64,000 nt of DNA from Myxococcota bacterium. Its GTDB lineage: Bacteria > Myxococcota_A > UBA9160 > UBA6930. A program made the translations under genes and the position numbers. The notes beneath the pieces were generated by a model. It did not search any database. It saw only the letters and a list, made by a program, of their open reading frames with translations, and was not told the origin of the DNA. Positions 1 to 64,000 of the stretch are shown here, piece after piece. Each line of letters begins with the position of its first letter. Within the stretch, counting starts at the first letter, position 1. The stretch is taken from contig OZ245002.1 of NCBI GenBank assembly GCA_965223415.1, positions 352,001-416,000 of the forward strand. Direction: 5' to 3'.

Positions 1-198
1 GATGGCGTCCTGCATCTCCTGGAGAACGTCGTCCGCCGGAGGCACGCCCGCGAGGCGGTCGTGCATGCGCCGCGCCTGGTCGCGGGCTCCCGCCCAGGAT
101 GCCGGGGAAGTGAACAACAGACATGCTCCCGCCAACAGCAGGACCACGGCTCGCCCTCCCCAGCGACGCCCCGGTTGGAAGAAATCCGGCTTGACCAT
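1..198 (-). CDS. 5' part of a secreted hypothetical protein, running off the window edge
   Basis: Manual translation MVKPDFFQPGRRWGGRAVVLLLAGACLLFTSPASWAGARDQARRMHDRLAGVPP...; GGAGA RBS upstream; signal-peptide-like segment. Not in the ORF track. Confidence 0.75.
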   Translation of the reverse strand, partial: MVKPDFFQPGRRWGGRAVVLLLAGACLLFTSPASWAGARDQARRMHDRLAGVPPADDVLQEMQDAI

Positions 199-282
199 GG
201 TGTCTCCCGCGAACCCGACGAAAACATGAAGCTCGTCTTCAGGGACGCAGTGATCCCATCGACCACGCCTTCGAGGCCGCTG

Positions 283-296
283 GTGAGCCAACTCAC
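283..296. promoter_or_regulatory. CRP/FNR-family-like box GTGA-N6-TCAC
   Basis: GTGAGCCAACTCAC, perfect core, intergenic, upstream of the 1..198 gene. Confidence 0.5.
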
Positions 297-398
297 GGCG
301 ACTGGCCGGACGCAACGCGGCAGACAAGCCGCAGGTGTCAGGCAGGCGAGGGCCGCAGGCGTGGGCCGCGGCGGGAGATGCCACGCGGCCGGAATTCG

Positions 399-412
399 GT
401 GACGTCCGACAC
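399..412. promoter_or_regulatory. CRP/FNR-family-like box (1 mismatch)
   Basis: GTGACGTCCGACAC; 13/14 identical to the site at 1414-1427. Confidence 0.45.
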
Positions 413-427
413 GTCCCGGATTCGCGC

Positions 428-1300
428 CTACTTCCAGCTGGTGGTGTTGTGGCAGATCTCGCAGATGTCCGGTGACGGGATGTGCCCCGGGTGCTTCCCC
501 GTAGCCAGGACGCCATTGTGGCAGGTGAAGCACCCGCTCGTGATACCGGTGTGATCCATGACGCCGCGTCGGAAGTCCACCGTGTCGTGGCAGGCCTCAC
601 AGCGGTTGTGGGTCGGGATGTGGTTCCGGTCCTTGCCCGGCGCCCTTCGACCGTCATGGCAGCTGGTACAGCCGTTCTTGATTCCGGTGTGGTTCATCCG
701 CGCGCTGGCGAAGCGCACCACGTCGTGGCAGTCCTCGCAGCGATTCGACGTGGGCAGGTGGTCGCGGGTCTTGCCTGTTGTGCGGGACCCGTTGTGACAG
801 CTGAAGCAGGCGCCGGTGATGCCCACGTGGTCGAAGCGGGCCCGCCGCCAGGTGAAGGTGGTGTGGCAGTCCTCGCAGCGATTCGACGTGGGCAGGTGGG
901 CGGCGTACTTGCCCTCGGCCCAGGCCCCGTTGTGGCAGGCGCCGCAGGGATCCGTCACGTCCATGTGATCGAAGCGGGCGTGGCTCCAGGTGGCCGTCGT
1001 GTGGCAGTCGTCGCAGCGATCCGAGCTCGGCACGTGGTTCGCCGGCTTGCGGGTCCAGCCGGAGAGCCCCGCCCCACCGTGGCACGCGACGCAGGCGTCC
1101 GGCGTCGCGCCGAACTCGCCGCCCGGGTGGCAGCTCTCGCAGGCCGCCCGGGCGTGTCCCCCGGTCAGGGGGAAGCCCGTCGTCCAGTGGTCGAAGTCCT
1201 CGTAGTCCACCGGTTGGGTCGCGGCCGGTGCCGCCAGGAGCAGGACGAGCGCCAGCGCCCCGAGGGCCCGATGCGGTCCTGTGCGCCCGGTCGCAGTCAT
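428..1300 (-). CDS. Multiheme cytochrome c, 11 CxxCH motifs, signal peptide
   Basis: 11 CxxCH counted; about 46-aa diheme repeat (CxxCHNG...GK...HxPT..CxxCH...F/MDH). Confidence 0.93.
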   Translation of the reverse strand: MTATGRTGPHRALGALALVLLLAAPAATQPVDYEDFDHWTTGFPLTGGHARAACESCHPGGEFGATPDACVACHGGAGLSGWTRKPANHVPSSDRCDDCHTTATWSHARFDHMDVTDPCGACHNGAWAEGKYAAHLPTSNRCEDCHTTFTWRRARFDHVGITGACFSCHNGSRTTGKTRDHLPTSNRCEDCHDVVRFASARMNHTGIKNGCTSCHDGRRAPGKDRNHIPTHNRCEACHDTVDFRRGVMDHTGITSGCFTCHNGVLATGKHPGHIPSPDICEICHNTTSWK

Positions 1301-1412
1301 GTCCGTCCTTCCGATCCCGTCCGCGCCCTGGGGCGGCGGGGCCCCGGCACGAACCGGCAGCTACCCGGCCCGGGGCCTCAATTCTCCTACTCGTCCGATC
1401 GATGGAAGAACT

Positions 1413-1428
1413 TGTGACGTCTGACACA
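1413..1428. promoter_or_regulatory. CRP-like box TGTGA-N6-ACACA
   Basis: TGTGACGTCTGACACA between the divergent cytochrome and porin genes. Confidence 0.5.
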
Positions 1429-1449
1429 CCGGCCCGAGCCGGCCCGTCG

Positions 1450-4095
1450 ATGGACACCACGGGTGAGACCCGTGGCGTCGAGGAGTGCCCGTTGCTGGCT
1501 GCACACAGGAGAGGAGGCGATGGCCGGCCCTGGCGCACGGGTGTGCGGGCCGTGGCGCTGCTCCTCCTCCTCGCGCCGCTGGCCGCCGACGCCCAGACGG
1601 CTCGGGGGCGCCTGCTCCGGGGCCTGGAGTTCGCTTCGGGCGGCCGCGAGATCCACGTCCGCATGGGCGTCCCGGTGCGCTACGTGCGGCACGCCCCGGC
1701 CGGCGCCAGCGATCGGTTCGAGGTCGAGCTGACACCCCTCGCCCAGGATCGGGTCGACCTGCTGTCCGAGCGCGGCGACGAGGCCCTGCGGGCGCCCGCC
1801 GCCGCCGGCAGCCCGCTGCGGGAGGTGCGCTACCAGGGCGGACGACGGCGCGAAGCCCGCTTGGAGCTGCGCTTCACCGAGACCGTGCGCATCGACGTCC
1901 GGCAGGGCTCGGACCTGCGCAGCCTCGTGGTGACCGTGGAGAAGCGTCGCCCTCGGCGAAAGCCGGCTCCGAGCCCGGAGCCCGCACCGGTCCCGGCCCC
2001 CGTCGCGCCGGAGCCCGAACCGCCCGCGATGACAGCGACACCGGACGCGCCGGACGCACTCCGCCATCCCTACGCGATCCAGCTCCACGCCGGCCCCGCG
2101 GCGGAACCCCTGCCCGACGTTCCCGACGGTCTGTTCAGCGCGGGCCTACAGCTCTACGAGGTGCCCCTCGAACGCGATGGCGAGGCCTGGCGTCGCCTTC
2201 GGGTGGGCTTCTTTGCCGACGAGGCCGAGGCCCAGGCAATGCGAGACCGCGTCGCCACCACCTTCCACGATGCGTGGGTCGTCCGCGCGACCCCCGAGGA
2301 GAGGGGAGCGGCTCCGCGAGCGAAGACCCACGCGGAGCGGGCGACGCCGCGAGCGGACGGCGTCGGCGACCGGCAAGCGGCTCCGCGTGCGGCCGCGCCG
2401 GAGACCCGCGAAGCCGCGGCACGAGAAGACACGGCCGAGATCCTGCCCGCCCCGTCGCCACCGGTTCCCGCGGCTCCGCTCCCGGCCGAGGACGCGGAGC
2501 TCGTGGCCCGCCTGCTGGGGGAGGGCCACGACGCGCTGGCCGCCGGCGAGCAGGAGCGTGCGGTCCAGCTCTTCACCAAGGTGCTCGCCTTCCCCGAGAA
2601 CCCTTCCACCCCCGAAGCCCTCGAGTGGCTCGGCCTCGCCCGCGAGCGCAAGGGCCAGCTCGCCCACGCCCAGGCCGAGTACCAGGCCTATCTGGAGCGG
2701 TATCCGGAGGGCGAAGGCGCCGTCCGTGTGCGGCAGCGCCTCGACGCGTTGCTCACCGCCCGTTCCGAGCCCACGCCGGCACTCCGCCCGGCGGCCACGA
2801 CCCGGCGCGCCAGCGACTTCGACGTCTTCGGCAGCGTCGCCACCGCCTACCGCCGCGACGAGCGAGAGGCCCGCGGCCTTGGCGACTTCCTCGTGGACTC
2901 GGCGTTCTTCAGCGACGTCTTCGTCGGGAGCCGCTGGCAGAGCGAGCGTTGGGACGTGCGCGGCGAGATGTCCGGAACCCACCTCTACGACTTCATCGAC
3001 GACGACACGGACTGGCGGGCGAACACCCTCTTCCTCGAAGCCCTCGGCCGCGGCCAGCCCTGGGGCTTCGGGGTGGGGCGGCTGCCGGGCAACCGGGCCG
3101 GGGTGATCGGCCGCATGGACGGCGTGCGCCTGAGCTACGAGCTGCAGCCCGGCTGGCGCCTTGGCAGCGTCGCAGGCTTCCCGGTCGACCCCTTCCTGCA
3201 GTCGACCCCGGACACGGATCGCCAGCTCTTCGGGCTGAGCCTGGAGACCCTCGAGCTCGTGGAGGGCGTGGACGTCGAGCTCTTCGCCATCCAGCAATGG
3301 GCGGAAGGCCTCACCGATCGAAGCGCGGTCGGCGCGGAGCTTCGCTATGCGGCGGAGGGGCGCTTCCTCGCCGGCCTGTTCGACTACGACCTCCACTTCG
3401 GCGCCCTGAATACGGCCTTCTTGATCGGGAACCTGCAGCTGCGCCCGGACACGGACCTGAACGTCCTCCTCGATTGGCGGCGCCTGCCCACCCTGGAGAC
3501 GCGCAACGCGCTGCTCGGGCAGCCCGACGACTCCCTCGACGACCTGAGGGATCGGCTGGGCGTGGGCGATCTCGAGTCCCTGGCCGAGGACCGCACGGCC
3601 CGCTCGCGGTCGGCCAGCCTCGGACTCACCCACCGACTCAACGAGCGCTTCCAGGTGTCCGGCGACCTCACGCTCTCGGACCTCTCGGGCACGCCGGCCT
3701 CCGGGGGCATCGAGGCCTTCGAGGGCACCGGTCGGCAGCTCTCGAGCTACCTCCAGGTGACCGGTACCGAACTCCTGCTGGCGGGCGACGTGGGCACCCT
3801 CGGCCTTCGCTGGGTGGACGCCCGGGAGATCGACGTGGTCGGCCTGCTGTGGAGCTGGCGATCGCCCCTGTGGCGACGCTTCCGCCTGAACCCGCTCCTC
3901 GATCTCGAGTGGCGGAGCCCGGACCGGGGCGGGCGCGTGTTCACCGTGCGCCCCGGGCTGCGGGTGGACATGACCCTGGGCCGGCTGACCCTCGACGCGG
4001 AGGGTCACTACATCTGGTCCGACGGCGCGCGCTTCCCGGGCGTCGAGGACGAGCAGGGCTACACGCTGCTGCTCGGCGTCCGATACGACTACTGA
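1450..4095 (+). CDS. Outer-membrane beta-barrel protein with N-terminal AMIN-like, SPOR-like and TPR regions (putative porin of a porin-cytochrome complex); start uncertain (1402-1543)
   Basis: Signal peptide VRAVALLLLLAPLAADA; SPOR-like YAIQL...WRRLRVGFF.DEAEA; TPR EALEWLGLARER...YQAYLERYP; amphipathic strands; C-terminal GVRYDY. Confidence 0.8.
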   Translation: MDTTGETRGVEECPLLAAHRRGGDGRPWRTGVRAVALLLLLAPLAADAQTARGRLLRGLEFASGGREIHVRMGVPVRYVRHAPAGASDRFEVELTPLAQDRVDLLSERGDEALRAPAAAGSPLREVRYQGGRRREARLELRFTETVRIDVRQGSDLRSLVVTVEKRRPRRKPAPSPEPAPVPAPVAPEPEPPAMTATPDAPDALRHPYAIQLHAGPAAEPLPDVPDGLFSAGLQLYEVPLERDGEAWRRLRVGFFADEAEAQAMRDRVATTFHDAWVVRATPEERGAAPRAKTHAERATPRADGVGDRQAAPRAAAPETREAAAREDTAEILPAPSPPVPAAPLPAEDAELVARLLGEGHDALAAGEQERAVQLFTKVLAFPENPSTPEALEWLGLARERKGQLAHAQAEYQAYLERYPEGEGAVRVRQRLDALLTARSEPTPALRPAATTRRASDFDVFGSVATAYRRDEREARGLGDFLVDSAFFSDVFVGSRWQSERWDVRGEMSGTHLYDFIDDDTDWRANTLFLEALGRGQPWGFGVGRLPGNRAGVIGRMDGVRLSYELQPGWRLGSVAGFPVDPFLQSTPDTDRQLFGLSLETLELVEGVDVELFAIQQWAEGLTDRSAVGAELRYAAEGRFLAGLFDYDLHFGALNTAFLIGNLQLRPDTDLNVLLDWRRLPTLETRNALLGQPDDSLDDLRDRLGVGDLESLAEDRTARSRSASLGLTHRLNERFQVSGDLTLSDLSGTPASGGIEAFEGTGRQLSSYLQVTGTELLLAGDVGTLGLRWVDAREIDVVGLLWSWRSPLWRRFRLNPLLDLEWRSPDRGGRVFTVRPGLRVDMTLGRLTLDAEGHYIWSDGARFPGVEDEQGYTLLLGVRYDY

Positions 4096-4118
4096 AGACC
4101 TCCTACGCAGGGGTTTGC

Positions 4119-4132
4119 GTGATCGCGCTCAC
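4119..4132. promoter_or_regulatory. CRP/FNR-family-like box GTGA-N6-TCAC
   Basis: GTGATCGCGCTCAC, perfect core, about 35 bp upstream of GTG 4167. Confidence 0.5.
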
Positions 4133-4166
4133 CTCTTCGTGGGCAGGATCCCGCGATGGAGCACCC

Positions 4167-5501
4167 GTGAGCAGCTTCGAGGCAGCTTGGCTCCCGCCGG
4201 TGGCGCTCTACGGCGTCCCCCTCCTGTTGGGGTTGTCCCTCTATTTCCGCGGGCGCAGACGGAAGGAGCGCCGGGCCCTCCATGACCTGCGCCGGAGCCG
4301 AGACATCGGTCTCGACGAGCCGGTGTCCATGCATCCGGTCATCAACGGCAACCGCTGTATGGGTTGCGGCGTCTGCGTGGACGCCTGCCCCCACGGCGAC
4401 GTCCTCGGGGTGATCGGCGGTCAGGCGGAGCTCGTCAACCCGACGGAGTGCATCGGTCACGGCGCTTGCACGGCGTCGTGCCCCACGGACGCGATCCGTC
4501 TCGTCGTCGGGAGCGAGCGGCGCGGCGTCAACGTCCCCGTGCTCGGCCCGGACTTCCAGACCAACGTGCCGGGCGTCTTCGTCGCCGGCGAGCTCGGCGG
4601 GATGGGCCTGATCCGCAACGCGATCGAGCAGGGACGCCAGGCGGTGGAGTCGATCGCGAAGCTGCCGGGGGTGGGCAGCGACGATGACCTGCTCGACACG
4701 GTGATCGTCGGCGCCGGCCCGGCGGGCTTCGGCGCTTCGCTCACAGCGCTCCAGACGGGCCTGCGCTTCGTCACCCTCGAGCAGGAGAAGCTCGGCGGCT
4801 CCCTCGTCCACCATCCGCGGGGCAAGATCATCGTGACCCACCCGGTCGAGGTGCCGCTGGTCGGCGCCGTGGACATGCGCGAGACCCACAAGGAGGAGCT
4901 CCTCTCCTTCTGGGAGCGCGTGCGACGGGAGAAGGGCCTTCGCGTCCGCGAGAACGAGCGGGTCGAGGCGGTCGCCCGGCGCTCGGACGGGACCTTCGAG
5001 GTGCAGACGACGCGCGCGACCTACGAGACCCGCAGCGTGCTCCTCGCCGTGGGCCGGCGCGGCACGCCCCGCAAGCTCGAAGTGCCGGGCGAGGAGACGA
5101 GCAAGGTCGTGTACTCGCTCTCGGACCCGCGCCAGTACAGCGGGAAGAAGGTGATCGTGGTCGGCGGTGGCGACAGCGCGCTCGAGGCGGCGGCTTCCCT
5201 CGCGAAGGAGAAGGGCACGCAGGTGATCCTGGTCCATCGCGGCGAAGGCTTCCCGCGGAGCTGCGCCCGCAGCCGCGAGCTGGTGGAGGAGGCGGCCTGC
5301 GCTCATGGCCTCGAGGTCTGGCTGCACAGCCAGGTCCGCGAGATCCGGCCCGACGCGGTGGTCGTCTCGACCGGGGACGGAACCCGGGAGGTCCCGAACG
5401 ACGCGGTGTTGGTGTGCGCCGGCGGCATCCTGCCGAACGACTTCCTGCTCAAGATCGGCGTCGAGATCGAGACCAAATTCGGGACCCCGGTGAACGCATG
5501 A
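4167..5501 (+). CDS. Membrane-anchored 4Fe-4S dicluster / thioredoxin-reductase-like FAD/NAD(P)H oxidoreductase
   Basis: GTG with GGAG RBS; N-terminal TM; CMGCGVCVDACP and CIGHGACTASCP; IVGAGPAG and VVGGGDSA motifs. Confidence 0.88.
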   Translation: MSSFEAAWLPPVALYGVPLLLGLSLYFRGRRRKERRALHDLRRSRDIGLDEPVSMHPVINGNRCMGCGVCVDACPHGDVLGVIGGQAELVNPTECIGHGACTASCPTDAIRLVVGSERRGVNVPVLGPDFQTNVPGVFVAGELGGMGLIRNAIEQGRQAVESIAKLPGVGSDDDLLDTVIVGAGPAGFGASLTALQTGLRFVTLEQEKLGGSLVHHPRGKIIVTHPVEVPLVGAVDMRETHKEELLSFWERVRREKGLRVRENERVEAVARRSDGTFEVQTTRATYETRSVLLAVGRRGTPRKLEVPGEETSKVVYSLSDPRQYSGKKVIVVGGGDSALEAAASLAKEKGTQVILVHRGEGFPRSCARSRELVEEAACAHGLEVWLHSQVREIRPDAVVVSTGDGTREVPNDAVLVCAGGILPNDFLLKIGVEIETKFGTPVNA

Positions 5502-7477
5502 AGCGGATCGGTTGGACGCTCGCCCTGTGGCTGGCGGGCGCGGCCCTGCTGCCCGCGCCGAGCCTGGCCGCCTCGATCGAAGACGTGCAGATGGCGATCC
5601 GCACCCGGGACTTCGCCCTCGCGGCCCGCCTGTGCGACGAACTGGCCCGAGCCGGCGTGCCCGAAGCCCAGTACCAGATGGGCGTGCTGCTTCGCTCGGG
5701 GCGCGGAGTGGAGAAGGACCTGGCCAAGGCGCGCCATTGGCTCGGGCGTGCCGCCCTGGCTGGCCACGCCCCCGCCCAGTACCAGCTCGCCCAGCTCTAT
5801 CGCAACGGCTGGGGCGGGCCGGCGGATCCCGATCGCGCCCGGGCCTGGCTCTCGGCGGCGGCAGCCCTCGGTCACGAGCCGGCCGCGCGGGCCCTGGAGG
5901 CGGCGGAGGCCGCCGGCGGCGTGACGAGCGCGCGGGATGCGGGCCCCGAGGAGGACGCCAACGAGCGTCTGGAGCGGGCCCTGCGGAGCCGGGACGTGAC
6001 CGCGGCCCGCGCCGCCCTCGGCGCCGGCGCCGACCCGAACGGGGCCGATGCGACCGGTGCGCCGCTCCTCCACCTGGCGGTCGGCCTGGACGCGCCGGCG
6101 GTGGCGGAGCTGTTGCTGGCGGCCGGAGCGCGGGTCGACGCGGTCGGGCGGGACGACGAGACCGCCCTGCACCTCGCTGTACGCACGGGAGGCGACGCGG
6201 TGCTTCCCCTCCTGCTCGCCGCGGGCGCCCCTCCGGACGCGAAGGACGCCCTGGGCGCGACGCCCCTGCACCTGGCGGCCCGGCGCGGGAGCCGCTCGGC
6301 GACGACGCAGCTGCTAGGCGCAGGCGCCTCGGCGGACGCGCGAGACGAAGCCGGCCGGAGCCCCCTCGACCTCGCCCGGGCGGCGGACCACGGAGCCGCG
6401 GCCGCGACGCTGCTTGCGGCCGGCGCCTCGGAGAGGACGCGACCGGCACCGGCACGCCGATCGGCGCGCTGGATCGCCGAGCAGCCGGCTCCCGAGGCGG
6501 GCTGGACGCCGCTGATGGCGGCGGCCTGGCGCGGCGAGGACGCGTTGGTGGAATCCCTGGTGCGTGCGGGAGCAGCCGTCAACGAGCGGGGCCCGGACGC
6601 GCACACCGCGCTCACCCGGGCCGCATGGGCCGGGGCCGAGGCGACGGTCGCACGGCTCCTCGCCGCCGGAGCCGACCCGAAGGCGCGCACCGAGGCCGCG
6701 GACCGCGGCGCCCTCTCCTGGGCGGCCGCCGAGGGCCACGACGGCGTGGTGGCGCGATTGCTCGTCGCGGGCCTGCCGCCGGACGAGACCGACCAGGCCG
6801 GGCGGACGCCCCTCGCCTGGGCCGCCCACGGCGGCCACGGAGAGGTGGTCCGCCGCTTGCTCGCGGCCGGGGCCGACCCCAGCCACGCGGACGCCGAAGG
6901 CCTGACACCGCTCGCCCTCGCCCTTCAGGCGGAGAGCGGACCTGCCAGTGCAGCCCTCCTCGAAGCCGGCGTGCGCCCGGACGCCGAGGCACTGTGCCGC
7001 GCGGCCTCGCGAAGCGACGGGGGCGCCTTCGGCGTGCTGCTGCGCCACGGCGGCGATCCGAACCTGACCTGCCCCGACGGCCTCTCCGTCCTGGCCGTGG
7101 CGGCGACCGGCGGCGATCCGGCCCGGGTCGAGGCACTCCTCGACGATGGCGCCGACCTCACCGCCGCCACCCGGAACGGCGACACGGCGTTGATCCTGGC
7201 CGCCGGCCGTGGGCAGCGTGAGATCGTCCGCCTGCTCGCGGAGCGCGGCGCCGACCTCGACCACCGGGGCCACCGCCGCCACACCGCACTGATGCGGGCC
7301 GCGGAAGCCGGACACGTCGAGGTCGTCCGCGACCTCCTCGAAGCCGGCGCCGGCCTGCGCACCCGCAATGCCAACGGGGACACCGCCTTGGCCCTCGCCC
7401 GCCGCGGCGGCCACGACGCCGTCGCGACCCTCCTCGCCCAGCCCCCCGCCGACGCAAGCTGGCTCGACCGCCTCTAG
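5498..7477 (+). CDS. Secreted Sel1-repeat plus ankyrin-repeat protein
   Basis: ATGA overlap with upstream gene; signal peptide; AQYQMG/AQYQLA Sel1 repeats; many TPLHLAA/TALxxAA ankyrin repeats. Confidence 0.9.
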   Translation: MKRIGWTLALWLAGAALLPAPSLAASIEDVQMAIRTRDFALAARLCDELARAGVPEAQYQMGVLLRSGRGVEKDLAKARHWLGRAALAGHAPAQYQLAQLYRNGWGGPADPDRARAWLSAAAALGHEPAARALEAAEAAGGVTSARDAGPEEDANERLERALRSRDVTAARAALGAGADPNGADATGAPLLHLAVGLDAPAVAELLLAAGARVDAVGRDDETALHLAVRTGGDAVLPLLLAAGAPPDAKDALGATPLHLAARRGSRSATTQLLGAGASADARDEAGRSPLDLARAADHGAAAATLLAAGASERTRPAPARRSARWIAEQPAPEAGWTPLMAAAWRGEDALVESLVRAGAAVNERGPDAHTALTRAAWAGAEATVARLLAAGADPKARTEAADRGALSWAAAEGHDGVVARLLVAGLPPDETDQAGRTPLAWAAHGGHGEVVRRLLAAGADPSHADAEGLTPLALALQAESGPASAALLEAGVRPDAEALCRAASRSDGGAFGVLLRHGGDPNLTCPDGLSVLAVAATGGDPARVEALLDDGADLTAATRNGDTALILAAGRGQREIVRLLAERGADLDHRGHRRHTALMRAAEAGHVEVVRDLLEAGAGLRTRNANGDTALALARRGGHDAVATLLAQPPADASWLDRL

Positions 7478-7488
7478 TCGAGAAACGG

Positions 7489-9045
7489 TCAGCGGTCGAG
7501 GTGGACCTGGGTCCAGTCCTCTTCGTTGTGGCAGCGGGCGCAGTCGCGGCCGAAAGCGCCGCGGTGGATGTCGTCGGCGAAGTGGCAGCTGACGCAGTCG
7601 TGGGCCAGCTCGATGGTCTCGGGGGCCGGGGCGACGTGACAGGTCGTGCAGTCGACGCCGTCGTGGGCGCCGTGGAGGGCGAAGTCGGTCGCGTCGTGGT
7701 CGAAGCGCCAGACGGGCCAGCCGTTCGGGTTGTGGCACAGGGCGCAGGCCTCGGTGAGACGCTGCTCGTGGGTGTCGTCGGGGCGGTGGCAGGCGACGCA
7801 GTCGGTCTCGGCGTCGGCGTAGGCGTGGGTCGCGTGGCAGGCCTCGCAAGCGGCGGTGGCGTGGAGGCCCAGCAGCGGGAAGGCCGTGAGATCGTGGTCG
7901 AAGCCCACGGTCTGCGTCCAGGAGCGCTCGTCGTGGCAGGCAGCGCAGTCCTCCCCCTGCTGGCCCCGGTGCACGTCGTCGCTGGCGTGACAGGACTGGC
8001 AGTCCCGCCCCACCTCCTCGTCCAGCGCACCGGGATGACAGCTCTCGCAGCGCACGTCCGCGTGCTTGCCGAGGAGAGGCCAGTCCGTGTCGCGATCGTG
8101 GTCGAAGCCGATCTTCGCCCAACTCCCCGTGTCGTGACACGCCTGGCAATCCTCCCCGTTGCGCCCGACGTGGACATCGTCGGCGCGATGGCAGGAGACA
8201 CAGTCCTTCGGTGCCGGGTCATCGTAGAGGTGCCCCTCGTGGCAGGCGCCGCAGGCCACGCCGGCGTGCTTGCCCGTGAGCCGGTACTCCGTGTCCCGGT
8301 CGTGGTCGAAGAGGATCGTCTTCCAGTCGAGGGCGTCGTGGCAGTCGCCGCAGCGCGGCCCGAAGCTCGCCGTGTGCACGTCGTCGCTGACGTGACAGGA
8401 GGCGCAGTCGGTGGGCGTGTCCTCGTAGCGCTCGTCCGCGTGACAGAGGCGGCAGGCGGTGTCGGCGTGGGCGCCCTCCAGCGGGAAGTCGGTCGTGTCG
8501 TGGTCGAACTCGGCCTTCTTCCAGCGGACGTCGTCGTGACAGTCGCCGCAATCCTCACCGAGCCCGCCGCGGTGGACGTCGTCGTCCCGGTGACAATCGA
8601 TGCACTGGCTGCTCGCCTCCCGATGCTTCTCGCCTTCGGCGTGACAATCGCCGCAGGGCACGGACACGTGGGCACCATGAAGGGGGTAGTCGGTGAGCTC
8701 GTGGTCGAAGACCGCCGGGTTCAAGCCCACCACGTCGGCATCGCGGCCCTCGTGATCGGTGTGGCAGTCGCGGCATGGGGTCGCCGCCAGCCCCGGGGCG
8801 AGGCCGTGGAAGCCCTCGCCCGCCGTCAGGTCCTCGCCCACCTCCTCGTGACACTCGAGGCACAGCGCGTCCTCGGCGGAGCGGTCGAAGGGCCGGTGGC
8901 AGCTCGTGCACTCCTCCTCCACGTCCGCGTGGCCCTCGATCACCGGACCCGGCATGAGCAGGGTCTCCGGATCGACGGCGTGCAGGGTCGCCGGTCGACC
9001 GAAGAGCATCACCAGACCCGAGAGGACGAGAAGCGCGTGGCGCAT
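7489..9045 (-). CDS. Multiheme cytochrome c, 21 CxxCH motifs, signal peptide
   Basis: 21 CxxCH counted, arranged in triheme modules FDH..T.FPL.G.H...CxxCH..CxxCH..DDVH...CxxCH; TGATG overlap with upstream gene. Confidence 0.94.
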   Translation of the reverse strand: MRHALLVLSGLVMLFGRPATLHAVDPETLLMPGPVIEGHADVEEECTSCHRPFDRSAEDALCLECHEEVGEDLTAGEGFHGLAPGLAATPCRDCHTDHEGRDADVVGLNPAVFDHELTDYPLHGAHVSVPCGDCHAEGEKHREASSQCIDCHRDDDVHRGGLGEDCGDCHDDVRWKKAEFDHDTTDFPLEGAHADTACRLCHADERYEDTPTDCASCHVSDDVHTASFGPRCGDCHDALDWKTILFDHDRDTEYRLTGKHAGVACGACHEGHLYDDPAPKDCVSCHRADDVHVGRNGEDCQACHDTGSWAKIGFDHDRDTDWPLLGKHADVRCESCHPGALDEEVGRDCQSCHASDDVHRGQQGEDCAACHDERSWTQTVGFDHDLTAFPLLGLHATAACEACHATHAYADAETDCVACHRPDDTHEQRLTEACALCHNPNGWPVWRFDHDATDFALHGAHDGVDCTTCHVAPAPETIELAHDCVSCHFADDIHRGAFGRDCARCHNEEDWTQVHLDR

Positions 9046-9938
9046 CAGAAGAGGTGCACCGCCACCACGTGGACCGTGGCCGCGGCGAACAGCAGGACCG
9101 CCAGGGGTAGATGGATCGCGTGCCACAGGGCGAAGAGCCGCTCCCAGGCGCTGAACTGGGCGACGCGAACCGCCGCGTTCAGGTATTCGAGGAGGGCGCT
9201 CTCGAGGAAGGCCATGTCGGCGCGTCCGCTCGCCCGCAGCCCGCGCACACAGCGTCGATGCAGGGCGCGACTGCGGGGGCCTACCGTGAAGAAGCGCAGG
9301 AGGGACCCGATCAGCCCCGGCGCCCGATCGAGGGCCCAGCGCTCGTGGGTTTCCAGGACCGGAACGAGCTCCGGCAGCAGGTCGGCGACGCGCTCGACCG
9401 CGCCGAAGCCCTCTTCGCGATCCGTCTCGAGCTCCGCCAGCGCGCGCCGCTCGCCGAACAGTCCGCGGTGGATGCGTGCGTAGAGGAAGCGGCCCACGTA
9501 GCCGCTCGCCGCCACCAGCAGCATGGAGAGCAGCGCGACGCTGCTGTTGAACGAGCCGAGCTGGAAGTTCGAGTGGAACAGGATCGCCGTGGGCCCGACG
9601 ATCCCGAGCACCATGTGGGTGCGGAACCAGGAGGCCAGGCCCCGGGCGCCGCCAGCGGCCCGCCGCCGCTTGCGCACCGAGTAGCCGAGTAGCGCCACCA
9701 GGCAGGTCAGGCCGACGATGCCCAGCGCGTAGCCCGCTCCCCGCTCCGGCGTCAGGTACATCTCATCGCGAACCGACCAGCCCAGGGCGAGGAGTCCGCC
9801 GCAGACCAGCGAGACCAGCCCGATCGTGAGCTCGCGGCGCGGCGCGGCGTGCAGGCGCTCTCGCGCTGCGCGGATCGCGGCATCCTGGTTCGCCCGGGCA
9901 TCCGCCTCGCGCGTCGCGTCGTCGGGAGCGGCCGTCAT
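9045..9938 (-). CDS. Inner-membrane protein with putative heme-b His ligands (cytochrome b / ferric-reductase-like)
   Basis: Several TM helices; WFRTHMVLG...ILFHSNF and WHAIHLPL...TVHVVAVH motifs. Confidence 0.8.
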   Translation of the reverse strand: MTAAPDDATREADARANQDAAIRAARERLHAAPRRELTIGLVSLVCGGLLALGWSVRDEMYLTPERGAGYALGIVGLTCLVALLGYSVRKRRRAAGGARGLASWFRTHMVLGIVGPTAILFHSNFQLGSFNSSVALLSMLLVAASGYVGRFLYARIHRGLFGERRALAELETDREEGFGAVERVADLLPELVPVLETHERWALDRAPGLIGSLLRFFTVGPRSRALHRRCVRGLRASGRADMAFLESALLEYLNAAVRVAQFSAWERLFALWHAIHLPLAVLLFAAATVHVVAVHLF

Positions 9939-10035
9939 CGGAGTCTCTCGTCGGCAGCGGCGTCACACGCCGTCACCCCTGCATCGGCGATCCCGGGTCG
10001 CGGGTTGACCCGCGGGTCGCCCGGAGGCGGAAGAG

Positions 10036-10404
10036 CTACACGCCGTCCTCCCGCGGGTCGTACTCGACCCGCAGGACCTCGAGCTCTCCCGTGCGCCCGT
10101 CCGTCACGAAGAGGATGCGACCCTGGCCGACGTACCTCCACTCGGTGCGACGCTCGTCACTACCGAGGTAGAAAGGAACGAAGGCCCAGAAGGTCGGATA
10201 GCGGCGATGGGAGGTGGGCCGGCCGAGGGCCGTCCGCACCTCGGCCGTGCCCATGCCCTGCTCCACCAACGCGAAGGGATGGCCGTGAGGGGGCGCGGTA
10301 TAGGCCGGCTCCCGCTGACGCAGCTCGTCGGCGGCGCGCGGCGTGGGATGGGGTGCACAGCCGACGGCCAGGCTCGCGAGGATCAGCAGGGCCCACGCCT
10401 TCAC
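10036..10404 (-). CDS. Small lipoprotein, SmpA/BamE-like
   Basis: Lipobox LAVGC; GMxxxEVRxxLGxP motif. Confidence 0.7.
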   Translation of the reverse strand: MKAWALLILASLAVGCAPHPTPRAADELRQREPAYTAPPHGHPFALVEQGMGTAEVRTALGRPTSHRRYPTFWAFVPFYLGSDERRTEWRYVGQGRILFVTDGRTGELEVLRVEYDPREDGV

Positions 10405-10730
10405 TGGGTGCGCCGCTCCAGGATCTCGTAGAAGCCACCCTCGAGGGCGCCGAACAGCTCCGGCACCTGGGGGTGGCCGATCGGCTCACCGCTGGGATCG
10501 GGCTCCAGGTTCTGCTCGGAGACGTAGGCCACGTAGGTGGCCTGATCGTTCTCGGCGAGCAGGTGGTAGTAGGGCTGGTCCTTGCGCGGGCGCACCTTCT
10601 CGGGGATCGAGAGCCACCACTCCTCGGTGTGATCGAAGACGGGATCGATGTCGAACACGACACCGCGGAACGAGTAGATGCGATGGCGCACCACCTGGCC
10701 GATTCCGTAGCGCGCGACCCGCTGCTCCAC
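10401..10730 (-). CDS. hspQ: Heat shock protein HspQ
   Basis: YGIGQVVRHRIYSFRGVVFDIDP...RPRKDQPYYHLLAEN...YVSEQNL. Confidence 0.9.
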   Translation of the reverse strand: MEQRVARYGIGQVVRHRIYSFRGVVFDIDPVFDHTEEWWLSIPEKVRPRKDQPYYHLLAENDQATYVAYVSEQNLEPDPSGEPIGHPQVPELFGALEGGFYEILERRTQ

Positions 10731-10860
10731 GTTGCGAGCGTAGCGGGAGCCCGGTCTGGGAGCCGGCAGGAAGGCCCCCGCGAGACGCAACTCCCGTCGC
10801 AACTCCCCGTGCGGGTAGGGGGATCCGGGAAACATGCCGGCGGGGCGAGAATGTGATGGA

Positions 10861-10911
10861 CGTGGGAAAAGTTCCCACGATATGATCCGATGAGTGGGAA
10901 ACATTCCCTCG
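10861..10911. promoter_or_regulatory. Two palindromic operators (GTGGGAA-N3-TTCCCAC) flanking a TATGAT -10 box
   Basis: CGTGGGAA-AAG-TTCCCACG (10861-10879, perfect 8-3-8); GTGGGAA-ACA-TTCCCTC (10894-10910); TATGAT 10881-10886; TGGACG 10857-10862 as possible -35. Confidence 0.75.
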
Positions 10912-10939
10912 TTTCTTCCATCGCTCACAGGAGATCCCC

Positions 10940-11443
10940 ATGACCTTCCGACCCATCCGGCTCGCCCTCCGAGGCGTGCTCGCCGCCGGGGCCCTGGCCC
11001 TGGCTCCGGCCGCCTGGGCCCAGACCGCGCTGACGACCGCCGAGGCCCCCCCGGTGGAGATCGACCGGGGCGCCCTCGACTTCCACCAGGTGGCCCCGAA
11101 ACCCACCGACCCCCCCCTCGTCTACGAGACGGCCCTCGTACTCACGAACACCGGCAACGTCGGCCACCGCGTGATCTGCAAGGCCTTCGACGACGACGGC
11201 CAGGCCGTCGGCCGCGCCGCGACCTTCGTGCCCGCCCTGGGCCTGCGCTACCTGCTCGCCTCGGACTTCACGGGTGGTGCGCCCCTGCTCGGCCAGGTGC
11301 AGTGCGCCACCCGGACCTCCATCACCGGCTCCGCCTTCCTGCTGGGCGGCGGCGCGGGCATCACCGAGGTTCCGGTGTCCCAGACCCGCTCGCGGCGCAA
11401 GCACGCGACCCGCATCCAGTTCCCCGTGGTGTTCACCCAGTAG
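10940..11443 (+). CDS. Secreted hypothetical protein (beta-rich, 2 Cys)
   Basis: AGGAGA RBS; signal peptide ending AWA; coding-like codon usage. Confidence 0.8.
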   Translation: MTFRPIRLALRGVLAAGALALAPAAWAQTALTTAEAPPVEIDRGALDFHQVAPKPTDPPLVYETALVLTNTGNVGHRVICKAFDDDGQAVGRAATFVPALGLRYLLASDFTGGAPLLGQVQCATRTSITGSAFLLGGGAGITEVPVSQTRSRRKHATRIQFPVVFTQ

Positions 11444-11505
11444 TCGCCAGGGTTCGGGGCCCGGGAGCCACCACGCGACCCTCCCCTCCTCCCGGGTCCC
11501 GCTCT

Positions 11506-11542
11506 CGCGAGCCGCCGGCGTCGAGCACGCCGGCGGCTCGCG
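11506..11542. terminator. 16-bp perfect hairpin between convergent genes
   Basis: CGCGAGCCGCCGGCGT-CGAGC-ACGCCGGCGGCTCGCG; no clear U-tract. Confidence 0.55.
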
Positions 11543-11585
11543 GCCTACTCCGAGCAGTCCCTTCGGTCATCGACCCGGGCCCCGC

Positions 11586-12797
11586 CTAACGAACCGGCAC
11601 CGCCTTCACGTCCCCCGGCACCGGCCGGATCCGATCCGCCCCGGGCGTCTTCGGCCGGCGATTCGGAGCGGGCGCCGGGCGCGGGCTCGGAGCGGGCGCG
11701 GGCTTCGGTGCCGCCCGCCCTGGTGCCAGCGACGGGGGCTCCGAACGGCCCTGCGGCGGGGCGACCACACCCCCGGGCTGGATCGCCGGCGGCACCGGCG
11801 GCGGCTTGGGGGGGGACGGCAGGCGGATGGTCTCGACGGCGACGACCGCGCCATGGTGAAGCCCCTGGACGAGGACGCGGGTGTCCGCCGCCAACGCGGC
11901 TGCCGGAGCGGCATCGGGTGCGAGGGCCAGGGCGAAGGAGCCGACCCGCAGGTCCCCTTCGGGCCCTCGTCGGACGAAGCCTTCCACGGACACCCGGGCC
12001 AGACCGGCGCGCCGCGCCAGCTCCGCGGGATCCGGGAGCTCGATCCGCGGCCGCCGCAGGGGGCGCCGCTCGACCCGACTCGCGAAGACCACGCCGTCCC
12101 CGCCGACCAGGCCGCTCACTTCGACGACGTGACCCACCTCCAGGGCGGCGACCTCGACGGGAAGGCCGCTCCGGCCGTCGACGACGAGGGCGTCGTCCAG
12201 GAGCGCGATGCTCCGGCCGTCCACCTGGAGCAGCGCGCCGCCGGCCCGGATCGCCTCGATCGGTCCGGCGGCCGCGAGGATCACGTCGACGCGGGTGGCG
12301 TGGAGGGCGCCGTCGCGCTCCCGTGCCTCGAGCCACAGCACCTGCCCGACGCGCAGGACGTCCGTGGAGGCCGAGGCCCCGTGCAGGGCCACCGGCGTCG
12401 CCGGGTCGAGGATCACCTCGTGGCCGTTCACGCACAGGCTGCCGAAGCCGGTCAGGGTGCCGAACAGCCCGGTCCCTCCCGGGCCCTCCCGTGTGGCGGA
12501 GGCGCCGGTTCCGCCGAGGCCGTCACGCTCGCGGCCGGTACCGCCGATCCCGTCCTCCGGGTCCCCGCGGCCGGTGCCGCCGATCCCATCCTCCGGGTCC
12601 CCGCGGCCGGTGCCGCCGATCCCATCCTCCGGATCGCCCCGGCCCGTGCCGCCGATGTCGTCGGAGGTGAGCGCCAGGAGCTCGCCGCCGGGCGCTTCGC
12701 AGGCCGCGGACGCGGAGTCGGGCGCCAGGGCCAGCAGCAGCCCGAATGCGGCCGGCGCGAGCCGACGGACGACGCCGAGAGCCATCTCAATCCTCAT
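11586..12797 (-). CDS. DUF5666-type secreted protein with GIGGTG repeats and Pro-rich tail
   Basis: Signal peptide; GIGGTG repeats then GTLTGFGSLCVNG; repeated L.VG.VV.V.G modules; overlaps end of DUF6502 gene. Confidence 0.8.
   Translation of the reverse strand: MRIEMALGVVRRLAPAAFGLLLALAPDSASAACEAPGGELLALTSDDIGGTGRGDPEDGIGGTGRGDPEDGIGGTGRGDPEDGIGGTGRERDGLGGTGASATREGPGGTGLFGTLTGFGSLCVNGHEVILDPATPVALHGASASTDVLRVGQVLWLEARERDGALHATRVDVILAAAGPIEAIRAGGALLQVDGRSIALLDDALVVDGRSGLPVEVAALEVGHVVEVSGLVGGDGVVFASRVERRPLRRPRIELPDPAELARRAGLARVSVEGFVRRGPEGDLRVGSFALALAPDAAPAAALAADTRVLVQGLHHGAVVAVETIRLPSPPKPPPVPPAIQPGGVVAPPQGRSEPPSLAPGRAAPKPAPAPSPRPAPAPNRRPKTPGADRIRPVPGDVKAVPVR
12469..12662 (-). repeat. 36-bp coding tandem repeat (EDGIGGTGRGDP)n
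   Basis: About three near-identical 36-nt units plus degenerate GGTG copies. Confidence 0.9.
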
Positions 12798-13623
12798 CGG
12801 AGCCGCCCTCGTCGGCGCCGAAGAAGTAGAAGCCCAGGGTGATTCGCCGGCGGCCCCCGCCCGCCTTCCCGTCGCGGCGCTTCAGGGCTCGAGCCCGCCG
12901 GTTCACCCGTTGCAGCGCCTCCATCCCCGCTTCCTCGGACAGCCCGAGCAGCTCGTCGGCGGAGCGCTCCGAGAGCCCGCCGTAGTAGACGGCGCGATCC
13001 GGCATGAGCGGGCGCTCGCCCCGCAGGTTGTGGGCGGCCGCCGCCAGGTGGTCGCGGGTGTTGCGCCCGAAGAAGAACGCCTGCTCGTCGAAGTCGTCGC
13101 TGGGAACGAAGGCGTCGGTCTGCAGATGGACGCGATCCTCCTCGTCCAGACGCGCCACGCCGAGCCGCAACCATTCGTCGAGCACCGCGCGGGGACGGAT
13201 GTCCGTGCTGACGGACGCGACCAGGGCGTCGAAGCTGCCGCTGGCGCCGCGGCGCGGCAGGGGGATGGGCCGGCCGTCCCCGTCGAGGTAGGCCTCCTCG
13301 CTGGTCCAACGAACCGCGATCGCGGCGCCGAGCGGCGCGTGCCGGGCGTGGGGCTCCTTCGGGTCCCCGCCCTCCTCCCGCAGCCGCCGCACGTCCTTGC
13401 GGTGGACGCCGGTCAGCAGGCTCACCCGGGCGTCGGTCTGGGCGCGTCCCTCGAGGGGCAGCTCGTCCCGGGCCACCTCCACGTAGACCTCCTTCAGCAG
13501 GCGGCTCAGGAGCGGGAACGGCACCTGGTGGTCGAGCAGCAGCCGCACCAGGGGCCGGAGCAGCAGGCGCAGGGCGGCCAGCACCGCAGGGCGCGGACCA
13601 GGCTGGGGTACGTCGCCGGGCAT
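12787..13623 (-). CDS. DUF6502-type protein with N-terminal HTH
   Basis: LRLLLRPLVRLLL...LKEVYVEVA...TDARVSLLTGVHRKDVRRLR; SFDALVASVSTDIRPRAVLDEW; DHLAAAAHNL. Confidence 0.82.
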   Translation of the reverse strand: MPGDVPQPGPRPAVLAALRLLLRPLVRLLLDHQVPFPLLSRLLKEVYVEVARDELPLEGRAQTDARVSLLTGVHRKDVRRLREEGGDPKEPHARHAPLGAAIAVRWTSEEAYLDGDGRPIPLPRRGASGSFDALVASVSTDIRPRAVLDEWLRLGVARLDEEDRVHLQTDAFVPSDDFDEQAFFFGRNTRDHLAAAAHNLRGERPLMPDRAVYYGGLSERSADELLGLSEEAGMEALQRVNRRARALKRRDGKAGGGRRRITLGFYFFGADEGGSDED

Positions 13624-13626
13624 AGG

Positions 13627-13645
13627 CGTGGGAAAATTTACCACA
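13627..13645. promoter_or_regulatory. Third GTGGGAA-N3-TTCCCAC-type operator over the DUF6502 promoter
   Basis: CGTGGGAA-AAT-TTACCACA, 3-4 bp upstream of ATG 13623; overlaps minus-strand extended -10 TGGTAAATT. Confidence 0.7.
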
Positions 13646-13697
13646 TGGAGGAGTGCCCCGGGGGGTGCTCCAGGTGACGCCCGGCCGGGGCCGAGGG

Positions 13698-15938
13698 TCA
13701 GGCCCGGGGCCGAACCAGCAGGGCGAACAGGCCCGTCGCGGCCAGCAGGGGAGCCGTCCAGCCGGCCGCCGCCGGAGAGAGCTGGCCCCCCTGGCCGAGG
13801 GAGGCCGCGACGTCGCCCGCCAGGAGGTAGGAGACGCCGATCACGGCGCACAGCACCAGGTTGCGCGCGGCGGACGGCGGGCGTCGCGAGCGCACCGCGA
13901 CCAGCAGGGCGATGGCCGGGAGCAGCAGGCAGGCCACGGGCCCGGCCAGCTTGCGATGCCACTCGATGCGCAGGGGCAACGCCGGATACCCACTGGCCTG
14001 GGCGGCGTGGATCTCCACGGCGAGGCTGTGGGCGGAGTGGTGCATCGGGTCGATCTCCGCGCGGCGAGCCTCGCCGAGCGCATAACGACCAGGCGGCTCG
14101 ACGCGCTGGAGCCCCCGCTCGGAGATCAGCACCGCCTCGGCCCCGACCAGCTCCCACTCGCCTCCGCCGACGTGACGCGCCTCCCTCGCGTGGATCCGCG
14201 CCGAGGGCAGCCCCGAAGGCCCTACCTCGTACACCACCAGGTCCGGGATTCGCCCCCCGGCGAGGCCGGCGCGGGAGGCGCGCACGAGCTGCCCCTCCAT
14301 GCGATACCAGGCCTCCGTCCCGCCGCCTTCGGCGCGGTCCTTGATGCGCTCCACCTTGATGCGATCGGCCCAGGCGTTGGTGCGGGTGACGAGGGCGTCG
14401 TTGAGCCAGAAGTCGAGTGGAACGATCACGGCGGAGAGGACCAGGACCGGAAGCAGGGCGCGTCCCAGGCGGATGCCGCAGGTCTGCATCGCGAGCAGCT
14501 CCCCACGCACGGTGAGGAGACTCACCGTGAGTGCGCTTCCCGCCAGCAGGCCCATCGGCACCACCCGGGAGGCGAGGAGCGGCGTGCGAGCGGCGTAGAA
14601 GTGGAAGATCTCCCCGACATCGGCGCGGTGTCGCGCGAACCACTCGAGACGTTCGAGCACGTCGATCAGGAAGTAGGCGACGAAGAGTGCGCCGAAGGAG
14701 AGCACCGCCGCGCTCGCGTACACGCCGAGCACGTAGCGGTCGAGCACGTAGCGCACCCCGACCGGCCGCTTCATGGCGTCGGCGCTCGAAGGCGCCGTCC
14801 GATCGGGCTCCTCGTCGAAGGGATCTCGCGCGAGCCGGGCCAGCAGCAGCGCGAGCAGCAGCAGGACCACCCCGGGCGGCGTCCACACCGCCAGCGCCAC
14901 CGGGTTGGAGGGATCGCGGAGCATCGCGTCGGCGAGCTGCACGAGGCCGTAGTAGCCAGCGGTGAGGAAGAGGCCGGCGGCCGCACCGCCCGATCGGGTG
15001 AAGCGACGGCTCGCCAGGGCGAGGGGCGCGGCGAGCACCCCGAGCAGGAGTGCCGCCATGGGATGGGCGAAGCGCCGGTGCAGCTCGGCCTGGACACGCC
15101 GCGGGTCGGGACCCCCGACGGTCGGCTCGAAGCGGGCCAGCGCCCCGGTGGAGAGGGCCGCCAGCTCGTCGCCCGGCGCCTCCTCCTCCGAGAGGTGGAG
15201 ACGCGTCTCGAACTCGTCCACCTCCACGTGCTGGCCGCCGCCGGCCGGCGAGCCGAGCAGCGAGGCGTCCTCGAGGCGCAGCACGAGCTCACCGCGTGCG
15301 GCGGTCTCGACCTGGCCCCGCTCCCCGAACACCGCCTCCGCGATGTCCGGCATCCACAGGAGCACCCCGCGCAGGTCCGTGCCGTCCGCCGAGACCTCCC
15401 GGGCCAGGAGCTGGCGCTCGCCGAACTCGACGACGCTGCCGGCGCTGATCAGCGCCCCGGGCTGCTCGCGCTGAATGCGATCGAAGGTCGCCTCCAGCGC
15501 GGCCCGCGACAGCGGCGCCGCCCACAGGGCCAGCACGGCCGATAGCGCCCAGCCGACGACGGCGACCCCCAGGACCGGGACCACGAGCTGGATCCGCGCC
15601 AGCCCGAGGGACTCCATCGCCAGGACCTCCCGGTCGGCCTTCAGACGTCCCAGCGCCACGAGCACCCCGATCATGACGGCGAAGGGCAGAGTCTGCGCAA
15701 GGACCGGCACGATCTCGAGGCCCGCGATGCGGGCCACGGCCCCCACTCCGAGGCCGCGGTTCACGATCCAGTCGGCGTAGGCGAGAAGACTCTTGGTCAG
15801 GAACGCGACCGAGAGGCCCGCCAGCGCCACGCCCGCCGGAATCGCCACCTCGCGCCGGACCGCCCGGCGCAGGATCCTGCCGAGCCCGGCCTCGCCGGGC
15901 CTGCCGCGACGCGGCTCGATCTGTAGCCCCGCTGCCAC
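13698..15938 (-). CDS. Fused LptF-LptG (YjgP/YjgQ x2) permease; start approximate
   Basis: Two YjgP/Q-like halves: LPFAVMIGVLVALGRLKADREVLAM...ELHRRFAHP and VLDRYVL...RGELLAMQTCG...EWHRKLAGP. Confidence 0.85.
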   Translation of the reverse strand: MAAGLQIEPRRGRPGEAGLGRILRRAVRREVAIPAGVALAGLSVAFLTKSLLAYADWIVNRGLGVGAVARIAGLEIVPVLAQTLPFAVMIGVLVALGRLKADREVLAMESLGLARIQLVVPVLGVAVVGWALSAVLALWAAPLSRAALEATFDRIQREQPGALISAGSVVEFGERQLLAREVSADGTDLRGVLLWMPDIAEAVFGERGQVETAARGELVLRLEDASLLGSPAGGGQHVEVDEFETRLHLSEEEAPGDELAALSTGALARFEPTVGGPDPRRVQAELHRRFAHPMAALLLGVLAAPLALASRRFTRSGGAAAGLFLTAGYYGLVQLADAMLRDPSNPVALAVWTPPGVVLLLLALLLARLARDPFDEEPDRTAPSSADAMKRPVGVRYVLDRYVLGVYASAAVLSFGALFVAYFLIDVLERLEWFARHRADVGEIFHFYAARTPLLASRVVPMGLLAGSALTVSLLTVRGELLAMQTCGIRLGRALLPVLVLSAVIVPLDFWLNDALVTRTNAWADRIKVERIKDRAEGGGTEAWYRMEGQLVRASRAGLAGGRIPDLVVYEVGPSGLPSARIHAREARHVGGGEWELVGAEAVLISERGLQRVEPPGRYALGEARRAEIDPMHHSAHSLAVEIHAAQASGYPALPLRIEWHRKLAGPVACLLLPAIALLVAVRSRRPPSAARNLVLCAVIGVSYLLAGDVAASLGQGGQLSPAAAGWTAPLLAATGLFALLVRPRA

Positions 15939-16024
15939 GTCCGCTATGGTGCCGGCGGCCGGGGCGGGGCGAGACCCTGCCTGCGCGGCCCGCACGGATG
16001 GAAAGAGGGAGGGGAAGCGCGCCC

Positions 16025-16810
16025 GTGAAGGCGATCCTGTTGAGCGCCGGCCAGGGGCGCCGGCTCGCGCGCGCCACCGACGGCGCTCCCAAGTGCCTCG
16101 TGCGGATCCATGGAGGTCGCTCCCTCCTCGAGCTGCAGCTGCGCGCCCTCGCCCGCTGCGGGATCGAGCGGGCCGTCGTGATGGTCGGCTACGGCGCCGA
16201 GCGCGTCGAGTCGGAGCTCTCGCGGGTGGTGGTGCCGGGGCTCAGCGTCGCCACCGAGTACAACCCCTTTTCCGCAACCTCCGACAACCTGGTCACCGCC
16301 TGGCTGGCCCGGGCCGCGATGGACGAGGACTTCCTGCTCCTGAACGGCGACACCCTGTTCGAGGACGGCGTGCTCCAGCGCCTGCTCGCGAGCGCCCGGG
16401 CGCCGGTCTCCCTCGCGACCGCCCGCAAGCCCAGCTACGACGACGACGACATGAAGATCGTCCTCGCGCCGGACGGCAGGCTCCGGGCCATCGGCAAGGT
16501 GCTGCCGGGCCTCAACCCGGACGGCGAAGCCATCGGCATGACCCTCTTCCAGGGCGAGGGCGTCGACGGCTTCCGTCGGGTGCTCGACGAAATCGTGCGG
16601 GCGCCGGAAGCCGGTCGGGCCTGGTACACGTCGGCCCTCGACGGCCTGGCCGGCCGGCTGCGCGTCGAGCCCGTTCCGATCGGCAGCCGTTGGTGGGCGG
16701 AGGTCGACACGGTGAGCGACCTGCGGGCGGTCCGCGATGCCTTCCACCGGCTTGGTGACGACGCCCGACCCGAAGAGACGCCGCAGCGCGCCGCCGCCAG
16801 CTACGCCTAG
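16025..16810 (+). CDS. Phosphocholine cytidylyltransferase-family (LicC-like) nucleotidyltransferase
   Basis: KAILLSAGQGRRL...PKCL; LLNGDTLF; YDDDDMK; WWAEVD. Confidence 0.88.
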   Translation: MKAILLSAGQGRRLARATDGAPKCLVRIHGGRSLLELQLRALARCGIERAVVMVGYGAERVESELSRVVVPGLSVATEYNPFSATSDNLVTAWLARAAMDEDFLLLNGDTLFEDGVLQRLLASARAPVSLATARKPSYDDDDMKIVLAPDGRLRAIGKVLPGLNPDGEAIGMTLFQGEGVDGFRRVLDEIVRAPEAGRAWYTSALDGLAGRLRVEPVPIGSRWWAEVDTVSDLRAVRDAFHRLGDDARPEETPQRAAASYA

Positions 16811-16812
16811 CA

Positions 16813-17988
16813 TCACGAGGGGCCTCCCCCCGCCTCGGACAGCATGGCGAGCCACTTGTCGACGACGGGCGCCACGGCGAAGTCGCGCGCACGACGGCGC
16901 AGGGCTTCCCGGTCCACCGGCTCGTCCAGGGCCGCGTCGATCGCCCGGGCCAGGGCCTCGGGATCGGCGACCGGCACCAGCTGCCCGAGGCGACCGCCGC
17001 GGAGGATCTCCCGCGGTCCGCTGGGGCAATCGGTGCTGACGATGGGGCAGCCGCAGGCCAGGGCCTGGATCAGGACGCCGGGGAGCCCCTCGTAGGCCGA
17101 GGACAGCACGAGCAGGCGCGCGCGCGCCATCCAGGCGAAAGGGTTGTCGCTGTAGCCGGCCAGCTCCAGATCGGCCTCCACGCCCAGGTCTCTCGCCAGC
17201 GTCTCGAGCGCCCGACGCTCGCGCCCCTCGCCGAGCACCACCAGGCGCGCAACGCGCTGCCGTCGCAGCCGGGCGAAGGCCCGGAGGAGGGTCGGGAAGT
17301 CCTTCTGCGCTGCCAGCCGACCCACCGCCAGCAGGACCGGTGGCTCGCCGGGGGCCAGCCACGGATGGGAGAGGGGCTTCGCCGCCGCCGCCTCCACCCC
17401 AGCGAGGCGCAGGGGATTGGGAAGCACGCGGATGCGCTCCCGCGGCAGGTCCGCCACCCGGGCCAGATCGTCGGCCACCCCCTCCGAGACGGCGACGATC
17501 GCGTCAGCGGAGGGATAGGCGGCGCGCACCCACGGGGCGAGCAGCGGGCGGCGCCGGAACGGGAAGCCCGCGTTGCGGACGGCCCGGGAGAGGTGGGTCC
17601 GCTGGCTCACCACGACGGGAATCGGCTGCCGCGCCAGCCGCCGCGCCGCCAGCAGCGAGAGGTTGACGTAGTGGGAAGCGGCGATCGCGGCCCGCGGGCG
17701 AACGCGCCGGAGGTAGCGGGCGAGCGCCGGCGTGCTGGCCAGGGTGCGGCGCCTCTTGCGAGCTCGCACCCACGGCAGCCGCGCCAGCCCGGCGTCGAGC
17801 TCCACCACCCGGATCGGCGGCGGAACCTGCTCGCGGAAGGGCCCGCGAGCGTGGGGCACCACCAGGTCGACGGGGACGCCCCGCTCGGCGATTCCGCCGG
17901 CCAGCGTGAGCATGGTCCGCTGCACGCCGCCCAGGCCCAGGCCCGTCAGCACGATCGCCAGCGGTGCCGGATCGCCTAACGAAGCCAC
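16813..17988 (-). CDS. GT4 family glycosyltransferase
   Basis: LGLGGVQR; VGRLAAQKDFPTL; SSAYEGLPGVLIQALACGCP. Confidence 0.92.
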   Translation of the reverse strand: MASLGDPAPLAIVLTGLGLGGVQRTMLTLAGGIAERGVPVDLVVPHARGPFREQVPPPIRVVELDAGLARLPWVRARKRRRTLASTPALARYLRRVRPRAAIAASHYVNLSLLAARRLARQPIPVVVSQRTHLSRAVRNAGFPFRRRPLLAPWVRAAYPSADAIVAVSEGVADDLARVADLPRERIRVLPNPLRLAGVEAAAAKPLSHPWLAPGEPPVLLAVGRLAAQKDFPTLLRAFARLRRQRVARLVVLGEGRERRALETLARDLGVEADLELAGYSDNPFAWMARARLLVLSSAYEGLPGVLIQALACGCPIVSTDCPSGPREILRGGRLGQLVPVADPEALARAIDAALDEPVDREALRRRARDFAVAPVVDKWLAMLSEAGGGPS

Positions 17989-18650
17989 CGGCGCGCCTCG
18001 ACCACCACGATGAAAACCCGTCGCATCTCGCCTTCGGAACAGGCCAGGGGCCGCACACCGTGCCAGGAGTTCCCGCGGCGCGCGAAGAGCAGGCTCTGGT
18101 TGCCGACGCAGGGGACGGACTCTTCGCGAACGAAGTCCTCGAAGGCGGGGCTGGAGCGGTGGGAGAAACGCCCGCCATCGTCCAGGATACGCGTCTCACC
18201 GCCCCAGGCCGGGTCCCAGCGCTCCGGATCGTTGAAGTAGAAGAGATGGGAGCCGAGCTTCCGGCGCGCGTCGCAGTGGGGCGATACAGAGCGCCCCCGC
18301 GGCGTGTAGTGCCAGTGATAGAGGAGGCGGACGCGGCGGCGGCCGAAGCGCGCGGCCAGGAAGCGCCGGTAGTCCGCTCCCTCGAGCTCCTCGACCAGGC
18401 GGTGCCAGAGCGGGTGCACCGGAAGGTCGGGTCGATAGTCGAGGACGTAGCGATCGTGGGAGGCCTGACCGAAGCGGCGCTTCTTCCCGAACACCGCCTC
18501 GAGCTGCAACGGCTCCGGGAGATGCGCCGCCAGCTCCTGCCACGCCTCCGGACGCAGCGCGGGGCCGGCCTGCCACGGATAGGGGCGGCGCCGCCGGAAG
18601 CTCTTGGCATCCGTCGCGTCGAGGGCCTCCAGATCGAGGAGCGACGTCAC
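17976..18650 (-). CDS. 2OG-Fe(II) oxygenase
   Basis: PHCD...WGGET...NSWHGV...RR facial-triad pattern; GTGA overlap. Confidence 0.82.
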   Translation of the reverse strand: MTSLLDLEALDATDAKSFRRRRPYPWQAGPALRPEAWQELAAHLPEPLQLEAVFGKKRRFGQASHDRYVLDYRPDLPVHPLWHRLVEELEGADYRRFLAARFGRRRVRLLYHWHYTPRGRSVSPHCDARRKLGSHLFYFNDPERWDPAWGGETRILDDGGRFSHRSSPAFEDFVREESVPCVGNQSLLFARRGNSWHGVRPLACSEGEMRRVFIVVVEARRWLR

Positions 18651-20938
18651 GACTCCTCCACGCCCATCAGCGTGCGGAGCCGCGCGGCGACGGCACCGGC
18701 CTCCCGGTGGGGGGTCGCCGGGCCGAGCCGGGGAGGCTCGCCCAGCATCTGCACGCGACCGGCGGCGACCAGCTCGGCGTGGAGGCCCTCCAGGTTGCGG
18801 GTGGGGCGCAGCAGCCCGGCGTCGATCCACCGGGCCAGGTGGCGCGCGAGACCCTGCTGGGGCCGCACGGTGCCGCGATCGTTGGGCCGCTCAGCCACAG
18901 CCCGGGCGAGCAGCCGATCGACGAGACGCCCGCCGAGGCCCCGACCCCGACCAGTCCCCGGAAGCGGCGCCACCAGCACCGGCCGATCCGTGGCACAGGC
19001 CTCCGCCAGCATCGACTCGCTCTCCCCGGTGACCACCAGCAGGTCGCAGTGGGCGAGGAGGCCCAGGTAGGGTGTCTCCGGTCCCGCGGGTCGCCAGGGG
19101 AAGAAGTGGGCATCGGCACCGAGGGCTCGCTCGAGGGCGTGGGTCGCGGGGCCTCCGGTGCGCGGGCTGGTCGTCACCCAGAGGCGGCCTCCGAGCTCCT
19201 TCGCCAGGTCCAAGACGTGGGCCGCGAGGCCGCGCGCCTCCTCGGCACCCAGGCGGTAGCGCGGCGTCTCGCCGCCGACGAGGACACCGATGCGCGGGCC
19301 CACCGGGTCGCCTTCGAAGGTGTCCTTCCAGCGATCCGCGGCCCGCCCGAGCTCCCCATCGCTCACCCGCGAGAGCGGCAGCAACGTCTCGACGCGACGG
19401 GGGTGGGGCCAGAGGCGGGCGTGGCGCGGGGTCACGACGAGATCGAACAGGCCGGCGGCGGCACCGCCCTTGCGCCCCAGGTGGACGACGCGCGTGCGGC
19501 CCTGGGCCCGCTCGCGCACCCACAAGCCGACCGGTGCGGCGCGGCGCCCGGCGGAGATGACCAGGTCCGGCCAGGGCGCCTGGAGCTTCGCCCGCTGGTC
19601 CCGGGACAGGCCCAGGAGCGACGCGCCCCGCAGCCGCGGGTGGAGGTTCCCGAGCCGGCCGAAGTGGAGACGGTGGGTCCGGTAGCTCCAGCCCAGCGCC
19701 TCGGCGAGGCCGACGGCCTGGGTCTCGTTGCCGGCCCGGTCGTCGACGATCACCCAGGTGCGCGGCGTGCCGCGACCGAGGAATCGCCCGCCCTCCACGT
19801 GGCGCACGCGACCCGTGGGCTCGTGGACGAACAGCTCCCAGTGCACGCCGCGGTGGGTGCGAGCGATGCGTTCGAAGCGGTCGACGAAGCGCGCCGTCGC
19901 GTCACCGGGCGTGGCGGCGACGAACACGAAGCGGCCCGCCGCGTCGAACAGGCGCCGCAGCGCCCAGCCCTGATCGGTCTCGGGCAGGGCTTCGAGCCCA
20001 GCGGGCACGAGGATGCCGTCGGCGCTCCGGGCCTCCGATGCGAACAGCCAGTCGAGGAGGTCCGCCCCCTCCAGCTCGAGCACCTCGTCGCCGGGGGTGA
20101 GGCGCGAGAGCATGCGCAGCATCTGTCGGTCCGCCGCAGGCGCCGCGGGAAGGGAGGGCCGGCCGCGCAGGTGACCCATCGCCTCGCTCGGCTGCTCCGC
20201 CGAGAACGCCTCGAAGCCCGCATCGTCGGCCCGGCGTTCCCTCTCCTTCCAGAGATCGGCGCCGGGCCCTTCGCGGTAGGCGAAGCGCTCGGGAAAGGGC
20301 CGCCACGGCTGGGTGTGCAGCGTCGTGTAGTGGACGACCCGAGCGCCCCCGTTCAGCAGCTCGGCGTCCCGTGCGTTCCACTCAGGAGGCAGCGGGCCGC
20401 GAAGGCCCGCCACGGCGGCGGCTCGCGCCACCAGCTCCTTCTTCGGCAGCCGGCTGGCGTCGTCCAGGCTCCACACGTCCGCCATCCGCGCGCAATCGAG
20501 CAGCATGACCGAGGTCTCCCGATCCGAGAGGGCCAGGAAGCCGTGACCCTCCAGATCGCGATCGAAGAGCTCCGCCGGATCGCACAGGTAGAGCTGGTCC
20601 ACGTCGTTGTAGATGGCCCGGCCGGCAGCGCCGGCGAAGCTGGGAATCGCGAAACGGTAGTTCGTGAACCCGGTGGTCCAATCCCGGCGGTCGAAGCCGC
20701 GCAGCGCCTCCATGCGGAAGACCTCGTAGCGGCGCGCCCGATCGCGGTGCTCGGCGACGGAGGCCAGGAACACCCGCTCCGCCCGCCACTGGGCCGGCTC
20801 GGTCCCGAGGAAGATGCGCACGGGAGGCGCTTCCGTCTCGCCCTCGGCGGGGAACACCACGCGCTCGGGCCCGTCCCGCAGGCCCGGCCCCGGCGCAGCG
20901 CCGCGGAGGGGGAGGAAGCGGGAGAGCCTCCGACTCAT
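18647..20938 (-). CDS. GT-A (GT8-like) glycosyltransferase fused to an ELM1/GtrOC1-like domain
   Basis: TGFTNYRFAIP...RAIYNDVDQ...HYTTLHTQPW; C-terminal AGNETQAVGLAEALG, PWPDLVISAGRR, TTSPRT, VTGESESMLAEA. Confidence 0.82.
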   Translation of the reverse strand: MSRRLSRFLPLRGAAPGPGLRDGPERVVFPAEGETEAPPVRIFLGTEPAQWRAERVFLASVAEHRDRARRYEVFRMEALRGFDRRDWTTGFTNYRFAIPSFAGAAGRAIYNDVDQLYLCDPAELFDRDLEGHGFLALSDRETSVMLLDCARMADVWSLDDASRLPKKELVARAAAVAGLRGPLPPEWNARDAELLNGGARVVHYTTLHTQPWRPFPERFAYREGPGADLWKERERRADDAGFEAFSAEQPSEAMGHLRGRPSLPAAPAADRQMLRMLSRLTPGDEVLELEGADLLDWLFASEARSADGILVPAGLEALPETDQGWALRRLFDAAGRFVFVAATPGDATARFVDRFERIARTHRGVHWELFVHEPTGRVRHVEGGRFLGRGTPRTWVIVDDRAGNETQAVGLAEALGWSYRTHRLHFGRLGNLHPRLRGASLLGLSRDQRAKLQAPWPDLVISAGRRAAPVGLWVRERAQGRTRVVHLGRKGGAAAGLFDLVVTPRHARLWPHPRRVETLLPLSRVSDGELGRAADRWKDTFEGDPVGPRIGVLVGGETPRYRLGAEEARGLAAHVLDLAKELGGRLWVTTSPRTGGPATHALERALGADAHFFPWRPAGPETPYLGLLAHCDLLVVTGESESMLAEACATDRPVLVAPLPGTGRGRGLGGRLVDRLLARAVAERPNDRGTVRPQQGLARHLARWIDAGLLRPTRNLEGLHAELVAAGRVQMLGEPPRLGPATPHREAGAVAARLRTLMGVEES

Positions 20939-22626
20939 CGGACCCGCTTCAAGGCGCCGTTCTCGATGCGGAACACGCGATCGGCGCGCTCGGCGAAGGC
21001 CTGCCGGTGGGTGATGGCAAGGATCGTCATTTCGCCGCGCATGCGGACGACGGACTCCACGATCGCCTCCTCGGTCTCCGGATCGAGCGAGGCGGTGGCC
21101 TCGTCGAGGATCAGGAAGCGCGGCTCCCGCACGATCGCCCGTGCGATGGCGATGCGCTGCCGCTGCCCCCCCGAGAGCAGCGCGCCGCGCTCGCCGACCC
21201 GCGCCTCGAGGCCGCCCTCCATTCGAAGGACGAACTCCCGCGCACCGGCGCGCTCGAGCGCCCGCCACACCCCCGCCTCGGACAGATCCGGATCACCGAG
21301 GGTCACGTTCACCCGCACGCTCTCGTTGAGGAGCGAGAGCTCCTGGGGCACGTAGCCGACCATGCGGCGCCAGGCGCGCAGGTCGAGGGCATCCAGGTCC
21401 TCGCCGTCGATGCGCACGCTGCCGCGGCGGGGCGGGACCAGGCCGATCAGGAGATCCGCGAGACTCGTCTTGCCGGCGCCCGACGGGCCGACCAGCGTCG
21501 TCAACCCGCCGGCGGGAATCTCCAGGCTCGCACCCGCGAGCACCGGCTCGGGCCCATAGGCCAGGAACACGTCGTCCACCTCGATGCCCTTCTCGAGACT
21601 CGGAAGCTCGCCGCCGTGGGGACGCTCCGGCTCGGCCAGCGCCTCGTCGATGGTCTCGCGCAGCGACCAGTAGGCGCTCTCCCGGGCCGCCATCGACTGA
21701 ATCTCCTTCTGGGCCTTGCCGATGGCGCCGAGGGTGCGGCCGAACAAGAGGGCGAGCATCAGGAGCGAGGAAAGCGCCATGCCCCAGCCGGTGATCGCGG
21801 CGAAGAGCCCTCCGGCCAGGCCGGCGACGATGACGGGCTCCTGGAGCGCCTTCAGCCCCTCCTTGCTCAGCACCTCGCCGCGCAGGGCGCGGTCGAGCTG
21901 ACGGGCCTCCCGCGCGAGCAGCGGGCCGAGTAGCGCCTCCCGCGCCATCGCCCGCAAGGGCTTCACCGCGTGGAGGGCGTCGGCCAGGTGACCGACCGAG
22001 GTCTTGAGCAGCTCCGTCTGCCGGTTGCCGGCCCGCCGGGAGGCGCGCACCAGCCAGGCGAGGGCCCAGCTGCTCACGCCACCGAGGGCGACCGCTCCGA
22101 GGGTCGCCTTCCAGGACAGGAGGAAGGCGATGCCCGTGTAGAGCGCCGCCTGGAGCACGGCCGCCACCACCAGGGAGCCGTGCAGGAAGGCCTGGGAGGC
22201 GCGCTCGGCCTCGGTGGTGAACGCGTTGGCGATCGTTCCCACGGGCCTTCGGGTGAAGTAGCTCCAGCGCGCGCCGAGCAGCGCGCGCACCAGCGAGAGG
22301 CGCAGCTCCGTCGCCACCGCCGAGACCGCGTAGCCGACCTCGCGGTTCGCGAGCAGGACGAGGGCCGCCTTGGCGAACATCCCGCCCACCACCACCGCGA
22401 GCAGCGCGCCGAGGGTCGGCTCGAGGCCGATGCCTTCGAGGGCGCCGCGCACCTGATCCGCGAGCGGGGAGGGCTTCGCATCGGCCCCGGCGGGCGCGGC
22501 GAGCTCCAGCAGCGGAAGCAGCGTCGACATGCCGACGCCCTCGGCCAGGCTGGCCAGCAGCAGACAGGCGAGGGTCGCGGCGCTGCGGCGGGGGTGGGCG
22601 CGGGCGAAGGCGAGCAGGATGCGCAC
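20935..22626 (-). CDS. MsbA-like ABC exporter (permease + ATPase)
   Basis: TM domain; GPSGAGKT; LSGGQRQ; ILDEAT. Confidence 0.93.
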   Translation of the reverse strand: MRILLAFARAHPRRSAATLACLLLASLAEGVGMSTLLPLLELAAPAGADAKPSPLADQVRGALEGIGLEPTLGALLAVVVGGMFAKAALVLLANREVGYAVSAVATELRLSLVRALLGARWSYFTRRPVGTIANAFTTEAERASQAFLHGSLVVAAVLQAALYTGIAFLLSWKATLGAVALGGVSSWALAWLVRASRRAGNRQTELLKTSVGHLADALHAVKPLRAMAREALLGPLLAREARQLDRALRGEVLSKEGLKALQEPVIVAGLAGGLFAAITGWGMALSSLLMLALLFGRTLGAIGKAQKEIQSMAARESAYWSLRETIDEALAEPERPHGGELPSLEKGIEVDDVFLAYGPEPVLAGASLEIPAGGLTTLVGPSGAGKTSLADLLIGLVPPRRGSVRIDGEDLDALDLRAWRRMVGYVPQELSLLNESVRVNVTLGDPDLSEAGVWRALERAGAREFVLRMEGGLEARVGERGALLSGGQRQRIAIARAIVREPRFLILDEATASLDPETEEAIVESVVRMRGEMTILAITHRQAFAERADRVFRIENGALKRVR

Positions 22627-22630
22627 GGCG

Positions 22631-23881
22631 TCAGGCCGCCCGTAGCGCGCGCGCGACCTGGGCCAGACGCACGCCGTGGAAGAGGAGCGTCGCCGCCTGC
22701 CAGGCCACGACGGCGAGGAAGGCGGGCCCGGCCAGGCCGACGAGCAGTCCGACGGTGAAGAGCGGCACGTTGATGTTGCGCCGCGAGATGAAGGTGCGCA
22801 TGCGCACGTCGATGGGCGCCCAGGCGTGGATCGATCGTCCGCCGGTCAGCCGGGTGAAGACCTCGGTGACGAGGCGGTCCGCTACGTAGAAGCCCGTCAT
22901 CCACCAGGCGGCCGTGAGCCAGGCGCCGCCTCCGAGACCCGCCGCCCAGGCCAGGTACCAGAGCGGCGGATGCACCACGTCGAGCCCGTGGTCGAGCACG
23001 TGGCCGAGCTTCGACGCCCGGTGGGTGAGGCGCGCGAGCTTGCCGTCCACCGAATCGAGGACGCTCATGGTGTAGGCGAGGACGAGCCCCGGCAGCCAGG
23101 CGGCGCTGGCAAAGAGCGGGATCGCGGCGAAGGTGATGACGACGTTGAAGCCGGACACCCAGTTCGGGTGCACGCGATGCCGCGCGAGCGGTCGCAGCAG
23201 GCGCCACACGAGCGGCGGGTAGACGTGCTTCGTGAAGAAGTCCGTCGATCCCTTGTAGTTCGCCTCGAAGAGGAAGCGCTCGCTGCGATCGCGCTCGACG
23301 TCGCCGGCGATGCGGAAGACCCAGGGCGTCAGGTGGCGGCGCAGCTTCGGCAGATAGGACGGGGCGCGTTCCGCAGGCTCCGGGAGGAGGCTGCCGCTCA
23401 GGGTCCAGGCTCGGGCGAGCTCGTCGAGGTCCCGCGCCTCCGGTGCATCCGGCGGAGCGCCTTCGAGCCGCAGCAGCGCCGAGGGCTGCCCGCAGCCCGG
23501 TGTCGGCGCCGAGCCGCGCACGACATGGGGGCCGCGCAGCGAAGCCAGATGGGCGAGCAGGCGCGGGTCGACGATCGCGTCGGCCTCGAGCACGAGGAGC
23601 GCCGGCACGCGGGCGGCGACCTCGGCGGCCCGCTTCGCGAGCGGGCCCTCGCCGGGGCGGCGCGTGACGTGCAGGCCGTCCAGGTCCCGGGGCAGCGGCA
23701 GGGCCGCGCCGGCGCGCTCGTGGACCTCCACCCGCGCGCCGGCGAGGCCCGCGTCGAGCAGGGCCCGGAGCGCGTGCTCGAGCAGCGACATCCCGAACAG
23801 ACGTCGGCCGCTGGTGGCGCGGGTGGCTTCCACGAGGACGTCGACGCCGCTGCCGTCGGCGTCGGTCCCCTCGGGTATCAT
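22631..23881 (-). CDS. CDP-alcohol phosphatidyltransferase with degenerate N-terminal NTP-transferase-like domain
   Basis: VHPNWVS; LDSVDGKLAR...S.LGHVLDHGLD. Confidence 0.88.
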   Translation of the reverse strand: MIPEGTDADGSGVDVLVEATRATSGRRLFGMSLLEHALRALLDAGLAGARVEVHERAGAALPLPRDLDGLHVTRRPGEGPLAKRAAEVAARVPALLVLEADAIVDPRLLAHLASLRGPHVVRGSAPTPGCGQPSALLRLEGAPPDAPEARDLDELARAWTLSGSLLPEPAERAPSYLPKLRRHLTPWVFRIAGDVERDRSERFLFEANYKGSTDFFTKHVYPPLVWRLLRPLARHRVHPNWVSGFNVVITFAAIPLFASAAWLPGLVLAYTMSVLDSVDGKLARLTHRASKLGHVLDHGLDVVHPPLWYLAWAAGLGGGAWLTAAWWMTGFYVADRLVTEVFTRLTGGRSIHAWAPIDVRMRTFISRRNINVPLFTVGLLVGLAGPAFLAVVAWQAATLLFHGVRLAQVARALRAA

Positions 23882-23890
23882 CGGCGCAGG

Positions 23891-24730
23891 ATGCTAGCGA
23901 ACCGGGATGAAATCTCGCGGAAGGAGGGGCGGGACGCTGGCGTGCTGGCCTTCCTGCTGGCCGGGCGGCGGCGCGGTGGCGACGCCCTGGCCGAGGCCGC
24001 CGGGGTGAGCCACAAGGCGCGCATCCCGGTCGCCGGCGTGGCGATGGGCGTGCGCGTGCTACGGGCCCTCGGCGCCTCGGAGCGGGTGAGCGAGACCTGG
24101 CTGTGCATCGACGATCCGGAGCTCGGCCACCACGACGAGGTGGCGTCGGCTCGGGACCGGGGAGAGCTGCGCATCCATCCGCCCGCGCCTTCGCCCAGCG
24201 AGAGCGTCGGGAGCCTGCTCGCGCAGCTCCCCTCGCCGCGGCCGGTCCTCGTCACCACCGCCGATCACCCGCTGCTGGACGCGGCGATGATCGATCACTT
24301 CCTGGCCGACGCCTCCGGCCGCGACGCGGACGTCGTGGTGGGCGTCGTCCCCGAGACGACGGTGCGCGCCCGCTACCCGGACGTGCGACGCACCTTCGTG
24401 TCGCTGGCCGGCGAGCGCATCACCGGCGCGAACCTGTTCCTGCTGCGAACCCCCCGGGCCGCGCAGGCGGTGGCGTTCTGGCGGGAGATGGACGCCCACC
24501 GCAAGCAGCCCTGGCGCCTGGCCGCCCGGGTCGGACCCGCCGCCCTGGCCCGGCTCGCCCTCGGCCGCCTCGACCTCGACGGGGCCGTCGCCCGCATCGC
24601 CCGCCGCGCCGGCGTGCGTGCCGAAGCCGTCCGCCTCCCCTTTCCCGAGTGCGCCCTCGACGTCGATCTCCCCGAGCACCTCACCCTCGCCGAGCAGATC
24701 CTCCAGAGGCAACAGGCGAGACGTTCCTGA
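23891..24730 (+). CDS. Nucleotidyltransferase (MobA/NTP_transf_3-like); alternative GTG start 23942
   Basis: LLAGRR...HKARIPVAG; LVTTADHPLL; GANLF; LDVD. Confidence 0.82.
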   Translation: MLANRDEISRKEGRDAGVLAFLLAGRRRGGDALAEAAGVSHKARIPVAGVAMGVRVLRALGASERVSETWLCIDDPELGHHDEVASARDRGELRIHPPAPSPSESVGSLLAQLPSPRPVLVTTADHPLLDAAMIDHFLADASGRDADVVVGVVPETTVRARYPDVRRTFVSLAGERITGANLFLLRTPRAAQAVAFWREMDAHRKQPWRLAARVGPAALARLALGRLDLDGAVARIARRAGVRAEAVRLPFPECALDVDLPEHLTLAEQILQRQQARRS

Positions 24731-24750
24731 ACGCAACGCCCGGGTCGCGT

Positions 24751-25623
24751 TCAGGGCAGCCCAAAGGGCTCGCCCTCTTCGAAGCGAGTGCGGGAGGGGT
24801 CGAGAACACGGGCGCGGCAGGCCCAGCCACCTTCGGGGCGGGGCTCGAGCAGGTGGTAGCGGGCGCGCCGATCGGAGCCCTTGTGGCCGAGGGCGGAGGC
24901 CGAGGGCACGCCGACGACGGGGATCGGCCCGCTCGGACCGGGCAGCTGGGTGGTGACGAAGCGGTGGACGTGCCCGTGGACGACGAGCTCCGCACCGGCC
25001 CGGGAGAGCAGCGCGACGAGCTCTGCCGCGTCGTCCAGCCCGCGGCGGCGGCGGATGCCGGCGGTCCATGGGGGGTGGTGGATCAGGACGATCCTCCGCA
25101 GACCTGCGCGCTCGAGGCCCCGCAGGCAGCGCTCGAGCTGCAGCCTTCCGACCGGCCCGACCCGACCCGTCGCCAGGCCCGGGGCGGTGGGCCGCGCCGA
25201 GTGCACACCGACGAGCGCCACTCCGTCCTGCACGCGCACCGGCGGCGTCGACGCGGGATCGCCCGCGAGGAACGGCCCGAAGGCGCTCCCCATGGCGCGC
25301 CGAGAATCCCCGGCGTAGACGTCGTGGTTCCCCGGCACGAGGAAGACCCGCTCCGGCCCCCCGAGTCGCTCGAGCCAGCCCCGGCCCGCGTCGAGCTCGC
25401 CGGGCAGGCCCTGGTTCGTCACGTCGCCGGTCACGAGCACGCGGTCGGGCGCCGTCCGCTCGAGGTCCCCCAGCAACGCCTCGAGCACCTCGGGCCGATG
25501 CTCGCCCCGCCGCCGGGCGAGCCAGGCCAGCGCTCCGAGCAGGCGCTTCGTCGTCACCTCGGACGGCCGGCGCCAGCGGGGCGGCGTCACGTGGAGATCC
25601 GAGAGATGGGCGAGGAGCGGCAC
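24751..25623 (-). CDS. Calcineurin-like metallophosphoesterase
   Basis: HLSDLH, TGDVTN, VPGNHD, HHPP, HGHVH. Confidence 0.93.
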   Translation of the reverse strand: MPLLAHLSDLHVTPPRWRRPSEVTTKRLLGALAWLARRRGEHRPEVLEALLGDLERTAPDRVLVTGDVTNQGLPGELDAGRGWLERLGGPERVFLVPGNHDVYAGDSRRAMGSAFGPFLAGDPASTPPVRVQDGVALVGVHSARPTAPGLATGRVGPVGRLQLERCLRGLERAGLRRIVLIHHPPWTAGIRRRRGLDDAAELVALLSRAGAELVVHGHVHRFVTTQLPGPSGPIPVVGVPSASALGHKGSDRRARYHLLEPRPEGGWACRARVLDPSRTRFEEGEPFGLP

Positions 25624-25717
25624 GCTGGGCGCAGGATCGGCGCCCCTTCATCCCGTCGCCAGGGTCGTATGGTACCGTCCTGGCCTGGTCCAGAGGCGTT
25701 CGGAGGGGGATCGGCGC

Positions 25718-26908
25718 GTGCCCGAGGCCCAGAGTGGGGCTCTTCAGCCCCAGCACAGCGGTGCGCCCGGCGTCTGGGTAACGCCGCCGCGGGAGGCCAC
25801 CCGGCTGTTCGGCGCCTCGCCGACGGAGCGCCTGCGCCGGGCCCTGGCGGGCAGCCCGGCGTTCTCGAGCGACGGCGAGCCGCCGCCGCCCGAGCGCGCC
25901 CGCCGCTGGCTGGTGCTGCGCGGCGACTTCGTCTTCGACGGACGCCTGATCGAGGCCCTCGGCAAGACCCGGGATGTGGTGCTGCTCGCCCGCCCCGAGG
26001 ACGGGAGCGTCCCGGTCGCCGCCCACGTGCGCGGCGGCCAGCTTCAGCAGGCCGCGGCCTGGGTGCGGGACGGCAAGCCCCCCCTGGCCGACGGCATCGC
26101 CCTCGCCCGCCCCGAAGACCTGGTGCATCCCTACGACTCCCGGCTCCGCAAGCGCCAGCCGGCCATCCTGGCGCGGGTGACGGCGGAGACCGCGCCGGCC
26201 CTCGAGGCCACCCTCTTCGACGCCGCCTACAAGGGCGTGACCGACTGGGTCACCCGCACCCTGTGGCCCGTCCCGGCGTTGCGACTGACCCGGACCCTGG
26301 CGAACCGGGGCGTGACACCGAACGCGGTCACCCTGGCGAGCTGGCTGCTCGTGCTGGGGGCCCTGGCCGCCTTCACCGGCGGAGCGTTCGGCGCGGGCCT
26401 CCTGGCCGCGTGGGCGATGACCTTCCTCGACACGGTCGACGGCAAGCTCGCCCGCGTCACCCTCACGTCGAGCCGCCTCGGCCACGTGCTGGACCACGGC
26501 CTCGACCTGGTCCATCCGCCCTTCTGGTGGTGGGCCTTCGGCACCGCCGCGGCGGCCCTCCCGGATGCGCTGGCCGGCGCTTGGCTTCCCCTGGCGACCT
26601 GGACCTGCGTCGTCGGCTACGTCGTGGGCCGCGCCCTGGAAGGCGCCTTCCTGGCAGGCTTCGGCTTCGAGATCCACTCCTACCGTCCCGTCGACTCCTG
26701 GTTCCGCCGCTTCACGGCCCGCCGCAATCCCAACCTCGTGCTGCTGAGCGCCGCCACCCTGGTCGGGCGTCCCGAGCTGGGCATCCTCGCGGTCGCCGGG
26801 TGGACGGTGGCGTCGATCGGATTCCACGCGCTGCGCCTGGCCGCTGCGGGCCTGTGCCGGCTGCGGGGCGAGGCGGTCGTGCCCTGGGAGGAAGCGGCGT
26901 GGGCGTGA
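25718..26908 (+). CDS. Second CDP-alcohol phosphatidyltransferase (paralog of 22631..23881)
   Basis: YKGVTD; TPNAVT; FLDTVDGKLAR...LGHVLDHGLDLVHPP; ARRNPN. Confidence 0.88.
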   Translation: MPEAQSGALQPQHSGAPGVWVTPPREATRLFGASPTERLRRALAGSPAFSSDGEPPPPERARRWLVLRGDFVFDGRLIEALGKTRDVVLLARPEDGSVPVAAHVRGGQLQQAAAWVRDGKPPLADGIALARPEDLVHPYDSRLRKRQPAILARVTAETAPALEATLFDAAYKGVTDWVTRTLWPVPALRLTRTLANRGVTPNAVTLASWLLVLGALAAFTGGAFGAGLLAAWAMTFLDTVDGKLARVTLTSSRLGHVLDHGLDLVHPPFWWWAFGTAAAALPDALAGAWLPLATWTCVVGYVVGRALEGAFLAGFGFEIHSYRPVDSWFRRFTARRNPNLVLLSAATLVGRPELGILAVAGWTVASIGFHALRLAAAGLCRLRGEAVVPWEEAAWA

Positions 26909-27969
26909 TCACCCGCGCGCTCGTGCTGGCCGCGCTGGGGGCGGCCCTGTCGGTTGTGCCGTCGCTGGCCGCGGAGAACCTGGCCGCCGCGCGCCTTCTC
27001 CGGAGCGAGCTGGGCTCGGAGTTCTGGAACCTGACGGCCCGCTTCGAGAGCGGTGAGCACCTGATGGTCGAGGTCTGCGTCACGAACGTCGGGCTCGGCG
27101 ACGGTAACGCGGCGGTCATCGGGCACCTCGTCGAGGCCGACGGCACGGTCCACGCCTTCGACGGCGCCAAGGCGGCCGGCGAGTGGTCCCTCTCGGACGA
27201 TCGGCTCCAGCTCGTGTTGGGCAAGCTCGAGCTCGATCAGCGGGGGCCCGTGCACCGGCTGCGCCTGCTCAAGGAACGGATGGGGATCGACCTCGCCTTC
27301 CGGGCCACCGGCGAGCACGTGCGCCTGGCGGGGGCGGAAGACAAGCGCGGCTTCGAGCTGCTGGGCGTGGAGAGCGAAGTCGCCGGCCGCATCTGGACCG
27401 AGAACGGCGGCGAGCGCTCCGTGCGTGGGCGACTCCTGCGCACGCACCGCTGGGCGGAGGGGCTCGAGTCCTCCTTCGTGCTGCGCCGCATCGAGCTCTT
27501 CACCCTGGACGGCGAGACCGGCGTCTACCTGGTGGAGGCCCTCGACCCCTCCGGCGGGACCCAGAGCTGGCTGCGCATCCAACGGGGCGAGGAGGCGCTC
27601 AGCGCCGTGCCGGTCACGACGCGGGTGGTCTGGGCCGAAGACGCGGGGCCGCCGGGCTTTCCGCTCCCCCAGGCCGTCGAGATCGAGGGCGAGGGCGTTC
27701 GCGGACGCTTCCTGCTGGCGAACGACCTGGTGCGCTACGACCCGCTCCGGGACCTGCCCGCCGCGGTACGCTGGGGCCTCGCCCCCTTCATCCGCTGGCG
27801 CACGGCGTGGAGTGCGGGCTCCTTCGAGCTGCAGCTGGGCGCGGACGCCGGGGGGCCCCTCCAGCTCCGCGGACGCGGAATGTCCAACGTGACCTACTTC
27901 AACGCGGTGTCGGAGGCGCAGAGCGTCGCCTCACCGCCCGCCGAGGTGACATGCGGATCGGAGTGCTGA
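26905..27969 (+). CDS. Secreted beta-rich hypothetical protein (lipocalin/AttH/Svf1-like fold suspected)
   Basis: GTGA overlap; signal peptide; SEFWNLTARFESG..MVEVCVTNVG. Confidence 0.65.
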   Translation: MITRALVLAALGAALSVVPSLAAENLAAARLLRSELGSEFWNLTARFESGEHLMVEVCVTNVGLGDGNAAVIGHLVEADGTVHAFDGAKAAGEWSLSDDRLQLVLGKLELDQRGPVHRLRLLKERMGIDLAFRATGEHVRLAGAEDKRGFELLGVESEVAGRIWTENGGERSVRGRLLRTHRWAEGLESSFVLRRIELFTLDGETGVYLVEALDPSGGTQSWLRIQRGEEALSAVPVTTRVVWAEDAGPPGFPLPQAVEIEGEGVRGRFLLANDLVRYDPLRDLPAAVRWGLAPFIRWRTAWSAGSFELQLGADAGGPLQLRGRGMSNVTYFNAVSEAQSVASPPAEVTCGSEC

Positions 27970-28898
27970 CGAACCTGAGCGCCGGGGGACGTCACCGGGC
28001 GGCCCACGCGGTGCTCGCGGAAGCCGACCGCCACGCTTCGGTGATCCAGCGCGAGACCGCCGGCAGCCAGATGGTGCCGGACGCGGTGGCGGAGTTCGCG
28101 GACCGGGGCGTCGACGTCCTCGTGGTCAACGGAGGCGACGGCACCCTCCAGCGGGCGTTGACCGAGGTGCTCGGGCACACACCTGGCTGGCGCCCGAAGA
28201 TCGCGCCGCTGCGGAGCGGGCGGACGAACATGGCAGCCCTCGACGTCGGGGCCGGTCGCACCCCCGCAGCGGGCCTCCGCAGTCTGGTGGACGACGCTCA
28301 GCAGGGACGCATCGCCGAGCGGGTCGTGCGGCGGCCGGTGCTGTGCATGGAGCTGGTCGGGGAGGAGCCGCCCCACTACGGGATGTTCTTCGGGGCCGGC
28401 GTCATCTGTCGCGCCATCCAGCTCACCCACCAGGCCTTTCCGAAGGGCAAGGCCCAGGGCGTGTTCGGCTCGTCCCTGGTCACCGGCACGCTACTGGCCC
28501 AGCTGCTCTCGGGGCGTCGGGCGGGAGTCCTCGCGCCGGACAAGGTGCAGCTGACCCTCGACGAGCAGCCCGCCGGCGCCGACGCCTACACCCTGGTGAT
28601 CGCCACGACCCTCGAGCGCCTGTTCCTGCGCATGCGTCCCTTCTGGGGGACGGGGCCGGGACCCGTGCGTCTGACGACGATGACCGCGGGCGTCCGCGGG
28701 CTCGGGCGCGCCCTGCCGCGCATCCTGCGGGGCAGGGCGCCGGCCGGGCCGGCGGAAGGCCTCGAGAGCCGCAACGCCCGGGAGGGCCGGTTCCGACTCG
28801 ACTGCGACGTGTCCCTGGACGGCGAGCTCTTCGGGCCCCGCGAGACACGGGTCGTGCGGCTATCGGCGCCGGAACAGATCGAGTTCCTGCGGGTGTGA
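27951..28898 (+). CDS. Diacylglycerol/sphingosine/ceramide kinase family protein
   Basis: LTNLSAG; VVNGGDGT; PLRSGRTN; LDGE. Confidence 0.88.
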   Translation: MRIGVLTNLSAGGRHRAAHAVLAEADRHASVIQRETAGSQMVPDAVAEFADRGVDVLVVNGGDGTLQRALTEVLGHTPGWRPKIAPLRSGRTNMAALDVGAGRTPAAGLRSLVDDAQQGRIAERVVRRPVLCMELVGEEPPHYGMFFGAGVICRAIQLTHQAFPKGKAQGVFGSSLVTGTLLAQLLSGRRAGVLAPDKVQLTLDEQPAGADAYTLVIATTLERLFLRMRPFWGTGPGPVRLTTMTAGVRGLGRALPRILRGRAPAGPAEGLESRNAREGRFRLDCDVSLDGELFGPRETRVVRLSAPEQIEFLRV

Positions 28899-29794
28899 CG
28901 ACCGCCCTCGCCGAGCGCGTGTCCGAGGAGCTGGCGGGGCCGGCTCCGGAGGAGGCCCGCGTCCTGGCCGAGGCCCTGGCGCGACGCTTCGGCGCCGCGA
29001 CCGCGGCGGTGCTCTTCTACGGGTCGTGCCTGCGGCGGAGCAGCGGCGAAGGCGTGCTCGACTTCTACGTCCTCGTGAGCGACTACCGCCGGGCCTATCC
29101 GTCGCGCTGGCTCGCCCTGCTCAATCGCACGCTCCCCCCTAACGTCTTCAACGTCGAGTGCGAGCACGTTGGAGACACGGTTCGGGCGAAGGTCGCGGTG
29201 CTGTCCGTGGATCACTTCGAGAGCGCGGTTTCACCGCGGTGGGTCGAGGCGCGGGTGTGGGCGCGCTTCGCGCAGCCGGCGCGGCTCCTGTACGCGCGCG
29301 ACGAGGAGACGCGAAGGGCCGTCGTCCGCGACGTGGCCGCGGCGGTGCGGACCTTCGTCGGGCATCTCCCGGCCTGGCTGCCGGATCCGCCGCTGACCGC
29401 CGACCGCTTCTGGCCGGCGGCCTTCGCCGAGACGTATCGGGCGGAGCTGCGAAGCGAACGCCCGGAGACCATCCGGGCGCTCTACGACGCCGCGCCGGCC
29501 CGCTACGCCGAGATGCTGGAGCTGGCGCGCAAGGAGCCGGACGCAGCCCACGATCCGACCGCGGACGAGGTCCGGCGCCGCTGGCGTCGGTGCCGGATCA
29601 CCGGCAAGGCCTGGTCGACCCTGGGCCTCCTGAAGTGCGTCTTCACCTTCGACGACTGGGCCGGCTACGCCCTGTGGAAGCTCGAGCGCCACCGGGGCCG
29701 CCCGATCCCGATCAGCGACCGCCAGCGCCGCCACCCCCTGCTGTTCGGGTGGCCCATCCTCTGGCACCTCCTCCGCACCCGCACCCTCCGCTGA
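28895..29794 (+). CDS. Tam41/Mmp37-like cytidylyltransferase (pol-beta NTase fold)
   Basis: VLFYGSC...VLDFYVLVSDY; LNRTLPPNVF; WARFAQP; SYxxxxR-like TYRAELRSE. Confidence 0.72.
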   Translation: MTTALAERVSEELAGPAPEEARVLAEALARRFGAATAAVLFYGSCLRRSSGEGVLDFYVLVSDYRRAYPSRWLALLNRTLPPNVFNVECEHVGDTVRAKVAVLSVDHFESAVSPRWVEARVWARFAQPARLLYARDEETRRAVVRDVAAAVRTFVGHLPAWLPDPPLTADRFWPAAFAETYRAELRSERPETIRALYDAAPARYAEMLELARKEPDAAHDPTADEVRRRWRRCRITGKAWSTLGLLKCVFTFDDWAGYALWKLERHRGRPIPISDRQRRHPLLFGWPILWHLLRTRTLR

Positions 29795-29810
29795 ACCCGA
29801 CAGGGGACGT

Positions 29811-30842
29811 TCAGGAGGCGAACAGGCTGGCCAGGGCGGGGGCCAGGCCGCGGACCTCGGCGGCGCGGTAGGGGGAGGTCTGGGGGAGCTCGCGGCACAG
29901 GGCGCGGTGGACGTGGCCGAGGCTGTGGTAGGGGAGCGTCGGGGCGAAGTGGTGGAGCGCGTGGTAGCGCAGACCGACCGGAGCCAGGAGCGCCATCACC
30001 GGCGCGGGGTGCACGAGGTTCACGGTGTCGAGCAGCTCGCCGATGCGGTCCTGGGGCTCGCCGCCGCTCCGGTAGCGGTGGGCGGCCAGCGTGCGCACGT
30101 GGTTGAGCCACAGGATGGCAGCGGTGACCGCGTACCACTGGACGAGCGCGATGCCCGGGAGCGCGCCGGAGGCGAAGCTGGCGATCGCCGCCACTACCAC
30201 CACGCTGCAGCCGAGCTCGCCGATCCACCAACGCCGGCGTTGGCGCCCGAGCGGCGACCGACGACGATACGCCGCGTTGATCACCAGGGTCGAGAGGCGC
30301 TCCACCAGGAAGCGACGCAACGGCGGGACGAGCCAGGAGAGGGGGCCCAGGAGGCCCCAGCGCAGCACGAGCGCCGCCGGCACCAGCACCAGGCCGAGGG
30401 AGCTCGCCACGAGCCGCAGCGCACTCCAGTCCGCCAGCGTCTCGTACTCCGGGTCCCCGGCGGTGCCGTACACGCCCTTGCGATGGTGGTCGCCGTGGGA
30501 GCCGAAGTAGAGCAGGCTCGGAGCCAGCAGGGGAAAGCCCACCAGCAGGTGCCAGGCCGCCTCGAAGCCCGGCAGGGCCCCGCGCTTGAGGTGGGCGAGC
30601 TCGTGGATGAAGAGGACGGCCCGGTAGAGGCCGAGCACCGCGCAGGTGCCAGCCGCCAGCGCGCCGATCGAGAACGGCGGCAGCCCCAGCGCCAGGAAGA
30701 ACCCGCCCCACCCCACCGCGACCGAGAGCAGCAGGTCGGCCCAGTAGAAGCCGGGCCGCGGCAGGAAGGCGTCGCGATGGGCGCGGCGCAGCGCACCGAT
30801 CGAGAGCGCGGGATCGGGCACCGGAGTGGGTGACGTGGGCAC
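29811..30842 (-). CDS. Membrane fatty acid (lipid) desaturase
   Basis: His boxes HELAH, HGDHH, YHALHH. Confidence 0.9.
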   Translation of the reverse strand: MPTSPTPVPDPALSIGALRRAHRDAFLPRPGFYWADLLLSVAVGWGGFFLALGLPPFSIGALAAGTCAVLGLYRAVLFIHELAHLKRGALPGFEAAWHLLVGFPLLAPSLLYFGSHGDHHRKGVYGTAGDPEYETLADWSALRLVASSLGLVLVPAALVLRWGLLGPLSWLVPPLRRFLVERLSTLVINAAYRRRSPLGRQRRRWWIGELGCSVVVVAAIASFASGALPGIALVQWYAVTAAILWLNHVRTLAAHRYRSGGEPQDRIGELLDTVNLVHPAPVMALLAPVGLRYHALHHFAPTLPYHSLGHVHRALCRELPQTSPYRAAEVRGLAPALASLFAS

Positions 30843-30896
30843 GAAGAGCTCCTGGACGGCCGCAGCATAGGAACTTTCCCCGGGCGGATCCGCCCG

Positions 30897-31652
30897 TCAG
30901 CCCCGCATGTACCAGCCACCGCTCACGTTCAGCACCTCGCCGGTGACGAAGCTCGACTGCTCCGACACCAGGAAGGCGACCGCGTTGGCCACGTCCTCCG
31001 GCTCGCCGAGGCGGCGCATCGGAGTCCGCTCGACCTCTCCGTCGAAGCTGCTCTCGTACTTCTTGACGAACTTCGAGCGGATGATGCCCGGGGCCACCGC
31101 GTTGCAGCGCACGCCGTGGGGCCCCGCCTCGAGGGCGATGCTCCGGGTGAGCGAGTGGAGGGCGGCCTTGGCCGCCGCGTAGGGGCCCTCCCGGGCGTTG
31201 CCGATGAATGCCGCCACCGAGGTCACGTTCACGATGGATCCGAAGCCCCGCTCCATCATCCCCGGCAGCACCCGCCGGATCAGCCGGAAGCATCCGTTCA
31301 GGTCCGCCTCCATCACCGTGTCCCAGTCGTCGAAAGCGTACTCGCTCACCGGCACCAGCACGTTCAGGGCGGCGTTGTTCACCAGCACGTCCACGGGACC
31401 GAGCTCGGCGGTCACCTGCTCGAGGGCCGCGTCGATGCTCTCCCGGCTGCCGACGTCGAGGAGGTAGCCGCCGACCCGGGGGCCGTGGACGTCGGCGAGC
31501 GCCGCGACCACGTCCTTCGTCCGCCGCTCGTGGACGTCGGTGACGGCGACGCTCGCGCCCTCCCGGAGCAGCCGGCGCGCGATCGCCTGGCCGGCGCCGT
31601 CCCCCGCTGCGCCGGTCACCAGCGCCACGCGACCCTCGAGCTCGCCGCTCAA
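30897..31652 (-). CDS. SDR family oxidoreductase
   Basis: TGAAGDGAG, NNA, YAAAK; TTGA overlap. Confidence 0.92.
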   Translation of the reverse strand: MSGELEGRVALVTGAAGDGAGQAIARRLLREGASVAVTDVHERRTKDVVAALADVHGPRVGGYLLDVGSRESIDAALEQVTAELGPVDVLVNNAALNVLVPVSEYAFDDWDTVMEADLNGCFRLIRRVLPGMMERGFGSIVNVTSVAAFIGNAREGPYAAAKAALHSLTRSIALEAGPHGVRCNAVAPGIIRSKFVKKYESSFDGEVERTPMRRLGEPEDVANAVAFLVSEQSSFVTGEVLNVSGGWYMRG

Positions 31653-32830
31653 GCGGGCCGCACCAGGCCCAGGGCGTTGTCGCGCATGATGCGACGCACG
31701 TCCTCCGCCGGCATGCGCTCGATCTCCTCGGCGAACTGTCGGGGCTCCGCCAGCCCCTCGGCGTGGGGGAAGTCGGAGCCGAACACGATCTGGGAGGTGC
31801 CCACGGCCCGGGCCAGCTCGTAGATGTCCTCTTCGTGGTAGGGCGCGACGAAGACGTGCCGGCGCAGGATCGCGCTGGGCTTCTCGGTGATGCGCCCGCC
31901 GGGCCAGGGCCCGTTGCGCCCCATGCCCCCCATCTTGTCCATCACCTGCATCAGGTAGGGCACGAAGAGCGAGCCGTTCTCCACGCTCACGACCCGCACG
32001 TTCTCGAAGCGCCCGAACAGGTTGTGGAAGATCAGCGCGGCGATCGTGTCCATGATCGGCCGGTCGCCGTACATGCAGCTCCACTGGAAGGCGCTCTGGC
32101 GGTGGGACGACGGATTGGCGGGCTCGCCGAAGTTCGTGCTCACCATCTCGTTGTAGCCGGACTCGCCGATGTGGAAGGCCACCGCCACGCGGGCCTCGTC
32201 GACGCGGGCCCAGAAGGGATCGAAGTGGGGATCCGCCGGCGAGCGGCCGAAGGCGGGCCCGGGGCGCAACGAGATCACCCGCGCGCCCTTCGCCAGCACC
32301 CACTCGAGCTCCTCCACCGCCTGGTCCAGGTCGAGCAGCGAGAGCAGGGGTGCGGCGTAGATCCGATCGCGGAAGGCGAAGCCCCAGTCCTCGTCGAGCC
32401 AGCGGTTGAAGGCGCGCATGTTCCCGTACATCTGCTCGGGATCGTCCTTCATGAAGTGCTCGACGCAGACCGCCAGGGTCGGAAACAGGAAGCAGCCCTC
32501 GATGCCCTGCTCGTCCATCAGGGCGAGGCGTGCGTCCCGGTTCCGGTAGGCGGGCCGGATCTCCTCGATCACCTCCTCGCCGGACTCGTCGTAGCGCCTC
32601 ATGCGCAGCATCTCGCGCAGGGCGCCGGGCCGCACCGTGTGGGTGAAGCTGTGGTTCACGAGGAAGGTGAAGGGCTCGCCGCCGATCCAGATGCGGTCCC
32701 GACCTTCCGCGTCCGCCTCCACCCGGATGGCCTTGTCCTTCAGCGCCGGGTCGATGTGGCGGGTGAAGCAGTCCCGGGGCTCGTAGTAGTGGTTGTCGGC
32801 GTCGAAGAGGGCGAAGTCGAGGGCGGGCAT
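31649..32830 (-). CDS. Amidohydrolase_2 family protein
   Basis: DADNHYYE; FHIGES; ENGS; FGSDFPHAEG. Confidence 0.9.
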   Translation of the reverse strand: MPALDFALFDADNHYYEPRDCFTRHIDPALKDKAIRVEADAEGRDRIWIGGEPFTFLVNHSFTHTVRPGALREMLRMRRYDESGEEVIEEIRPAYRNRDARLALMDEQGIEGCFLFPTLAVCVEHFMKDDPEQMYGNMRAFNRWLDEDWGFAFRDRIYAAPLLSLLDLDQAVEELEWVLAKGARVISLRPGPAFGRSPADPHFDPFWARVDEARVAVAFHIGESGYNEMVSTNFGEPANPSSHRQSAFQWSCMYGDRPIMDTIAALIFHNLFGRFENVRVVSVENGSLFVPYLMQVMDKMGGMGRNGPWPGGRITEKPSAILRRHVFVAPYHEEDIYELARAVGTSQIVFGSDFPHAEGLAEPRQFAEEIERMPAEDVRRIMRDNALGLVRPA

Positions 32831-32844
32831 GGTGCCTCCTTGGC

Positions 32845-33702
32845 CTACTTCGGAAGCTCGCCTTCCATGACGTCCTTGCCCAGGGTGGGCTCGATGAAGG
32901 GGCCGAAGTCCGGACCGCGGCGCAGGGCGTGGCCCCCGTCCACGTTGATGCAGGTGCCGGTGATCCATCGCGACTCGGGACCGATCAGGAAGCGCGCCAG
33001 GTTCCCCACGTCCTCGGGCAGGCCGACGTCGGCCATCGGCGTGTTCTGGATGTAGGAGGCGTAGGTGGCGCTGTCCCGGGGCACGCCCTCCATGATCTCG
33101 GTCGCGATGAAGCCGGGGCGGATTGCGTTGAAGCGCAGCTTGCGTGCTCCGAACTCGTTGGCGGCGTTGCGCATCATCTCCTCGATGCCCGCCTTGCCGA
33201 CGCAGTAGGCACCGAAGTACGGGTGGGGCAGATGGCCGGCGATCGACGACATGCCGACGAAGCTGCCGCCACCGGCCGCCACCATGGGCGGCACCGTGTG
33301 CTTCACGCACAGCATCGTGCCGAGCACGTTCAGGTGGAGGACGCGAAGGAACTCCTCGGTGTCCTGCACCTGGTAGGGCCCCATGCCGCCGCCGCCGCCC
33401 GCGTTGGCCACGCAGCCGTCGAGCCGGCCGGTCGGCTCCAGTGCCTTCGCGACCACCGCCTGCACCTCGTCCTCGCTCGTCACGTCGGCCACCACCGTCT
33501 GCACGCTGCCTCCGTGCCCGGCCGCCTGCTCGATCTGCTTGGCCGCGTCCTCGAGCTTCGACGCGGTGCGCCCGCAGATGGTCACGGCCGCGCCGTCGGC
33601 GGCGAGCTGGGCGGCGCAGGCCTTGCCGATTCCGGTGCCTCCGCCGGTCACGAGGACGGCGAGGCCCTCGAGGCCGCCGGAAGGCTTGCTGGGGCTGGGC
33701 AT
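32845..33702 (-). CDS. SDR family oxidoreductase
   Basis: TGGGTGIG, ANAG, YCVGK. Confidence 0.92.
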   Translation of the reverse strand: MPSPSKPSGGLEGLAVLVTGGGTGIGKACAAQLAADGAAVTICGRTASKLEDAAKQIEQAAGHGGSVQTVVADVTSEDEVQAVVAKALEPTGRLDGCVANAGGGGGMGPYQVQDTEEFLRVLHLNVLGTMLCVKHTVPPMVAAGGGSFVGMSSIAGHLPHPYFGAYCVGKAGIEEMMRNAANEFGARKLRFNAIRPGFIATEIMEGVPRDSATYASYIQNTPMADVGLPEDVGNLARFLIGPESRWITGTCINVDGGHALRRGPDFGPFIEPTLGKDVMEGELPK

Positions 33703-33773
33703 CGAGAGGTCTCCTGTGAGGGAAGCGCCGGACCCCGTTCTACCTTGGTCGGGAGGGGGGCCGCAAGCAGCGG

Positions 33774-33802
33774 TTGACAACATCTGCTTTGCATTGCAAA
33801 GT
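33774..33802 (+). promoter_or_regulatory. Sigma70 promoter with overlapping palindromic operator
   Basis: TTGACA 33774-33779; CTTTGCA-T-TGCAAAG 33787-33801 covers the spacer and -10 (CAAAGT). Confidence 0.75.
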
Positions 33803-33824
33803 ACTTGGGAATCAGGAGGTCCAC

Positions 33825-34397
33825 GTGAGCGATCCCGAAGCCGCCCTCGAAGAGATCCGCATCGTCCGGAAGATGATCGAGGCGACCCGTCAACGCGTGC
33901 GAGGCGCCTGGATCCCCTTCCTGGTCTTCGGAGTGCTCGGCGTCCTGGCCAGCCTCGCGAGCCACGCGCTGCAGGCGGAGGGCGGCGTGTGGCGCGCCGT
34001 GCCGTGGCTGGCGTTCCTGGCCCTGAGCCTCGCCGGCCTACGTGCCCTTCGGCCGCACCTGGGCGGTGGGGGCACCTTCGTCGGGCGCATGCTGATCTCG
34101 ACGTGGCGCGGCGTGGCCCTCGCCGTGCTCGTGCTCTGGATCGCCGTCGCCGGCTCCGCGAGTGCCGCCTTGGTCGGAACCCTCAGCCTGCTGGGACTCG
34201 GCGTCTTTCTCTCGGGACGGTTGCTCGACTATCCGCCCCTCACCTGGGGCGCGGGCCTGTGGTGGCTGGGCGCCGTGCTCGCCGCGGCGCGCCCGGAGCT
34301 CGCCATGCTGATCGAGGCGACGGTGATCGCCCTGACCTACCTGCTGCCGGCCTGGGGCCTCTACCGCCAGGAGGTGCAGGGGGCCCATGCGGCGTGA
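33825..34397 (+). CDS. Membrane protein (about 6 TM)
   Basis: AGGAGG RBS; ALEEIRIVRKMIE then hydrophobic helices. Confidence 0.8.
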   Translation: MSDPEAALEEIRIVRKMIEATRQRVRGAWIPFLVFGVLGVLASLASHALQAEGGVWRAVPWLAFLALSLAGLRALRPHLGGGGTFVGRMLISTWRGVALAVLVLWIAVAGSASAALVGTLSLLGLGVFLSGRLLDYPPLTWGAGLWWLGAVLAAARPELAMLIEATVIALTYLLPAWGLYRQEVQGAHAA

Positions 34398-34701
34398 CTT
34401 CGACCTCCGCCGCACCGACGGGCTTCTGCACGCACCGGCTCGCCTCGCGGTGATGGCGATGCTCGCTGGCGGCGGCGAGATCGACTTCAAGCGCCTGCGC
34501 GACGAGCTCGAGCTCACCGACGGGAACCTGTCCTCCCACCTGCGCAAGCTGGAGGAGGCCGGCTACGTGAGCTGCTCCAAGGGCTTCCTGGGTCGACGTC
34601 CCCGCACCAGCTACACGATCCGCGCGAAGGGCCGCAGCGCCCTCACCCGCCACGTCGACGAGCTCGAGCGCATCGTCGCCTCGAGCCGGAGCGCGCGTTG
34701 A
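34387..34701 (+). CDS. Winged-helix transcriptional regulator (HTH_34/ArsR-like)
   Basis: LHAPARLAVM...DF..LRDELELTDGNLSSHLRKLEEAGYV...PRTSY. Confidence 0.9.
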   Translation: MRRDFDLRRTDGLLHAPARLAVMAMLAGGGEIDFKRLRDELELTDGNLSSHLRKLEEAGYVSCSKGFLGRRPRTSYTIRAKGRSALTRHVDELERIVASSRSAR

Positions 34702-34886
34702 GCCTCCCGGACCAGCCGGGACCGGCTGCCCTGCCGTGGCTCGCCATCGTCATCCCGTTCCTGCCGCAGGTGTTCGCACGGCTCCTCGTACCCTCCGGCC
34801 TCCAGGGCCTGTCGTCCTTCGCCGCTTTCGTGCTGGTTCCGCTCTCGCGAGCCAGCGGGAGCGGTGTCGAAACCGCGGGAGGATGA
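34698..34886 (+). CDS. Possible small membrane protein (62 aa)
   Basis: 4-nt overlaps with both neighbours; hydrophobic. Confidence 0.4.
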   Translation: MSLPDQPGPAALPWLAIVIPFLPQVFARLLVPSGLQGLSSFAAFVLVPLSRASGSGVETAGG

Positions 34887-35887
34887 AGGCCATGAAGGGC
34901 TGGACCATCGCCGCACCCTCCGTACGCGTAGCGCGTCGGCCCCTCGGCGTTCGCGCCCACGAGGACGACCTGGTCGTCTTCCGAGACGCCGCGGGCGCGG
35001 CCCACGTGCTGGTCGACCGCTGTCCCCACCGCGGGGTGCAGCTCTCCCTGGGCAGCGTCGAGGAAGGACGGCTCACCTGTCGCTACCACGGCTGGCAGTT
35101 CGAAGGCGGTGGGCGCTGCGTGCGGATCCCGTCCCTGCGCGACGACCAGCGGATTCCCGCCGGCGTCGAGGTTCCGGCGCTGCCCACGGCGGAGCAGGAC
35201 GGCTACGTGTGGGCCTGGCTCGGCAGGGGCGCGCCCCGGCCCGCCCGCCCACTCCCGATCCCCGCCTTCCCCCGCCGGCGGTGGATCCAGAGCACCGTTC
35301 CCATGGCCTGCCACTGGCGAAAGGCGATCGAGAACAACGTCGACCCGACCCACGCGGCCTTCACCCACCGCTGGACCCATCCCCAGTGGTTCTCGCGGCG
35401 CTTCCGGGGGCTCCGCCTCGGGACCGCGGAGGTTCGCACGACCGAAGACGGCTTCGTGCTCTTCGTGCCGGCCGCGCGAAGCGCCGAAGACCCGATTCCG
35501 GCCCGGCCGCCGGTCTCGGCCCGCTTCGAGCTTCCGGATCGCGTGACGGTCAGCTTCCACGGCCGCTTCGAGCAGGTCATCGTGCTGAACGCGATCTCGA
35601 CCGGCCCCCACGATTGCCGCCTCGAGACCCTGGTCACCAACCCGCTTCCCTTCGGCCCGAAGACGCGCTTCACCCGTCGCGAGCACGTGATCTTCCGCCA
35701 GGACCGCCGCGTGATGGAGAGCGCGGAGCGCTGGACCCGCGAGATCGGTCACGACTTCGAGCGCAGCGTCGAGGCGGACTTCCCGATGCTGCTCGTGCGC
35801 CGCATCGTGGAGCTGGCCGAGAGCGGCCGTTGGGAGGAGAAGCGCGCCTCGCTGCCGCCGCGGAGGGTGATACGCATCCGCGCCTGA
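34883..35887 (+). CDS. Rieske non-heme iron oxygenase alpha subunit (VanA-like)
   Basis: CPHRG...CRYHGW; ENNVDPTHAAFTH. Confidence 0.92.
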   Translation: MKAMKGWTIAAPSVRVARRPLGVRAHEDDLVVFRDAAGAAHVLVDRCPHRGVQLSLGSVEEGRLTCRYHGWQFEGGGRCVRIPSLRDDQRIPAGVEVPALPTAEQDGYVWAWLGRGAPRPARPLPIPAFPRRRWIQSTVPMACHWRKAIENNVDPTHAAFTHRWTHPQWFSRRFRGLRLGTAEVRTTEDGFVLFVPAARSAEDPIPARPPVSARFELPDRVTVSFHGRFEQVIVLNAISTGPHDCRLETLVTNPLPFGPKTRFTRREHVIFRQDRRVMESAERWTREIGHDFERSVEADFPMLLVRRIVELAESGRWEEKRASLPPRRVIRIRA

Positions 35888-35901
35888 GGCACCCTCGGGC
35901 C

Positions 35902-36597
35902 ATGATCGACCTCTACTACTGGCCCACGCCCAACGGCTGGAAGATCTCCATCGCCCTCGAGGAGATGGAACTCCCCTACGAGGTGCACTGGATCCACATC
36001 GGCCGCGGCGAGCAGTTCGCGCCGGAGTTCCTGGCCGTGAGCCCGAACGGACGGATGCCCGCCATCGTCGACCGCGAGCCCACGGGCGGCGGGGAGCCGC
36101 TCTCGATCTTCGAGTCCGGCGCGATTCTGTTCTACCTGGCGGAGAAGAGCGGACGCTTCCTGCCCCCAGAGACCCACGCCCGCTTCGACGTGCTGCAGTG
36201 GCTCTTCTGGCAGGTGGGCGGGGTCGGCCCGATGTTCGGGCAGTTCGGCCACTTCAACCTCTACGCCGACGAGAAGGTGCCCTACGCCCTCGACCGCTAC
36301 GGCCGGGAGACCCGGCGCCTCTACGGCGTGATGAACGAGCAGCTGGCCCGGCGCGAGTACCTGGCCGGCGACTACTCGATCGCCGACATGGCCACCTGGC
36401 CCTGGGTCGTGACCTACAAGCGCAACGACATCGACCTGGCCGGCGATTTCCCCCACGTGCGCCGCTGGTACGACGCGTTGAAGCAGCGCCCCGGCCTGCG
36501 TCGCGGGTACGACCTGGGCAAGGAGGGCCGCAAGGCCCTCTCCACGGGCCCCGACGCGGAAGGCCGCAAGAACCTCTTCGGCAGGACCGGATCGTGA
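35902..36597 (+). CDS. Glutathione S-transferase (YfcG/YghU-like)
   Basis: MIDLYYWPTPNGWK; SPNGRMP; FESGAI. Confidence 0.93.
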   Translation: MIDLYYWPTPNGWKISIALEEMELPYEVHWIHIGRGEQFAPEFLAVSPNGRMPAIVDREPTGGGEPLSIFESGAILFYLAEKSGRFLPPETHARFDVLQWLFWQVGGVGPMFGQFGHFNLYADEKVPYALDRYGRETRRLYGVMNEQLARREYLAGDYSIADMATWPWVVTYKRNDIDLAGDFPHVRRWYDALKQRPGLRRGYDLGKEGRKALSTGPDAEGRKNLFGRTGS

Positions 36598-38012
36598 GGG
36601 CGGGGCGAGCGATCCTCCTGGCCGGCGCGATGGCCCTCGCTGCGCCCGCCGGTGCCGACGACCTGGACGCCGCGTGGAAGAGCTTCGCCCGGAGCCTCGA
36701 GGAGGCGCGTCAGAGCCTCGTCGATCCGGCCTACTTCCCGCCGGCGCCCGGCGACCGTTCCCTGGCGGAGGGTCACCGCTACCTGCTCGGCCACCTGGGC
36801 CGGCTGATCGAAGCGGAGATGCGCCTCGACCCGCGCTTCCCGGAGTTCCACCGCTCCGTCGATATGCTGCGCAAGCACACCGGCGAGAACCCGGACGCCA
36901 TGTACCTGAAGGCGCCGATCGACGCGACCGGGCACTACCGGGTGAGCGGGCGGGCGGCGGACACGTCCGAGTGGCGCACCTCCGAGCGCACGCGGACGTT
37001 CCCGAAGGCACCGCGGCTCGTGACCTTCCAGACCCTCACCGGCGTGCCCGGTGATTCCGGCAGCCTCGAGGAGATGGGTGCCTGCGTCACCCAGACCCTG
37101 GACTTCGTGAACAGCTTCTCCCTCGAGGTGGACGAGGACGGCCGCTTCGAGATCCTGATCGCGCCGACCCGGCCGGAGGGACACGCGGGGAGCTTCCTCG
37201 CCTCGAGGAAGGAGCTTCCCTGCGCGTCGACCGGCGCCCGCGCGGTTCGCGAGGCCCGCTACCTGGCGGTGCGAGAGATCTTCGCCGACTGGGAGAACGA
37301 GCGGCCCCTGGAGCTCGAGATCGTTCGGCTCGAGGCGGAAGGCGACGAGCGCCCACCGATCGACTCCGCGTGGATGGGCGAGCGCCTGGAGACCATCGGC
37401 CGCACCGTCCGCAACCACATCCGCTTCTGGAACCTGCTGATGGAGTTCCCGCTCGAGATGCGACGCGACGCCAACGGCGACGGCCGGCGCAACTTGCCGG
37501 TCAACGGCACGAACGACGCGGCGCCGCCTTTCACTGCGGGCGGGGCCGCGGGCTCGCGGCAGCTCTACGCGAGCGGCGTGTTCGAGATCGGTCCGGACGA
37601 GGCGCTGGTCGTGCGGGTGGAGACGCCGGTCGAGCCCCACTACCTGGGCTTCCAGCTCAACAACCTCTGGATGGAGGGGCCGGACCAGCAGAACTACGTC
37701 AGCAGCCTGTCGGGCCACCAGAATCCGAAGGGGAAAGACGGTGCGCGCACCTACGTGATCGCCCACGAGGATCCGGGCGTGCCCGGGTGGATCGCCACCA
37801 CCGGCCTCGAGAAGGGCTTCCACACGATGCGCTTCGTCTACCGGGAAGACCCGACGGAGGAGGACGTTCCCCGCATCGAGACCCGGCTCGTGCCCGTGGC
37901 GGAGCTCCCTTCCCACCTGCCCGAGGCCACGCGCCGCGTGAGCCCCGAGGCCCGCCGCGGGGAGATCGCGATCCGTCAGGCCCACATCAAGCAGCGCTGG
38001 CGTGCCTACTGA
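36594..38012 (+). CDS. DUF1214-type secreted protein
   Basis: AEGHRYL; GENPDAMY; YVIAHEDPGVPGWIATTG. Confidence 0.75.
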   Translation: MRAGRAILLAGAMALAAPAGADDLDAAWKSFARSLEEARQSLVDPAYFPPAPGDRSLAEGHRYLLGHLGRLIEAEMRLDPRFPEFHRSVDMLRKHTGENPDAMYLKAPIDATGHYRVSGRAADTSEWRTSERTRTFPKAPRLVTFQTLTGVPGDSGSLEEMGACVTQTLDFVNSFSLEVDEDGRFEILIAPTRPEGHAGSFLASRKELPCASTGARAVREARYLAVREIFADWENERPLELEIVRLEAEGDERPPIDSAWMGERLETIGRTVRNHIRFWNLLMEFPLEMRRDANGDGRRNLPVNGTNDAAPPFTAGGAAGSRQLYASGVFEIGPDEALVVRVETPVEPHYLGFQLNNLWMEGPDQQNYVSSLSGHQNPKGKDGARTYVIAHEDPGVPGWIATTGLEKGFHTMRFVYREDPTEEDVPRIETRLVPVAELPSHLPEATRRVSPEARRGEIAIRQAHIKQRWRAY

Positions 38013-38590
38013 GGAGGCACTCCCGCCTCCGCCTGCGCCTCCACCCAGGCATCGAACTCGCCGAGGGCGTTGCCTTCGCCGTCGAAGACCTCCTGGCAGC
38101 TGTCGACGCCGGTGCCCTGGGACACCTGGGCCACCATGAGCTCGGCAGAGCCGGTCTCCTCCCGGTAGATGCGGGCGACGTCGGCGCAGCCCAGGGTGGG
38201 CGAGCCGGCGAAGGTGCAGATCGCGAACACGGCGGGCATGAGCTCGGAGGCTTCGCCATCCGTCAGGGCCGGATCCTCCTCTCCCAGCGCCTCGGCCATG
38301 CCCGCGGCTACGCGCAGGAACACGGCGGAGTCCACGATCATCGCCTGCTCGCAGCCGGCCTCGCGCAGGGCCTCGGCCCCGGGAGCGTCGGCGGCCTCCG
38401 TGAGCGCGGTGAAGCCCTCACGTACCGCCTCGTTCTGCATGACCCAGAAGACGCCGCCCGCACACACCAGCACGAACGCCCCGCCGAGGGCGACCAGCAC
38501 GATGGCGACGGCGCGGAAGGTCCCGCTGCCGCTCCCGCCCCGCGAGTCGATCGGCCCGGGACCCGTGTCGAAGTCGCCGCCCTGGGACAT
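38006..38590 (-). CDS. Single-TM hypothetical protein
   Basis: N-terminal TM; APGAEALREAGC; acidic, 4 Cys in the soluble part. Confidence 0.7.
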   Translation of the reverse strand: MSQGGDFDTGPGPIDSRGGSGSGTFRAVAIVLVALGGAFVLVCAGGVFWVMQNEAVREGFTALTEAADAPGAEALREAGCEQAMIVDSAVFLRVAAGMAEALGEEDPALTDGEASELMPAVFAICTFAGSPTLGCADVARIYREETGSAELMVAQVSQGTGVDSCQEVFDGEGNALGEFDAWVEAQAEAGVPPQ

Positions 38591-39363
38591 CAGAGGAGCC
38601 TCCCGCCGTCGAGCACCAGGGTCTGCCCGGTCACGAAGGAGCTGGCGGCGCTGGCCAGGTAAACGACCGCGCCGGCCATCTCGTCCGCCTGGCCGATGCG
38701 CCCGAGCGCCGCCTCGGCCTCCGATCGCCGGCGGGTCGTGTCGTCCTCCCACAGGGCGCGGGCGAAGTCGGTCTGGATCAGGCCGGGCGCGATGGCGTTC
38801 ACCCGGATGCCATCGGCACCCCAGGTCTTGGCCTGTACCTGCGTGAGCATGATCAGCGCGGCCTTGGAGACCGAGTAGCCGCCGATCACGTCCGAGGCGC
38901 GATAGCCGCCCACGGAGCTGACGTTGACGATCGAGCCTCCCTCGCCGTGCTCGAGCATCGCCTCCCGCGCCAGGTTCGAGAGCAGGTGCACCGCCTTGAC
39001 GTTCGTGTGCATGATCACGTCCCAGGCGCGCTCGTCCAGCTCCTGGATCGGACCGAACACCGGGTTCGTGCCGGCGTTGTTGACCAGGACGTCGACGCGG
39101 CCGAAGCGGGTCCTCGTCTCGTCGACCAGGTTCCGCAGCTCGTCGCTCACCCGCACGTTGGTGGGCACCTCGATCGCCCGGCGGCCGGTGGCCTCCACGG
39201 CCAGGCGCGCTTCCGTGAGGGCCTCGGGCTTGCGGGCGGCGATGGCGACGTCGGCGCCGGCCTCGGCCAGGCCCACCGCGATGGAGCGACCGATCCCGCG
39301 GCTGCCGCCGGTGACGATCGCCACCTTGCCCTGCAGCGAGAAGTCCGCGAGGGGCGGGCTCAT
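38590..39363 (-). CDS. SDR family oxidoreductase
   Basis: TGGSRGIG, NNAG, YSVSK. Confidence 0.93.
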   Translation of the reverse strand: MSPPLADFSLQGKVAIVTGGSRGIGRSIAVGLAEAGADVAIAARKPEALTEARLAVEATGRRAIEVPTNVRVSDELRNLVDETRTRFGRVDVLVNNAGTNPVFGPIQELDERAWDVIMHTNVKAVHLLSNLAREAMLEHGEGGSIVNVSSVGGYRASDVIGGYSVSKAALIMLTQVQAKTWGADGIRVNAIAPGLIQTDFARALWEDDTTRRRSEAEAALGRIGQADEMAGAVVYLASAASSFVTGQTLVLDGGRLL

Positions 39364-40247
39364 CCCATCTCCTTGGCGAAGGTCTCGAGAGCCTCGATGT
39401 GCTGGCGGGGCTCGGTGAAGCCCGGGTCCGGCTCGCCCATGAGCTTCGTGCCCGTGCTCATCGCGCGCATCGAGAGGTGGGTGAGGCCGACCTCCGCCCA
39501 CTTCTTGCGCGCCTCGTGCCAGGCCGCGGGGCCCGCAGCGAGGGACACGATGGTCTCGCAGCCCAGCTCCTCGCCCTCGCGTCCCTCGGCGGCCAGGCAC
39601 TCCCGCCAGGTGCGGGCCAAGCCGAGCATGGTGTCGCTTCCGGCGGCGAAGGTGAACCCGTCGCCCACCCGCGCCGCCCGGCGCACCGCCGCCTTCGCCA
39701 TCCCGCCGAACCAGATCGGAATCGGCCGCCTCGGCAGGGGGAGGAGACCCGCCCGCGGCACCGAATGGAAGCTGCCCCGGTGATCGACCACCGGCTCGCT
39801 CCACAGCCGGCGCAGCAGCTCCACCTGCTCGTCGAGGCGCTGGCCGCGATCGTCGTAGGGGACGCCCAGCGCCTCGTACTCGACCCAGTTCCATCCGGTC
39901 CCCACGCCGAGCCGGAAGCGCCCGCCGGAGAGCAGGTCGAGCTCCGCCGCCTGCTTGGCGACGAGCGCGGTCTGCCGTTGCGGAAGGATGATCACTCCCG
40001 TGGCCAGCTCGATGCGCTCGGTGAGTGCGGCCAGGTAGCCGTACAGCACCATGGGCTCGTGGAAGGGATCCTCCTCGGTGTAGGGGCCCATGAGCCGGGG
40101 CTCGCGGTCAGCGTGCTCGGCACCCAGAACGTGGTCGTAGATCAGGAGGTGGCCGTAGCCGAGCTCCTCGGCGGTCTGGGCGAAGTCGCGGATCACGATC
40201 GGATCGTTGCCGATCTCGCAGGTGGGAAGGACGGCGCCGAGCTTCAT
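39360..40247 (-). CDS. LLM-class (probably F420-dependent) oxidoreductase
   Basis: AEELGY...DHV; PFHEP; ILPQRQTALVAKQAAELD; GVGTGWN..EY. Confidence 0.9.
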   Translation of the reverse strand: MKLGAVLPTCEIGNDPIVIRDFAQTAEELGYGHLLIYDHVLGAEHADREPRLMGPYTEEDPFHEPMVLYGYLAALTERIELATGVIILPQRQTALVAKQAAELDLLSGGRFRLGVGTGWNWVEYEALGVPYDDRGQRLDEQVELLRRLWSEPVVDHRGSFHSVPRAGLLPLPRRPIPIWFGGMAKAAVRRAARVGDGFTFAAGSDTMLGLARTWRECLAAEGREGEELGCETIVSLAAGPAAWHEARKKWAEVGLTHLSMRAMSTGTKLMGEPDPGFTEPRQHIEALETFAKEMG

Positions 40248-40333
40248 GGGGCTCCTTTCGGGAGGCGGGGACGCGATGCGGGTGGGATAAGATGTTCCTT
40301 CCCGTGGCGGGGCGCAAAGCAGGAGGGGAAGGG

Positions 40334-41122
40334 ATGGGCAGGCTCGAAGGCAAGGCGGTGCTCATCACCGGCGCGGGCCAGGGAATCGGCCGCGGCCTCG
40401 CGCGGCGTTTCGCCCGGGAGGGCGCGCGGATCACCCTCGCCGAGTGGAACGGGGAGACCGGGCCGCGGGTCGCGAAGGAGGTCGAGGAGCTCGGAGCCGA
40501 GGCCCACTTCGTCCGGACCGACGTGGGCGTGAAGGAGCAGGTGGAGGCGGCGGTCCAGGCGACGGTGGAGCGCTTCGGCGGCGTCGACGTCCTGGTGAAC
40601 AACGCCTGGAGCGGCGCCCCGATGGCGCGGGTCGAGCAGCGGACGACGGAGGAGATGGAGAACGCGCTCCAGGTGGGCTTCCTCTCGAACTTCTGGTCCA
40701 TGCAGGCGGTGTTCCCCCACATGAAGGCCCGGGGCGGGGGGCGCATCGTCAACTTCTGCTCCCTGAACGGTGTGAACGCCCACATGTACACCGTGCACTA
40801 CAACGCGGCGAAGGAGGCGGTGCGGGCGCTCACCCGGACCGCGGCCCGCGAGTGGGCCCGGCACGGCATCACCTGCAACGTGATCTGCCCGGCGGCCGCC
40901 ACCGAGGCCTACGTCGCGGTGATGAGCCAGAACCCCGAGATGGAGAAGGCGCTCCTCGCCCAGCACCCGATGGGCCGGATGGGCGACCCGGAGGAGGACA
41001 TCGGCGGCGCCGCCCTCTTCCTGGTCTCGGACGACTCCCGCTACGTCACCGGCAACACCCTCTTCGTCGACGGCGGCTCCCACATCAACGGCTCGCCGTG
41101 GGCGCCAGAGCTGCCGGAATGA
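40334..41122 (+). CDS. SDR family oxidoreductase
   Basis: TGAGQGIG, NNA, YNAAK. Confidence 0.93.
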   Translation: MGRLEGKAVLITGAGQGIGRGLARRFAREGARITLAEWNGETGPRVAKEVEELGAEAHFVRTDVGVKEQVEAAVQATVERFGGVDVLVNNAWSGAPMARVEQRTTEEMENALQVGFLSNFWSMQAVFPHMKARGGGRIVNFCSLNGVNAHMYTVHYNAAKEAVRALTRTAAREWARHGITCNVICPAAATEAYVAVMSQNPEMEKALLAQHPMGRMGDPEEDIGGAALFLVSDDSRYVTGNTLFVDGGSHINGSPWAPELPE

Positions 41123-42153
41123 AGCTCGGGCTCGCACTTCCCTGGGCGAACCCTCGGGTGCAGGTGCCCGTCGAACGCGTACGCCTCGCGGAGCGGCTGG
41201 GCTTCGACTCGGTGTGGACCGCAGAGATCTACGGCCAGGACGCGATCACGCCCCTGGCCTTCCTGGCGGCCCAGACCGAGCGCATCCGTCTGGGCACCGC
41301 CGTGATCCAGGCCGCGGCGCGCACGCCGGCCGCCACGGCGCTCGCCATGGCCACCGTCGACCAGCTCGCCGGCGGCGGCCGCGCGATCATCGGCATCGGC
41401 CTCTCGGGCCCGCAGATCGTCGAGGGCTGGTACGGCCAGCCCTGGGGTCGGCCGAACGCGCGGCTGCGGGACTATGTGACGATCCTGCGCAAGATCCTCC
41501 GGCGCGAGGGACCGGTCCTGCACGACGGGTCCGAGATCGCCCTGCCCTACCGGGGCCCGGGGTCGAGCGGGATGGGCAAGCCCCTCAAGTCGGTGCTCCA
41601 CACGAACCCGGACATCCCGATCTACCTGGGCACCGGCCAGGAGGCGAACGTCAAGCTGACGGCGGAGCTCGCCGACGGCTGGCTTCCCATGGGCTACAAC
41701 GCGGAGACCCGTCACGTCTACGACCCGTGGATCGAGGAGGGGCTCGAACGCGCCGGCAAGCGCCGGGAGGACTTCGAGATCCAGGCCGGCTGCCAGGTGA
41801 TCCTCACCGACGACGTGGCTGCGGCCCTGGGGAGCCTGAAGCCCTTCGTGGGGCTCTACGTCGGCGGCATGGGCCACGAGAAGAAGAACTTCCACAAGGA
41901 GATGATGATCCGCCGCGGCTTCCCGGAAGCGGCGGAGCGGATCCAGGAGCTCTTCCTTTCGGGGCGCAAGGCCGAGGCTGTCGCCGCGGTGCCGGACGAG
42001 TACGTGGACCAGGGGGCGCTGGTCGGGCCGAAGGCTCGCATCGCCGAGCGGTTCCGCGAGTGGCAGGACCTGGGTGTCGCCGGTCTCACCCTGCACACGG
42101 AGCAGGACGAGGCGCTCGCGCTGATGGCGGAGCTGGCCGGCTTCCCCCGGTGA
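41119..42153 (+). CDS. LLM-class (probably F420-dependent) oxidoreductase
   Basis: GFDSVWTAEIYGQD; ARTPA; GLSGPQIVEGWYG; YVGGMG. Confidence 0.9.
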   Translation: MKLGLALPWANPRVQVPVERVRLAERLGFDSVWTAEIYGQDAITPLAFLAAQTERIRLGTAVIQAAARTPAATALAMATVDQLAGGGRAIIGIGLSGPQIVEGWYGQPWGRPNARLRDYVTILRKILRREGPVLHDGSEIALPYRGPGSSGMGKPLKSVLHTNPDIPIYLGTGQEANVKLTAELADGWLPMGYNAETRHVYDPWIEEGLERAGKRREDFEIQAGCQVILTDDVAAALGSLKPFVGLYVGGMGHEKKNFHKEMMIRRGFPEAAERIQELFLSGRKAEAVAAVPDEYVDQGALVGPKARIAERFREWQDLGVAGLTLHTEQDEALALMAELAGFPR

Positions 42154-42175
42154 CTAACGTCGCTCTCGGCAGTGC

Positions 42176-42463
42176 CTAGCGTCGCTTGCGGCGATGCCGG
42201 AGGCCCGCCAGGACGAGCCCGGCGCCCAGGCCGAACACGGCGGCGGCTCCGGGCTCGGGAACGGCCGGCGCGGGGGCGGGAGCGGTGGGCGCCGCCGCGA
42301 GTGGACCGGCCGGCTGCGCCTCGGTCACGACGATGCTGCGCCGCGAGCGGCGCTGGACGTCGGAGTCGTCGCAGTCGGCGGCGCCCAGGGGCAGACAGAG
42401 GAGCGCCAGCGCGAGGACCCGAGGGGTCGACGAGCGAGCGGGGGATCTTTCGGAGCGGGGCAT
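42176..42463 (-). CDS. Very small (95 aa) PEP-CTERM protein
   Basis: GAGGAG RBS; signal peptide; VPEPGAAAVFGLGAGLVLAGLRHRRKRR. Confidence 0.85.
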   Translation of the reverse strand: MPRSERSPARSSTPRVLALALLCLPLGAADCDDSDVQRRSRRSIVVTEAQPAGPLAAAPTAPAPAPAVPEPGAAAVFGLGAGLVLAGLRHRRKRR

Positions 42464-42499
42464 GGGGATCTCCTCGCGCGGCCTTGCACCGCGTTGCGC

Positions 42500-42515
42500 T
42501 GCAGGTTCCGTGCCC
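42500..42515 (-). promoter_or_regulatory. Sigma54 -24/-12 promoter
   Basis: Minus strand GGGCACGGAACCTGCA (GG-N10-GC; consensus TGGCACG-N4-TTGCW). Confidence 0.65.
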
Positions 42516-42667
42516 GCGGCCGCGATTTCCGGATTTTGCGCGGTCGTGCGCGAGCCTTGCCGCGACGGTTGCCGCCGTTCTGCCGGAGGGTGAGCCGGAT
42601 GGGAAGGGAAGAGGGCTTCCCACATTGGGCAAGCCGCCACGCCGCCCCGGTTCGTTAGCATCCGGCC

Positions 42668-43297
42668 ATGACCACGCGCGCCGTGCTCTTCGACTTCGGG
42701 GGCGTCTTCACGGACTCTCCCTTCGGCGCCCTCGACGTGCTGGGCGCGAAGCTCGGCGCCGACCCGGCCGTGCTGATGGAGGTGGTCTTCGGCCCGTACC
42801 ACGAAGACACGGATCATCCCTGGCACCGTCTCGAGCGGGGCGAGATCGAGCTGATGCATGCACGGGAGGAGATCCTCGCCTTGGGCCGCGAGCGCGGCGT
42901 GGAGGCGGATCCCTTCCAGCTGTTCGCGGTGATGGGCAGCAGCCAGGGCGCTCGCGAAGCGTTGGTGGGCCGCGTGGAGCGCCTGCGCGCCGGCGAGATC
43001 CGCACCGCCCTCGTCACCAACAACGCCCGGGAGTTCCGCGAGGGCTGGCGGAGCCTCCTGCCCGTGGACGAGCTCTTCGACGTCGTCGTCGACTCGAGCG
43101 AGGTGGGCGTGCGCAAGCCCGACCCGCGCATCTTCCGCCTCACCCTGGAGCGGCTGGGCGGCCTCTCTCCCGCGGAGACCCTCTTTCTCGACGACTTCGA
43201 GAGCAACGTCCGCGCCGCCGAGGCCCTGGGCATCCGCGGCGTGCTCGTCGAGCCCGACCCCACCTCCGCCCTCGCCGCCCTCGACGCCCTCCTCTAG
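42668..43297 (+). CDS. HAD-family phosphatase (epoxide hydrolase N-terminal-like)
   Basis: FDFGGV; TNN; RKPDPRIF; FLDD. Confidence 0.92.
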   Translation: MTTRAVLFDFGGVFTDSPFGALDVLGAKLGADPAVLMEVVFGPYHEDTDHPWHRLERGEIELMHAREEILALGRERGVEADPFQLFAVMGSSQGAREALVGRVERLRAGEIRTALVTNNAREFREGWRSLLPVDELFDVVVDSSEVGVRKPDPRIFRLTLERLGGLSPAETLFLDDFESNVRAAEALGIRGVLVEPDPTSALAALDALL

Positions 43298-43389
43298 AAA
43301 ACGCAAGAGCGGGGACGTTCCTTGCAACTTTCACTTTCGCGGGTATCGAGAACGCAAGTTGCAAGGAACGTCCCCACTCTTGCGGTTTT
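43298..43389. repeat. Long inverted repeat (REP/REPIN- or MITE-like) filling a convergent intergenic gap
   Basis: Arms 43302-43330 and 43356-43384: 29 bp, 1 mismatch, core GGGGACGTTCCTTGCAACTT; 25-nt loop; flanked by AAAA/TTTT. Confidence 0.8.
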
Positions 43390-45059
43390 CAGGGGCTGGG
43401 GGTCTGGGGCGGCCAGTCGCGCTTCATCGGGCTGGTCTTCATCTTCGGGGGGACGCGGCGGCCGGAGAGGATCTCGCGGATCTCGCTGAGGGCCGCGAAG
43501 AGCTCACGGCCGGAGGGCGAGGCAAAGGACTCCGGGGTCTCGAGGCGGAGGGCGGCCCGCTCGAGGCGCCAGAACCCCTCGGTCACGGGGGAGGGCTGGT
43601 CGTCCTGGACGTGGCCGTCCTCGCCCAGACGCTCGGCGTAGGCGCGAAGCTGGCGAAGGGCGTTCTCCCGATCGAGGAGCACCACGTCGAACACGCCCTC
43701 TTCACTGTGGTAGGGGCGCTTCAGGAAGGACTGCCGGAAGCGGTAGCGCCAGCGGCCGATCTCTTCCGGGGTGAAGGAGACCGCCCAGGTGTACTCGCCC
43801 CGATAGATCGCCGGCACCTCGAACCGCTCGCCGCTCGGCGCGGTGAAGAGGAAGGGCACCTCCTGGGTATCCGGCGGCGCCGTCCGAACCCACGTGTCGC
43901 GCACGACGGTTTCGAAGGGCTGGCCGAGCTCGAGAGGGTCCCGAGCCGCCAGCACCCGGACCTCCGCCCAACGCCAGCCGCGCCCGGAGAGATCCAGCGG
44001 ATGCTCCGCCGGTGCCCACCCCGAGGCGCGGTCGCCGTTTCCGCCCCGCACCTGGAGGGTGACCGGGCCCGAGCCCGGCTCGGGCTCGAAGCTCACCGCG
44101 AGGCCCGTGGCGTCGCCGATCTCCAGGCGCGGCAGCCGGAGCTGGCGATCGGCCTCGAGATGCAGCCGACGGCGCTCGGTGCGGGCGGCCGGCGCTTCCC
44201 AGGCGAGCTCGAGCACCGGTCGTCGCGCGACGTTCCGATCGTCGCCGTGGTTGGCGGTGTAGAGATAGAGCAGGCTCCCCGCCACGTCTTCCAGCGCATC
44301 GGAGAGCTTCAGCAGGAAGCGCAGGGGCTCGCGCGCACGCACCTGCTGCTCCACGTAGGCCCGCAGCCCCTCGCCTTCGAAGCGGAGCTCCTCCTGCTCG
44401 GGCTCCCACCGAGCCTCGGACAGGGCCGTCACCGGGGTATCGGCCTGGGGATGGTCCTCGGAGGCGAAGCCCACGCCCGGCAGTCCCCAGGCCCGCTCGG
44501 CGTGACGAGCCTCCACCCACCACACCTCGCCCGGGCGCGGCGGCGAGGTGTTGTCCGCCTGGGTCCCGCCCCCTCCGGGCTCCCAGTCCGGGTTCACCGC
44601 GTACAGCATCACGTCGAGGGGCTGCTCCGGACCGTCCTCGATCCCCAGCACCAGCCCTGCCGAGCGCACCCGGGCGTCCGCGGGCAGTACGATCCCGTCC
44701 CAGCGCTGGAGCGTGCGGAAGAGCTCGGTCTCGCCAAAGCGCCCGCTGGTCGGACGTCGCCCGACCCGGGAGTGGATCTGCCCGGGTTGGTTCCAGCCGT
44801 AGACGAAGCGACCGTCGAGGAAGCCGCGCAGGTCGTTGTCCTCGACGCCCGGGTAGTGCGGCCCCCGCACCCAGCGGTGACGGTGGCCGACGGCATCGCC
44901 TCTCGCGCCCCCGCCGTGGAGCGCGACGCGGAGCGTGCCGCGGGCCGAGGGCATGTCCGGCCACTCCCTTGCCTGGGTCTCCTCCGCCGGCGGCGGCTCG
45001 CAGGCGGCGAGTGTGCACGCCGCCAGGACGGTCAGCAGGGCGATGCGCAGCGCCGGCAC
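43389..45059 (-). CDS. Lipoprotein of unknown function (DNRLRE-like and DUF5060-like segments suspected)
   Basis: Lipobox LAAC; LFRTLQRWD...LPADARVRSA; FTAPSGERFEVPAIY...FTPEEIGRWRY. Confidence 0.7.
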   Translation of the reverse strand: MPALRIALLTVLAACTLAACEPPPAEETQAREWPDMPSARGTLRVALHGGGARGDAVGHRHRWVRGPHYPGVEDNDLRGFLDGRFVYGWNQPGQIHSRVGRRPTSGRFGETELFRTLQRWDGIVLPADARVRSAGLVLGIEDGPEQPLDVMLYAVNPDWEPGGGGTQADNTSPPRPGEVWWVEARHAERAWGLPGVGFASEDHPQADTPVTALSEARWEPEQEELRFEGEGLRAYVEQQVRAREPLRFLLKLSDALEDVAGSLLYLYTANHGDDRNVARRPVLELAWEAPAARTERRRLHLEADRQLRLPRLEIGDATGLAVSFEPEPGSGPVTLQVRGGNGDRASGWAPAEHPLDLSGRGWRWAEVRVLAARDPLELGQPFETVVRDTWVRTAPPDTQEVPFLFTAPSGERFEVPAIYRGEYTWAVSFTPEEIGRWRYRFRQSFLKRPYHSEEGVFDVVLLDRENALRQLRAYAERLGEDGHVQDDQPSPVTEGFWRLERAALRLETPESFASPSGRELFAALSEIREILSGRRVPPKMKTSPMKRDWPPQTPSP

Positions 45060-45060
45060 C

Positions 45061-45855
45061 TCAGTACCCGGGCGTGCCCTTGATCTTCTTGCCCGCCGTG
45101 TTCCCGCTGTCGACGCGGAAGTCCGCCCCGGTGCAGGACAGGCTCTCGTCGGAGGCGAGAAAGAGGATCATCTGCGCGATGTCGCGAACCCGATCTTCGA
45201 CGCTGCGCTCCCGTTGATAGGCGAGGAAGGGATGCGAATACGCCTGGGCGACGGCCGGATCCACGCCTTCGAAGACGTAGGGAGCCATCATCTCCGTGCT
45301 GCCCTGCTCGGGGCAGACCGCGTTCACGCGGATCCCGAAGCGCCCCAGCTCGAGGGCGGCCACCCGGGTGAGGCCGCGCAGCGCCCACTTGCTCGAGGCG
45401 TAGGCGGTCTCGCCGTTCTTCGCCGAGACGCCGTCCACCGAGCAGACGTTCACGATCGAGCCGCCGCGGGCCTCCCGGAGAGCCGGCGCGGCCGCGCGCA
45501 TGCCGAGGAAGGGGCCGATCTGGTTGACGCGGATCACGCGTTCGTAGTCGGCGAGACTCGTCTCCTCGAGAGCGGCCAGTAGCAGGATTCCAGCGTTGTT
45601 CACCAGCACCTGGAGCCCGCCGAAGTGCCCTCGGGTCGCCTCGACGGCCCGCGACCAATCGGCCTCCGAGGTGACGTCGAGGCGCTGGAAGACGGCGGCG
45701 TCCCCGAGCGCCTTCGCGGTCTCGCGCCCGCCTTCCTCGTCGACGTCCGCCACCGCGACCCGGGCCCCCTCTTCCACGAAGAGGCGCGCCGTCATCGCTC
45801 CGGTTCCCCTCGCCGCCCCGGTGACGATCGCGACCTTTCCGTCGAGGCGTCCCAT
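45061..45855 (-). CDS. SDR family oxidoreductase (hydroxysteroid dehydrogenase-like)
   Basis: TGAARGTG, NNAG, YASSK. Confidence 0.92.
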   Translation of the reverse strand: MGRLDGKVAIVTGAARGTGAMTARLFVEEGARVAVADVDEEGGRETAKALGDAAVFQRLDVTSEADWSRAVEATRGHFGGLQVLVNNAGILLLAALEETSLADYERVIRVNQIGPFLGMRAAAPALREARGGSIVNVCSVDGVSAKNGETAYASSKWALRGLTRVAALELGRFGIRVNAVCPEQGSTEMMAPYVFEGVDPAVAQAYSHPFLAYQRERSVEDRVRDIAQMILFLASDESLSCTGADFRVDSGNTAGKKIKGTPGY

Positions 45856-45859
45856 CGGC

Positions 45860-46300
45860 CTAGAAGAGAACGGCGTCGAGGGAGATCGCGCCGGGTCCGG
45901 TCAGGAAGAAGACGAAGCAGATGGCGGCCAGGTTGATCGTGTACTCAGCGCCCGGCGGATCGTTCGTGATCAGGTAGCCGGCGCCCTTGTGGCCCACCAC
46001 GCCAGCCACCGCCATCGTGAAGATCAGGAGCAGACAGGCGGGACGCATCAGGAACCCGGTGGTGAGGGCCAGACCGCCCGCGATCTCGGAGGCCATCGCC
46101 ATGCGGGCCTGGAACTCGGGGGCGGGCATGCCGAGGCTCTTCAGCCAGTCCGCGAAGCCCGCCAGGTTTCCGCTACCGACCACGCCGAGCTTGCCGAGGC
46201 CGTGGACGACGAAGCACACGCCGATGAAGGCCCGCGCGATGAAGAGCCCGAGATCGATCAGGCCGGGCGTCGTCGAGGTGAGTAGCGGGCCTAGGTCCAT
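45860..46300 (-). CDS. DoxX family membrane protein
   Basis: HGLGKL; EIAGG; GAEY; GPGAISLD; AGGGAGG RBS. Confidence 0.9.
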   Translation of the reverse strand: MDLGPLLTSTTPGLIDLGLFIARAFIGVCFVVHGLGKLGVVGSGNLAGFADWLKSLGMPAPEFQARMAMASEIAGGLALTTGFLMRPACLLLIFTMAVAGVVGHKGAGYLITNDPPGAEYTINLAAICFVFFLTGPGAISLDAVLF

Positions 46301-46346
46301 CGGCATCCTCCCTGGGCCACATGTTCTACCACAGCCCCGGTCCGGG

Positions 46347-47603
46347 TCAGGAACTTCCGCCGAGAAGACACGGATCCGCCGGCTGGGGCGAGCCCGCCGG
46401 GAGGATCCGGAACCGCTGCGTCCCGAGCCCGTCGATGGCGCCGTGGACCAGGTCACCGGCTTGGAGGTAGCCACCGGGCTCGCCGCGGGTCGCCCGCGCG
46501 ACCTCCTCGACCCTTGCCTGCTCGAGGGGACCGCGCAGGTTCACGAGGCTTCGCAGCACGAGGGGGAAGATCGACGGCGCACGCAGCGCGACGCCTTCCG
46601 GCGTGCCGGTGAGGAGGATCGTGCCGGCCGGCAGGTGATGGCCACCGTCCGCCGACGGCAATGCGAGGAGGTCGTAGCGCTCTCCCCCGTTCAGCCTGCG
46701 CGCCATCGGCGTGCGCGGCCCCCCTTCGGCCACCTGCGCCGCGATCCGGGCCAGCAGCACCGCCGGCTCGAGGATCATGAGCTCCGTGGTCGCTTCCTGA
46801 CGCCGATCGGGTCCGCCCCCCTCGTCCACGTCGAGGCGCAGCCCGAGCCCCTTCCCGCCACATCGCTCGAGCGCCGCGAACAGCTCGCGGCCCCGCACCA
46901 TCCACGGCCCCATCGGCAGAAAGCCGGGCTGGCCCTTCGCCTTGACGAAGCCCGTCCCGAGTCCCGAGACCGATGCCTCCCGGATGATCGCTTCGCGATC
47001 GGACACGTCGTTCGTGACGAAGTACGCCCCGCGCTCCCGCAGTGCTGGCGTGTCCGGCAGTGCATCCAGGGGGACGTCTTCGAGGAGAACGAGGCCCAGC
47101 TCGACCTCCCAATCCAGCAGCGTCACCCCGGCCGGCGGCGCCACGACACCGTAGGGCGACGTGGGTGAAGCCGGCTTGGGAAAGAGAAAGACGTCGCCGC
47201 CGCCGGCTTCGTCGGCATGAGCCGCGTAGTTGAGCCCCGCGGCGATGATCACGGCCTCTTCCCCGTCGATGCGCGACTGCGCCACGCCGACCGGTGGACA
47301 GATCCGGGCGGGCGCGGACTCCGCGGTCAGCTCCCAGACGTCTTCTCCGGCGGTGCCGGCGGCGGCCAGCTCGAAGACCTGGGGGAGCGGGGTTTCGATG
47401 GGGGCAAGGGGAATGAGAGCGCGGGGCTCGCCGTCTTCGGTCTCCACGACGAGGACGTAGGTGGGCTCGCCATCGGGGGAGAGGGCGCGGGTGACGCGGG
47501 GGAGGGGTTGGGAGGTGAGGCAGGCGTCGAGGTCGGAGGCGGAGGCTCCGGCCGGGAGGAGGAGCGCGGCGGTGAGAAGAGGGGTGATGAGGTGCTTGGA
47601 CAT
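46347..47603 (-). CDS. Fumarylacetoacetate hydrolase family protein with signal peptide
   Basis: GLNYAAHA; LDWEVELG; NDVSDR; ILLTGTPEGV. Confidence 0.85.
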   Translation of the reverse strand: MSKHLITPLLTAALLLPAGASASDLDACLTSQPLPRVTRALSPDGEPTYVLVVETEDGEPRALIPLAPIETPLPQVFELAAAGTAGEDVWELTAESAPARICPPVGVAQSRIDGEEAVIIAAGLNYAAHADEAGGGDVFLFPKPASPTSPYGVVAPPAGVTLLDWEVELGLVLLEDVPLDALPDTPALRERGAYFVTNDVSDREAIIREASVSGLGTGFVKAKGQPGFLPMGPWMVRGRELFAALERCGGKGLGLRLDVDEGGGPDRRQEATTELMILEPAVLLARIAAQVAEGGPRTPMARRLNGGERYDLLALPSADGGHHLPAGTILLTGTPEGVALRAPSIFPLVLRSLVNLRGPLEQARVEEVARATRGEPGGYLQAGDLVHGAIDGLGTQRFRILPAGSPQPADPCLLGGSS

Positions 47604-47833
47604 GGGCGGAGTAGGTTAGCGTGGGAGGTAGCTGATGGGTGCGCGGACGGGGTGGCGCAGGCTTGGGATGAGTTGGGATGGGGGCGCGTACGGGTTGGAT
47701 CGCGGCTTCCTTCTCTCCTGCGCGACGCGGGAACGTCGCGGCCGATCGGGGCGCGGGCCCTTGCCGGGGTTGCTCCTCATGTTGGCCGGCTGGTTGACAT
47801 GCGGACAGAGCATCGCCGAACCTCAACACTGTC

Positions 47834-48295
47834 ATGCGTAGGGAGCTGAAGCAGCTTCCATTGCCCACCTGGGCTGGCACGCGACGCCGGGCCGGGCGGA
47901 AGCCGGGGCCGAGCCCGAACGTGCCCCATCTGCGACGGGGAAAGCTGGCCTCACGCTATCCGTGTCACCTCACGCTCAAGGTGCGGGACGACGTGCCCTC
48001 CCTCCGCATTGCGAAGCTCGTGCACGAGGTCGAGCGGTCCTTCGCGAAGGCCTGTGACCGCGGGGACTTCCGGCTCGTGCACTACTCGATCCAGGGGATC
48101 ACGTCCACCTGATCGTGGAGGCGAACGGCTTCGAGGCGCTCGGACGGGGGATGAAGTCGTTGGGAGCGCGGCTGGCCCGAGCCGTGAACCGGGTCTTCTC
48201 GCGACGGGGCCGGTCCTGAAGGACCGGTACCACCACGCCGTGCTGAAGACGCCGAACCAGGTGCGGAACGCGCTCCGCTACGTGCTCCTGGACGG
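47834..48295 (+). pseudogene. Y1 (IS200/RAYT-like) HUH transposase, two frameshifts, apparently 3' truncated
   Basis: Joined frames read ...HLTLKV...FRLVHYSIQG/DHVHLIVEA...LARAVNRVFSRRG/PVLKDRYH..LKTPNQVRNALRYVLL; shifts near 48096 and 48210. Confidence 0.78.
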
Positions 48296-48358
48296 ATCCC
48301 CGCCTCCCAACCGGCCTCCCTCTCGAAGCAGGGCCGGCAAAGGCATCGCGCGCGCCGC

Positions 48359-50650
48359 TCACCCCCCGACCCGAGCCACCCCCGACACCTTCTCGTCTTC
48401 CTCCTCCGGCACCTCACCCGCGAAGTCGAGGAAGATCGGGGACGACCAGGCCCTGGGTTCGTGCTCGGCGAGGCAGTCGTCGCTGGCGGGCTGGTCGCTG
48501 CAGAGGTGGACGGAGACGCAGTCCCCGGTGTCGTCGAAGGTGCAGCGGACGCCACCTGCGTTGATGGCCAGGGCGGGGGCTTCGTAGGCGCGGGCGTAGT
48601 AGACACTCTCGCGGGCGGTGCGGGTGAAGCTCCGGTCTTCGAAGGTGACGGCGCAGCCGGAGGCGTCGGGCTCGCACTCGAAGGTCCGCCACGGGTCGTC
48701 GATGAGGGTGGCGGGATCCTCGTCGGGGGTCTCCTGGGGGCGCACGCGGACGATCTCGATGCGGGTGATCGGGCGGCGTGTGTCCGAGGGGTGGTAGCAC
48801 TCGCGCTTGCACAGGCGGTCGAGGCGCTCCGGGCCGAGCGCCCGGACGGCGGCGTCGGGACAGCCGGGCTGCTGCTCGAAGGAGCCGACGGCGCGCACCT
48901 GGAAGATCGGGTTGCCCTCCATCGCCACCTCGCTTCCCATGGGCGCGGAACGGCCCGTGGAGCCCGGCGGGTTCAGCAGGTCGAACCACAGCAGGAGCCG
49001 CGGCCCGGTGGTGGCGTAGACCTCCTTGCGCTCCAGCGCCTTCCAAATGGCGGGCCGGTCGCGGCCGGCGGCGTGAACGGCGACGAGCCCGCCGGTCTGG
49101 AAGAAGGAGAGCTGGCGCTCCATCTCGCGCCGCTGGAAGCCCGCAAGGCCGCGCGCCGCCTCGTCCGCGGGGCGTGACTCCGCCGCTGGCGGCTCCTCCG
49201 GCGGCTGGAAGAGGCGCACCAGCGGGCCCACCGGGGGCCCGGTCGACTCGGTCATCCCGGGCCGCGCCACCTCCTTGTAGCCGCTGCCGGCGCGGGCGGA
49301 GTGGTTGTCGCTGGACCCGATGAAGCCCATGCGGTAGCGGCCGGGCGAAGCGTCCGGCTCGTCGAAGTTGCCGAGGGCGAGCAGGTACTGGGCGGAGCCG
49401 CCCGGGCGGTAGTTGAAGGAGGGCTGGTCGCAGTCGCGGCATTGGCCGGCGTCGAGCCACTCCGCAGCGCTCGCACCCGGGACGGTGAGGTGGGCGACGG
49501 GGCCCGCGTCCGCGGCGTGGGCTCGCGCGGTGGTCGCTCGCTCCTCGCATTCGTCGGCGGCGAGCCCGGCCGTGAGACATCGCGCCCGGATGATCTCGCC
49601 GGCACGCCAGCAGGTCGGCAGGTAGTCCGGGCTGGGCTCCGGACACATCGCCTCCCCGTTCTCGTCGTACACGACGGCGCGGAAGCTGCGATAGACGTCG
49701 CCGTCGCCGTGGCCCGAGTAGATCTCCAGGAGCATCTGCCGATCCGGATCGTGCTGATCGCCCTCGAGCTGTCGGTCCCAGGCCGCCCCCGGCGGCGTGC
49801 CGAAGCCCCAGGTGGTGCCGTGGGGGATGACCAGGGAGGCGACCCCCCACTCGGCGAGCTTGCCGAAGAGCTCGGCCGGTGTGGGGGCGACTTCCGTGCA
49901 GTCCGGCGACAGGTCGCGGGTCGGCATGCCCTCGGGACACACGGTGAGGGCGGCTCGCTCGCTCACGTCGTTGGCCAGGTCGTGGAGACGCGAGTGACGG
50001 AAGCGCAGGGCGAGCAGGCCGCGGGCGAGGAGCGGCGCCCCACCGGCGGGCGGGCGGGCGGCGATCGGCCGGGCGGGGATCGCCTCCTCGGCGAGGCCGC
50101 GGAGGATCACGTTCTTGTGCCCGTAGTGCTCCTCGGCCGTGGCGCCCACTTGGGTCCACTCCCAGCCCAGGAAGGGCACCAGGTCCGGCGCCGCCGCATC
50201 GCCGGCCGCCGCGTCGCACTGGCGGAGGGAGTCGATCGTCTCCTGCCAGTGGAGGGGCGTGAGGCCCTCGGCGTGGTCGTTGATCGAGAAGAAATCCAGC
50301 GCCGAGCAGTGGCGAGCGAAGTCGCAGGCGTCCGCCGGGGGATGGGCCCCCTCTCCCAGCAGCCCGGGCAGGCTCAGCAGGAAGGCGTCGGAGGAGAAGG
50401 TCGTGTGGACGTGGAGATCGCCGAAGAGCACCTGCTTCGGCCGCGGCACGCCGATGTCGTCCGCCGCGGCGGCCACCCGCGCCGTCGCGGCGGCGACCAC
50501 CTCGGCGCTGCGCCGCGGCCCCACGATCTCCCCGGGCCCCTCGTGTCGGCCGAACGCCCCGCGGCCCGCCGCTACGACCAGGGCGATGGCGATCCCCACG
50601 AAAGCGAGGACGACGGCGAGGAGGCCTGCGACCAGCCGTTTCCCGGACAT
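48359..50650 (-). CDS. DUF3604 family protein (PHP-like metallohydrolase), copy 2
   Basis: FGDLHVHT; INDH; GWEWT; IPHG; SSDNH; RAWSSPI. Confidence 0.88.
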   Translation of the reverse strand: MSGKRLVAGLLAVVLAFVGIAIALVVAAGRGAFGRHEGPGEIVGPRRSAEVVAAATARVAAAADDIGVPRPKQVLFGDLHVHTTFSSDAFLLSLPGLLGEGAHPPADACDFARHCSALDFFSINDHAEGLTPLHWQETIDSLRQCDAAAGDAAAPDLVPFLGWEWTQVGATAEEHYGHKNVILRGLAEEAIPARPIAARPPAGGAPLLARGLLALRFRHSRLHDLANDVSERAALTVCPEGMPTRDLSPDCTEVAPTPAELFGKLAEWGVASLVIPHGTTWGFGTPPGAAWDRQLEGDQHDPDRQMLLEIYSGHGDGDVYRSFRAVVYDENGEAMCPEPSPDYLPTCWRAGEIIRARCLTAGLAADECEERATTARAHAADAGPVAHLTVPGASAAEWLDAGQCRDCDQPSFNYRPGGSAQYLLALGNFDEPDASPGRYRMGFIGSSDNHSARAGSGYKEVARPGMTESTGPPVGPLVRLFQPPEEPPAAESRPADEAARGLAGFQRREMERQLSFFQTGGLVAVHAAGRDRPAIWKALERKEVYATTGPRLLLWFDLLNPPGSTGRSAPMGSEVAMEGNPIFQVRAVGSFEQQPGCPDAAVRALGPERLDRLCKRECYHPSDTRRPITRIEIVRVRPQETPDEDPATLIDDPWRTFECEPDASGCAVTFEDRSFTRTARESVYYARAYEAPALAINAGGVRCTFDDTGDCVSVHLCSDQPASDDCLAEHEPRAWSSPIFLDFAGEVPEEEDEKVSGVARVGG

Positions 50651-50658
50651 GATCTGCC

Positions 50659-52896
50659 TCAGCTCCCGCTTCGTGCGAAGTCCACGTAGATCGGGGACGA
50701 CCAGGCCCGCGGCTCGTGCTCGGCCAGGCAGTCCGGGTTCGCGTCGGTCCGGCCGGGACACAGGTCGACCTCGCTGCAGCGGCCCTCGTCGTCGACGCTG
50801 CAGCGCACGTTGCCCGCGTTGATGCCGGGAGCGGGCTCCTCGTAGGCGCGCACGTAGTAGACCGCGTCGCGGGCCGCCCCCGCGAACTCCGCGTCGCTGA
50901 AGGTCACCGCACAGCCGGCGGAACCGGGCTCACATGCGAAGCTCTTCCAAGGGTCGTCGATCAGCGAGCCCACGTCCTCACCCTGCGAAACCTGGGGACG
51001 GATGCGAACGACCTCGATGCGCGTGATCGTTCGCCGCGTCTCGCCTGGGTTGTAGCACTCGCCCTTGCAGATGTGCTCGAGGCGCTCGGGCCCCAGGGCG
51101 CCGGTGGCGTAGTCCGGGCAGCCGGGCTGCTGCTGGAAGGAGCCGACCGCTCGCGCCTGGAAGATGGGCAGCTCGGCCATCTCCACCTCACCGCCCATGG
51201 GCAGCCCGCGCCCGCGGGAGCCCGGCGGGTTCAGCAGGTCGAACCACAGCAGGATGCGCGGCCCGCTCGTACCGTACACCTCCCGCCGCTGCATGGCGTC
51301 CCAGATGGCGCCGCGATCGCGCCCTTCGGCGTGAGCGGCGATCAGGCCGCCGGTGAGGAAGAAGGACATCTGACGCTCGGTCTCGAAGACGTTGAAGCCG
51401 AGCTGGTCCACCTGGATCGCCCGGGACGAGGCCGCCGGCTCCTCGGGCTCCGGAACGAGCATCGAGGCCAGGGGGCCGGCCACCCCGGCCGGCGTGTCGC
51501 CGGCGAGGCCCATGCTCTCGGTCATGCCGCGCCGGTGGACCTCCTTGTAGCCGGTGCCGGGACGTGCGTAGTGGTTGTCGCTCGAGGCCATGAAACCCAT
51601 GCGGAAGCGCCGCGGATCGTTCGGGTCCTCGTCGAAGCCGCCGAGGGCCAGGATGTACTGGGCCGATCCGCCGGGTCGATAGTTGAAGGAGGGCTCGTCG
51701 CAATCCCGGCACTGGCCCGCGTCCAGCCAGTCGGAACCCGAGCTGCCGGGAACCGTTCCCATGATCGCGATGCGGGCAAGGGCGGCGTGCTGGCGGGCGG
51801 TGACCGCGCGCTCCTCGCACCGGGCTTCGCTCGTGCCCTCGGCCAGGCAGCGCTCGCGAATGATCTCACCGGCGCGCCAGCAGGAGGGCAGGTAGCCCTC
51901 GCTGGGCTCGGGGCAGGACAGGCTTCCGTCGTCGGCCACATCGACGGCGCGGAAGTCCCGGTACACCTCGGAATCGCCGTGCCCCGAGTAGATCTCGATC
52001 AGGCGCTGGCGCGCCGGATCGTGCATGTCGCCCTGGAGCTGCTTGTCCCAGGTGGAGCCGGGGGGTGTGTAGAAGCCCCAGGTGGTGCCGTGGGGGATCA
52101 CCAGGGCGTCGCCGCCCCACTCCGCCAGCTTGCGGTAGAGATCGGCGGGCGTCGCCGCGCCCTCCATGCAGTCCGGGGGCAGCTCGCTCGTGTGCACGCC
52201 GGCGGGGCACTCCGGACGGCTCTCGGACTCGGCGAACATCCACACGAGATCGTGCATGCGGCCGCCGAACAGCAGCGCCGCGAGCCCGCGACTGAGCACG
52301 GGTGGGTTACCGAGGCCGCCGCGCAGGGCGGCGATCGGTCGGGGCGGGACCTCGTCGTCTTCGGTGCCAGCCAGGATCACGTTCTTGTGCCCGTAGTGGT
52401 CGTCGGGGGTCGTCCCGACCTGGGTCCACTCCCAGCCGAGAAAGGCGACGGTGTCCCGCTCGTTCCCGACCGCGTTGCACTGGCGAATGCTCTCCACGGT
52501 CTGGCGCCACTCGTCCGGGGTGATGCTGAAGGCGTGGTCGTTGATCGACCAGAAGTCGAGGGCCGAGCAGTAGCGCGCGAAGTCGCAGGCATCCGCCGGC
52601 GGGTGGGCGCCCTCCCCCTGCATCAGCGGGAGCGAGAAGGTGAAGGCGTCGAAGGAGAAGGTGGTGTGGACGTGGAGATCGCCGAAGAGCACCTGCTTGG
52701 GGCGGGCCACGCCGATCTCGTCGGCGGCTCTCTGCACCGCGGCATCCGTCCGACGGACGGTGTCCCGGGGCCGCGGCTCCTCCGTCACGAGACCGGGCTC
52801 CTCCGGGTCTCCGAAGACCCCCCGGCCCGCCAGCCAGACGAGGCCAAAGGCGACGACGCCCAGGGCGACCATCGCCAACACGAAGTTCCGGATCAT
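50659..52896 (-). CDS. DUF3604 family protein, copy 1
   Basis: Same motifs as copy 2; N-terminal TM anchor. Confidence 0.88.
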   Translation of the reverse strand: MIRNFVLAMVALGVVAFGLVWLAGRGVFGDPEEPGLVTEEPRPRDTVRRTDAAVQRAADEIGVARPKQVLFGDLHVHTTFSFDAFTFSLPLMQGEGAHPPADACDFARYCSALDFWSINDHAFSITPDEWRQTVESIRQCNAVGNERDTVAFLGWEWTQVGTTPDDHYGHKNVILAGTEDDEVPPRPIAALRGGLGNPPVLSRGLAALLFGGRMHDLVWMFAESESRPECPAGVHTSELPPDCMEGAATPADLYRKLAEWGGDALVIPHGTTWGFYTPPGSTWDKQLQGDMHDPARQRLIEIYSGHGDSEVYRDFRAVDVADDGSLSCPEPSEGYLPSCWRAGEIIRERCLAEGTSEARCEERAVTARQHAALARIAIMGTVPGSSGSDWLDAGQCRDCDEPSFNYRPGGSAQYILALGGFDEDPNDPRRFRMGFMASSDNHYARPGTGYKEVHRRGMTESMGLAGDTPAGVAGPLASMLVPEPEEPAASSRAIQVDQLGFNVFETERQMSFFLTGGLIAAHAEGRDRGAIWDAMQRREVYGTSGPRILLWFDLLNPPGSRGRGLPMGGEVEMAELPIFQARAVGSFQQQPGCPDYATGALGPERLEHICKGECYNPGETRRTITRIEVVRIRPQVSQGEDVGSLIDDPWKSFACEPGSAGCAVTFSDAEFAGAARDAVYYVRAYEEPAPGINAGNVRCSVDDEGRCSEVDLCPGRTDANPDCLAEHEPRAWSSPIYVDFARSGS

Positions 52897-52950
52897 GAGG
52901 CCCTCCCGCGCCGAACCGTACCACGACCGTCTGGTCTACACTGCGCGTCC

Positions 52951-53565
52951 ATGATCACGCTCTACACCGCCCAGACCCCGAACGGCCGCAAGATCTCGAT
53001 CGCCCTCGAAGAGCTCGGCCTTGACTACGAAGTGCGCCGGGTCCAGCTGGCGGACGAGGAGCAGAAGCAGGACTGGTTCCTCGAGCTGAACCCGAACCAC
53101 AAGATCCCGGTCCTCGAGGACGACGGTCAGGTCATCTGGGAGAGCGGCGCGATCCTTCTGCACCTGGGCGAGAAGTACGACGGCGACGGGCGCATCCTGC
53201 CGAAGGACCCGAAGCAGCGGATGGAGGCCATCCAGTACGCCTTCTTCCAGACCGGCGGCATCGGCCCGAACCTGGGCCGCCTGGGCGCCGCCCTCCGCAA
53301 GGAGGGCGAGAAGAACCAGGAGATGATCGAGATCTTCGGCGGCGAGGTCGGACGCCTCTGCGGCGTGCTTGACCGCATCCTCTCGGACGGGCGCGACTAC
53401 CTGGCCCGCGACTACTCCATCGGCGACATCATGCACTACCCGTGGCTCGCCATCCCGCTCCAGCTCCAGCTTCCCCAGCTGGTCGAGCACGCGAACGTGG
53501 TGGCCTGGCTGGAACGGATCGCGGCCCGGCCCGCGGTGGGGCGCGGGATGAGCGTCCCCGAGTAG
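52951..53565 (+). CDS. Glutathione S-transferase
   Basis: MITLYTAQTPNGRK; NPNHKIP; WESGAI. Confidence 0.92.
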   Translation: MITLYTAQTPNGRKISIALEELGLDYEVRRVQLADEEQKQDWFLELNPNHKIPVLEDDGQVIWESGAILLHLGEKYDGDGRILPKDPKQRMEAIQYAFFQTGGIGPNLGRLGAALRKEGEKNQEMIEIFGGEVGRLCGVLDRILSDGRDYLARDYSIGDIMHYPWLAIPLQLQLPQLVEHANVVAWLERIAARPAVGRGMSVPE

Positions 53566-53581
53566 GAACCCAGGAGGCAGC

Positions 53582-54700
53582 ATGCTCTCGAAGCTCGACG
53601 ACTACCCGGTCCACCAGACGCCGGAGCCGATCGCCAAGCCGGCCTCGACGGATCGCCACGTCTACGACCGCTACTGGTTCAACGGCTACCAGGACGACGG
53701 CGAGTTCTACTTCGGCATCGGCGCGGCGCTCTACCCGAACTTGGGCATCATGGACTGCGGCCTCTCGATCGTGCGGGACGGCGAGCAGCACGCCTTCCAC
53801 GCCTCGCGGCGCGCGCCGGTCGAGCCGACGGATCTCTCGATCGGCCCCTTCCGGATCGACATCCTCGAGCCGATGAAGAGCCTGCGCGTCACCATCGACG
53901 ACAACGAGACCGGCCTCTCCGGCGAGCTGCTGTGGATCCCGCGCACCGCGAGCATCGAAGAGGGGCGCCAGACCAACATCGGCGAGCGCACGGTGATGGA
54001 CGCCACGCGCTTCAACCAGTTCGGCCACTGGCAGGGCGAGATCCGCTACGACGGCCAGTCCGTCACCATCGACCCGGCCCGGGTCTACGGCACGAAGGAC
54101 CGCTCCTGGGGCATTCGCCCGGTGGGCGACCGCGCACCAATGGGGGCGCCGCCGACCCGCACGCCCCAGGTGTTCTTCCTGTGGGCGCCCCTCCATTGGC
54201 CGGACCGTTGCACCCACATGGGTGTGTTCGAGAACGAGCACGCCGAGGCGTGGCACTGGGACGGCATGATCTGCCCGGTCTACGGCGATCCCGAAGACCT
54301 GCCGGGCGTCGAGGACCCGGGCGTGCGCGTGCTCCGCGCGGTGGAGCACGACCTGCGCTTCATCCCGGGCACCCGGCGCGCCGGCGGCGCGGACATCGCG
54401 CTGGTCGAGCGCGACGGCACCCGGCACGAGATCTCGCTCGACCCGGTGCTCTGCTTCCGGATGAAGGGCATCGGCTACGGCCACCCGGAGTGGGGCCACG
54501 GCATGTGGAAGGGGGAGCTCGCCGTCGGCGGCGAGAGCTGGAAGTGCGCCGACCTCGACGAGATGGCGCTGGACAACCTGCACATCCAGCAGGTGGTGAA
54601 GGCGCGCCAGGGCGGGCAGGAGGGGATCGGCGTGCTCGAGCAGATCCACCTCGGCCCCCACGCCCGCTACGGCTTCAAGGACTTCCTGGATCCGGCCTAG
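53582..54700 (+). CDS. Conserved hypothetical protein (tocopherol-cyclase/lipocalin-like beta fold suspected)
   Basis: AGGAGG RBS; DDYPVHQTP; YDRYWFNG; KDRSWGIRP. Confidence 0.75.
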   Translation: MLSKLDDYPVHQTPEPIAKPASTDRHVYDRYWFNGYQDDGEFYFGIGAALYPNLGIMDCGLSIVRDGEQHAFHASRRAPVEPTDLSIGPFRIDILEPMKSLRVTIDDNETGLSGELLWIPRTASIEEGRQTNIGERTVMDATRFNQFGHWQGEIRYDGQSVTIDPARVYGTKDRSWGIRPVGDRAPMGAPPTRTPQVFFLWAPLHWPDRCTHMGVFENEHAEAWHWDGMICPVYGDPEDLPGVEDPGVRVLRAVEHDLRFIPGTRRAGGADIALVERDGTRHEISLDPVLCFRMKGIGYGHPEWGHGMWKGELAVGGESWKCADLDEMALDNLHIQQVVKARQGGQEGIGVLEQIHLGPHARYGFKDFLDPA

Positions 54701-54710
54701 AGGAGACGGC

Positions 54711-55460
54711 ATGCAGCGATTCGAGGGCAAGGTCGCGCTGATCACGGGGGCGGCGTCGGGCATCGGCCGCGCGACGGCGGAACGGCTCGCCGGGGAAGGC
54801 GCTTCCCTCTTCCTGTGCGACGTGCAGGCGGAAGGCCTGGAGGCGACCGCCAAGCAGTGCCGCGAGCTCGGCGCCGCGGTCGAAGCCCGGAGCTGTGACG
54901 TCGCCCGCCCCGACGACGTCTCGAGCACGGTCGCGGCCTGCAAGGACCGCTTCGGCGGCATCGACGTGCTGGTGAACGTGGCGGGCGTCCTCAGCCTGGA
55001 GCGCACCGAGCAGGTGGAGCTCGAGACGTGGGAGCGCGTGCTGCGCATCAACCTGACCGGCACGTTCCTGATGTGCCAGACGGCGCTGCCCAGCCTGCTC
55101 GAGCGCAGGGGGAGCATCGTCAACATCTCGTCCACCTCGGCCCTGGCCGGCATGCCCTACGGCGCGGTGTACGGCGCGAGCAAGGGCGGCGTGCTGGCCT
55201 TCACCCGCACGCTGGCCGTCGAGTACGCCAAGCAGGGGCTGCGGGCGAACGCCGTCTGCCCCGGCTCGATCAAGACGCCGATGACGAGCCGCAGCGGCCT
55301 GCCCGAAGAGCCGGACTTCGCCCTGCTCCAGCGCGCCATGGCCCTGGACGAGCCGCGCGGCCCCGAGACCGTGGCCAGCGTGATCGCCATGGTGGCATCC
55401 GACGACGGCGCCCACGTGAACGGCGAGTCGATCCGCGTCGACGGAGGCACCCTCGCCTAG
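54711..55460 (+). CDS. SDR family oxidoreductase
   Basis: TGAASGIG; YGASK. Confidence 0.93.
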   Translation: MQRFEGKVALITGAASGIGRATAERLAGEGASLFLCDVQAEGLEATAKQCRELGAAVEARSCDVARPDDVSSTVAACKDRFGGIDVLVNVAGVLSLERTEQVELETWERVLRINLTGTFLMCQTALPSLLERRGSIVNISSTSALAGMPYGAVYGASKGGVLAFTRTLAVEYAKQGLRANAVCPGSIKTPMTSRSGLPEEPDFALLQRAMALDEPRGPETVASVIAMVASDDGAHVNGESIRVDGGTLA

Positions 55461-55471
55461 AGAGGACCGCC

Positions 55472-55846
55472 ATGGCCCGCAGCACCGCCTACGACCAGTA
55501 CCCGCAGCACATCCTCACCCTGGAGCCCCAGGCTGGCACCGCCCGGGCCGTCTTCGAGGGACGGGTCGTCGCCGAGAGCCGCCGCGCCCTGCGCCTCCTC
55601 GAGGGCAAGTACCCCCCGGTCCTCTACTTCCCTCCGGACGATGTGCAGCAGGACCAGCTGCGGAAGACCGACCACTCGACCCACTGCCCCTTCAAGGGCG
55701 ACGCCAGCTACTGGAGCATCGGCGACGAGCCGGGGCCGGGCGAGAACGCGGTCTGGGGCTATGAGGATCCCTTCGACCAGATGCTCCGCCTCAAGGGCCA
55801 CTTCGCCTTCTATCCCGATCGCGTGCAGTTCGAGGTAGACGACTGA
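55472..55846 (+). CDS. DUF427 family protein
   Basis: VAES..AL.L.E..YPPVLYFP; THCPFKGDASYWS. Confidence 0.9.
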   Translation: MARSTAYDQYPQHILTLEPQAGTARAVFEGRVVAESRRALRLLEGKYPPVLYFPPDDVQQDQLRKTDHSTHCPFKGDASYWSIGDEPGPGENAVWGYEDPFDQMLRLKGHFAFYPDRVQFEVDD

Positions 55847-57281
55847 GCGGCTCTCCCTTTCTCCATCGGGGCCTGGTCGAGGGCTACTACGGCCCGCCCA
55901 CCCCCCACGTGGAGCGCCTGGCGTGGCTCGCGCGCCTGGGACGCTGGGGCCTGAACCGCTACGTGGTCGCCGCGAAGGACGACCCCTTCCAACGCGAGCG
56001 CTGGCGGGAGCCCTACCCGGCCGACCAGGCCGCGCGCCTGTGTGAGCTCGTTCGAGCCGGGGAGGCCCACGGCGTCGGCGTCGGCTTCGCCCTCTCGCCG
56101 GGTCTGTCGATCGGCTATGCCGACGCCGGGGACGCCGGGCGCTGGTCACGAAATTCCGCGCCCTTCGAGAACAGGGCGCCCTCTTCCTCTCCCTCCAGCT
56201 CGACGACGTGCCCACCCGGCTCGCCCACGCGACCGATGCCGAGCGCTTCGCGTCGCTCGCCGACGCCCAGGTGGACCTGATGCACGAGCTGGCGGAGGCG
56301 CTCCCCGACGTCTGCTGGTGGCTCGTGCCGACCGAGTACCAGGGCGCCCGGGCGAGCCCCTATCTGGAGACGCTGGGTGCGGGCCTCGACCCGCGCATCG
56401 AGGTGGCCTGGACGGGACCCGGCGTGCTCTCCGCGGAGATCTCCGCCGCGGACGCTCGCGCCCGGGCGGAGACGCTTCGGCGGCCGCTCCTGCTGTGGGA
56501 CAACGTGCCCGTGGCGGACGGCCCGATGCGGGTGCTGCTTCACCAGGGTCCCTACCGCGGGCGCGGGCCCGACCTGACGCCCCATCTCTCCGGCGTGCTC
56601 CTCAACCCGATGGAGCGCCCGCGCGCCTCGGGGCCGGGTGTGCGGACCGCCGCCGAGTGGCTCGCCGATCCGGAAGCCTACGAGCCGGAGCCGAGCTGGC
56701 AGCGTGCCACCGAAGAGATCGGGGCGGGCGCGCCCGCGGCCTATCGCCTGTTCGCGGAGGCCCACCGCTGGTGCGTCGGAGCTCCGGACGATCGGGATCG
56801 GGAGCTCGAGGCGGCCTTCGATCGCCTGCGAGACGCCCCGGAGCGCGCGGCCGAGCGCGCGACCCTGCGCGCCCTCCTCGACGCCCGCCTGGCTGTCGCC
56901 GACGCGCTGCGGAAGGGCCTCGGCGACCGCGCCCTGCTCTCCGAGCTCGACCCGTGGATCGAAGCCCACCACCTGGAAACCCGGCGCATGGCAGTGGCCC
57001 TCGACCTGCTCGACGCGCTGGCCGAGCCCGCCGACGCGATGACCCACTGCCAGGCCTTCATCCGCTTCGAAGGCCGTCTCACCCGGCTGCCGCCGACCCA
57101 CCTGGCCAGCTACGGCCCGCGGCGTGCCTTCGTGCCTCGGCTCGGCTCGATGCGCCACGACGAGGCGCACTTCGAGCCGGGCTCGCTCACCCGGGACCGC
57201 AGCCTCTCCGAAGACGTGGTTCGTTTCGCGGAGGCCCGGGCCTGCCGGAAGCTGGAGGAACCGTGCGCCCCATCCCGATGA
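55843..57281 (+). pseudogene. GH84 beta-N-acetylglucosaminidase (O-GlcNAcase-like) with one frameshift near 56135 (real or sequencing error)
   Basis: RGLVEGYYG...AAKDDP...WREPY...FALSPG / LVTKF...LQLDDVP...PTEY...WTGPGV...WDNVPVAD...NPM. Confidence 0.78.
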
Positions 57282-57745
57282 TCCTGCTCGGCGTCGCCCT
57301 GGGCCTCCTCACGGCCTGCGCGTCGCCGGCCGCGTCCCGCATGACCCTGGCCCGCCTGGAGGCCCTGATCACGGAGCTGGCCGTCGACGTGGAGGGTGCG
57401 CCCGGCGGTCGCAGCTTCACCTTCGACGGCGTACGCATGGCGTGCATCTCGGACGTGCCCAACGACCGCATGCGCCTCGTCGCGCCGATCGGTGCGGTGG
57501 GCGAGCTGTCGGCGGAGCAGATCGCCCGCATCCTCGAGGCCAACTTCCACACTGCCCTCGACGCGCGCTACGCGACCAGTCAGGGCGTGCTGTACGCAGC
57601 CTTCGTCCACCCGCTCTCGCCGCTGAACGAATCCCAGGTCCGCTCGGCCCTGCAGCAGACGGCGAACCTCGCGCGGACCTTCGGCACGGCGTACTCCAGC
57701 GGCATCCTGGTCTACGGCGGCGGCACCGGAGAGCCGTCCGACTAG
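57263..57745 (+). CDS. Lipoprotein with YbjN/T3S-chaperone-like fold
   Basis: Lipobox LTAC; DRMRLVAPI; LEANFHTALDARYA. Confidence 0.72.
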   Translation: MRPIPMILLGVALGLLTACASPAASRMTLARLEALITELAVDVEGAPGGRSFTFDGVRMACISDVPNDRMRLVAPIGAVGELSAEQIARILEANFHTALDARYATSQGVLYAAFVHPLSPLNESQVRSALQQTANLARTFGTAYSSGILVYGGGTGEPSD

Positions 57746-57748
57746 CCC

Positions 57749-58597
57749 ATGGTCGCCGCGCGTCTCCAGGTCGCCTGTGCAGCGCTGCTCTTCTCTACCG
57801 GCGGCGCCGCCATCAAGCTCGCGGAGCTCTCGAGCTGGCAGATCGCCGGCCTCCGCTCGGCGGTGGCGGCAGCCGTGCTGTGGCTCGCACTGCCGGCCTG
57901 GCGGAGCGTCTTCGACCGTCGGGTGCTCGCCGTCGCCTGCGCCTACGGCGCGACCCTGGTGCTCTTCGTCACCGCCAACACGCTCACGACGGCCGCGGCG
58001 GCGATCTTCCTGCAGAGCTCCGCGGCCCTGTACGTACTGCTCATGGCCCCGCGGCTCCTGGGCGAGCCCCGCCAGCGGGGGGACCTCCCGATCGTCGCGG
58101 TGCTCGCCGCCGGCGTGATCCTCCTCTTCGTCGGCTCCGGCACGCCGCTCGCAACGGCCCCGGAGCCGGCCCTCGGCAACTGGGTCGGCGCGGCAAGTGG
58201 CGTGACCTGGGCGGCGACCCTGATGGGGCTGCGTTGGCTCTCTCGAAGGAGCGTTGCCGGCCCAGGTGGCGATCCCACCGGCGCGGCCGTGGTGGCGGGC
58301 AACGCCCTGGCCTTCGCCGCTTGCGCCCCGTTCGCGTTCCCCGTTGCAGCGGCGTCTGTCCTCGACTGGGCGGTCGTGCTCTACCTCGGCGCCTTCCAGA
58401 TCGGCCTCGCCTACGTGTTCATGGTGCGAGGCGTCCGCCAGCTCCGCGCCCTCGAGCTCACCCTGCTCCTCCTGCTCGAGCCCGTCCTGAGCGCCTTGCT
58501 CAGCTGGATCGTGCACGGCGAAGGTCTGTCGCTCCTCGCCCTCGCGGGTGCCGTGGCGATCCTGGGCGGCCTTGCCGCCCAGGGCCTCCGGCGGTAA
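57749..58597 (+). CDS. EamA/DMT family transporter
   Basis: About 10 TM; FSTGG..IK; LLEPV. Confidence 0.9.
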   Translation: MVAARLQVACAALLFSTGGAAIKLAELSSWQIAGLRSAVAAAVLWLALPAWRSVFDRRVLAVACAYGATLVLFVTANTLTTAAAAIFLQSSAALYVLLMAPRLLGEPRQRGDLPIVAVLAAGVILLFVGSGTPLATAPEPALGNWVGAASGVTWAATLMGLRWLSRRSVAGPGGDPTGAAVVAGNALAFAACAPFAFPVAAASVLDWAVVLYLGAFQIGLAYVFMVRGVRQLRALELTLLLLLEPVLSALLSWIVHGEGLSLLALAGAVAILGGLAAQGLRR

Positions 58598-58626
58598 CGG
58601 GGGCCGCGCAGTACCCTGCCCGGGCC

Positions 58627-59358
58627 ATGCTCCGTCCCGAGGCCGACGGCTACGGCCGCTTGATCCACGACCACCATCGAGGGCTTCAGCGCGCTGAAGT
58701 GATCGAACGCGACGACGGGTGGTTCGGCGTGTCGACCGGCGCACCGGCCTACTTCGCGCCCTTCGCCCAGTGGCCGCCCCACGAGCGCAAGGCGATCCGC
58801 CTGGCGCGGGGGCGCGTGCTCGACGTGGGCTGTGGCGCAGGACGGGTGGCACTGCATCTCGAGCCCCGCGGCCACGAGGTCGTGAGCATCGACCGCTCGC
58901 CGCTGGCGGTGGCGACCTGCCGACGCCGCGGCGTACGGGACGCGCGGGTCCTTCCCTTCACGCGCGTCGGGCCGGCCCTCGGCACCTTCGACACGGTCGT
59001 GATGTTCGGCAACAACTTCGGTCTGTTCGGCAGCCGCGACCGCGGGCGCCGGCTGCTCCTGCGCCTGCACCGCATGACCTCGCCGAACGCGCGCATCCTG
59101 GCGGAGTCGAACGACCCCTACGCGACGAAGGACCCGGATCACAGACGCTACCAGAAGCAGAACCGGGCCCGAGGCCACATGGCGGGACAGCTCCGCATGC
59201 GGGTGCGCTCCGGACGCGCCTGCACCCCCTGGTTCGACTACCTGCTCGTCTCGCCCAGGGAGATGCGCGGCCTCGTGGCCGGAACCGGCTGGCGGGTCGC
59301 GCGCCGCATCGACTCGAAGGGCTCCGTCCACGTCGGCGTGTTGGAGAAGACCGCATGA
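58627..59358 (+). CDS. Class I SAM-dependent methyltransferase
   Basis: VLDVGCGAG; FDTVVMFGNNFG. Confidence 0.9.
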   Translation: MLRPEADGYGRLIHDHHRGLQRAEVIERDDGWFGVSTGAPAYFAPFAQWPPHERKAIRLARGRVLDVGCGAGRVALHLEPRGHEVVSIDRSPLAVATCRRRGVRDARVLPFTRVGPALGTFDTVVMFGNNFGLFGSRDRGRRLLLRLHRMTSPNARILAESNDPYATKDPDHRRYQKQNRARGHMAGQLRMRVRSGRACTPWFDYLLVSPREMRGLVAGTGWRVARRIDSKGSVHVGVLEKTA

Positions 59359-59696
59359 CCGATCCGCGCGAGGTCGTCCGCCGCTACTTCGCCTGCATGC
59401 GGGCCGGCGATCCCGCCGTCGTGGAGCTCTTCCACGAGGATGCCCGGCTCGTGGGCCTGGGCGACGACAAGCGCGGGCGCGAGGCGATCACCGCGTTCTA
59501 CCGCGGCGTGATCGAGCGGGCGGGGCCCTCCCCTGAGCTCGTCGGCGACCTCCTCGGAGACGGCGCCAGAGTCGCGGCGGAGATCCGGATCACGCTGCAG
59601 GACGGAAACGCCATCCACGCCGTCGACCTCTTCGAGATCGACAGCGAGCGCATCCGCCAGCTGACCTACTTCCTGGCGAACGGAGGACGGGGATGA
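59355..59696 (+). CDS. SnoaL/NTF2-like protein
   Basis: VVRRYF; LFHEDA; GREAITAFY; ATGA overlap. Confidence 0.85.
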   Translation: MTDPREVVRRYFACMRAGDPAVVELFHEDARLVGLGDDKRGREAITAFYRGVIERAGPSPELVGDLLGDGARVAAEIRITLQDGNAIHAVDLFEIDSERIRQLTYFLANGGRG

Positions 59697-60094
59697 TCCG
59701 GGACGACGCCTTCCTGACCGGGTGGCACTGCATCGTGGCGGAGAAGGACCTGGTCGCTCTCGAGGCGGTGCTCGCCGAGGACGTGACGATGGGCGCGCCC
59801 CCCTACTGGGAGAAGCTGCGTGGGCGTCCGCTCGTGCACCATCTGCTCGGGCGCATCGTCCACACGATCGAGGACTTCACCTATCACCGCGAGTGGCGTG
59901 ACGATCGCGAGCTCGCCCTCGAGTTCAGGGGGCACGTCGGCGATCTGGAGCTCCAGGGCATCGACCTGATCACCCTGGACCGGAACGACCGCATCGCCAA
60001 CCTGGACGTGCTGATGCGGCCGGTGAACGCGGTGCTGAAGCTGCGCGAGATCATCGCCCCCCAGATGGCCGAGTTCCTCGCCGGAAGGAGCTAG
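59693..60094 (+). CDS. SnoaL/NTF2-like protein
   Basis: LAEDV; DFTYHRE; GIDLI; VLMRP. Confidence 0.85.
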   Translation: MIRDDAFLTGWHCIVAEKDLVALEAVLAEDVTMGAPPYWEKLRGRPLVHHLLGRIVHTIEDFTYHREWRDDRELALEFRGHVGDLELQGIDLITLDRNDRIANLDVLMRPVNAVLKLREIIAPQMAEFLAGRS

Positions 60095-60780
60095 CCCCGC
60101 GCGCCGATCCGGCGCAGCGCGACAAGGAGCGGCGTCGAGAGCACCAGTGCTCCCGCCGCCGGCGCCAGCACGTGGCCCGTCAGCAGGTGGCGCAGGTCCG
60201 CCATCGGGCAGCTGGCCTGGGCGGCGACGGTGCCGAGGGCCGCAGCGCTGGCGGCTGCCGCCACGACCAGCACCAGGGGCCGGAAGGGAGCCGCACGACC
60301 GGCGAAGGCCACGACGCCGACGGCCGGAAGCACGCCCACCGCCACGGCCACTGCCAGGCAGGTGAGATCGGCGGTCCAGCCGCTGCCCGTCCAGGGCATG
60401 GGGCTCTCGAACAGGAGGACGCTGCCCGCGGCGGCGGCCAGGGCCATGCCAATGCCGGCGGCCAGCACGCCGAGCCGAACCAGGCCCTCCCGACCGGGCA
60501 CGCCGAGCCCCACCGCCGCCACCAGCCCGGCCACGCCGGCCAGCCCCAGGCCTCCGAACACGAAGGCCACGCCGCCCCGGCCGAGCCAGGCTTCGGCCAG
60601 GTCCGGGCGGCTCCCGAGCACCACGACGCCGACTGCCGCGACGAGGCCCCACAGGCCGAGCAGCCCGGCCACGACGAAGCGGAGGGGCGGCAGCGGCTGC
60701 ACCGGCTCGAGATCGCGGGCCAGCTCCCGCACCAGCTCTTCGCTCTCCCGCATGCGGGCGTCCAGACGGTCTTCGCTCAC
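60091..60780 (-). CDS. NrsF/DUF1109-type membrane anti-sigma factor
   Basis: LVRELARDLEPV; about 6 TM; conserved-type Cys DLTC and ASCP...HLLTGH. Confidence 0.8.
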   Translation of the reverse strand: MSEDRLDARMRESEELVRELARDLEPVQPLPPLRFVVAGLLGLWGLVAAVGVVVLGSRPDLAEAWLGRGGVAFVFGGLGLAGVAGLVAAVGLGVPGREGLVRLGVLAAGIGMALAAAAGSVLLFESPMPWTGSGWTADLTCLAVAVAVGVLPAVGVVAFAGRAAPFRPLVLVVAAAASAAALGTVAAQASCPMADLRHLLTGHVLAPAAGALVLSTPLLVALRRIGARG

Positions 60781-61331
60781 CAGCGCTCACCTCCGAGCAA
60801 GTCGCGCAAGGCGCGGTAGCCGCGATGGGCACGCAGCTTGAGGGCGCCCGGGCTCACGCCGGCCCGACGCGCCGCCTCCTGCACCGAGAGACCCTCGAGC
60901 TTCAGTAGGGTCACCGCCTCGCGCTGGCTGGCCGGAAGGCGGTCGAGGGCCCGCACCATCGGCCGCGAGAGGGGCCCTTCCGCCGGGGGCGGGTCGGCGG
61001 GCAGGGTGTCGGGGGCGGTCTCGCCTTGCCGGCCCCGCTCCCGAGCACGCCGCCGCGCCTGGTCGACGCTGGCGTTGCGGGCGATGGCACGAACCCACGG
61101 CAGGAGCGGCCGATCCGGGTGGTAGGTGTGCCGCGCGGTGTGGATCCGGATCAGGACCTCCTGGACCACGTCCTCGTCCGCCGGGTCGTCGCCGATGCGC
61201 CCGCGCACCGCGCTCCGCACGTAGGGGAGCAGCTCGCCCAGGAGACGCTGGTAGGCGACCGCGTCGCCGGCCTGGGCCGCCGCCATCCAGCTCCGCCAGC
61301 GGTCGGCTCGCTCGTCTCGCTCCTTGGCCAT
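60777..61331 (-). CDS. ECF sigma-70 factor (SigF/ECF16-like)
   Basis: WMAAAQAGD..AY..LL; EDVVQE; HTARHTY.P.RP..PW; KLEGLS..EAA; KLRAHRG. Confidence 0.9.
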   Translation of the reverse strand: MAKERDERADRWRSWMAAAQAGDAVAYQRLLGELLPYVRSAVRGRIGDDPADEDVVQEVLIRIHTARHTYHPDRPLLPWVRAIARNASVDQARRRARERGRQGETAPDTLPADPPPAEGPLSRPMVRALDRLPASQREAVTLLKLEGLSVQEAARRAGVSPGALKLRAHRGYRALRDLLGGERW

Positions 61332-61431
61332 GGGCGGGTCCAGGGTAGCTCCGACCGGCTCGGCGGGGTCCGGACCCAGGAAGTGGGCGCGCCGGGTCGC
61401 TCGGGCCGCCACGGGAAGACGGGAGCGCTGG

Positions 61432-61457
61432 GTAACTCCGACTGCCACGCCGACGTA
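61432..61457 (+). promoter_or_regulatory. SigF/ECF16-type promoter GTAAC-N16-CG(T/A)A
   Basis: GTAACT-ccgactgccacgccga-CGTA, pointing at the 61511 gene. Confidence 0.6.
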
Positions 61458-61510
61458 CTACGTTCGGGACGCCGGCGCGGTTTCGCGAGCCGGCCGGAGG
61501 AGGCCCGACC

Positions 61511-62155
61511 TTGGCCACGCAACCCCCGCTGCTGGTGGGCCTCCTGGTGTTGGCCCTCGCATGCGCCGCGCGTCCCACCCCCTCGGGCCCCCCGGACCCC
61601 CTGCGCTACCGGCTGGCCGGCAGCGGAAGGCATTGGGACGTGGCGGGAAGCGATCGGGTCTACGAGGACCTGGCGCCACGCTACCCGGACTTCTTCGCGG
61701 TGCTCGCGGATCCCAGCCGCAGCGACGACCCACCGACGGAGGACCTGCGTGACGATCTGGAGGCGCGGCCGGTCGACCGGGCGAACTTCGACGCCCTCAA
61801 CGCCCTCGCCATCGGCTACTACGAGATGAACTACCGGGGCGAGCGGGCCCGCGAGGCGGGAGACGTGGAGTTCGTGAGTGCCGGCTTCCGCGCGGCGAAG
61901 CTGGTGGCGGTGCCCTGGCGGGCCTACATGGAGATCGAGGATCCGGAGCTTCTCGATGCGATCGTCGATTTCTTCGACGACGTCGCCACCGGCGAGAAGC
62001 TCGGCTCGGCCCGCACCATGGGGCGCCTGGCGAAGATCGTGGAATCTCTCGTGCCGAAGGAGAGCGATCCGGCGCGGAGGGCACGGCTCACGGCCCTGGC
62101 CGAGCGGCTGCTCGCGTCGATTCCGCCCCTGCCGGGCGGTCCGGAAGAGCCGTAG
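61511..62155 (+). CDS. Lipoprotein of unknown function
   Basis: GGAGGAGG RBS; TTG start; lipobox ALAC. Confidence 0.75.
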   Translation: MATQPPLLVGLLVLALACAARPTPSGPPDPLRYRLAGSGRHWDVAGSDRVYEDLAPRYPDFFAVLADPSRSDDPPTEDLRDDLEARPVDRANFDALNALAIGYYEMNYRGERAREAGDVEFVSAGFRAAKLVAVPWRAYMEIEDPELLDAIVDFFDDVATGEKLGSARTMGRLAKIVESLVPKESDPARRARLTALAERLLASIPPLPGGPEEP

Positions 62156-62185
62156 GCGACGGACGACCTCGGCACGGCCGACGCT

Positions 62186-63826
62186 TCAGTAGGCGGCGAC
62201 CTGGCGCTCCCGCCAGAAGACAAGCGCCCGGTCGAGGAGCAGGCCCGCGCCCAGCAGCATGCCCACGATGCGGAACAGGAAGCCGATCCACGGCAGGTGG
62301 AAGGCGATGGTGACCAGCACCAGACCCACCAGCAGCGCCAGCCCCACGTCGCGCAAGGAATCGGTCCGTGGCGAGGTGACGGCGCGGCCGATCAGCGTCG
62401 CCAGCAGGAGGACCGACACGTACCAGGCCATCGCGAACAACCCGGCACCGATCAGCGCCAGGGGGATGCCGACGACGGTGAGGGCGACGACTGCGAGCAC
62501 CATCGGAGCCAGGATGCCGAAGGCGAAGCCCAGCCCGAGCGCACGGAAGAACTCGGCGCCGGAGGCCACGCCGGCCTCGAAGAGTGAAGGCACGAGCGTG
62601 TGCAGCAGCAGGCCGACGCCGAAGGCCGCCGCGAGCCACACGAGCCGCCACAGGTAGAAGGCCGGCTGCTCGTAGTGGGAGCGCATCTGGAGGGCCGGAT
62701 CGCCGGGGAGGACCTGGAGCGTGCCCGCCACCTCTGCGCCCTCGTCGATGCGGGCGTCCTCCTCCTCATCCACGTGGGCGACGAGATCGCCGCCCACGAC
62801 GCTGCCCGCCATCACCGTGATCTGCTCGGACCAGAACTCGGCATGGCGGCCGATGCGCCCCTGGATCTCGCCGCGGGCGATGCCGCCGGTGAGGTCCCGC
62901 CCGATCGTCCCCTCGTGCACGAAGCGGTCGGAAACCACGACGGCGTCCCGCGAGACGACGGCGTCGGGCTCGATCGTGAGCCGATCCGAGCCGGCGTAGA
63001 GGCCCCGCTCGACGGTGCCCGAGATGCGCGACGACCCGCCGAAGGCGTGGACGGTGCCCTCGACGCGGCCGCCGAGCTCGAACTCCCGGGTGAGCACCCA
63101 CACGTCGCCTTCGACGACACCGCGGATCGCGACCCGCTCACAGAAGGCGACCAGGTTGCCGGCGATGCGTCCCTCGACGACGAGGGACTCGCCGCTCGTG
63201 ACGAGGCTCTGCTCCAGCACCTCGTCCGGGCCCACGTGCACCGACTGGTCGAGCCGCACGTCCGCAGCGGCACGCGCCGCCTCGGGGCCGCCCAGGCCGA
63301 CCGCCAGCGCGAGCAGCAGCCCCGAGCCGAGGGCCCTCGGGTCCTCGATGCGCCGCAGAAGGGCGGTGGTCACGAAGGTGATCAGGGCGGCCACGCTGGC
63401 GGTCACCGCGATGGCCAGCCCGAGCTCGAGCATGCCGGGGGCCCGGTCGCGAATCGTGAAGAGCAGGTCCAGGATCATCTCTTGTGCTCCGAAGAAGCGA
63501 CGGGGCCGGATCCAGTCCAGTCCCGAGGGCAGGCGGCTCTCGACGAGGAAGCCGAGGACGGCCACGACGCTCGCCAGCACGCCCAGGGCGACGGGGAAAC
63601 CGGTGGCCAGGCCCTGGGCAGAGGAGGTGGCCCGGGTCGACGGCGCAACGCTCGGCGCACGATCCCCGAGCACCTCGGAGATCTGCCGCGCCTCCGCCTG
63701 GAGGGCGAGCACCAGGCGGCGGCAGCGCTCGCAGCCGACCAGGTGGCTCTCGGCGGAGCGCAGCTCGTCGGGCAGGAGCTCGCTGTCGACGTAGGCTCCG
63801 AGGCTCCACTCGGGAGGACAGCTCAC
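62186..63826 (-). CDS. Zinc-finger anti-sigma factor fused to bactofilin-like beta-helix repeats and a multi-TM C-terminus
   Basis: LGAYVDSEL...HLVGCERC (HxxxCxxC); TMs; repeated (I/V).G.V.G.L motifs; C-terminal hydrophobic helices. Confidence 0.8.
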   Translation of the reverse strand: MSCPPEWSLGAYVDSELLPDELRSAESHLVGCERCRRLVLALQAEARQISEVLGDRAPSVAPSTRATSSAQGLATGFPVALGVLASVVAVLGFLVESRLPSGLDWIRPRRFFGAQEMILDLLFTIRDRAPGMLELGLAIAVTASVAALITFVTTALLRRIEDPRALGSGLLLALAVGLGGPEAARAAADVRLDQSVHVGPDEVLEQSLVTSGESLVVEGRIAGNLVAFCERVAIRGVVEGDVWVLTREFELGGRVEGTVHAFGGSSRISGTVERGLYAGSDRLTIEPDAVVSRDAVVVSDRFVHEGTIGRDLTGGIARGEIQGRIGRHAEFWSEQITVMAGSVVGGDLVAHVDEEEDARIDEGAEVAGTLQVLPGDPALQMRSHYEQPAFYLWRLVWLAAAFGVGLLLHTLVPSLFEAGVASGAEFFRALGLGFAFGILAPMVLAVVALTVVGIPLALIGAGLFAMAWYVSVLLLATLIGRAVTSPRTDSLRDVGLALLVGLVLVTIAFHLPWIGFLFRIVGMLLGAGLLLDRALVFWRERQVAAY

Positions 63827-63860
63827 GGCGCCCCTCCCTTCCGGAGGCAGTACCCACAGC

Positions 63861-64000
63861 TCACGACCGGCTCCGGAGGCCCGGGCCCAGCTGTCGGCGC
63901 AGGCGGTCCTTCGAGCGGTGCAGCAGCACGCCGACCTGCTCCGGACGCAGCGCGAGCTGGTCGGCGATCTCCTGGTAGGAGAGCTCGGCGAAGTAGCGCA
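63861..64000 (-). CDS. 3' end (region 4) of an ECF sigma factor, partial
   Basis: RYFAELSYQEIADQLALRPEQVGVLLHRSKDRLRRQL..., TGA at 63861-63863. Confidence 0.85.
   Translation of the reverse strand, partial: RYFAELSYQEIADQLALRPEQVGVLLHRSKDRLRRQLGPGLRSRS

Follow-up and report, generated by a model that had tools for sequence, protein, structure and literature searches.

Gene content of the locus

The window, that is, the whole 64-kb stretch of DNA analysed, contains a gene cluster of about 20 kb between 12.8 and 33 kb, with a GC content of 72%, tight packing and overlapping start and stop codons (Table 1). A GC3 frame plot was used to call genes, as spurious open reading frames abound at 72% GC; the region from 10 to 35 kb has 114 frames of at least 80 aa. 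The start of the oxygenase gene was picked from the frame plot and the translation, that of the amidohydrolase gene from the translation. Domains were assigned by Pfam and NCBIfam profile searches of 50 window proteins, and 80 related loci, with flanks for spt and cer genes of up to 10 kb, served as comparison set.

Table 1. Genes of the cluster, in order of position in the window
Feature	Position	Strand	Evidence
DUF6502 protein (start uncertain)	12787..13650	-	Pfam PF20112, E 9.9e-33
Fused LptF-LptG permease, 765 aa	13698..15995	-	Pfam LptF_LptG, E 1.3e-106, 2 stretches
NTP transferase NT1, CpgD/CC_1152 counterpart	15998..16810	+	Pfam NTP_transf_3, E 3.7e-12; NTP_transferase, E 4.1e-8
GT4 glycosyltransferase, lineage-specific addition	16813..17988	-	Pfam Glycos_transf_1, E 3.5e-33; Glyco_transf_4, E 6.9e-24
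2OG-Fe(II) oxygenase, prolyl-4-hydroxylase (P4H)-like, lineage-specific addition	17976..18653	-	Pfam 2OG-FeII_Oxy_3, E 1.9e-6 (weak)
GT8-ELM1 fusion, 763 aa	18647..20938	-	Mito_fiss_Elm1 (PF06258), E 3.2e-58
ABC exporter (transmembrane domain and ATPase), candidate flippase	20935..22626	-	Pfam ABC_tran, E 1.7e-31; ABC_membrane, E 3.1e-14
CDP-alcohol phosphotransferase 1, 416 aa, second paralogue clade	22631..23881	-	Pfam PF01066, E 1.5e-9
MobA-like NTP transferase NT3, CC_1153 counterpart	23942..24730	+	Pfam NTP_transf_3, E 3e-10
Calcineurin-like metallophosphoesterase, CC_1158 counterpart	24751..25623	-	Pfam Metallophos, E 7e-15
CDP-alcohol phosphotransferase 2, 396 aa, positional counterpart of CpgA/CC_1159	25718..26908	+	Pfam PF01066, E 6e-9
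AttH/CrtC-fold double-barrel lipocalin-like protein, 354 aa, predicted exported	26905..27969	+	AF2 and Foldseek
Soluble lipid kinase, DAGK_cat/LCB5 type, CpgB counterpart	27951..28898	+	Pfam DAGK_cat, E 1.4e-9
Tam41-fold nucleotidyltransferase, 299 aa, CpgC counterpart	28895..29794	+	AF2 and Foldseek fold match
Membrane fatty-acid desaturase/hydroxylase family protein	29811..30842	-	Pfam FA_desaturase, E 1.2e-22
SDR, FabG-like (start uncertain)	30897..31652	-	Pfam adh_short_C2, E 1.8e-64
Amidohydro_2 protein, upstream in the SDR/desaturase minus-strand run	31649..32833	-	Pfam PF04909, E 3.5e-20

The lipid kinase retains a GGDG motif that is invariant in alignment A4. It has relatives in 76 of the 80 loci, 74 of them directly upstream of a Tam41-like gene on the same strand, and in the window the two genes are joined by a GTGA overlap at the kinase stop. 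The Tam41-fold protein itself gave no sequence match in Pfam or PDB searches. Its AF2 model (pLDDT 87.6) matched Tam41 in Foldseek (6ig4, E 1.7e-6; 7ecd, E 5.9e-6; TM 0.55 and 0.59), with the next fold family at a TM of 0.36 or below. Furthermore, one member of the family (P0280) passes the Pfam Tam41_Mmp37 profile (34.3 against a cutoff of 24 bits), and natural fusions link Tam41-like proteins to the kinase (P0323) or to a MobA-type nucleotidyltransferase (P0256). The name Tam41-like, given in an earlier sequence-only reading of this DNA, thus holds by fold and by this relative, but not by a Pfam or PDB sequence match of the protein's own.

Both CDP-alcohol phosphotransferases have complete catalytic motifs (DSVDGKLARLTHRASKLGHVLDHGLD in the first, DTVDGKLARVTLTSSRLGHVLDHGLD in the second). 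Transferase 1, whose roughly 230 N-terminal residues form a domain of no assigned kind, falls in a 12-row clade (100% support) with members from L002-L004, Binatia and Dongia, and transferase 2 in a 41-row clade (100% support) comprising the copies upstream of the kinase. The best PDB sequence match of NT1, which has relatives in 18 of the 80 loci, was 4jd0 (E 1.5e-8), also the structure ranked first for CpgD (PMC12275187). NT3 matched 2dpw (TTHA0179; E 1.1e-19); its relatives occur in 38 loci, and those of the metallophosphoesterase in 45.

Between transferase 2 and the kinase lies the AttH-fold gene, which was absent from the list of the sequence-only reading. It is joined to the upstream stop by a GTGA overlap and has relatives in 23 of the 80 loci. 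The protein had no Pfam match, and its AF2 model (pLDDT 85.9) matched AttH (2ich, E 6.6e-13, TM 0.57-0.64) and, after it, Diels-Alderases, kievitone hydratase and 25-phosphosteroid lyase; in the atlas it falls in CrtC/Svf1 clusters. A hydrophobic N-terminus, read by eye, suggests that the protein is exported.

The fused LptFG passes the NCBIfam cutoff for LptG (TIGR04408, 247.8 against 240) and falls below that for LptF (227.3 against 230). Directly downstream on the same strand is the DUF6502 gene, possibly part of the unit, whose relatives stand right after the Tam41-like gene in two of the 80 loci (L045 and L060). The ABC exporter scored 245.7 against a HepA-family cutoff of 725, and its earlier label as MsbA-like needs correcting, the 209 bits being far under the 602 of the MsbA equivalog (TIGR02203).

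Transferase 1, the ABC exporter, ELM1, the oxygenase and GT4 form a single minus-strand run, in which neighbours are at most 4 nt apart or overlap by codons, as with the ATGA overlap between the ABC stop and the GT8-ELM1 gene, and the overlap of the GT4 start with the oxygenase stop. In the fusion, a middle region without assigned kind separates the N-terminal GT8-like domain from the C-terminal ELM1. Of the atlas matches to its N-terminus, 26 of 30 fell in GT8-carrying clusters (score 0.97), with Pfam GT8 reaching only E 0.17; D112 and D114 of its NDVDQ stretch are invariant in alignment A3. The oxygenase best matched, among PDB sequences, the prolyl-4-hydroxylase-domain protein 9ei6 (E 7e-10). 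The desaturase has three His boxes and relatives in 20 of the 80 loci. The SDR, probably co-transcribed with it, shares 81% identity with its positional equivalent in L003 and has relatives in 14 loci, every NCBIfam match being below cutoff. It is doubtful that the amidohydrolase belongs to the unit; its relatives, in four of the 80 loci, share 23-24% identity.

Every gene type listed by the sequence-only reading is present in the 12.8-33 kb region. That reading had confined the cluster to 17 kb (13698..30842). The unit itself is probably larger, about 20 kb, and would take in DUF6502 at one end and the SDR and amidohydrolase at the other.

Conserved gene order and kinship with the Caulobacter cpg region

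The gene cluster is real and beyond chance, since different phyla share its order of genes. In the core, a MobA-like nucleotidyltransferase comes first, followed by metallophosphoesterase, CDP-alcohol phosphotransferase, lipid kinase and Tam41-fold protein. The set described for Caulobacter consists of CC_1161 (Tam41/Mmp37-like), CC_1160 (kinase), CC_1159 (PF01066), CC_1158 (phosphoesterase), CC_1155/56 (LptF/G), CC_1153 (MobA/CofC-like) and CC_1152 (nucleotidyltransferase) (PMC11324152, S1 Text). Counterparts of CpgA, CpgB, CpgC, CpgD, CC_1153, CC_1158 and LptF2/G2 are all in the window, and its core order equals the printed order of CC_1158-CC_1161 in the CC_1152-CC_1161 cluster (PMC11324152), as compared by published description with Dongia soli as sequence proxy. 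The Dongia soli locus (L061) has the Caulobacter order too, including HIT (E 1.8e-5) and spt-acp-cerR-aasR, and its members are 24-46% identical to the window proteins. In both, the metallophosphoesterase gene immediately precedes the transferase-kinase-Tam41 run and is read from the other strand.

Judged by this full counterpart set and core order, the proposed kinship with the Caulobacter cpg region, for anionic phospho-sphingolipid assembly and export, is real. The locus had also been called more elaborate, and this was borne out. Beyond the Caulobacter-type set it carries a deeply diverged second CDP-alcohol phosphotransferase, the AttH-fold lipocalin, the GT8-ELM1 fusion, the ABC exporter, the fused LptFG, the desaturase, and the lineage-specific GT4 with its P4H-like oxygenase.

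Sphingolipid linkage and a proposed pathway

Across the 80 related loci, tblastn detected Spt-like genes in 40 (within 10 kb), CerS-like in 34, CerR-like in 33, AasR-like in 21 and ACP in 22. The triad cerR-spt-cerS is present in 11 of 14 Binatia-type loci, where the desaturase lies between it and the Tam41-like gene. One of these, L016, has the ten-gene order of the window, ELM1(-) ABC(-) CDPOH(-) MobA(+) MPE(-) CDPOH(+) AttH-like(+) kinase(+) Tam41-like(+) desaturase(-), directly followed by cerR-spt-cerS. Another, L009, has most of this order and likewise continues into the triad, but lacks the first CDPOH and carries two added genes between MobA and MPE. The tree of Tam41-like proteins places the window with these Binatia loci in a clade of 29 rows (100% support).

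As the sequence-only reading had stated, the window has no serine palmitoyltransferase. Aminotran_1_2 was found in none of the 50 proteins scanned, and tblastn of the 64 kb with the Spt-, CerS-, CerR-, AasR-, Wzx-like and ACP families of the related loci gave no match at E<=1e-3. Likewise, spt, cerS, cerR, aasR and acp occurred in none of 19 Myxococcota-type loci within the available flanks (<=10 kb), these loci being assigned by hand and about half having 10-kb flanks complete at both ends. For this reason we can only infer that ceramide is the lipid anchor in this organism, and the interpretation given in the sequence-only reading is supported in part. PMC10331486 describes CpgB as a ceramide kinase whose in vitro activity on diacylglycerol is close to that on ceramide, and states that almost every genus carrying cpgB makes or encodes sphingolipids. 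Myxococcota_A are counted among potential sphingolipid producers in PMC11334938.

We favour, with a probability of roughly 0.6, an expanded version of the Caulobacter cpg-type phosphosphingolipid pathway, of which the locus would encode the steps that assemble the head group and export the lipid. Observed were the gene families and their folds, intact motifs, a conserved order of genes and, in related loci, linkage to spt, cerS and cerR; from these we infer substrates, step order, head group and anchor. Ceramide made elsewhere in the genome would be phosphorylated by the soluble kinase. The Tam41-fold enzyme would then activate ceramide-1-phosphate with CTP, by analogy with Tam41, which converts phosphatidate and CTP to CDP-diacylglycerol. 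The two membrane CDP-alcohol phosphotransferases, with their intact catalytic motifs, could build a phosphodiester-linked head group, the donors being either the activated lipid or CDP-linked alcohols from the soluble NT1 (CpgD-like) and NT3 (CC_1153-like), and the metallophosphoesterase would remove a terminal phosphate. Sugars may be added by the GT8-ELM1 fusion and GT4, and either the head group or the chains may be the target of the P4H-like oxygenase and of the desaturase-family enzyme. The product would be flipped by the ABC exporter and extracted by the fused LptFG towards the outer membrane, and the AttH-fold lipocalin may bind or modify the lipid in the periplasm. The head group might be glycerate, inositol or another, and the terms glycosylated, hydroxylated and desaturated, used in the sequence-only reading, denote putative roles taken from family names.

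Alternative readings of the locus

It is quite unlikely that a compact cpg-like core (23942-29794) merely lies beside ordinary envelope genes that do not share its lipid target, with LptFG as the housekeeping permease and the ABC exporter, ELM1, oxygenase and GT4 as a unit for polysaccharide or LPS core. Such a mosaic would fit the score of LptG above its equivalog cutoff, by which LptFG could be the only LPS permease of the cell; yet the divergent LptFG/NT1 pair is retained in the Myxococcota-type loci L007, L008 and L065, and the Caulobacter cluster itself has extra LptF/G (PMC11324152). KdsA-like DAHP_synth_1 genes in seven Myxococcota-type loci indicate that LPS-type genes do neighbour the cluster. 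Relatives of the putative envelope unit are also unevenly spread among the 80 loci (ABC exporter 19, ELM1 9, GT4 1, oxygenase 1), and with relatives at only one locus each, the last two may belong to another pathway, despite their codon overlap. Against a mosaic speaks the close packing of the minus-strand run, together with the ELM1-ABC-transferase 1 order retained in L002, L003 and Binatia L016, and ELM1-ABC kept beside the core in L009, without transferase 1.

A glycerolipid anchor also appears unlikely. The kinase would convert diacylglycerol to phosphatidate, the Tam41-fold enzyme would convert this to CDP-diacylglycerol, and transferases and glycosyltransferases would build an unusual phosphoglycolipid for export by the ABC exporter and LptFG. 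Counting against a sphingolipid are the activity of CpgB on diacylglycerol in vitro, phosphatidate as the known substrate of Tam41 (a CDP-diacylglycerol synthase, according to PDB titles), and a Tam41-like protein without sequence match to Tam41 and a TM of only 0.5-0.6. The missing spt, cerS and cerR in the window and near the 19 Myxococcota-type loci point the same way, as does a PlsB-type glycerol-3-phosphate acyltransferase that L018 and L047 encode within a few genes of the cluster. The only solved relative of NT3 is a Thermus protein, and Thermus makes phosphatidyl-glyceroyl-alkylamine glycolipids. However, bacteria make phosphatidate and CDP-diacylglycerol via PlsB/C and CdsA, and because this route already supplies both intermediates, a dedicated kinase and Tam41 pair would be left unexplained. 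Moreover, Binatia loci leading straight into cerR-spt-cerS are collinear with the ten-gene block, a scattered arrangement of sphingolipid genes is usual in Sphingomonadales (PMC11324152, section 9), and ceramide phosphoinositol is reported for Myxococcus xanthus in PMC9246714. If the anchor were a glycerolipid after all, the Myxococcota branch of the family would have abandoned sphingolipids.

Gene content and likeness to the Caulobacter cpg cluster

The core features of a cpg-type cluster are all found in the window: a kinase with a GGDG motif, a Tam41-like gene downstream of it, a CDP-alcohol phosphotransferase with the complete family motif upstream, two nucleotidyltransferases (NT1 and NT3) and a phosphoesterase. 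At about 72% G+C, the window is rich in spurious reading frames (114 ORFs of 80 aa or more between 10 and 35 kb); genes were called from third-position GC and frame plots, and each call was checked by Pfam and NCBIfam. The inventory proposed by the sequence-only reading, including LptF-LptG, NTP transferases, glycosyltransferases, a transporter and CDP-alcohol phosphotransferases, was borne out by these models, but it lacked the AttH-fold gene that we find between transferase 2 and the kinase.

Features of the window, the basis of each assignment, and the number of the 80 related loci with a relative (tblastn, E ≤ 1e-8, at least 40% coverage; lower bounds, many loci being short contigs)
Feature	Position in window	Basis	Loci (of 80)
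Multihaem cytochrome c7/c3-type proteins (two)	428-1300, 7489-9126	Pfam	
Sel1/ankyrin protein	5414-7477		
Fused LptF-LptG permease		Pfam, NCBIfam; one 765-aa ORF	25 (44 by ORF clustering)
NT1, NTP transferase	15998-16810	Pfam	18
GT4 glycosyltransferase		Pfam	1
2OG-Fe(II) oxygenase, P4H-like		weak Pfam match	1
Mito_fiss_Elm1 (ELM1) protein	18647-20938	Pfam	9
ABC exporter		Pfam, NCBIfam	19
CDP-alcohol phosphotransferase 1	22631-23881 (-)	Pfam	45
NT3, MobA-like NTP transferase	23942-24730	Pfam	38
Metallophosphoesterase		Pfam	45
CDP-alcohol phosphotransferase 2	25718-26908 (+)	Pfam	45
AttH-fold protein	26905-27969	predicted fold	23
DAGK_cat kinase	27951-28898 (+)	Pfam	76
Tam41-like protein	28895-29794	predicted fold	
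Fatty-acid-desaturase-family protein		Pfam	20
SDR			14
Amidohydrolase			4
DUF6502 protein			2
ArsR/HTH_34 regulator, Rieske/VanA-like oxygenase	34387-35887	Pfam	
DUF3604 paralogues (two)	48359-52896		
ECF sigma factor, anti-sigma proteins	60091-63826		

The genes are packed tightly into three runs. On the minus strand, transferase 1, the ABC exporter, ELM1, the oxygenase and GT4 follow each other from 23881 to 16813, with an ATGA overlap between the ABC and ELM1 genes and gaps of at most 4 nt or overlapping codons elsewhere. The plus-strand run (25718 to 29794) holds transferase 2, the AttH-fold gene, the kinase and the Tam41-like gene, with GTGA overlaps at 26905 and 28895. The amidohydrolase, SDR and desaturase genes form another minus-strand run, from 32833 to 29811. 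Just beyond the amidohydrolase lie an ArsR/HTH_34 regulator and a Rieske/VanA-like oxygenase, with no apparent link to the cluster.

Elsewhere in the window, the two multihaem cytochromes (Pfam Cytochrome_C7, E 7.6e-17 and 5.6e-30) suggest a metal- or sulfur-respiring lifestyle. In a 687-aa protein, Sel1 repeats precede a long ankyrin array (Ank_2, E 1.1e-65), an architecture unusual for a bacterium. Furthermore, there are two large adjoining DUF3604 paralogues (ORFs of 800 and 745 aa), and an ECF sigma factor accompanied by an anti-sigma factor of the NrsF type, beside which lies a zf-HC2 anti-sigma-like protein that weakly matches bactofilin.

The Caulobacter crescentus genes CC_1152 to CC_1168, which include cpgABCD and lptF2/G2 and form the ceramide (di)phosphoglycerate cluster, are listed in S1 Text of PMC11324152, and the cluster is also treated in PMC9393093, PMC12275187 and PMC10331486. 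In that list, they encode a nucleotidyltransferase (CC_1152, CpgD), a MobA/CofC-like nucleotidyltransferase (CC_1153), bCerS (CC_1154), LptG and LptF copies (CC_1155/56), a HIT protein (CC_1157), a calcineurin-like phosphoesterase (CC_1158), a PF01066 transferase (CC_1159, CpgA), the kinase (CC_1160, CpgB), a Tam41-like protein (CC_1161, CpgC), Spt, AcpR, CerR and AasR (CC_1162-65), a Wzx-like flippase (CC_1166), a protein resembling CDP-glycerol glycerophosphotransferases or glycosyltransferases (CC_1167) and LptC2 (CC_1168). We compared the window with this printed order, and its sequences with those of a proxy, the Dongia soli locus L061, which has exactly the Caulobacter order, including HIT and spt-acp-cerR-aasR, together with one additional transferase. 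Identities between window proteins and their L061 counterparts range from 24 to 46%: 29% for the kinase, which falls in the same BLAST cluster, 42% for the Tam41-like protein, and 41%, 46% and 40% for NT1, NT3 and the metallophosphoesterase, whose families were assigned by Pfam.

In the window as in the Caulobacter cluster, the kinase is followed by the Tam41-like gene. A short way upstream of the kinase, each has a PF01066 transferase whose N-terminal domain is cytoplasmic, and the other strand encodes a metallophosphoesterase. Both also have a MobA/CofC-like and an IMPCT-like nucleotidyltransferase, and LptF/LptG linked to the cluster. Unlike in Caulobacter, LptF and LptG form a single protein, the place of the Wzx-like CC_1166 is taken by an ABC exporter, and spt, acp, cerR, aasR, cerS, LptC2, HIT and a CC_1167-type gene are missing. 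The window has in addition a second CDP-alcohol phosphotransferase clade, the AttH-fold protein, a GT8-ELM1 fusion, GT4, the P4H-like oxygenase and the adjacent desaturase. Its host is related to Myxococcota MAGs, has 72% GC, and is not an alpha-, beta- or gamma-proteobacterium.

Enzymes, transporters and a putative exported lipocalin-like protein

The Tam41-like protein matches no Pfam family at E ≤ 10, so it lies below the gathering threshold of PF09139 (Tam41_Mmp37), and neither phmmer nor a 26-row profile retrieved anything relevant among PDB sequences. Its AlphaFold model (pLDDT 87.6) has the nucleotidyltransferase and helical domains of the Tam41 fold. Foldseek puts Tam41 CDP-diacylglycerol synthases in all of the top five places (E 1.7e-6 to 8.5e-6, TM up to 0.59), and the next fold family, the aminoglycoside nucleotidyltransferases (ANT(4')), reaches a TM of at most 0.36. 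The match to the mitochondrial and Firmicutes Tam41/Mmp37 enzymes (PDB 6ig2, 6ig4, 7ecd) is nearly full-length (277-288 alignment columns, probability 1.00), although the window protein differs from them in being only 13-16% identical (TM 0.46-0.59). A database protein of the same family, P0280 (E 3e-88 to the family profile A1), does pass Tam41_Mmp37 (34.3 versus 24 bits). The label "Tam41-like", which had been given from the sequence alone, therefore stands by predicted fold and this bridging relative, without a direct sequence match.

This family, to which CpgC belongs, is large: 5,961 of the 8,000 candidates scored reached E ≤ 1e-3, the family comprises 1,620 clusters at 50% identity, and members occur in Myxococcota-, Binatia- and Desulfobacterota-type MAGs. 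Two database proteins are natural fusions, one with a DAGK_cat kinase (P0323, 662 aa) and one with a MobA-like nucleotidyltransferase (P0256, 594 aa). The window kinase is of the soluble DAGK_cat/LCB5 type (Pfam DAGK_cat, E 1.4e-9), and its GGDG is invariant in the kinase alignment (A4). A predicted complex of kinase and Tam41-like protein scored 0.01 against a mark of 0.32; run without controls, this is uninformative either way.

Searching one genome per species with the Tam41-like alignment confirmed 587 relatives, the best 80 of which were taken as loci. Of the 76 loci with a kinase gene, 74 carry it right in front of the Tam41-like gene, in the same orientation. A quick tree of the Tam41-like proteins with SH-aLRT support, leaving out four loci whose Tam41-like ORF was called wrongly or had fewer than 220 aa, places the window with L001-L003 inside a 29-row clade (100% support) that also contains Binatia loci.

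CDP-alcohol phosphotransferases carry the motif D-x2-D-G-x2-A-R-x8-G-x3-D-x3-D. Both window transferases match it in full, and pass PF01066 (E 1.5e-9 and 6e-9, above the 22-bit cut-off). They fall into two clades (100% support for each) with a deep split between them. The 41-row clade comprises the copies upstream of the kinase, including transferase 2, and the 12-row clade groups transferase 1 with its nearest relatives from L002-L004, four Binatia loci and four Dongia-type loci. In NCBIfam, the highest-scoring models for both are archaetidylinositol-phosphate and PIP synthases (E 1e-10 to 3e-10, all below cut-off). The archaeal and Thermotoga IPCT/DIPPS system follows a common logic, with a soluble cytidylyltransferase, a membrane CDP-alcohol phosphotransferase and a phosphatase. 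The phosphatase there is of the HAD type, whereas the window has a metallophosphoesterase, and the kinase and Tam41-like step of the window is missing from IPCT/DIPPS systems.

The best solved relative of the IMPCT-like NT1 is 4jd0, which is also the top structural match given for CpgD in PMC12275187. For NT3, the only solved relative is the uncharacterised TTHA0179 of Thermus thermophilus (2dpw, E 1.1e-19). Thermus makes glycerate-containing phosphoglycolipids. The NT3 family may thus activate a glycerate-type acid in both Thermus and the window organism.

The transporter had been called MsbA-like, yet it is no MsbA orthologue (209.1 versus 602 bits for TIGR02203, 169 versus 867 for PRK11176). 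The best NCBIfam model is the HepA family, at 245.7 versus 725 bits below its cut-off, and by sequence the gene is best described as an exporter of MsbA/HepA-type architecture. In the fused permease, the LptG half passes its model (247.8 versus 240), and the LptF half falls just under (227.3 versus 230).

The AttH-fold protein has a hydrophobic, signal-like N-terminal stretch when read by eye. Its best Pfam match is DUF7064 at E 0.37, and no CrtC-type model matched. In Foldseek, the AlphaFold model (pLDDT 85.9) resembles AttH (2ich, E 6.6e-13), as well as fungal Diels-Alderases, kievitone hydratase and 25-phosphosteroid lyase; its language-model atlas neighbours are clusters with CrtC or Svf1 domains in 16-63% of members. 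It therefore shares its predicted fold with the AttH/CrtC/Svf1 double-lipocalin superfamily, whose solved relatives all bind hydrophobic small molecules. Unlike them, it is predicted to be exported and is embedded in a lipid head-group operon, and identity is only 9-13%. On this model, the protein should be an exported double-lipocalin that binds or acts on a hydrophobic molecule.

The ELM1 gene encodes a 763-aa fusion, the first 260 residues of which resemble a GT8 glycosyltransferase. The Pfam GT8 match is below cut-off (E 0.17, 11.9 versus 24.3 bits), and 26 of 30 atlas matches lie in GT8-carrying clusters. Within the stretch NDVDQ, D112 and D114 are invariant in the ELM1-fusion alignment (A3). 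A 7-row profile of the fusion found no match in the PDB.

Ceramide or glycerolipid as the lipid anchor

The neighbours of the 80 loci were surveyed by clustering their 1,132 ORFs and scanning the representatives with Pfam. The commonest families absent from the window are Aminotran_1_2 (Spt-like), GNAT (bCerS-like), an epimerase-family reductase (CerR-like), AMP-binding (AasR-like) and ACP; by tblastn, Spt-like genes occur in 40, CerS-like in 34, CerR-like in 33, AasR-like in 21 and ACP in 22 loci.

Several loci deserve a comment on their gene calls. In two Binatia chromosome assemblies (L023, L056), the Spt-like gene has full tblastn coverage and is 91-95% identical to that of a neighbour, but is split into small ORFs, possibly by assembly frameshifts or a flaw of the ORF filter. 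Four Desulfobacterota-type loci, L035 (~8357-9307), L037, L033 and L039, have a Lip_A_acyltrans late acyltransferase (E 1.2e-57) adjoining the kinase/Tam41-like pair; bCerS-like and CerR-like genes are present there, and no Spt-like gene was called in ORF clustering. An Aminotran_1_2 protein at the edge of the Myxococcota locus L038 was considered as a Spt, but its best BLASTP match among 36 Spt-like proteins has an E of 0.058, so it is not Spt-like. A search with the Spt-like protein of the Binatia locus L009 gave at least 120 matches, those listed all being at least 72% identical, and is uninformative on the window genome.

We favor ceramide as the anchor of the window pathway, with a probability of roughly 60%. 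Linkage and collinearity carry this reading. In the Binatia locus L016, the window order is kept over ten genes, from ELM1 (-) to desaturase (-), and runs directly into cerR-spt-cerS. L009, also from Binatia, keeps most of the window order, followed by the same triad, which is found in 11 of the 14 loci assigned by hand to the Binatia type. The literature points the same way: according to PMC10331486, almost every genus with cpgB makes sphingolipids or encodes their synthesis, ceramide phosphoinositol of Myxococcus xanthus is stated in PMC9246714, and PMC11334938 places Myxococcota_A prominently among potential sphingolipid producers in the Black Sea.

The pathway could instead start from a glycerolipid. 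The absence of serine palmitoyltransferase, already seen in the sequence-only reading, held in a search of the full 64-kb window and extends to cerS, cerR, AasR and ACP. Likewise, none of the 19 loci assigned by hand to the Myxococcota type has a spt/cerS/cerR-type gene within the available flanks; they show instead a KdsA-like DAHP synthase (seven loci), SDR, a thiolase-like gene and HIT. Two of them, L018 (16458-18851) and L047, have a PlsB-type glycerol-3-phosphate acyltransferase (GPAT_C, E 2.8e-77) a few genes downstream of the cluster, and CpgB also phosphorylates diacylglycerol in vitro (PMC10331486). Against these points stand the ceramide-synthesis genes beside related loci, the Binatia block that runs into the triad, and the sphingolipids linked with cpgB genera and M. 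xanthus. Weighing linkage, collinearity, tree and literature against the ceramide genes missing from the window and the use of diacylglycerol by CpgB, we therefore regard the glycerolipid anchor as unlikely and ceramide as the more probable one. With a ceramide anchor, the substrate of the Tam41-fold enzyme would likely be ceramide-1-phosphate rather than phosphatidate.

Putative pathway and its relevance

From the observed families, motifs, folds, packing, gene order and fusions we infer a series of steps. The kinase would phosphorylate the lipid, and the Tam41-fold enzyme would then activate the lipid phosphate with CTP. The two transferases may build a phosphodiester head group with CDP-alcohols provided by NT1 and NT3, and the metallophosphoesterase would do the trimming. 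Sugars would be added by the GT8-ELM1 fusion and GT4, while the P4H-like oxygenase and the desaturase-family enzyme would introduce oxidative modifications. The ABC exporter presumably flips the product, LptFG would extract it, and the AttH-fold protein could handle the lipid in the periplasm.

The analogy with CpgD suggests glycerate in the head group. Inositol phosphate is suggested by the nearest named transferase models (below cut-off) and the M. xanthus lipid, though a MIPS gene was not found in the window. In seven Myxococcota-type loci (L008, L019, L020, L038, L047, L053 and L065), a KdsA/AroG-like gene (DAHP_synth_1, E 1.2e-64) adjoins NT1 or the MobA-like nucleotidyltransferase. In those lineages its product could be a 3-deoxy-ulosonate phosphate from which the head group is made; the window has no relative of this gene.

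A bolder proposal, which we put forward as a long shot, is that this locus and its collinear Binatia and Myxococcota relatives specify a self-contained "sphingo-LPS", a glycosylated ceramide with several phosphodiester links. Such a lipid would be assembled on the cytoplasmic face through CDP-ceramide made by the Tam41-fold enzyme, flipped by the dedicated ABC exporter, pulled out by the dedicated fused LptFG, and carried through the periplasm by the AttH-fold lipocalin. Transferase 1, whose clade is missing from the printed Caulobacter gene list, would couple CDP-ceramide to the first head-group alcohol.

The cpg kind of cluster is already known from Caulobacter papers of 2022 to 2026, which leave open the chemistry of CpgC, CpgA, CC_1153 and CC_1158. 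In the literature searched, from which most subscription journals are absent, we found neither the expanded collinear block common to Myxococcota-type and Binatia genomes nor the second transferase clade, the AttH-fold exported protein, the GT8-ELM1 fusion or Tam41-like fusion proteins. CDP-ceramide or another nucleotide-activated sphingolipid did not appear in the literature searched on Tam41 and bacterial ceramide, a search on M. xanthus, ceramide and bCerS returned nothing, and the matches listed for Binatia sphingolipids were all unrelated.

One Caulobacter paper confines CpgC homologues to Caulobacterales and Sphingomonadales. The family described here is wider, extending to Myxococcota, Binatia and Desulfobacterota-type MAGs, with a Tam41 fold and with kinase and nucleotidyltransferase fusions, and the CDP-ceramide mechanism therefore becomes directly testable. 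The second transferase clade, the AttH-fold protein, the GT8-ELM1 fusion and the ABC exporter are new candidates for the flipping and periplasmic handling of such lipids, and the collinear block of ten genes, in its expanded form, suggests that the outer membranes of some little-studied phyla contain a sphingolipid of greater complexity.
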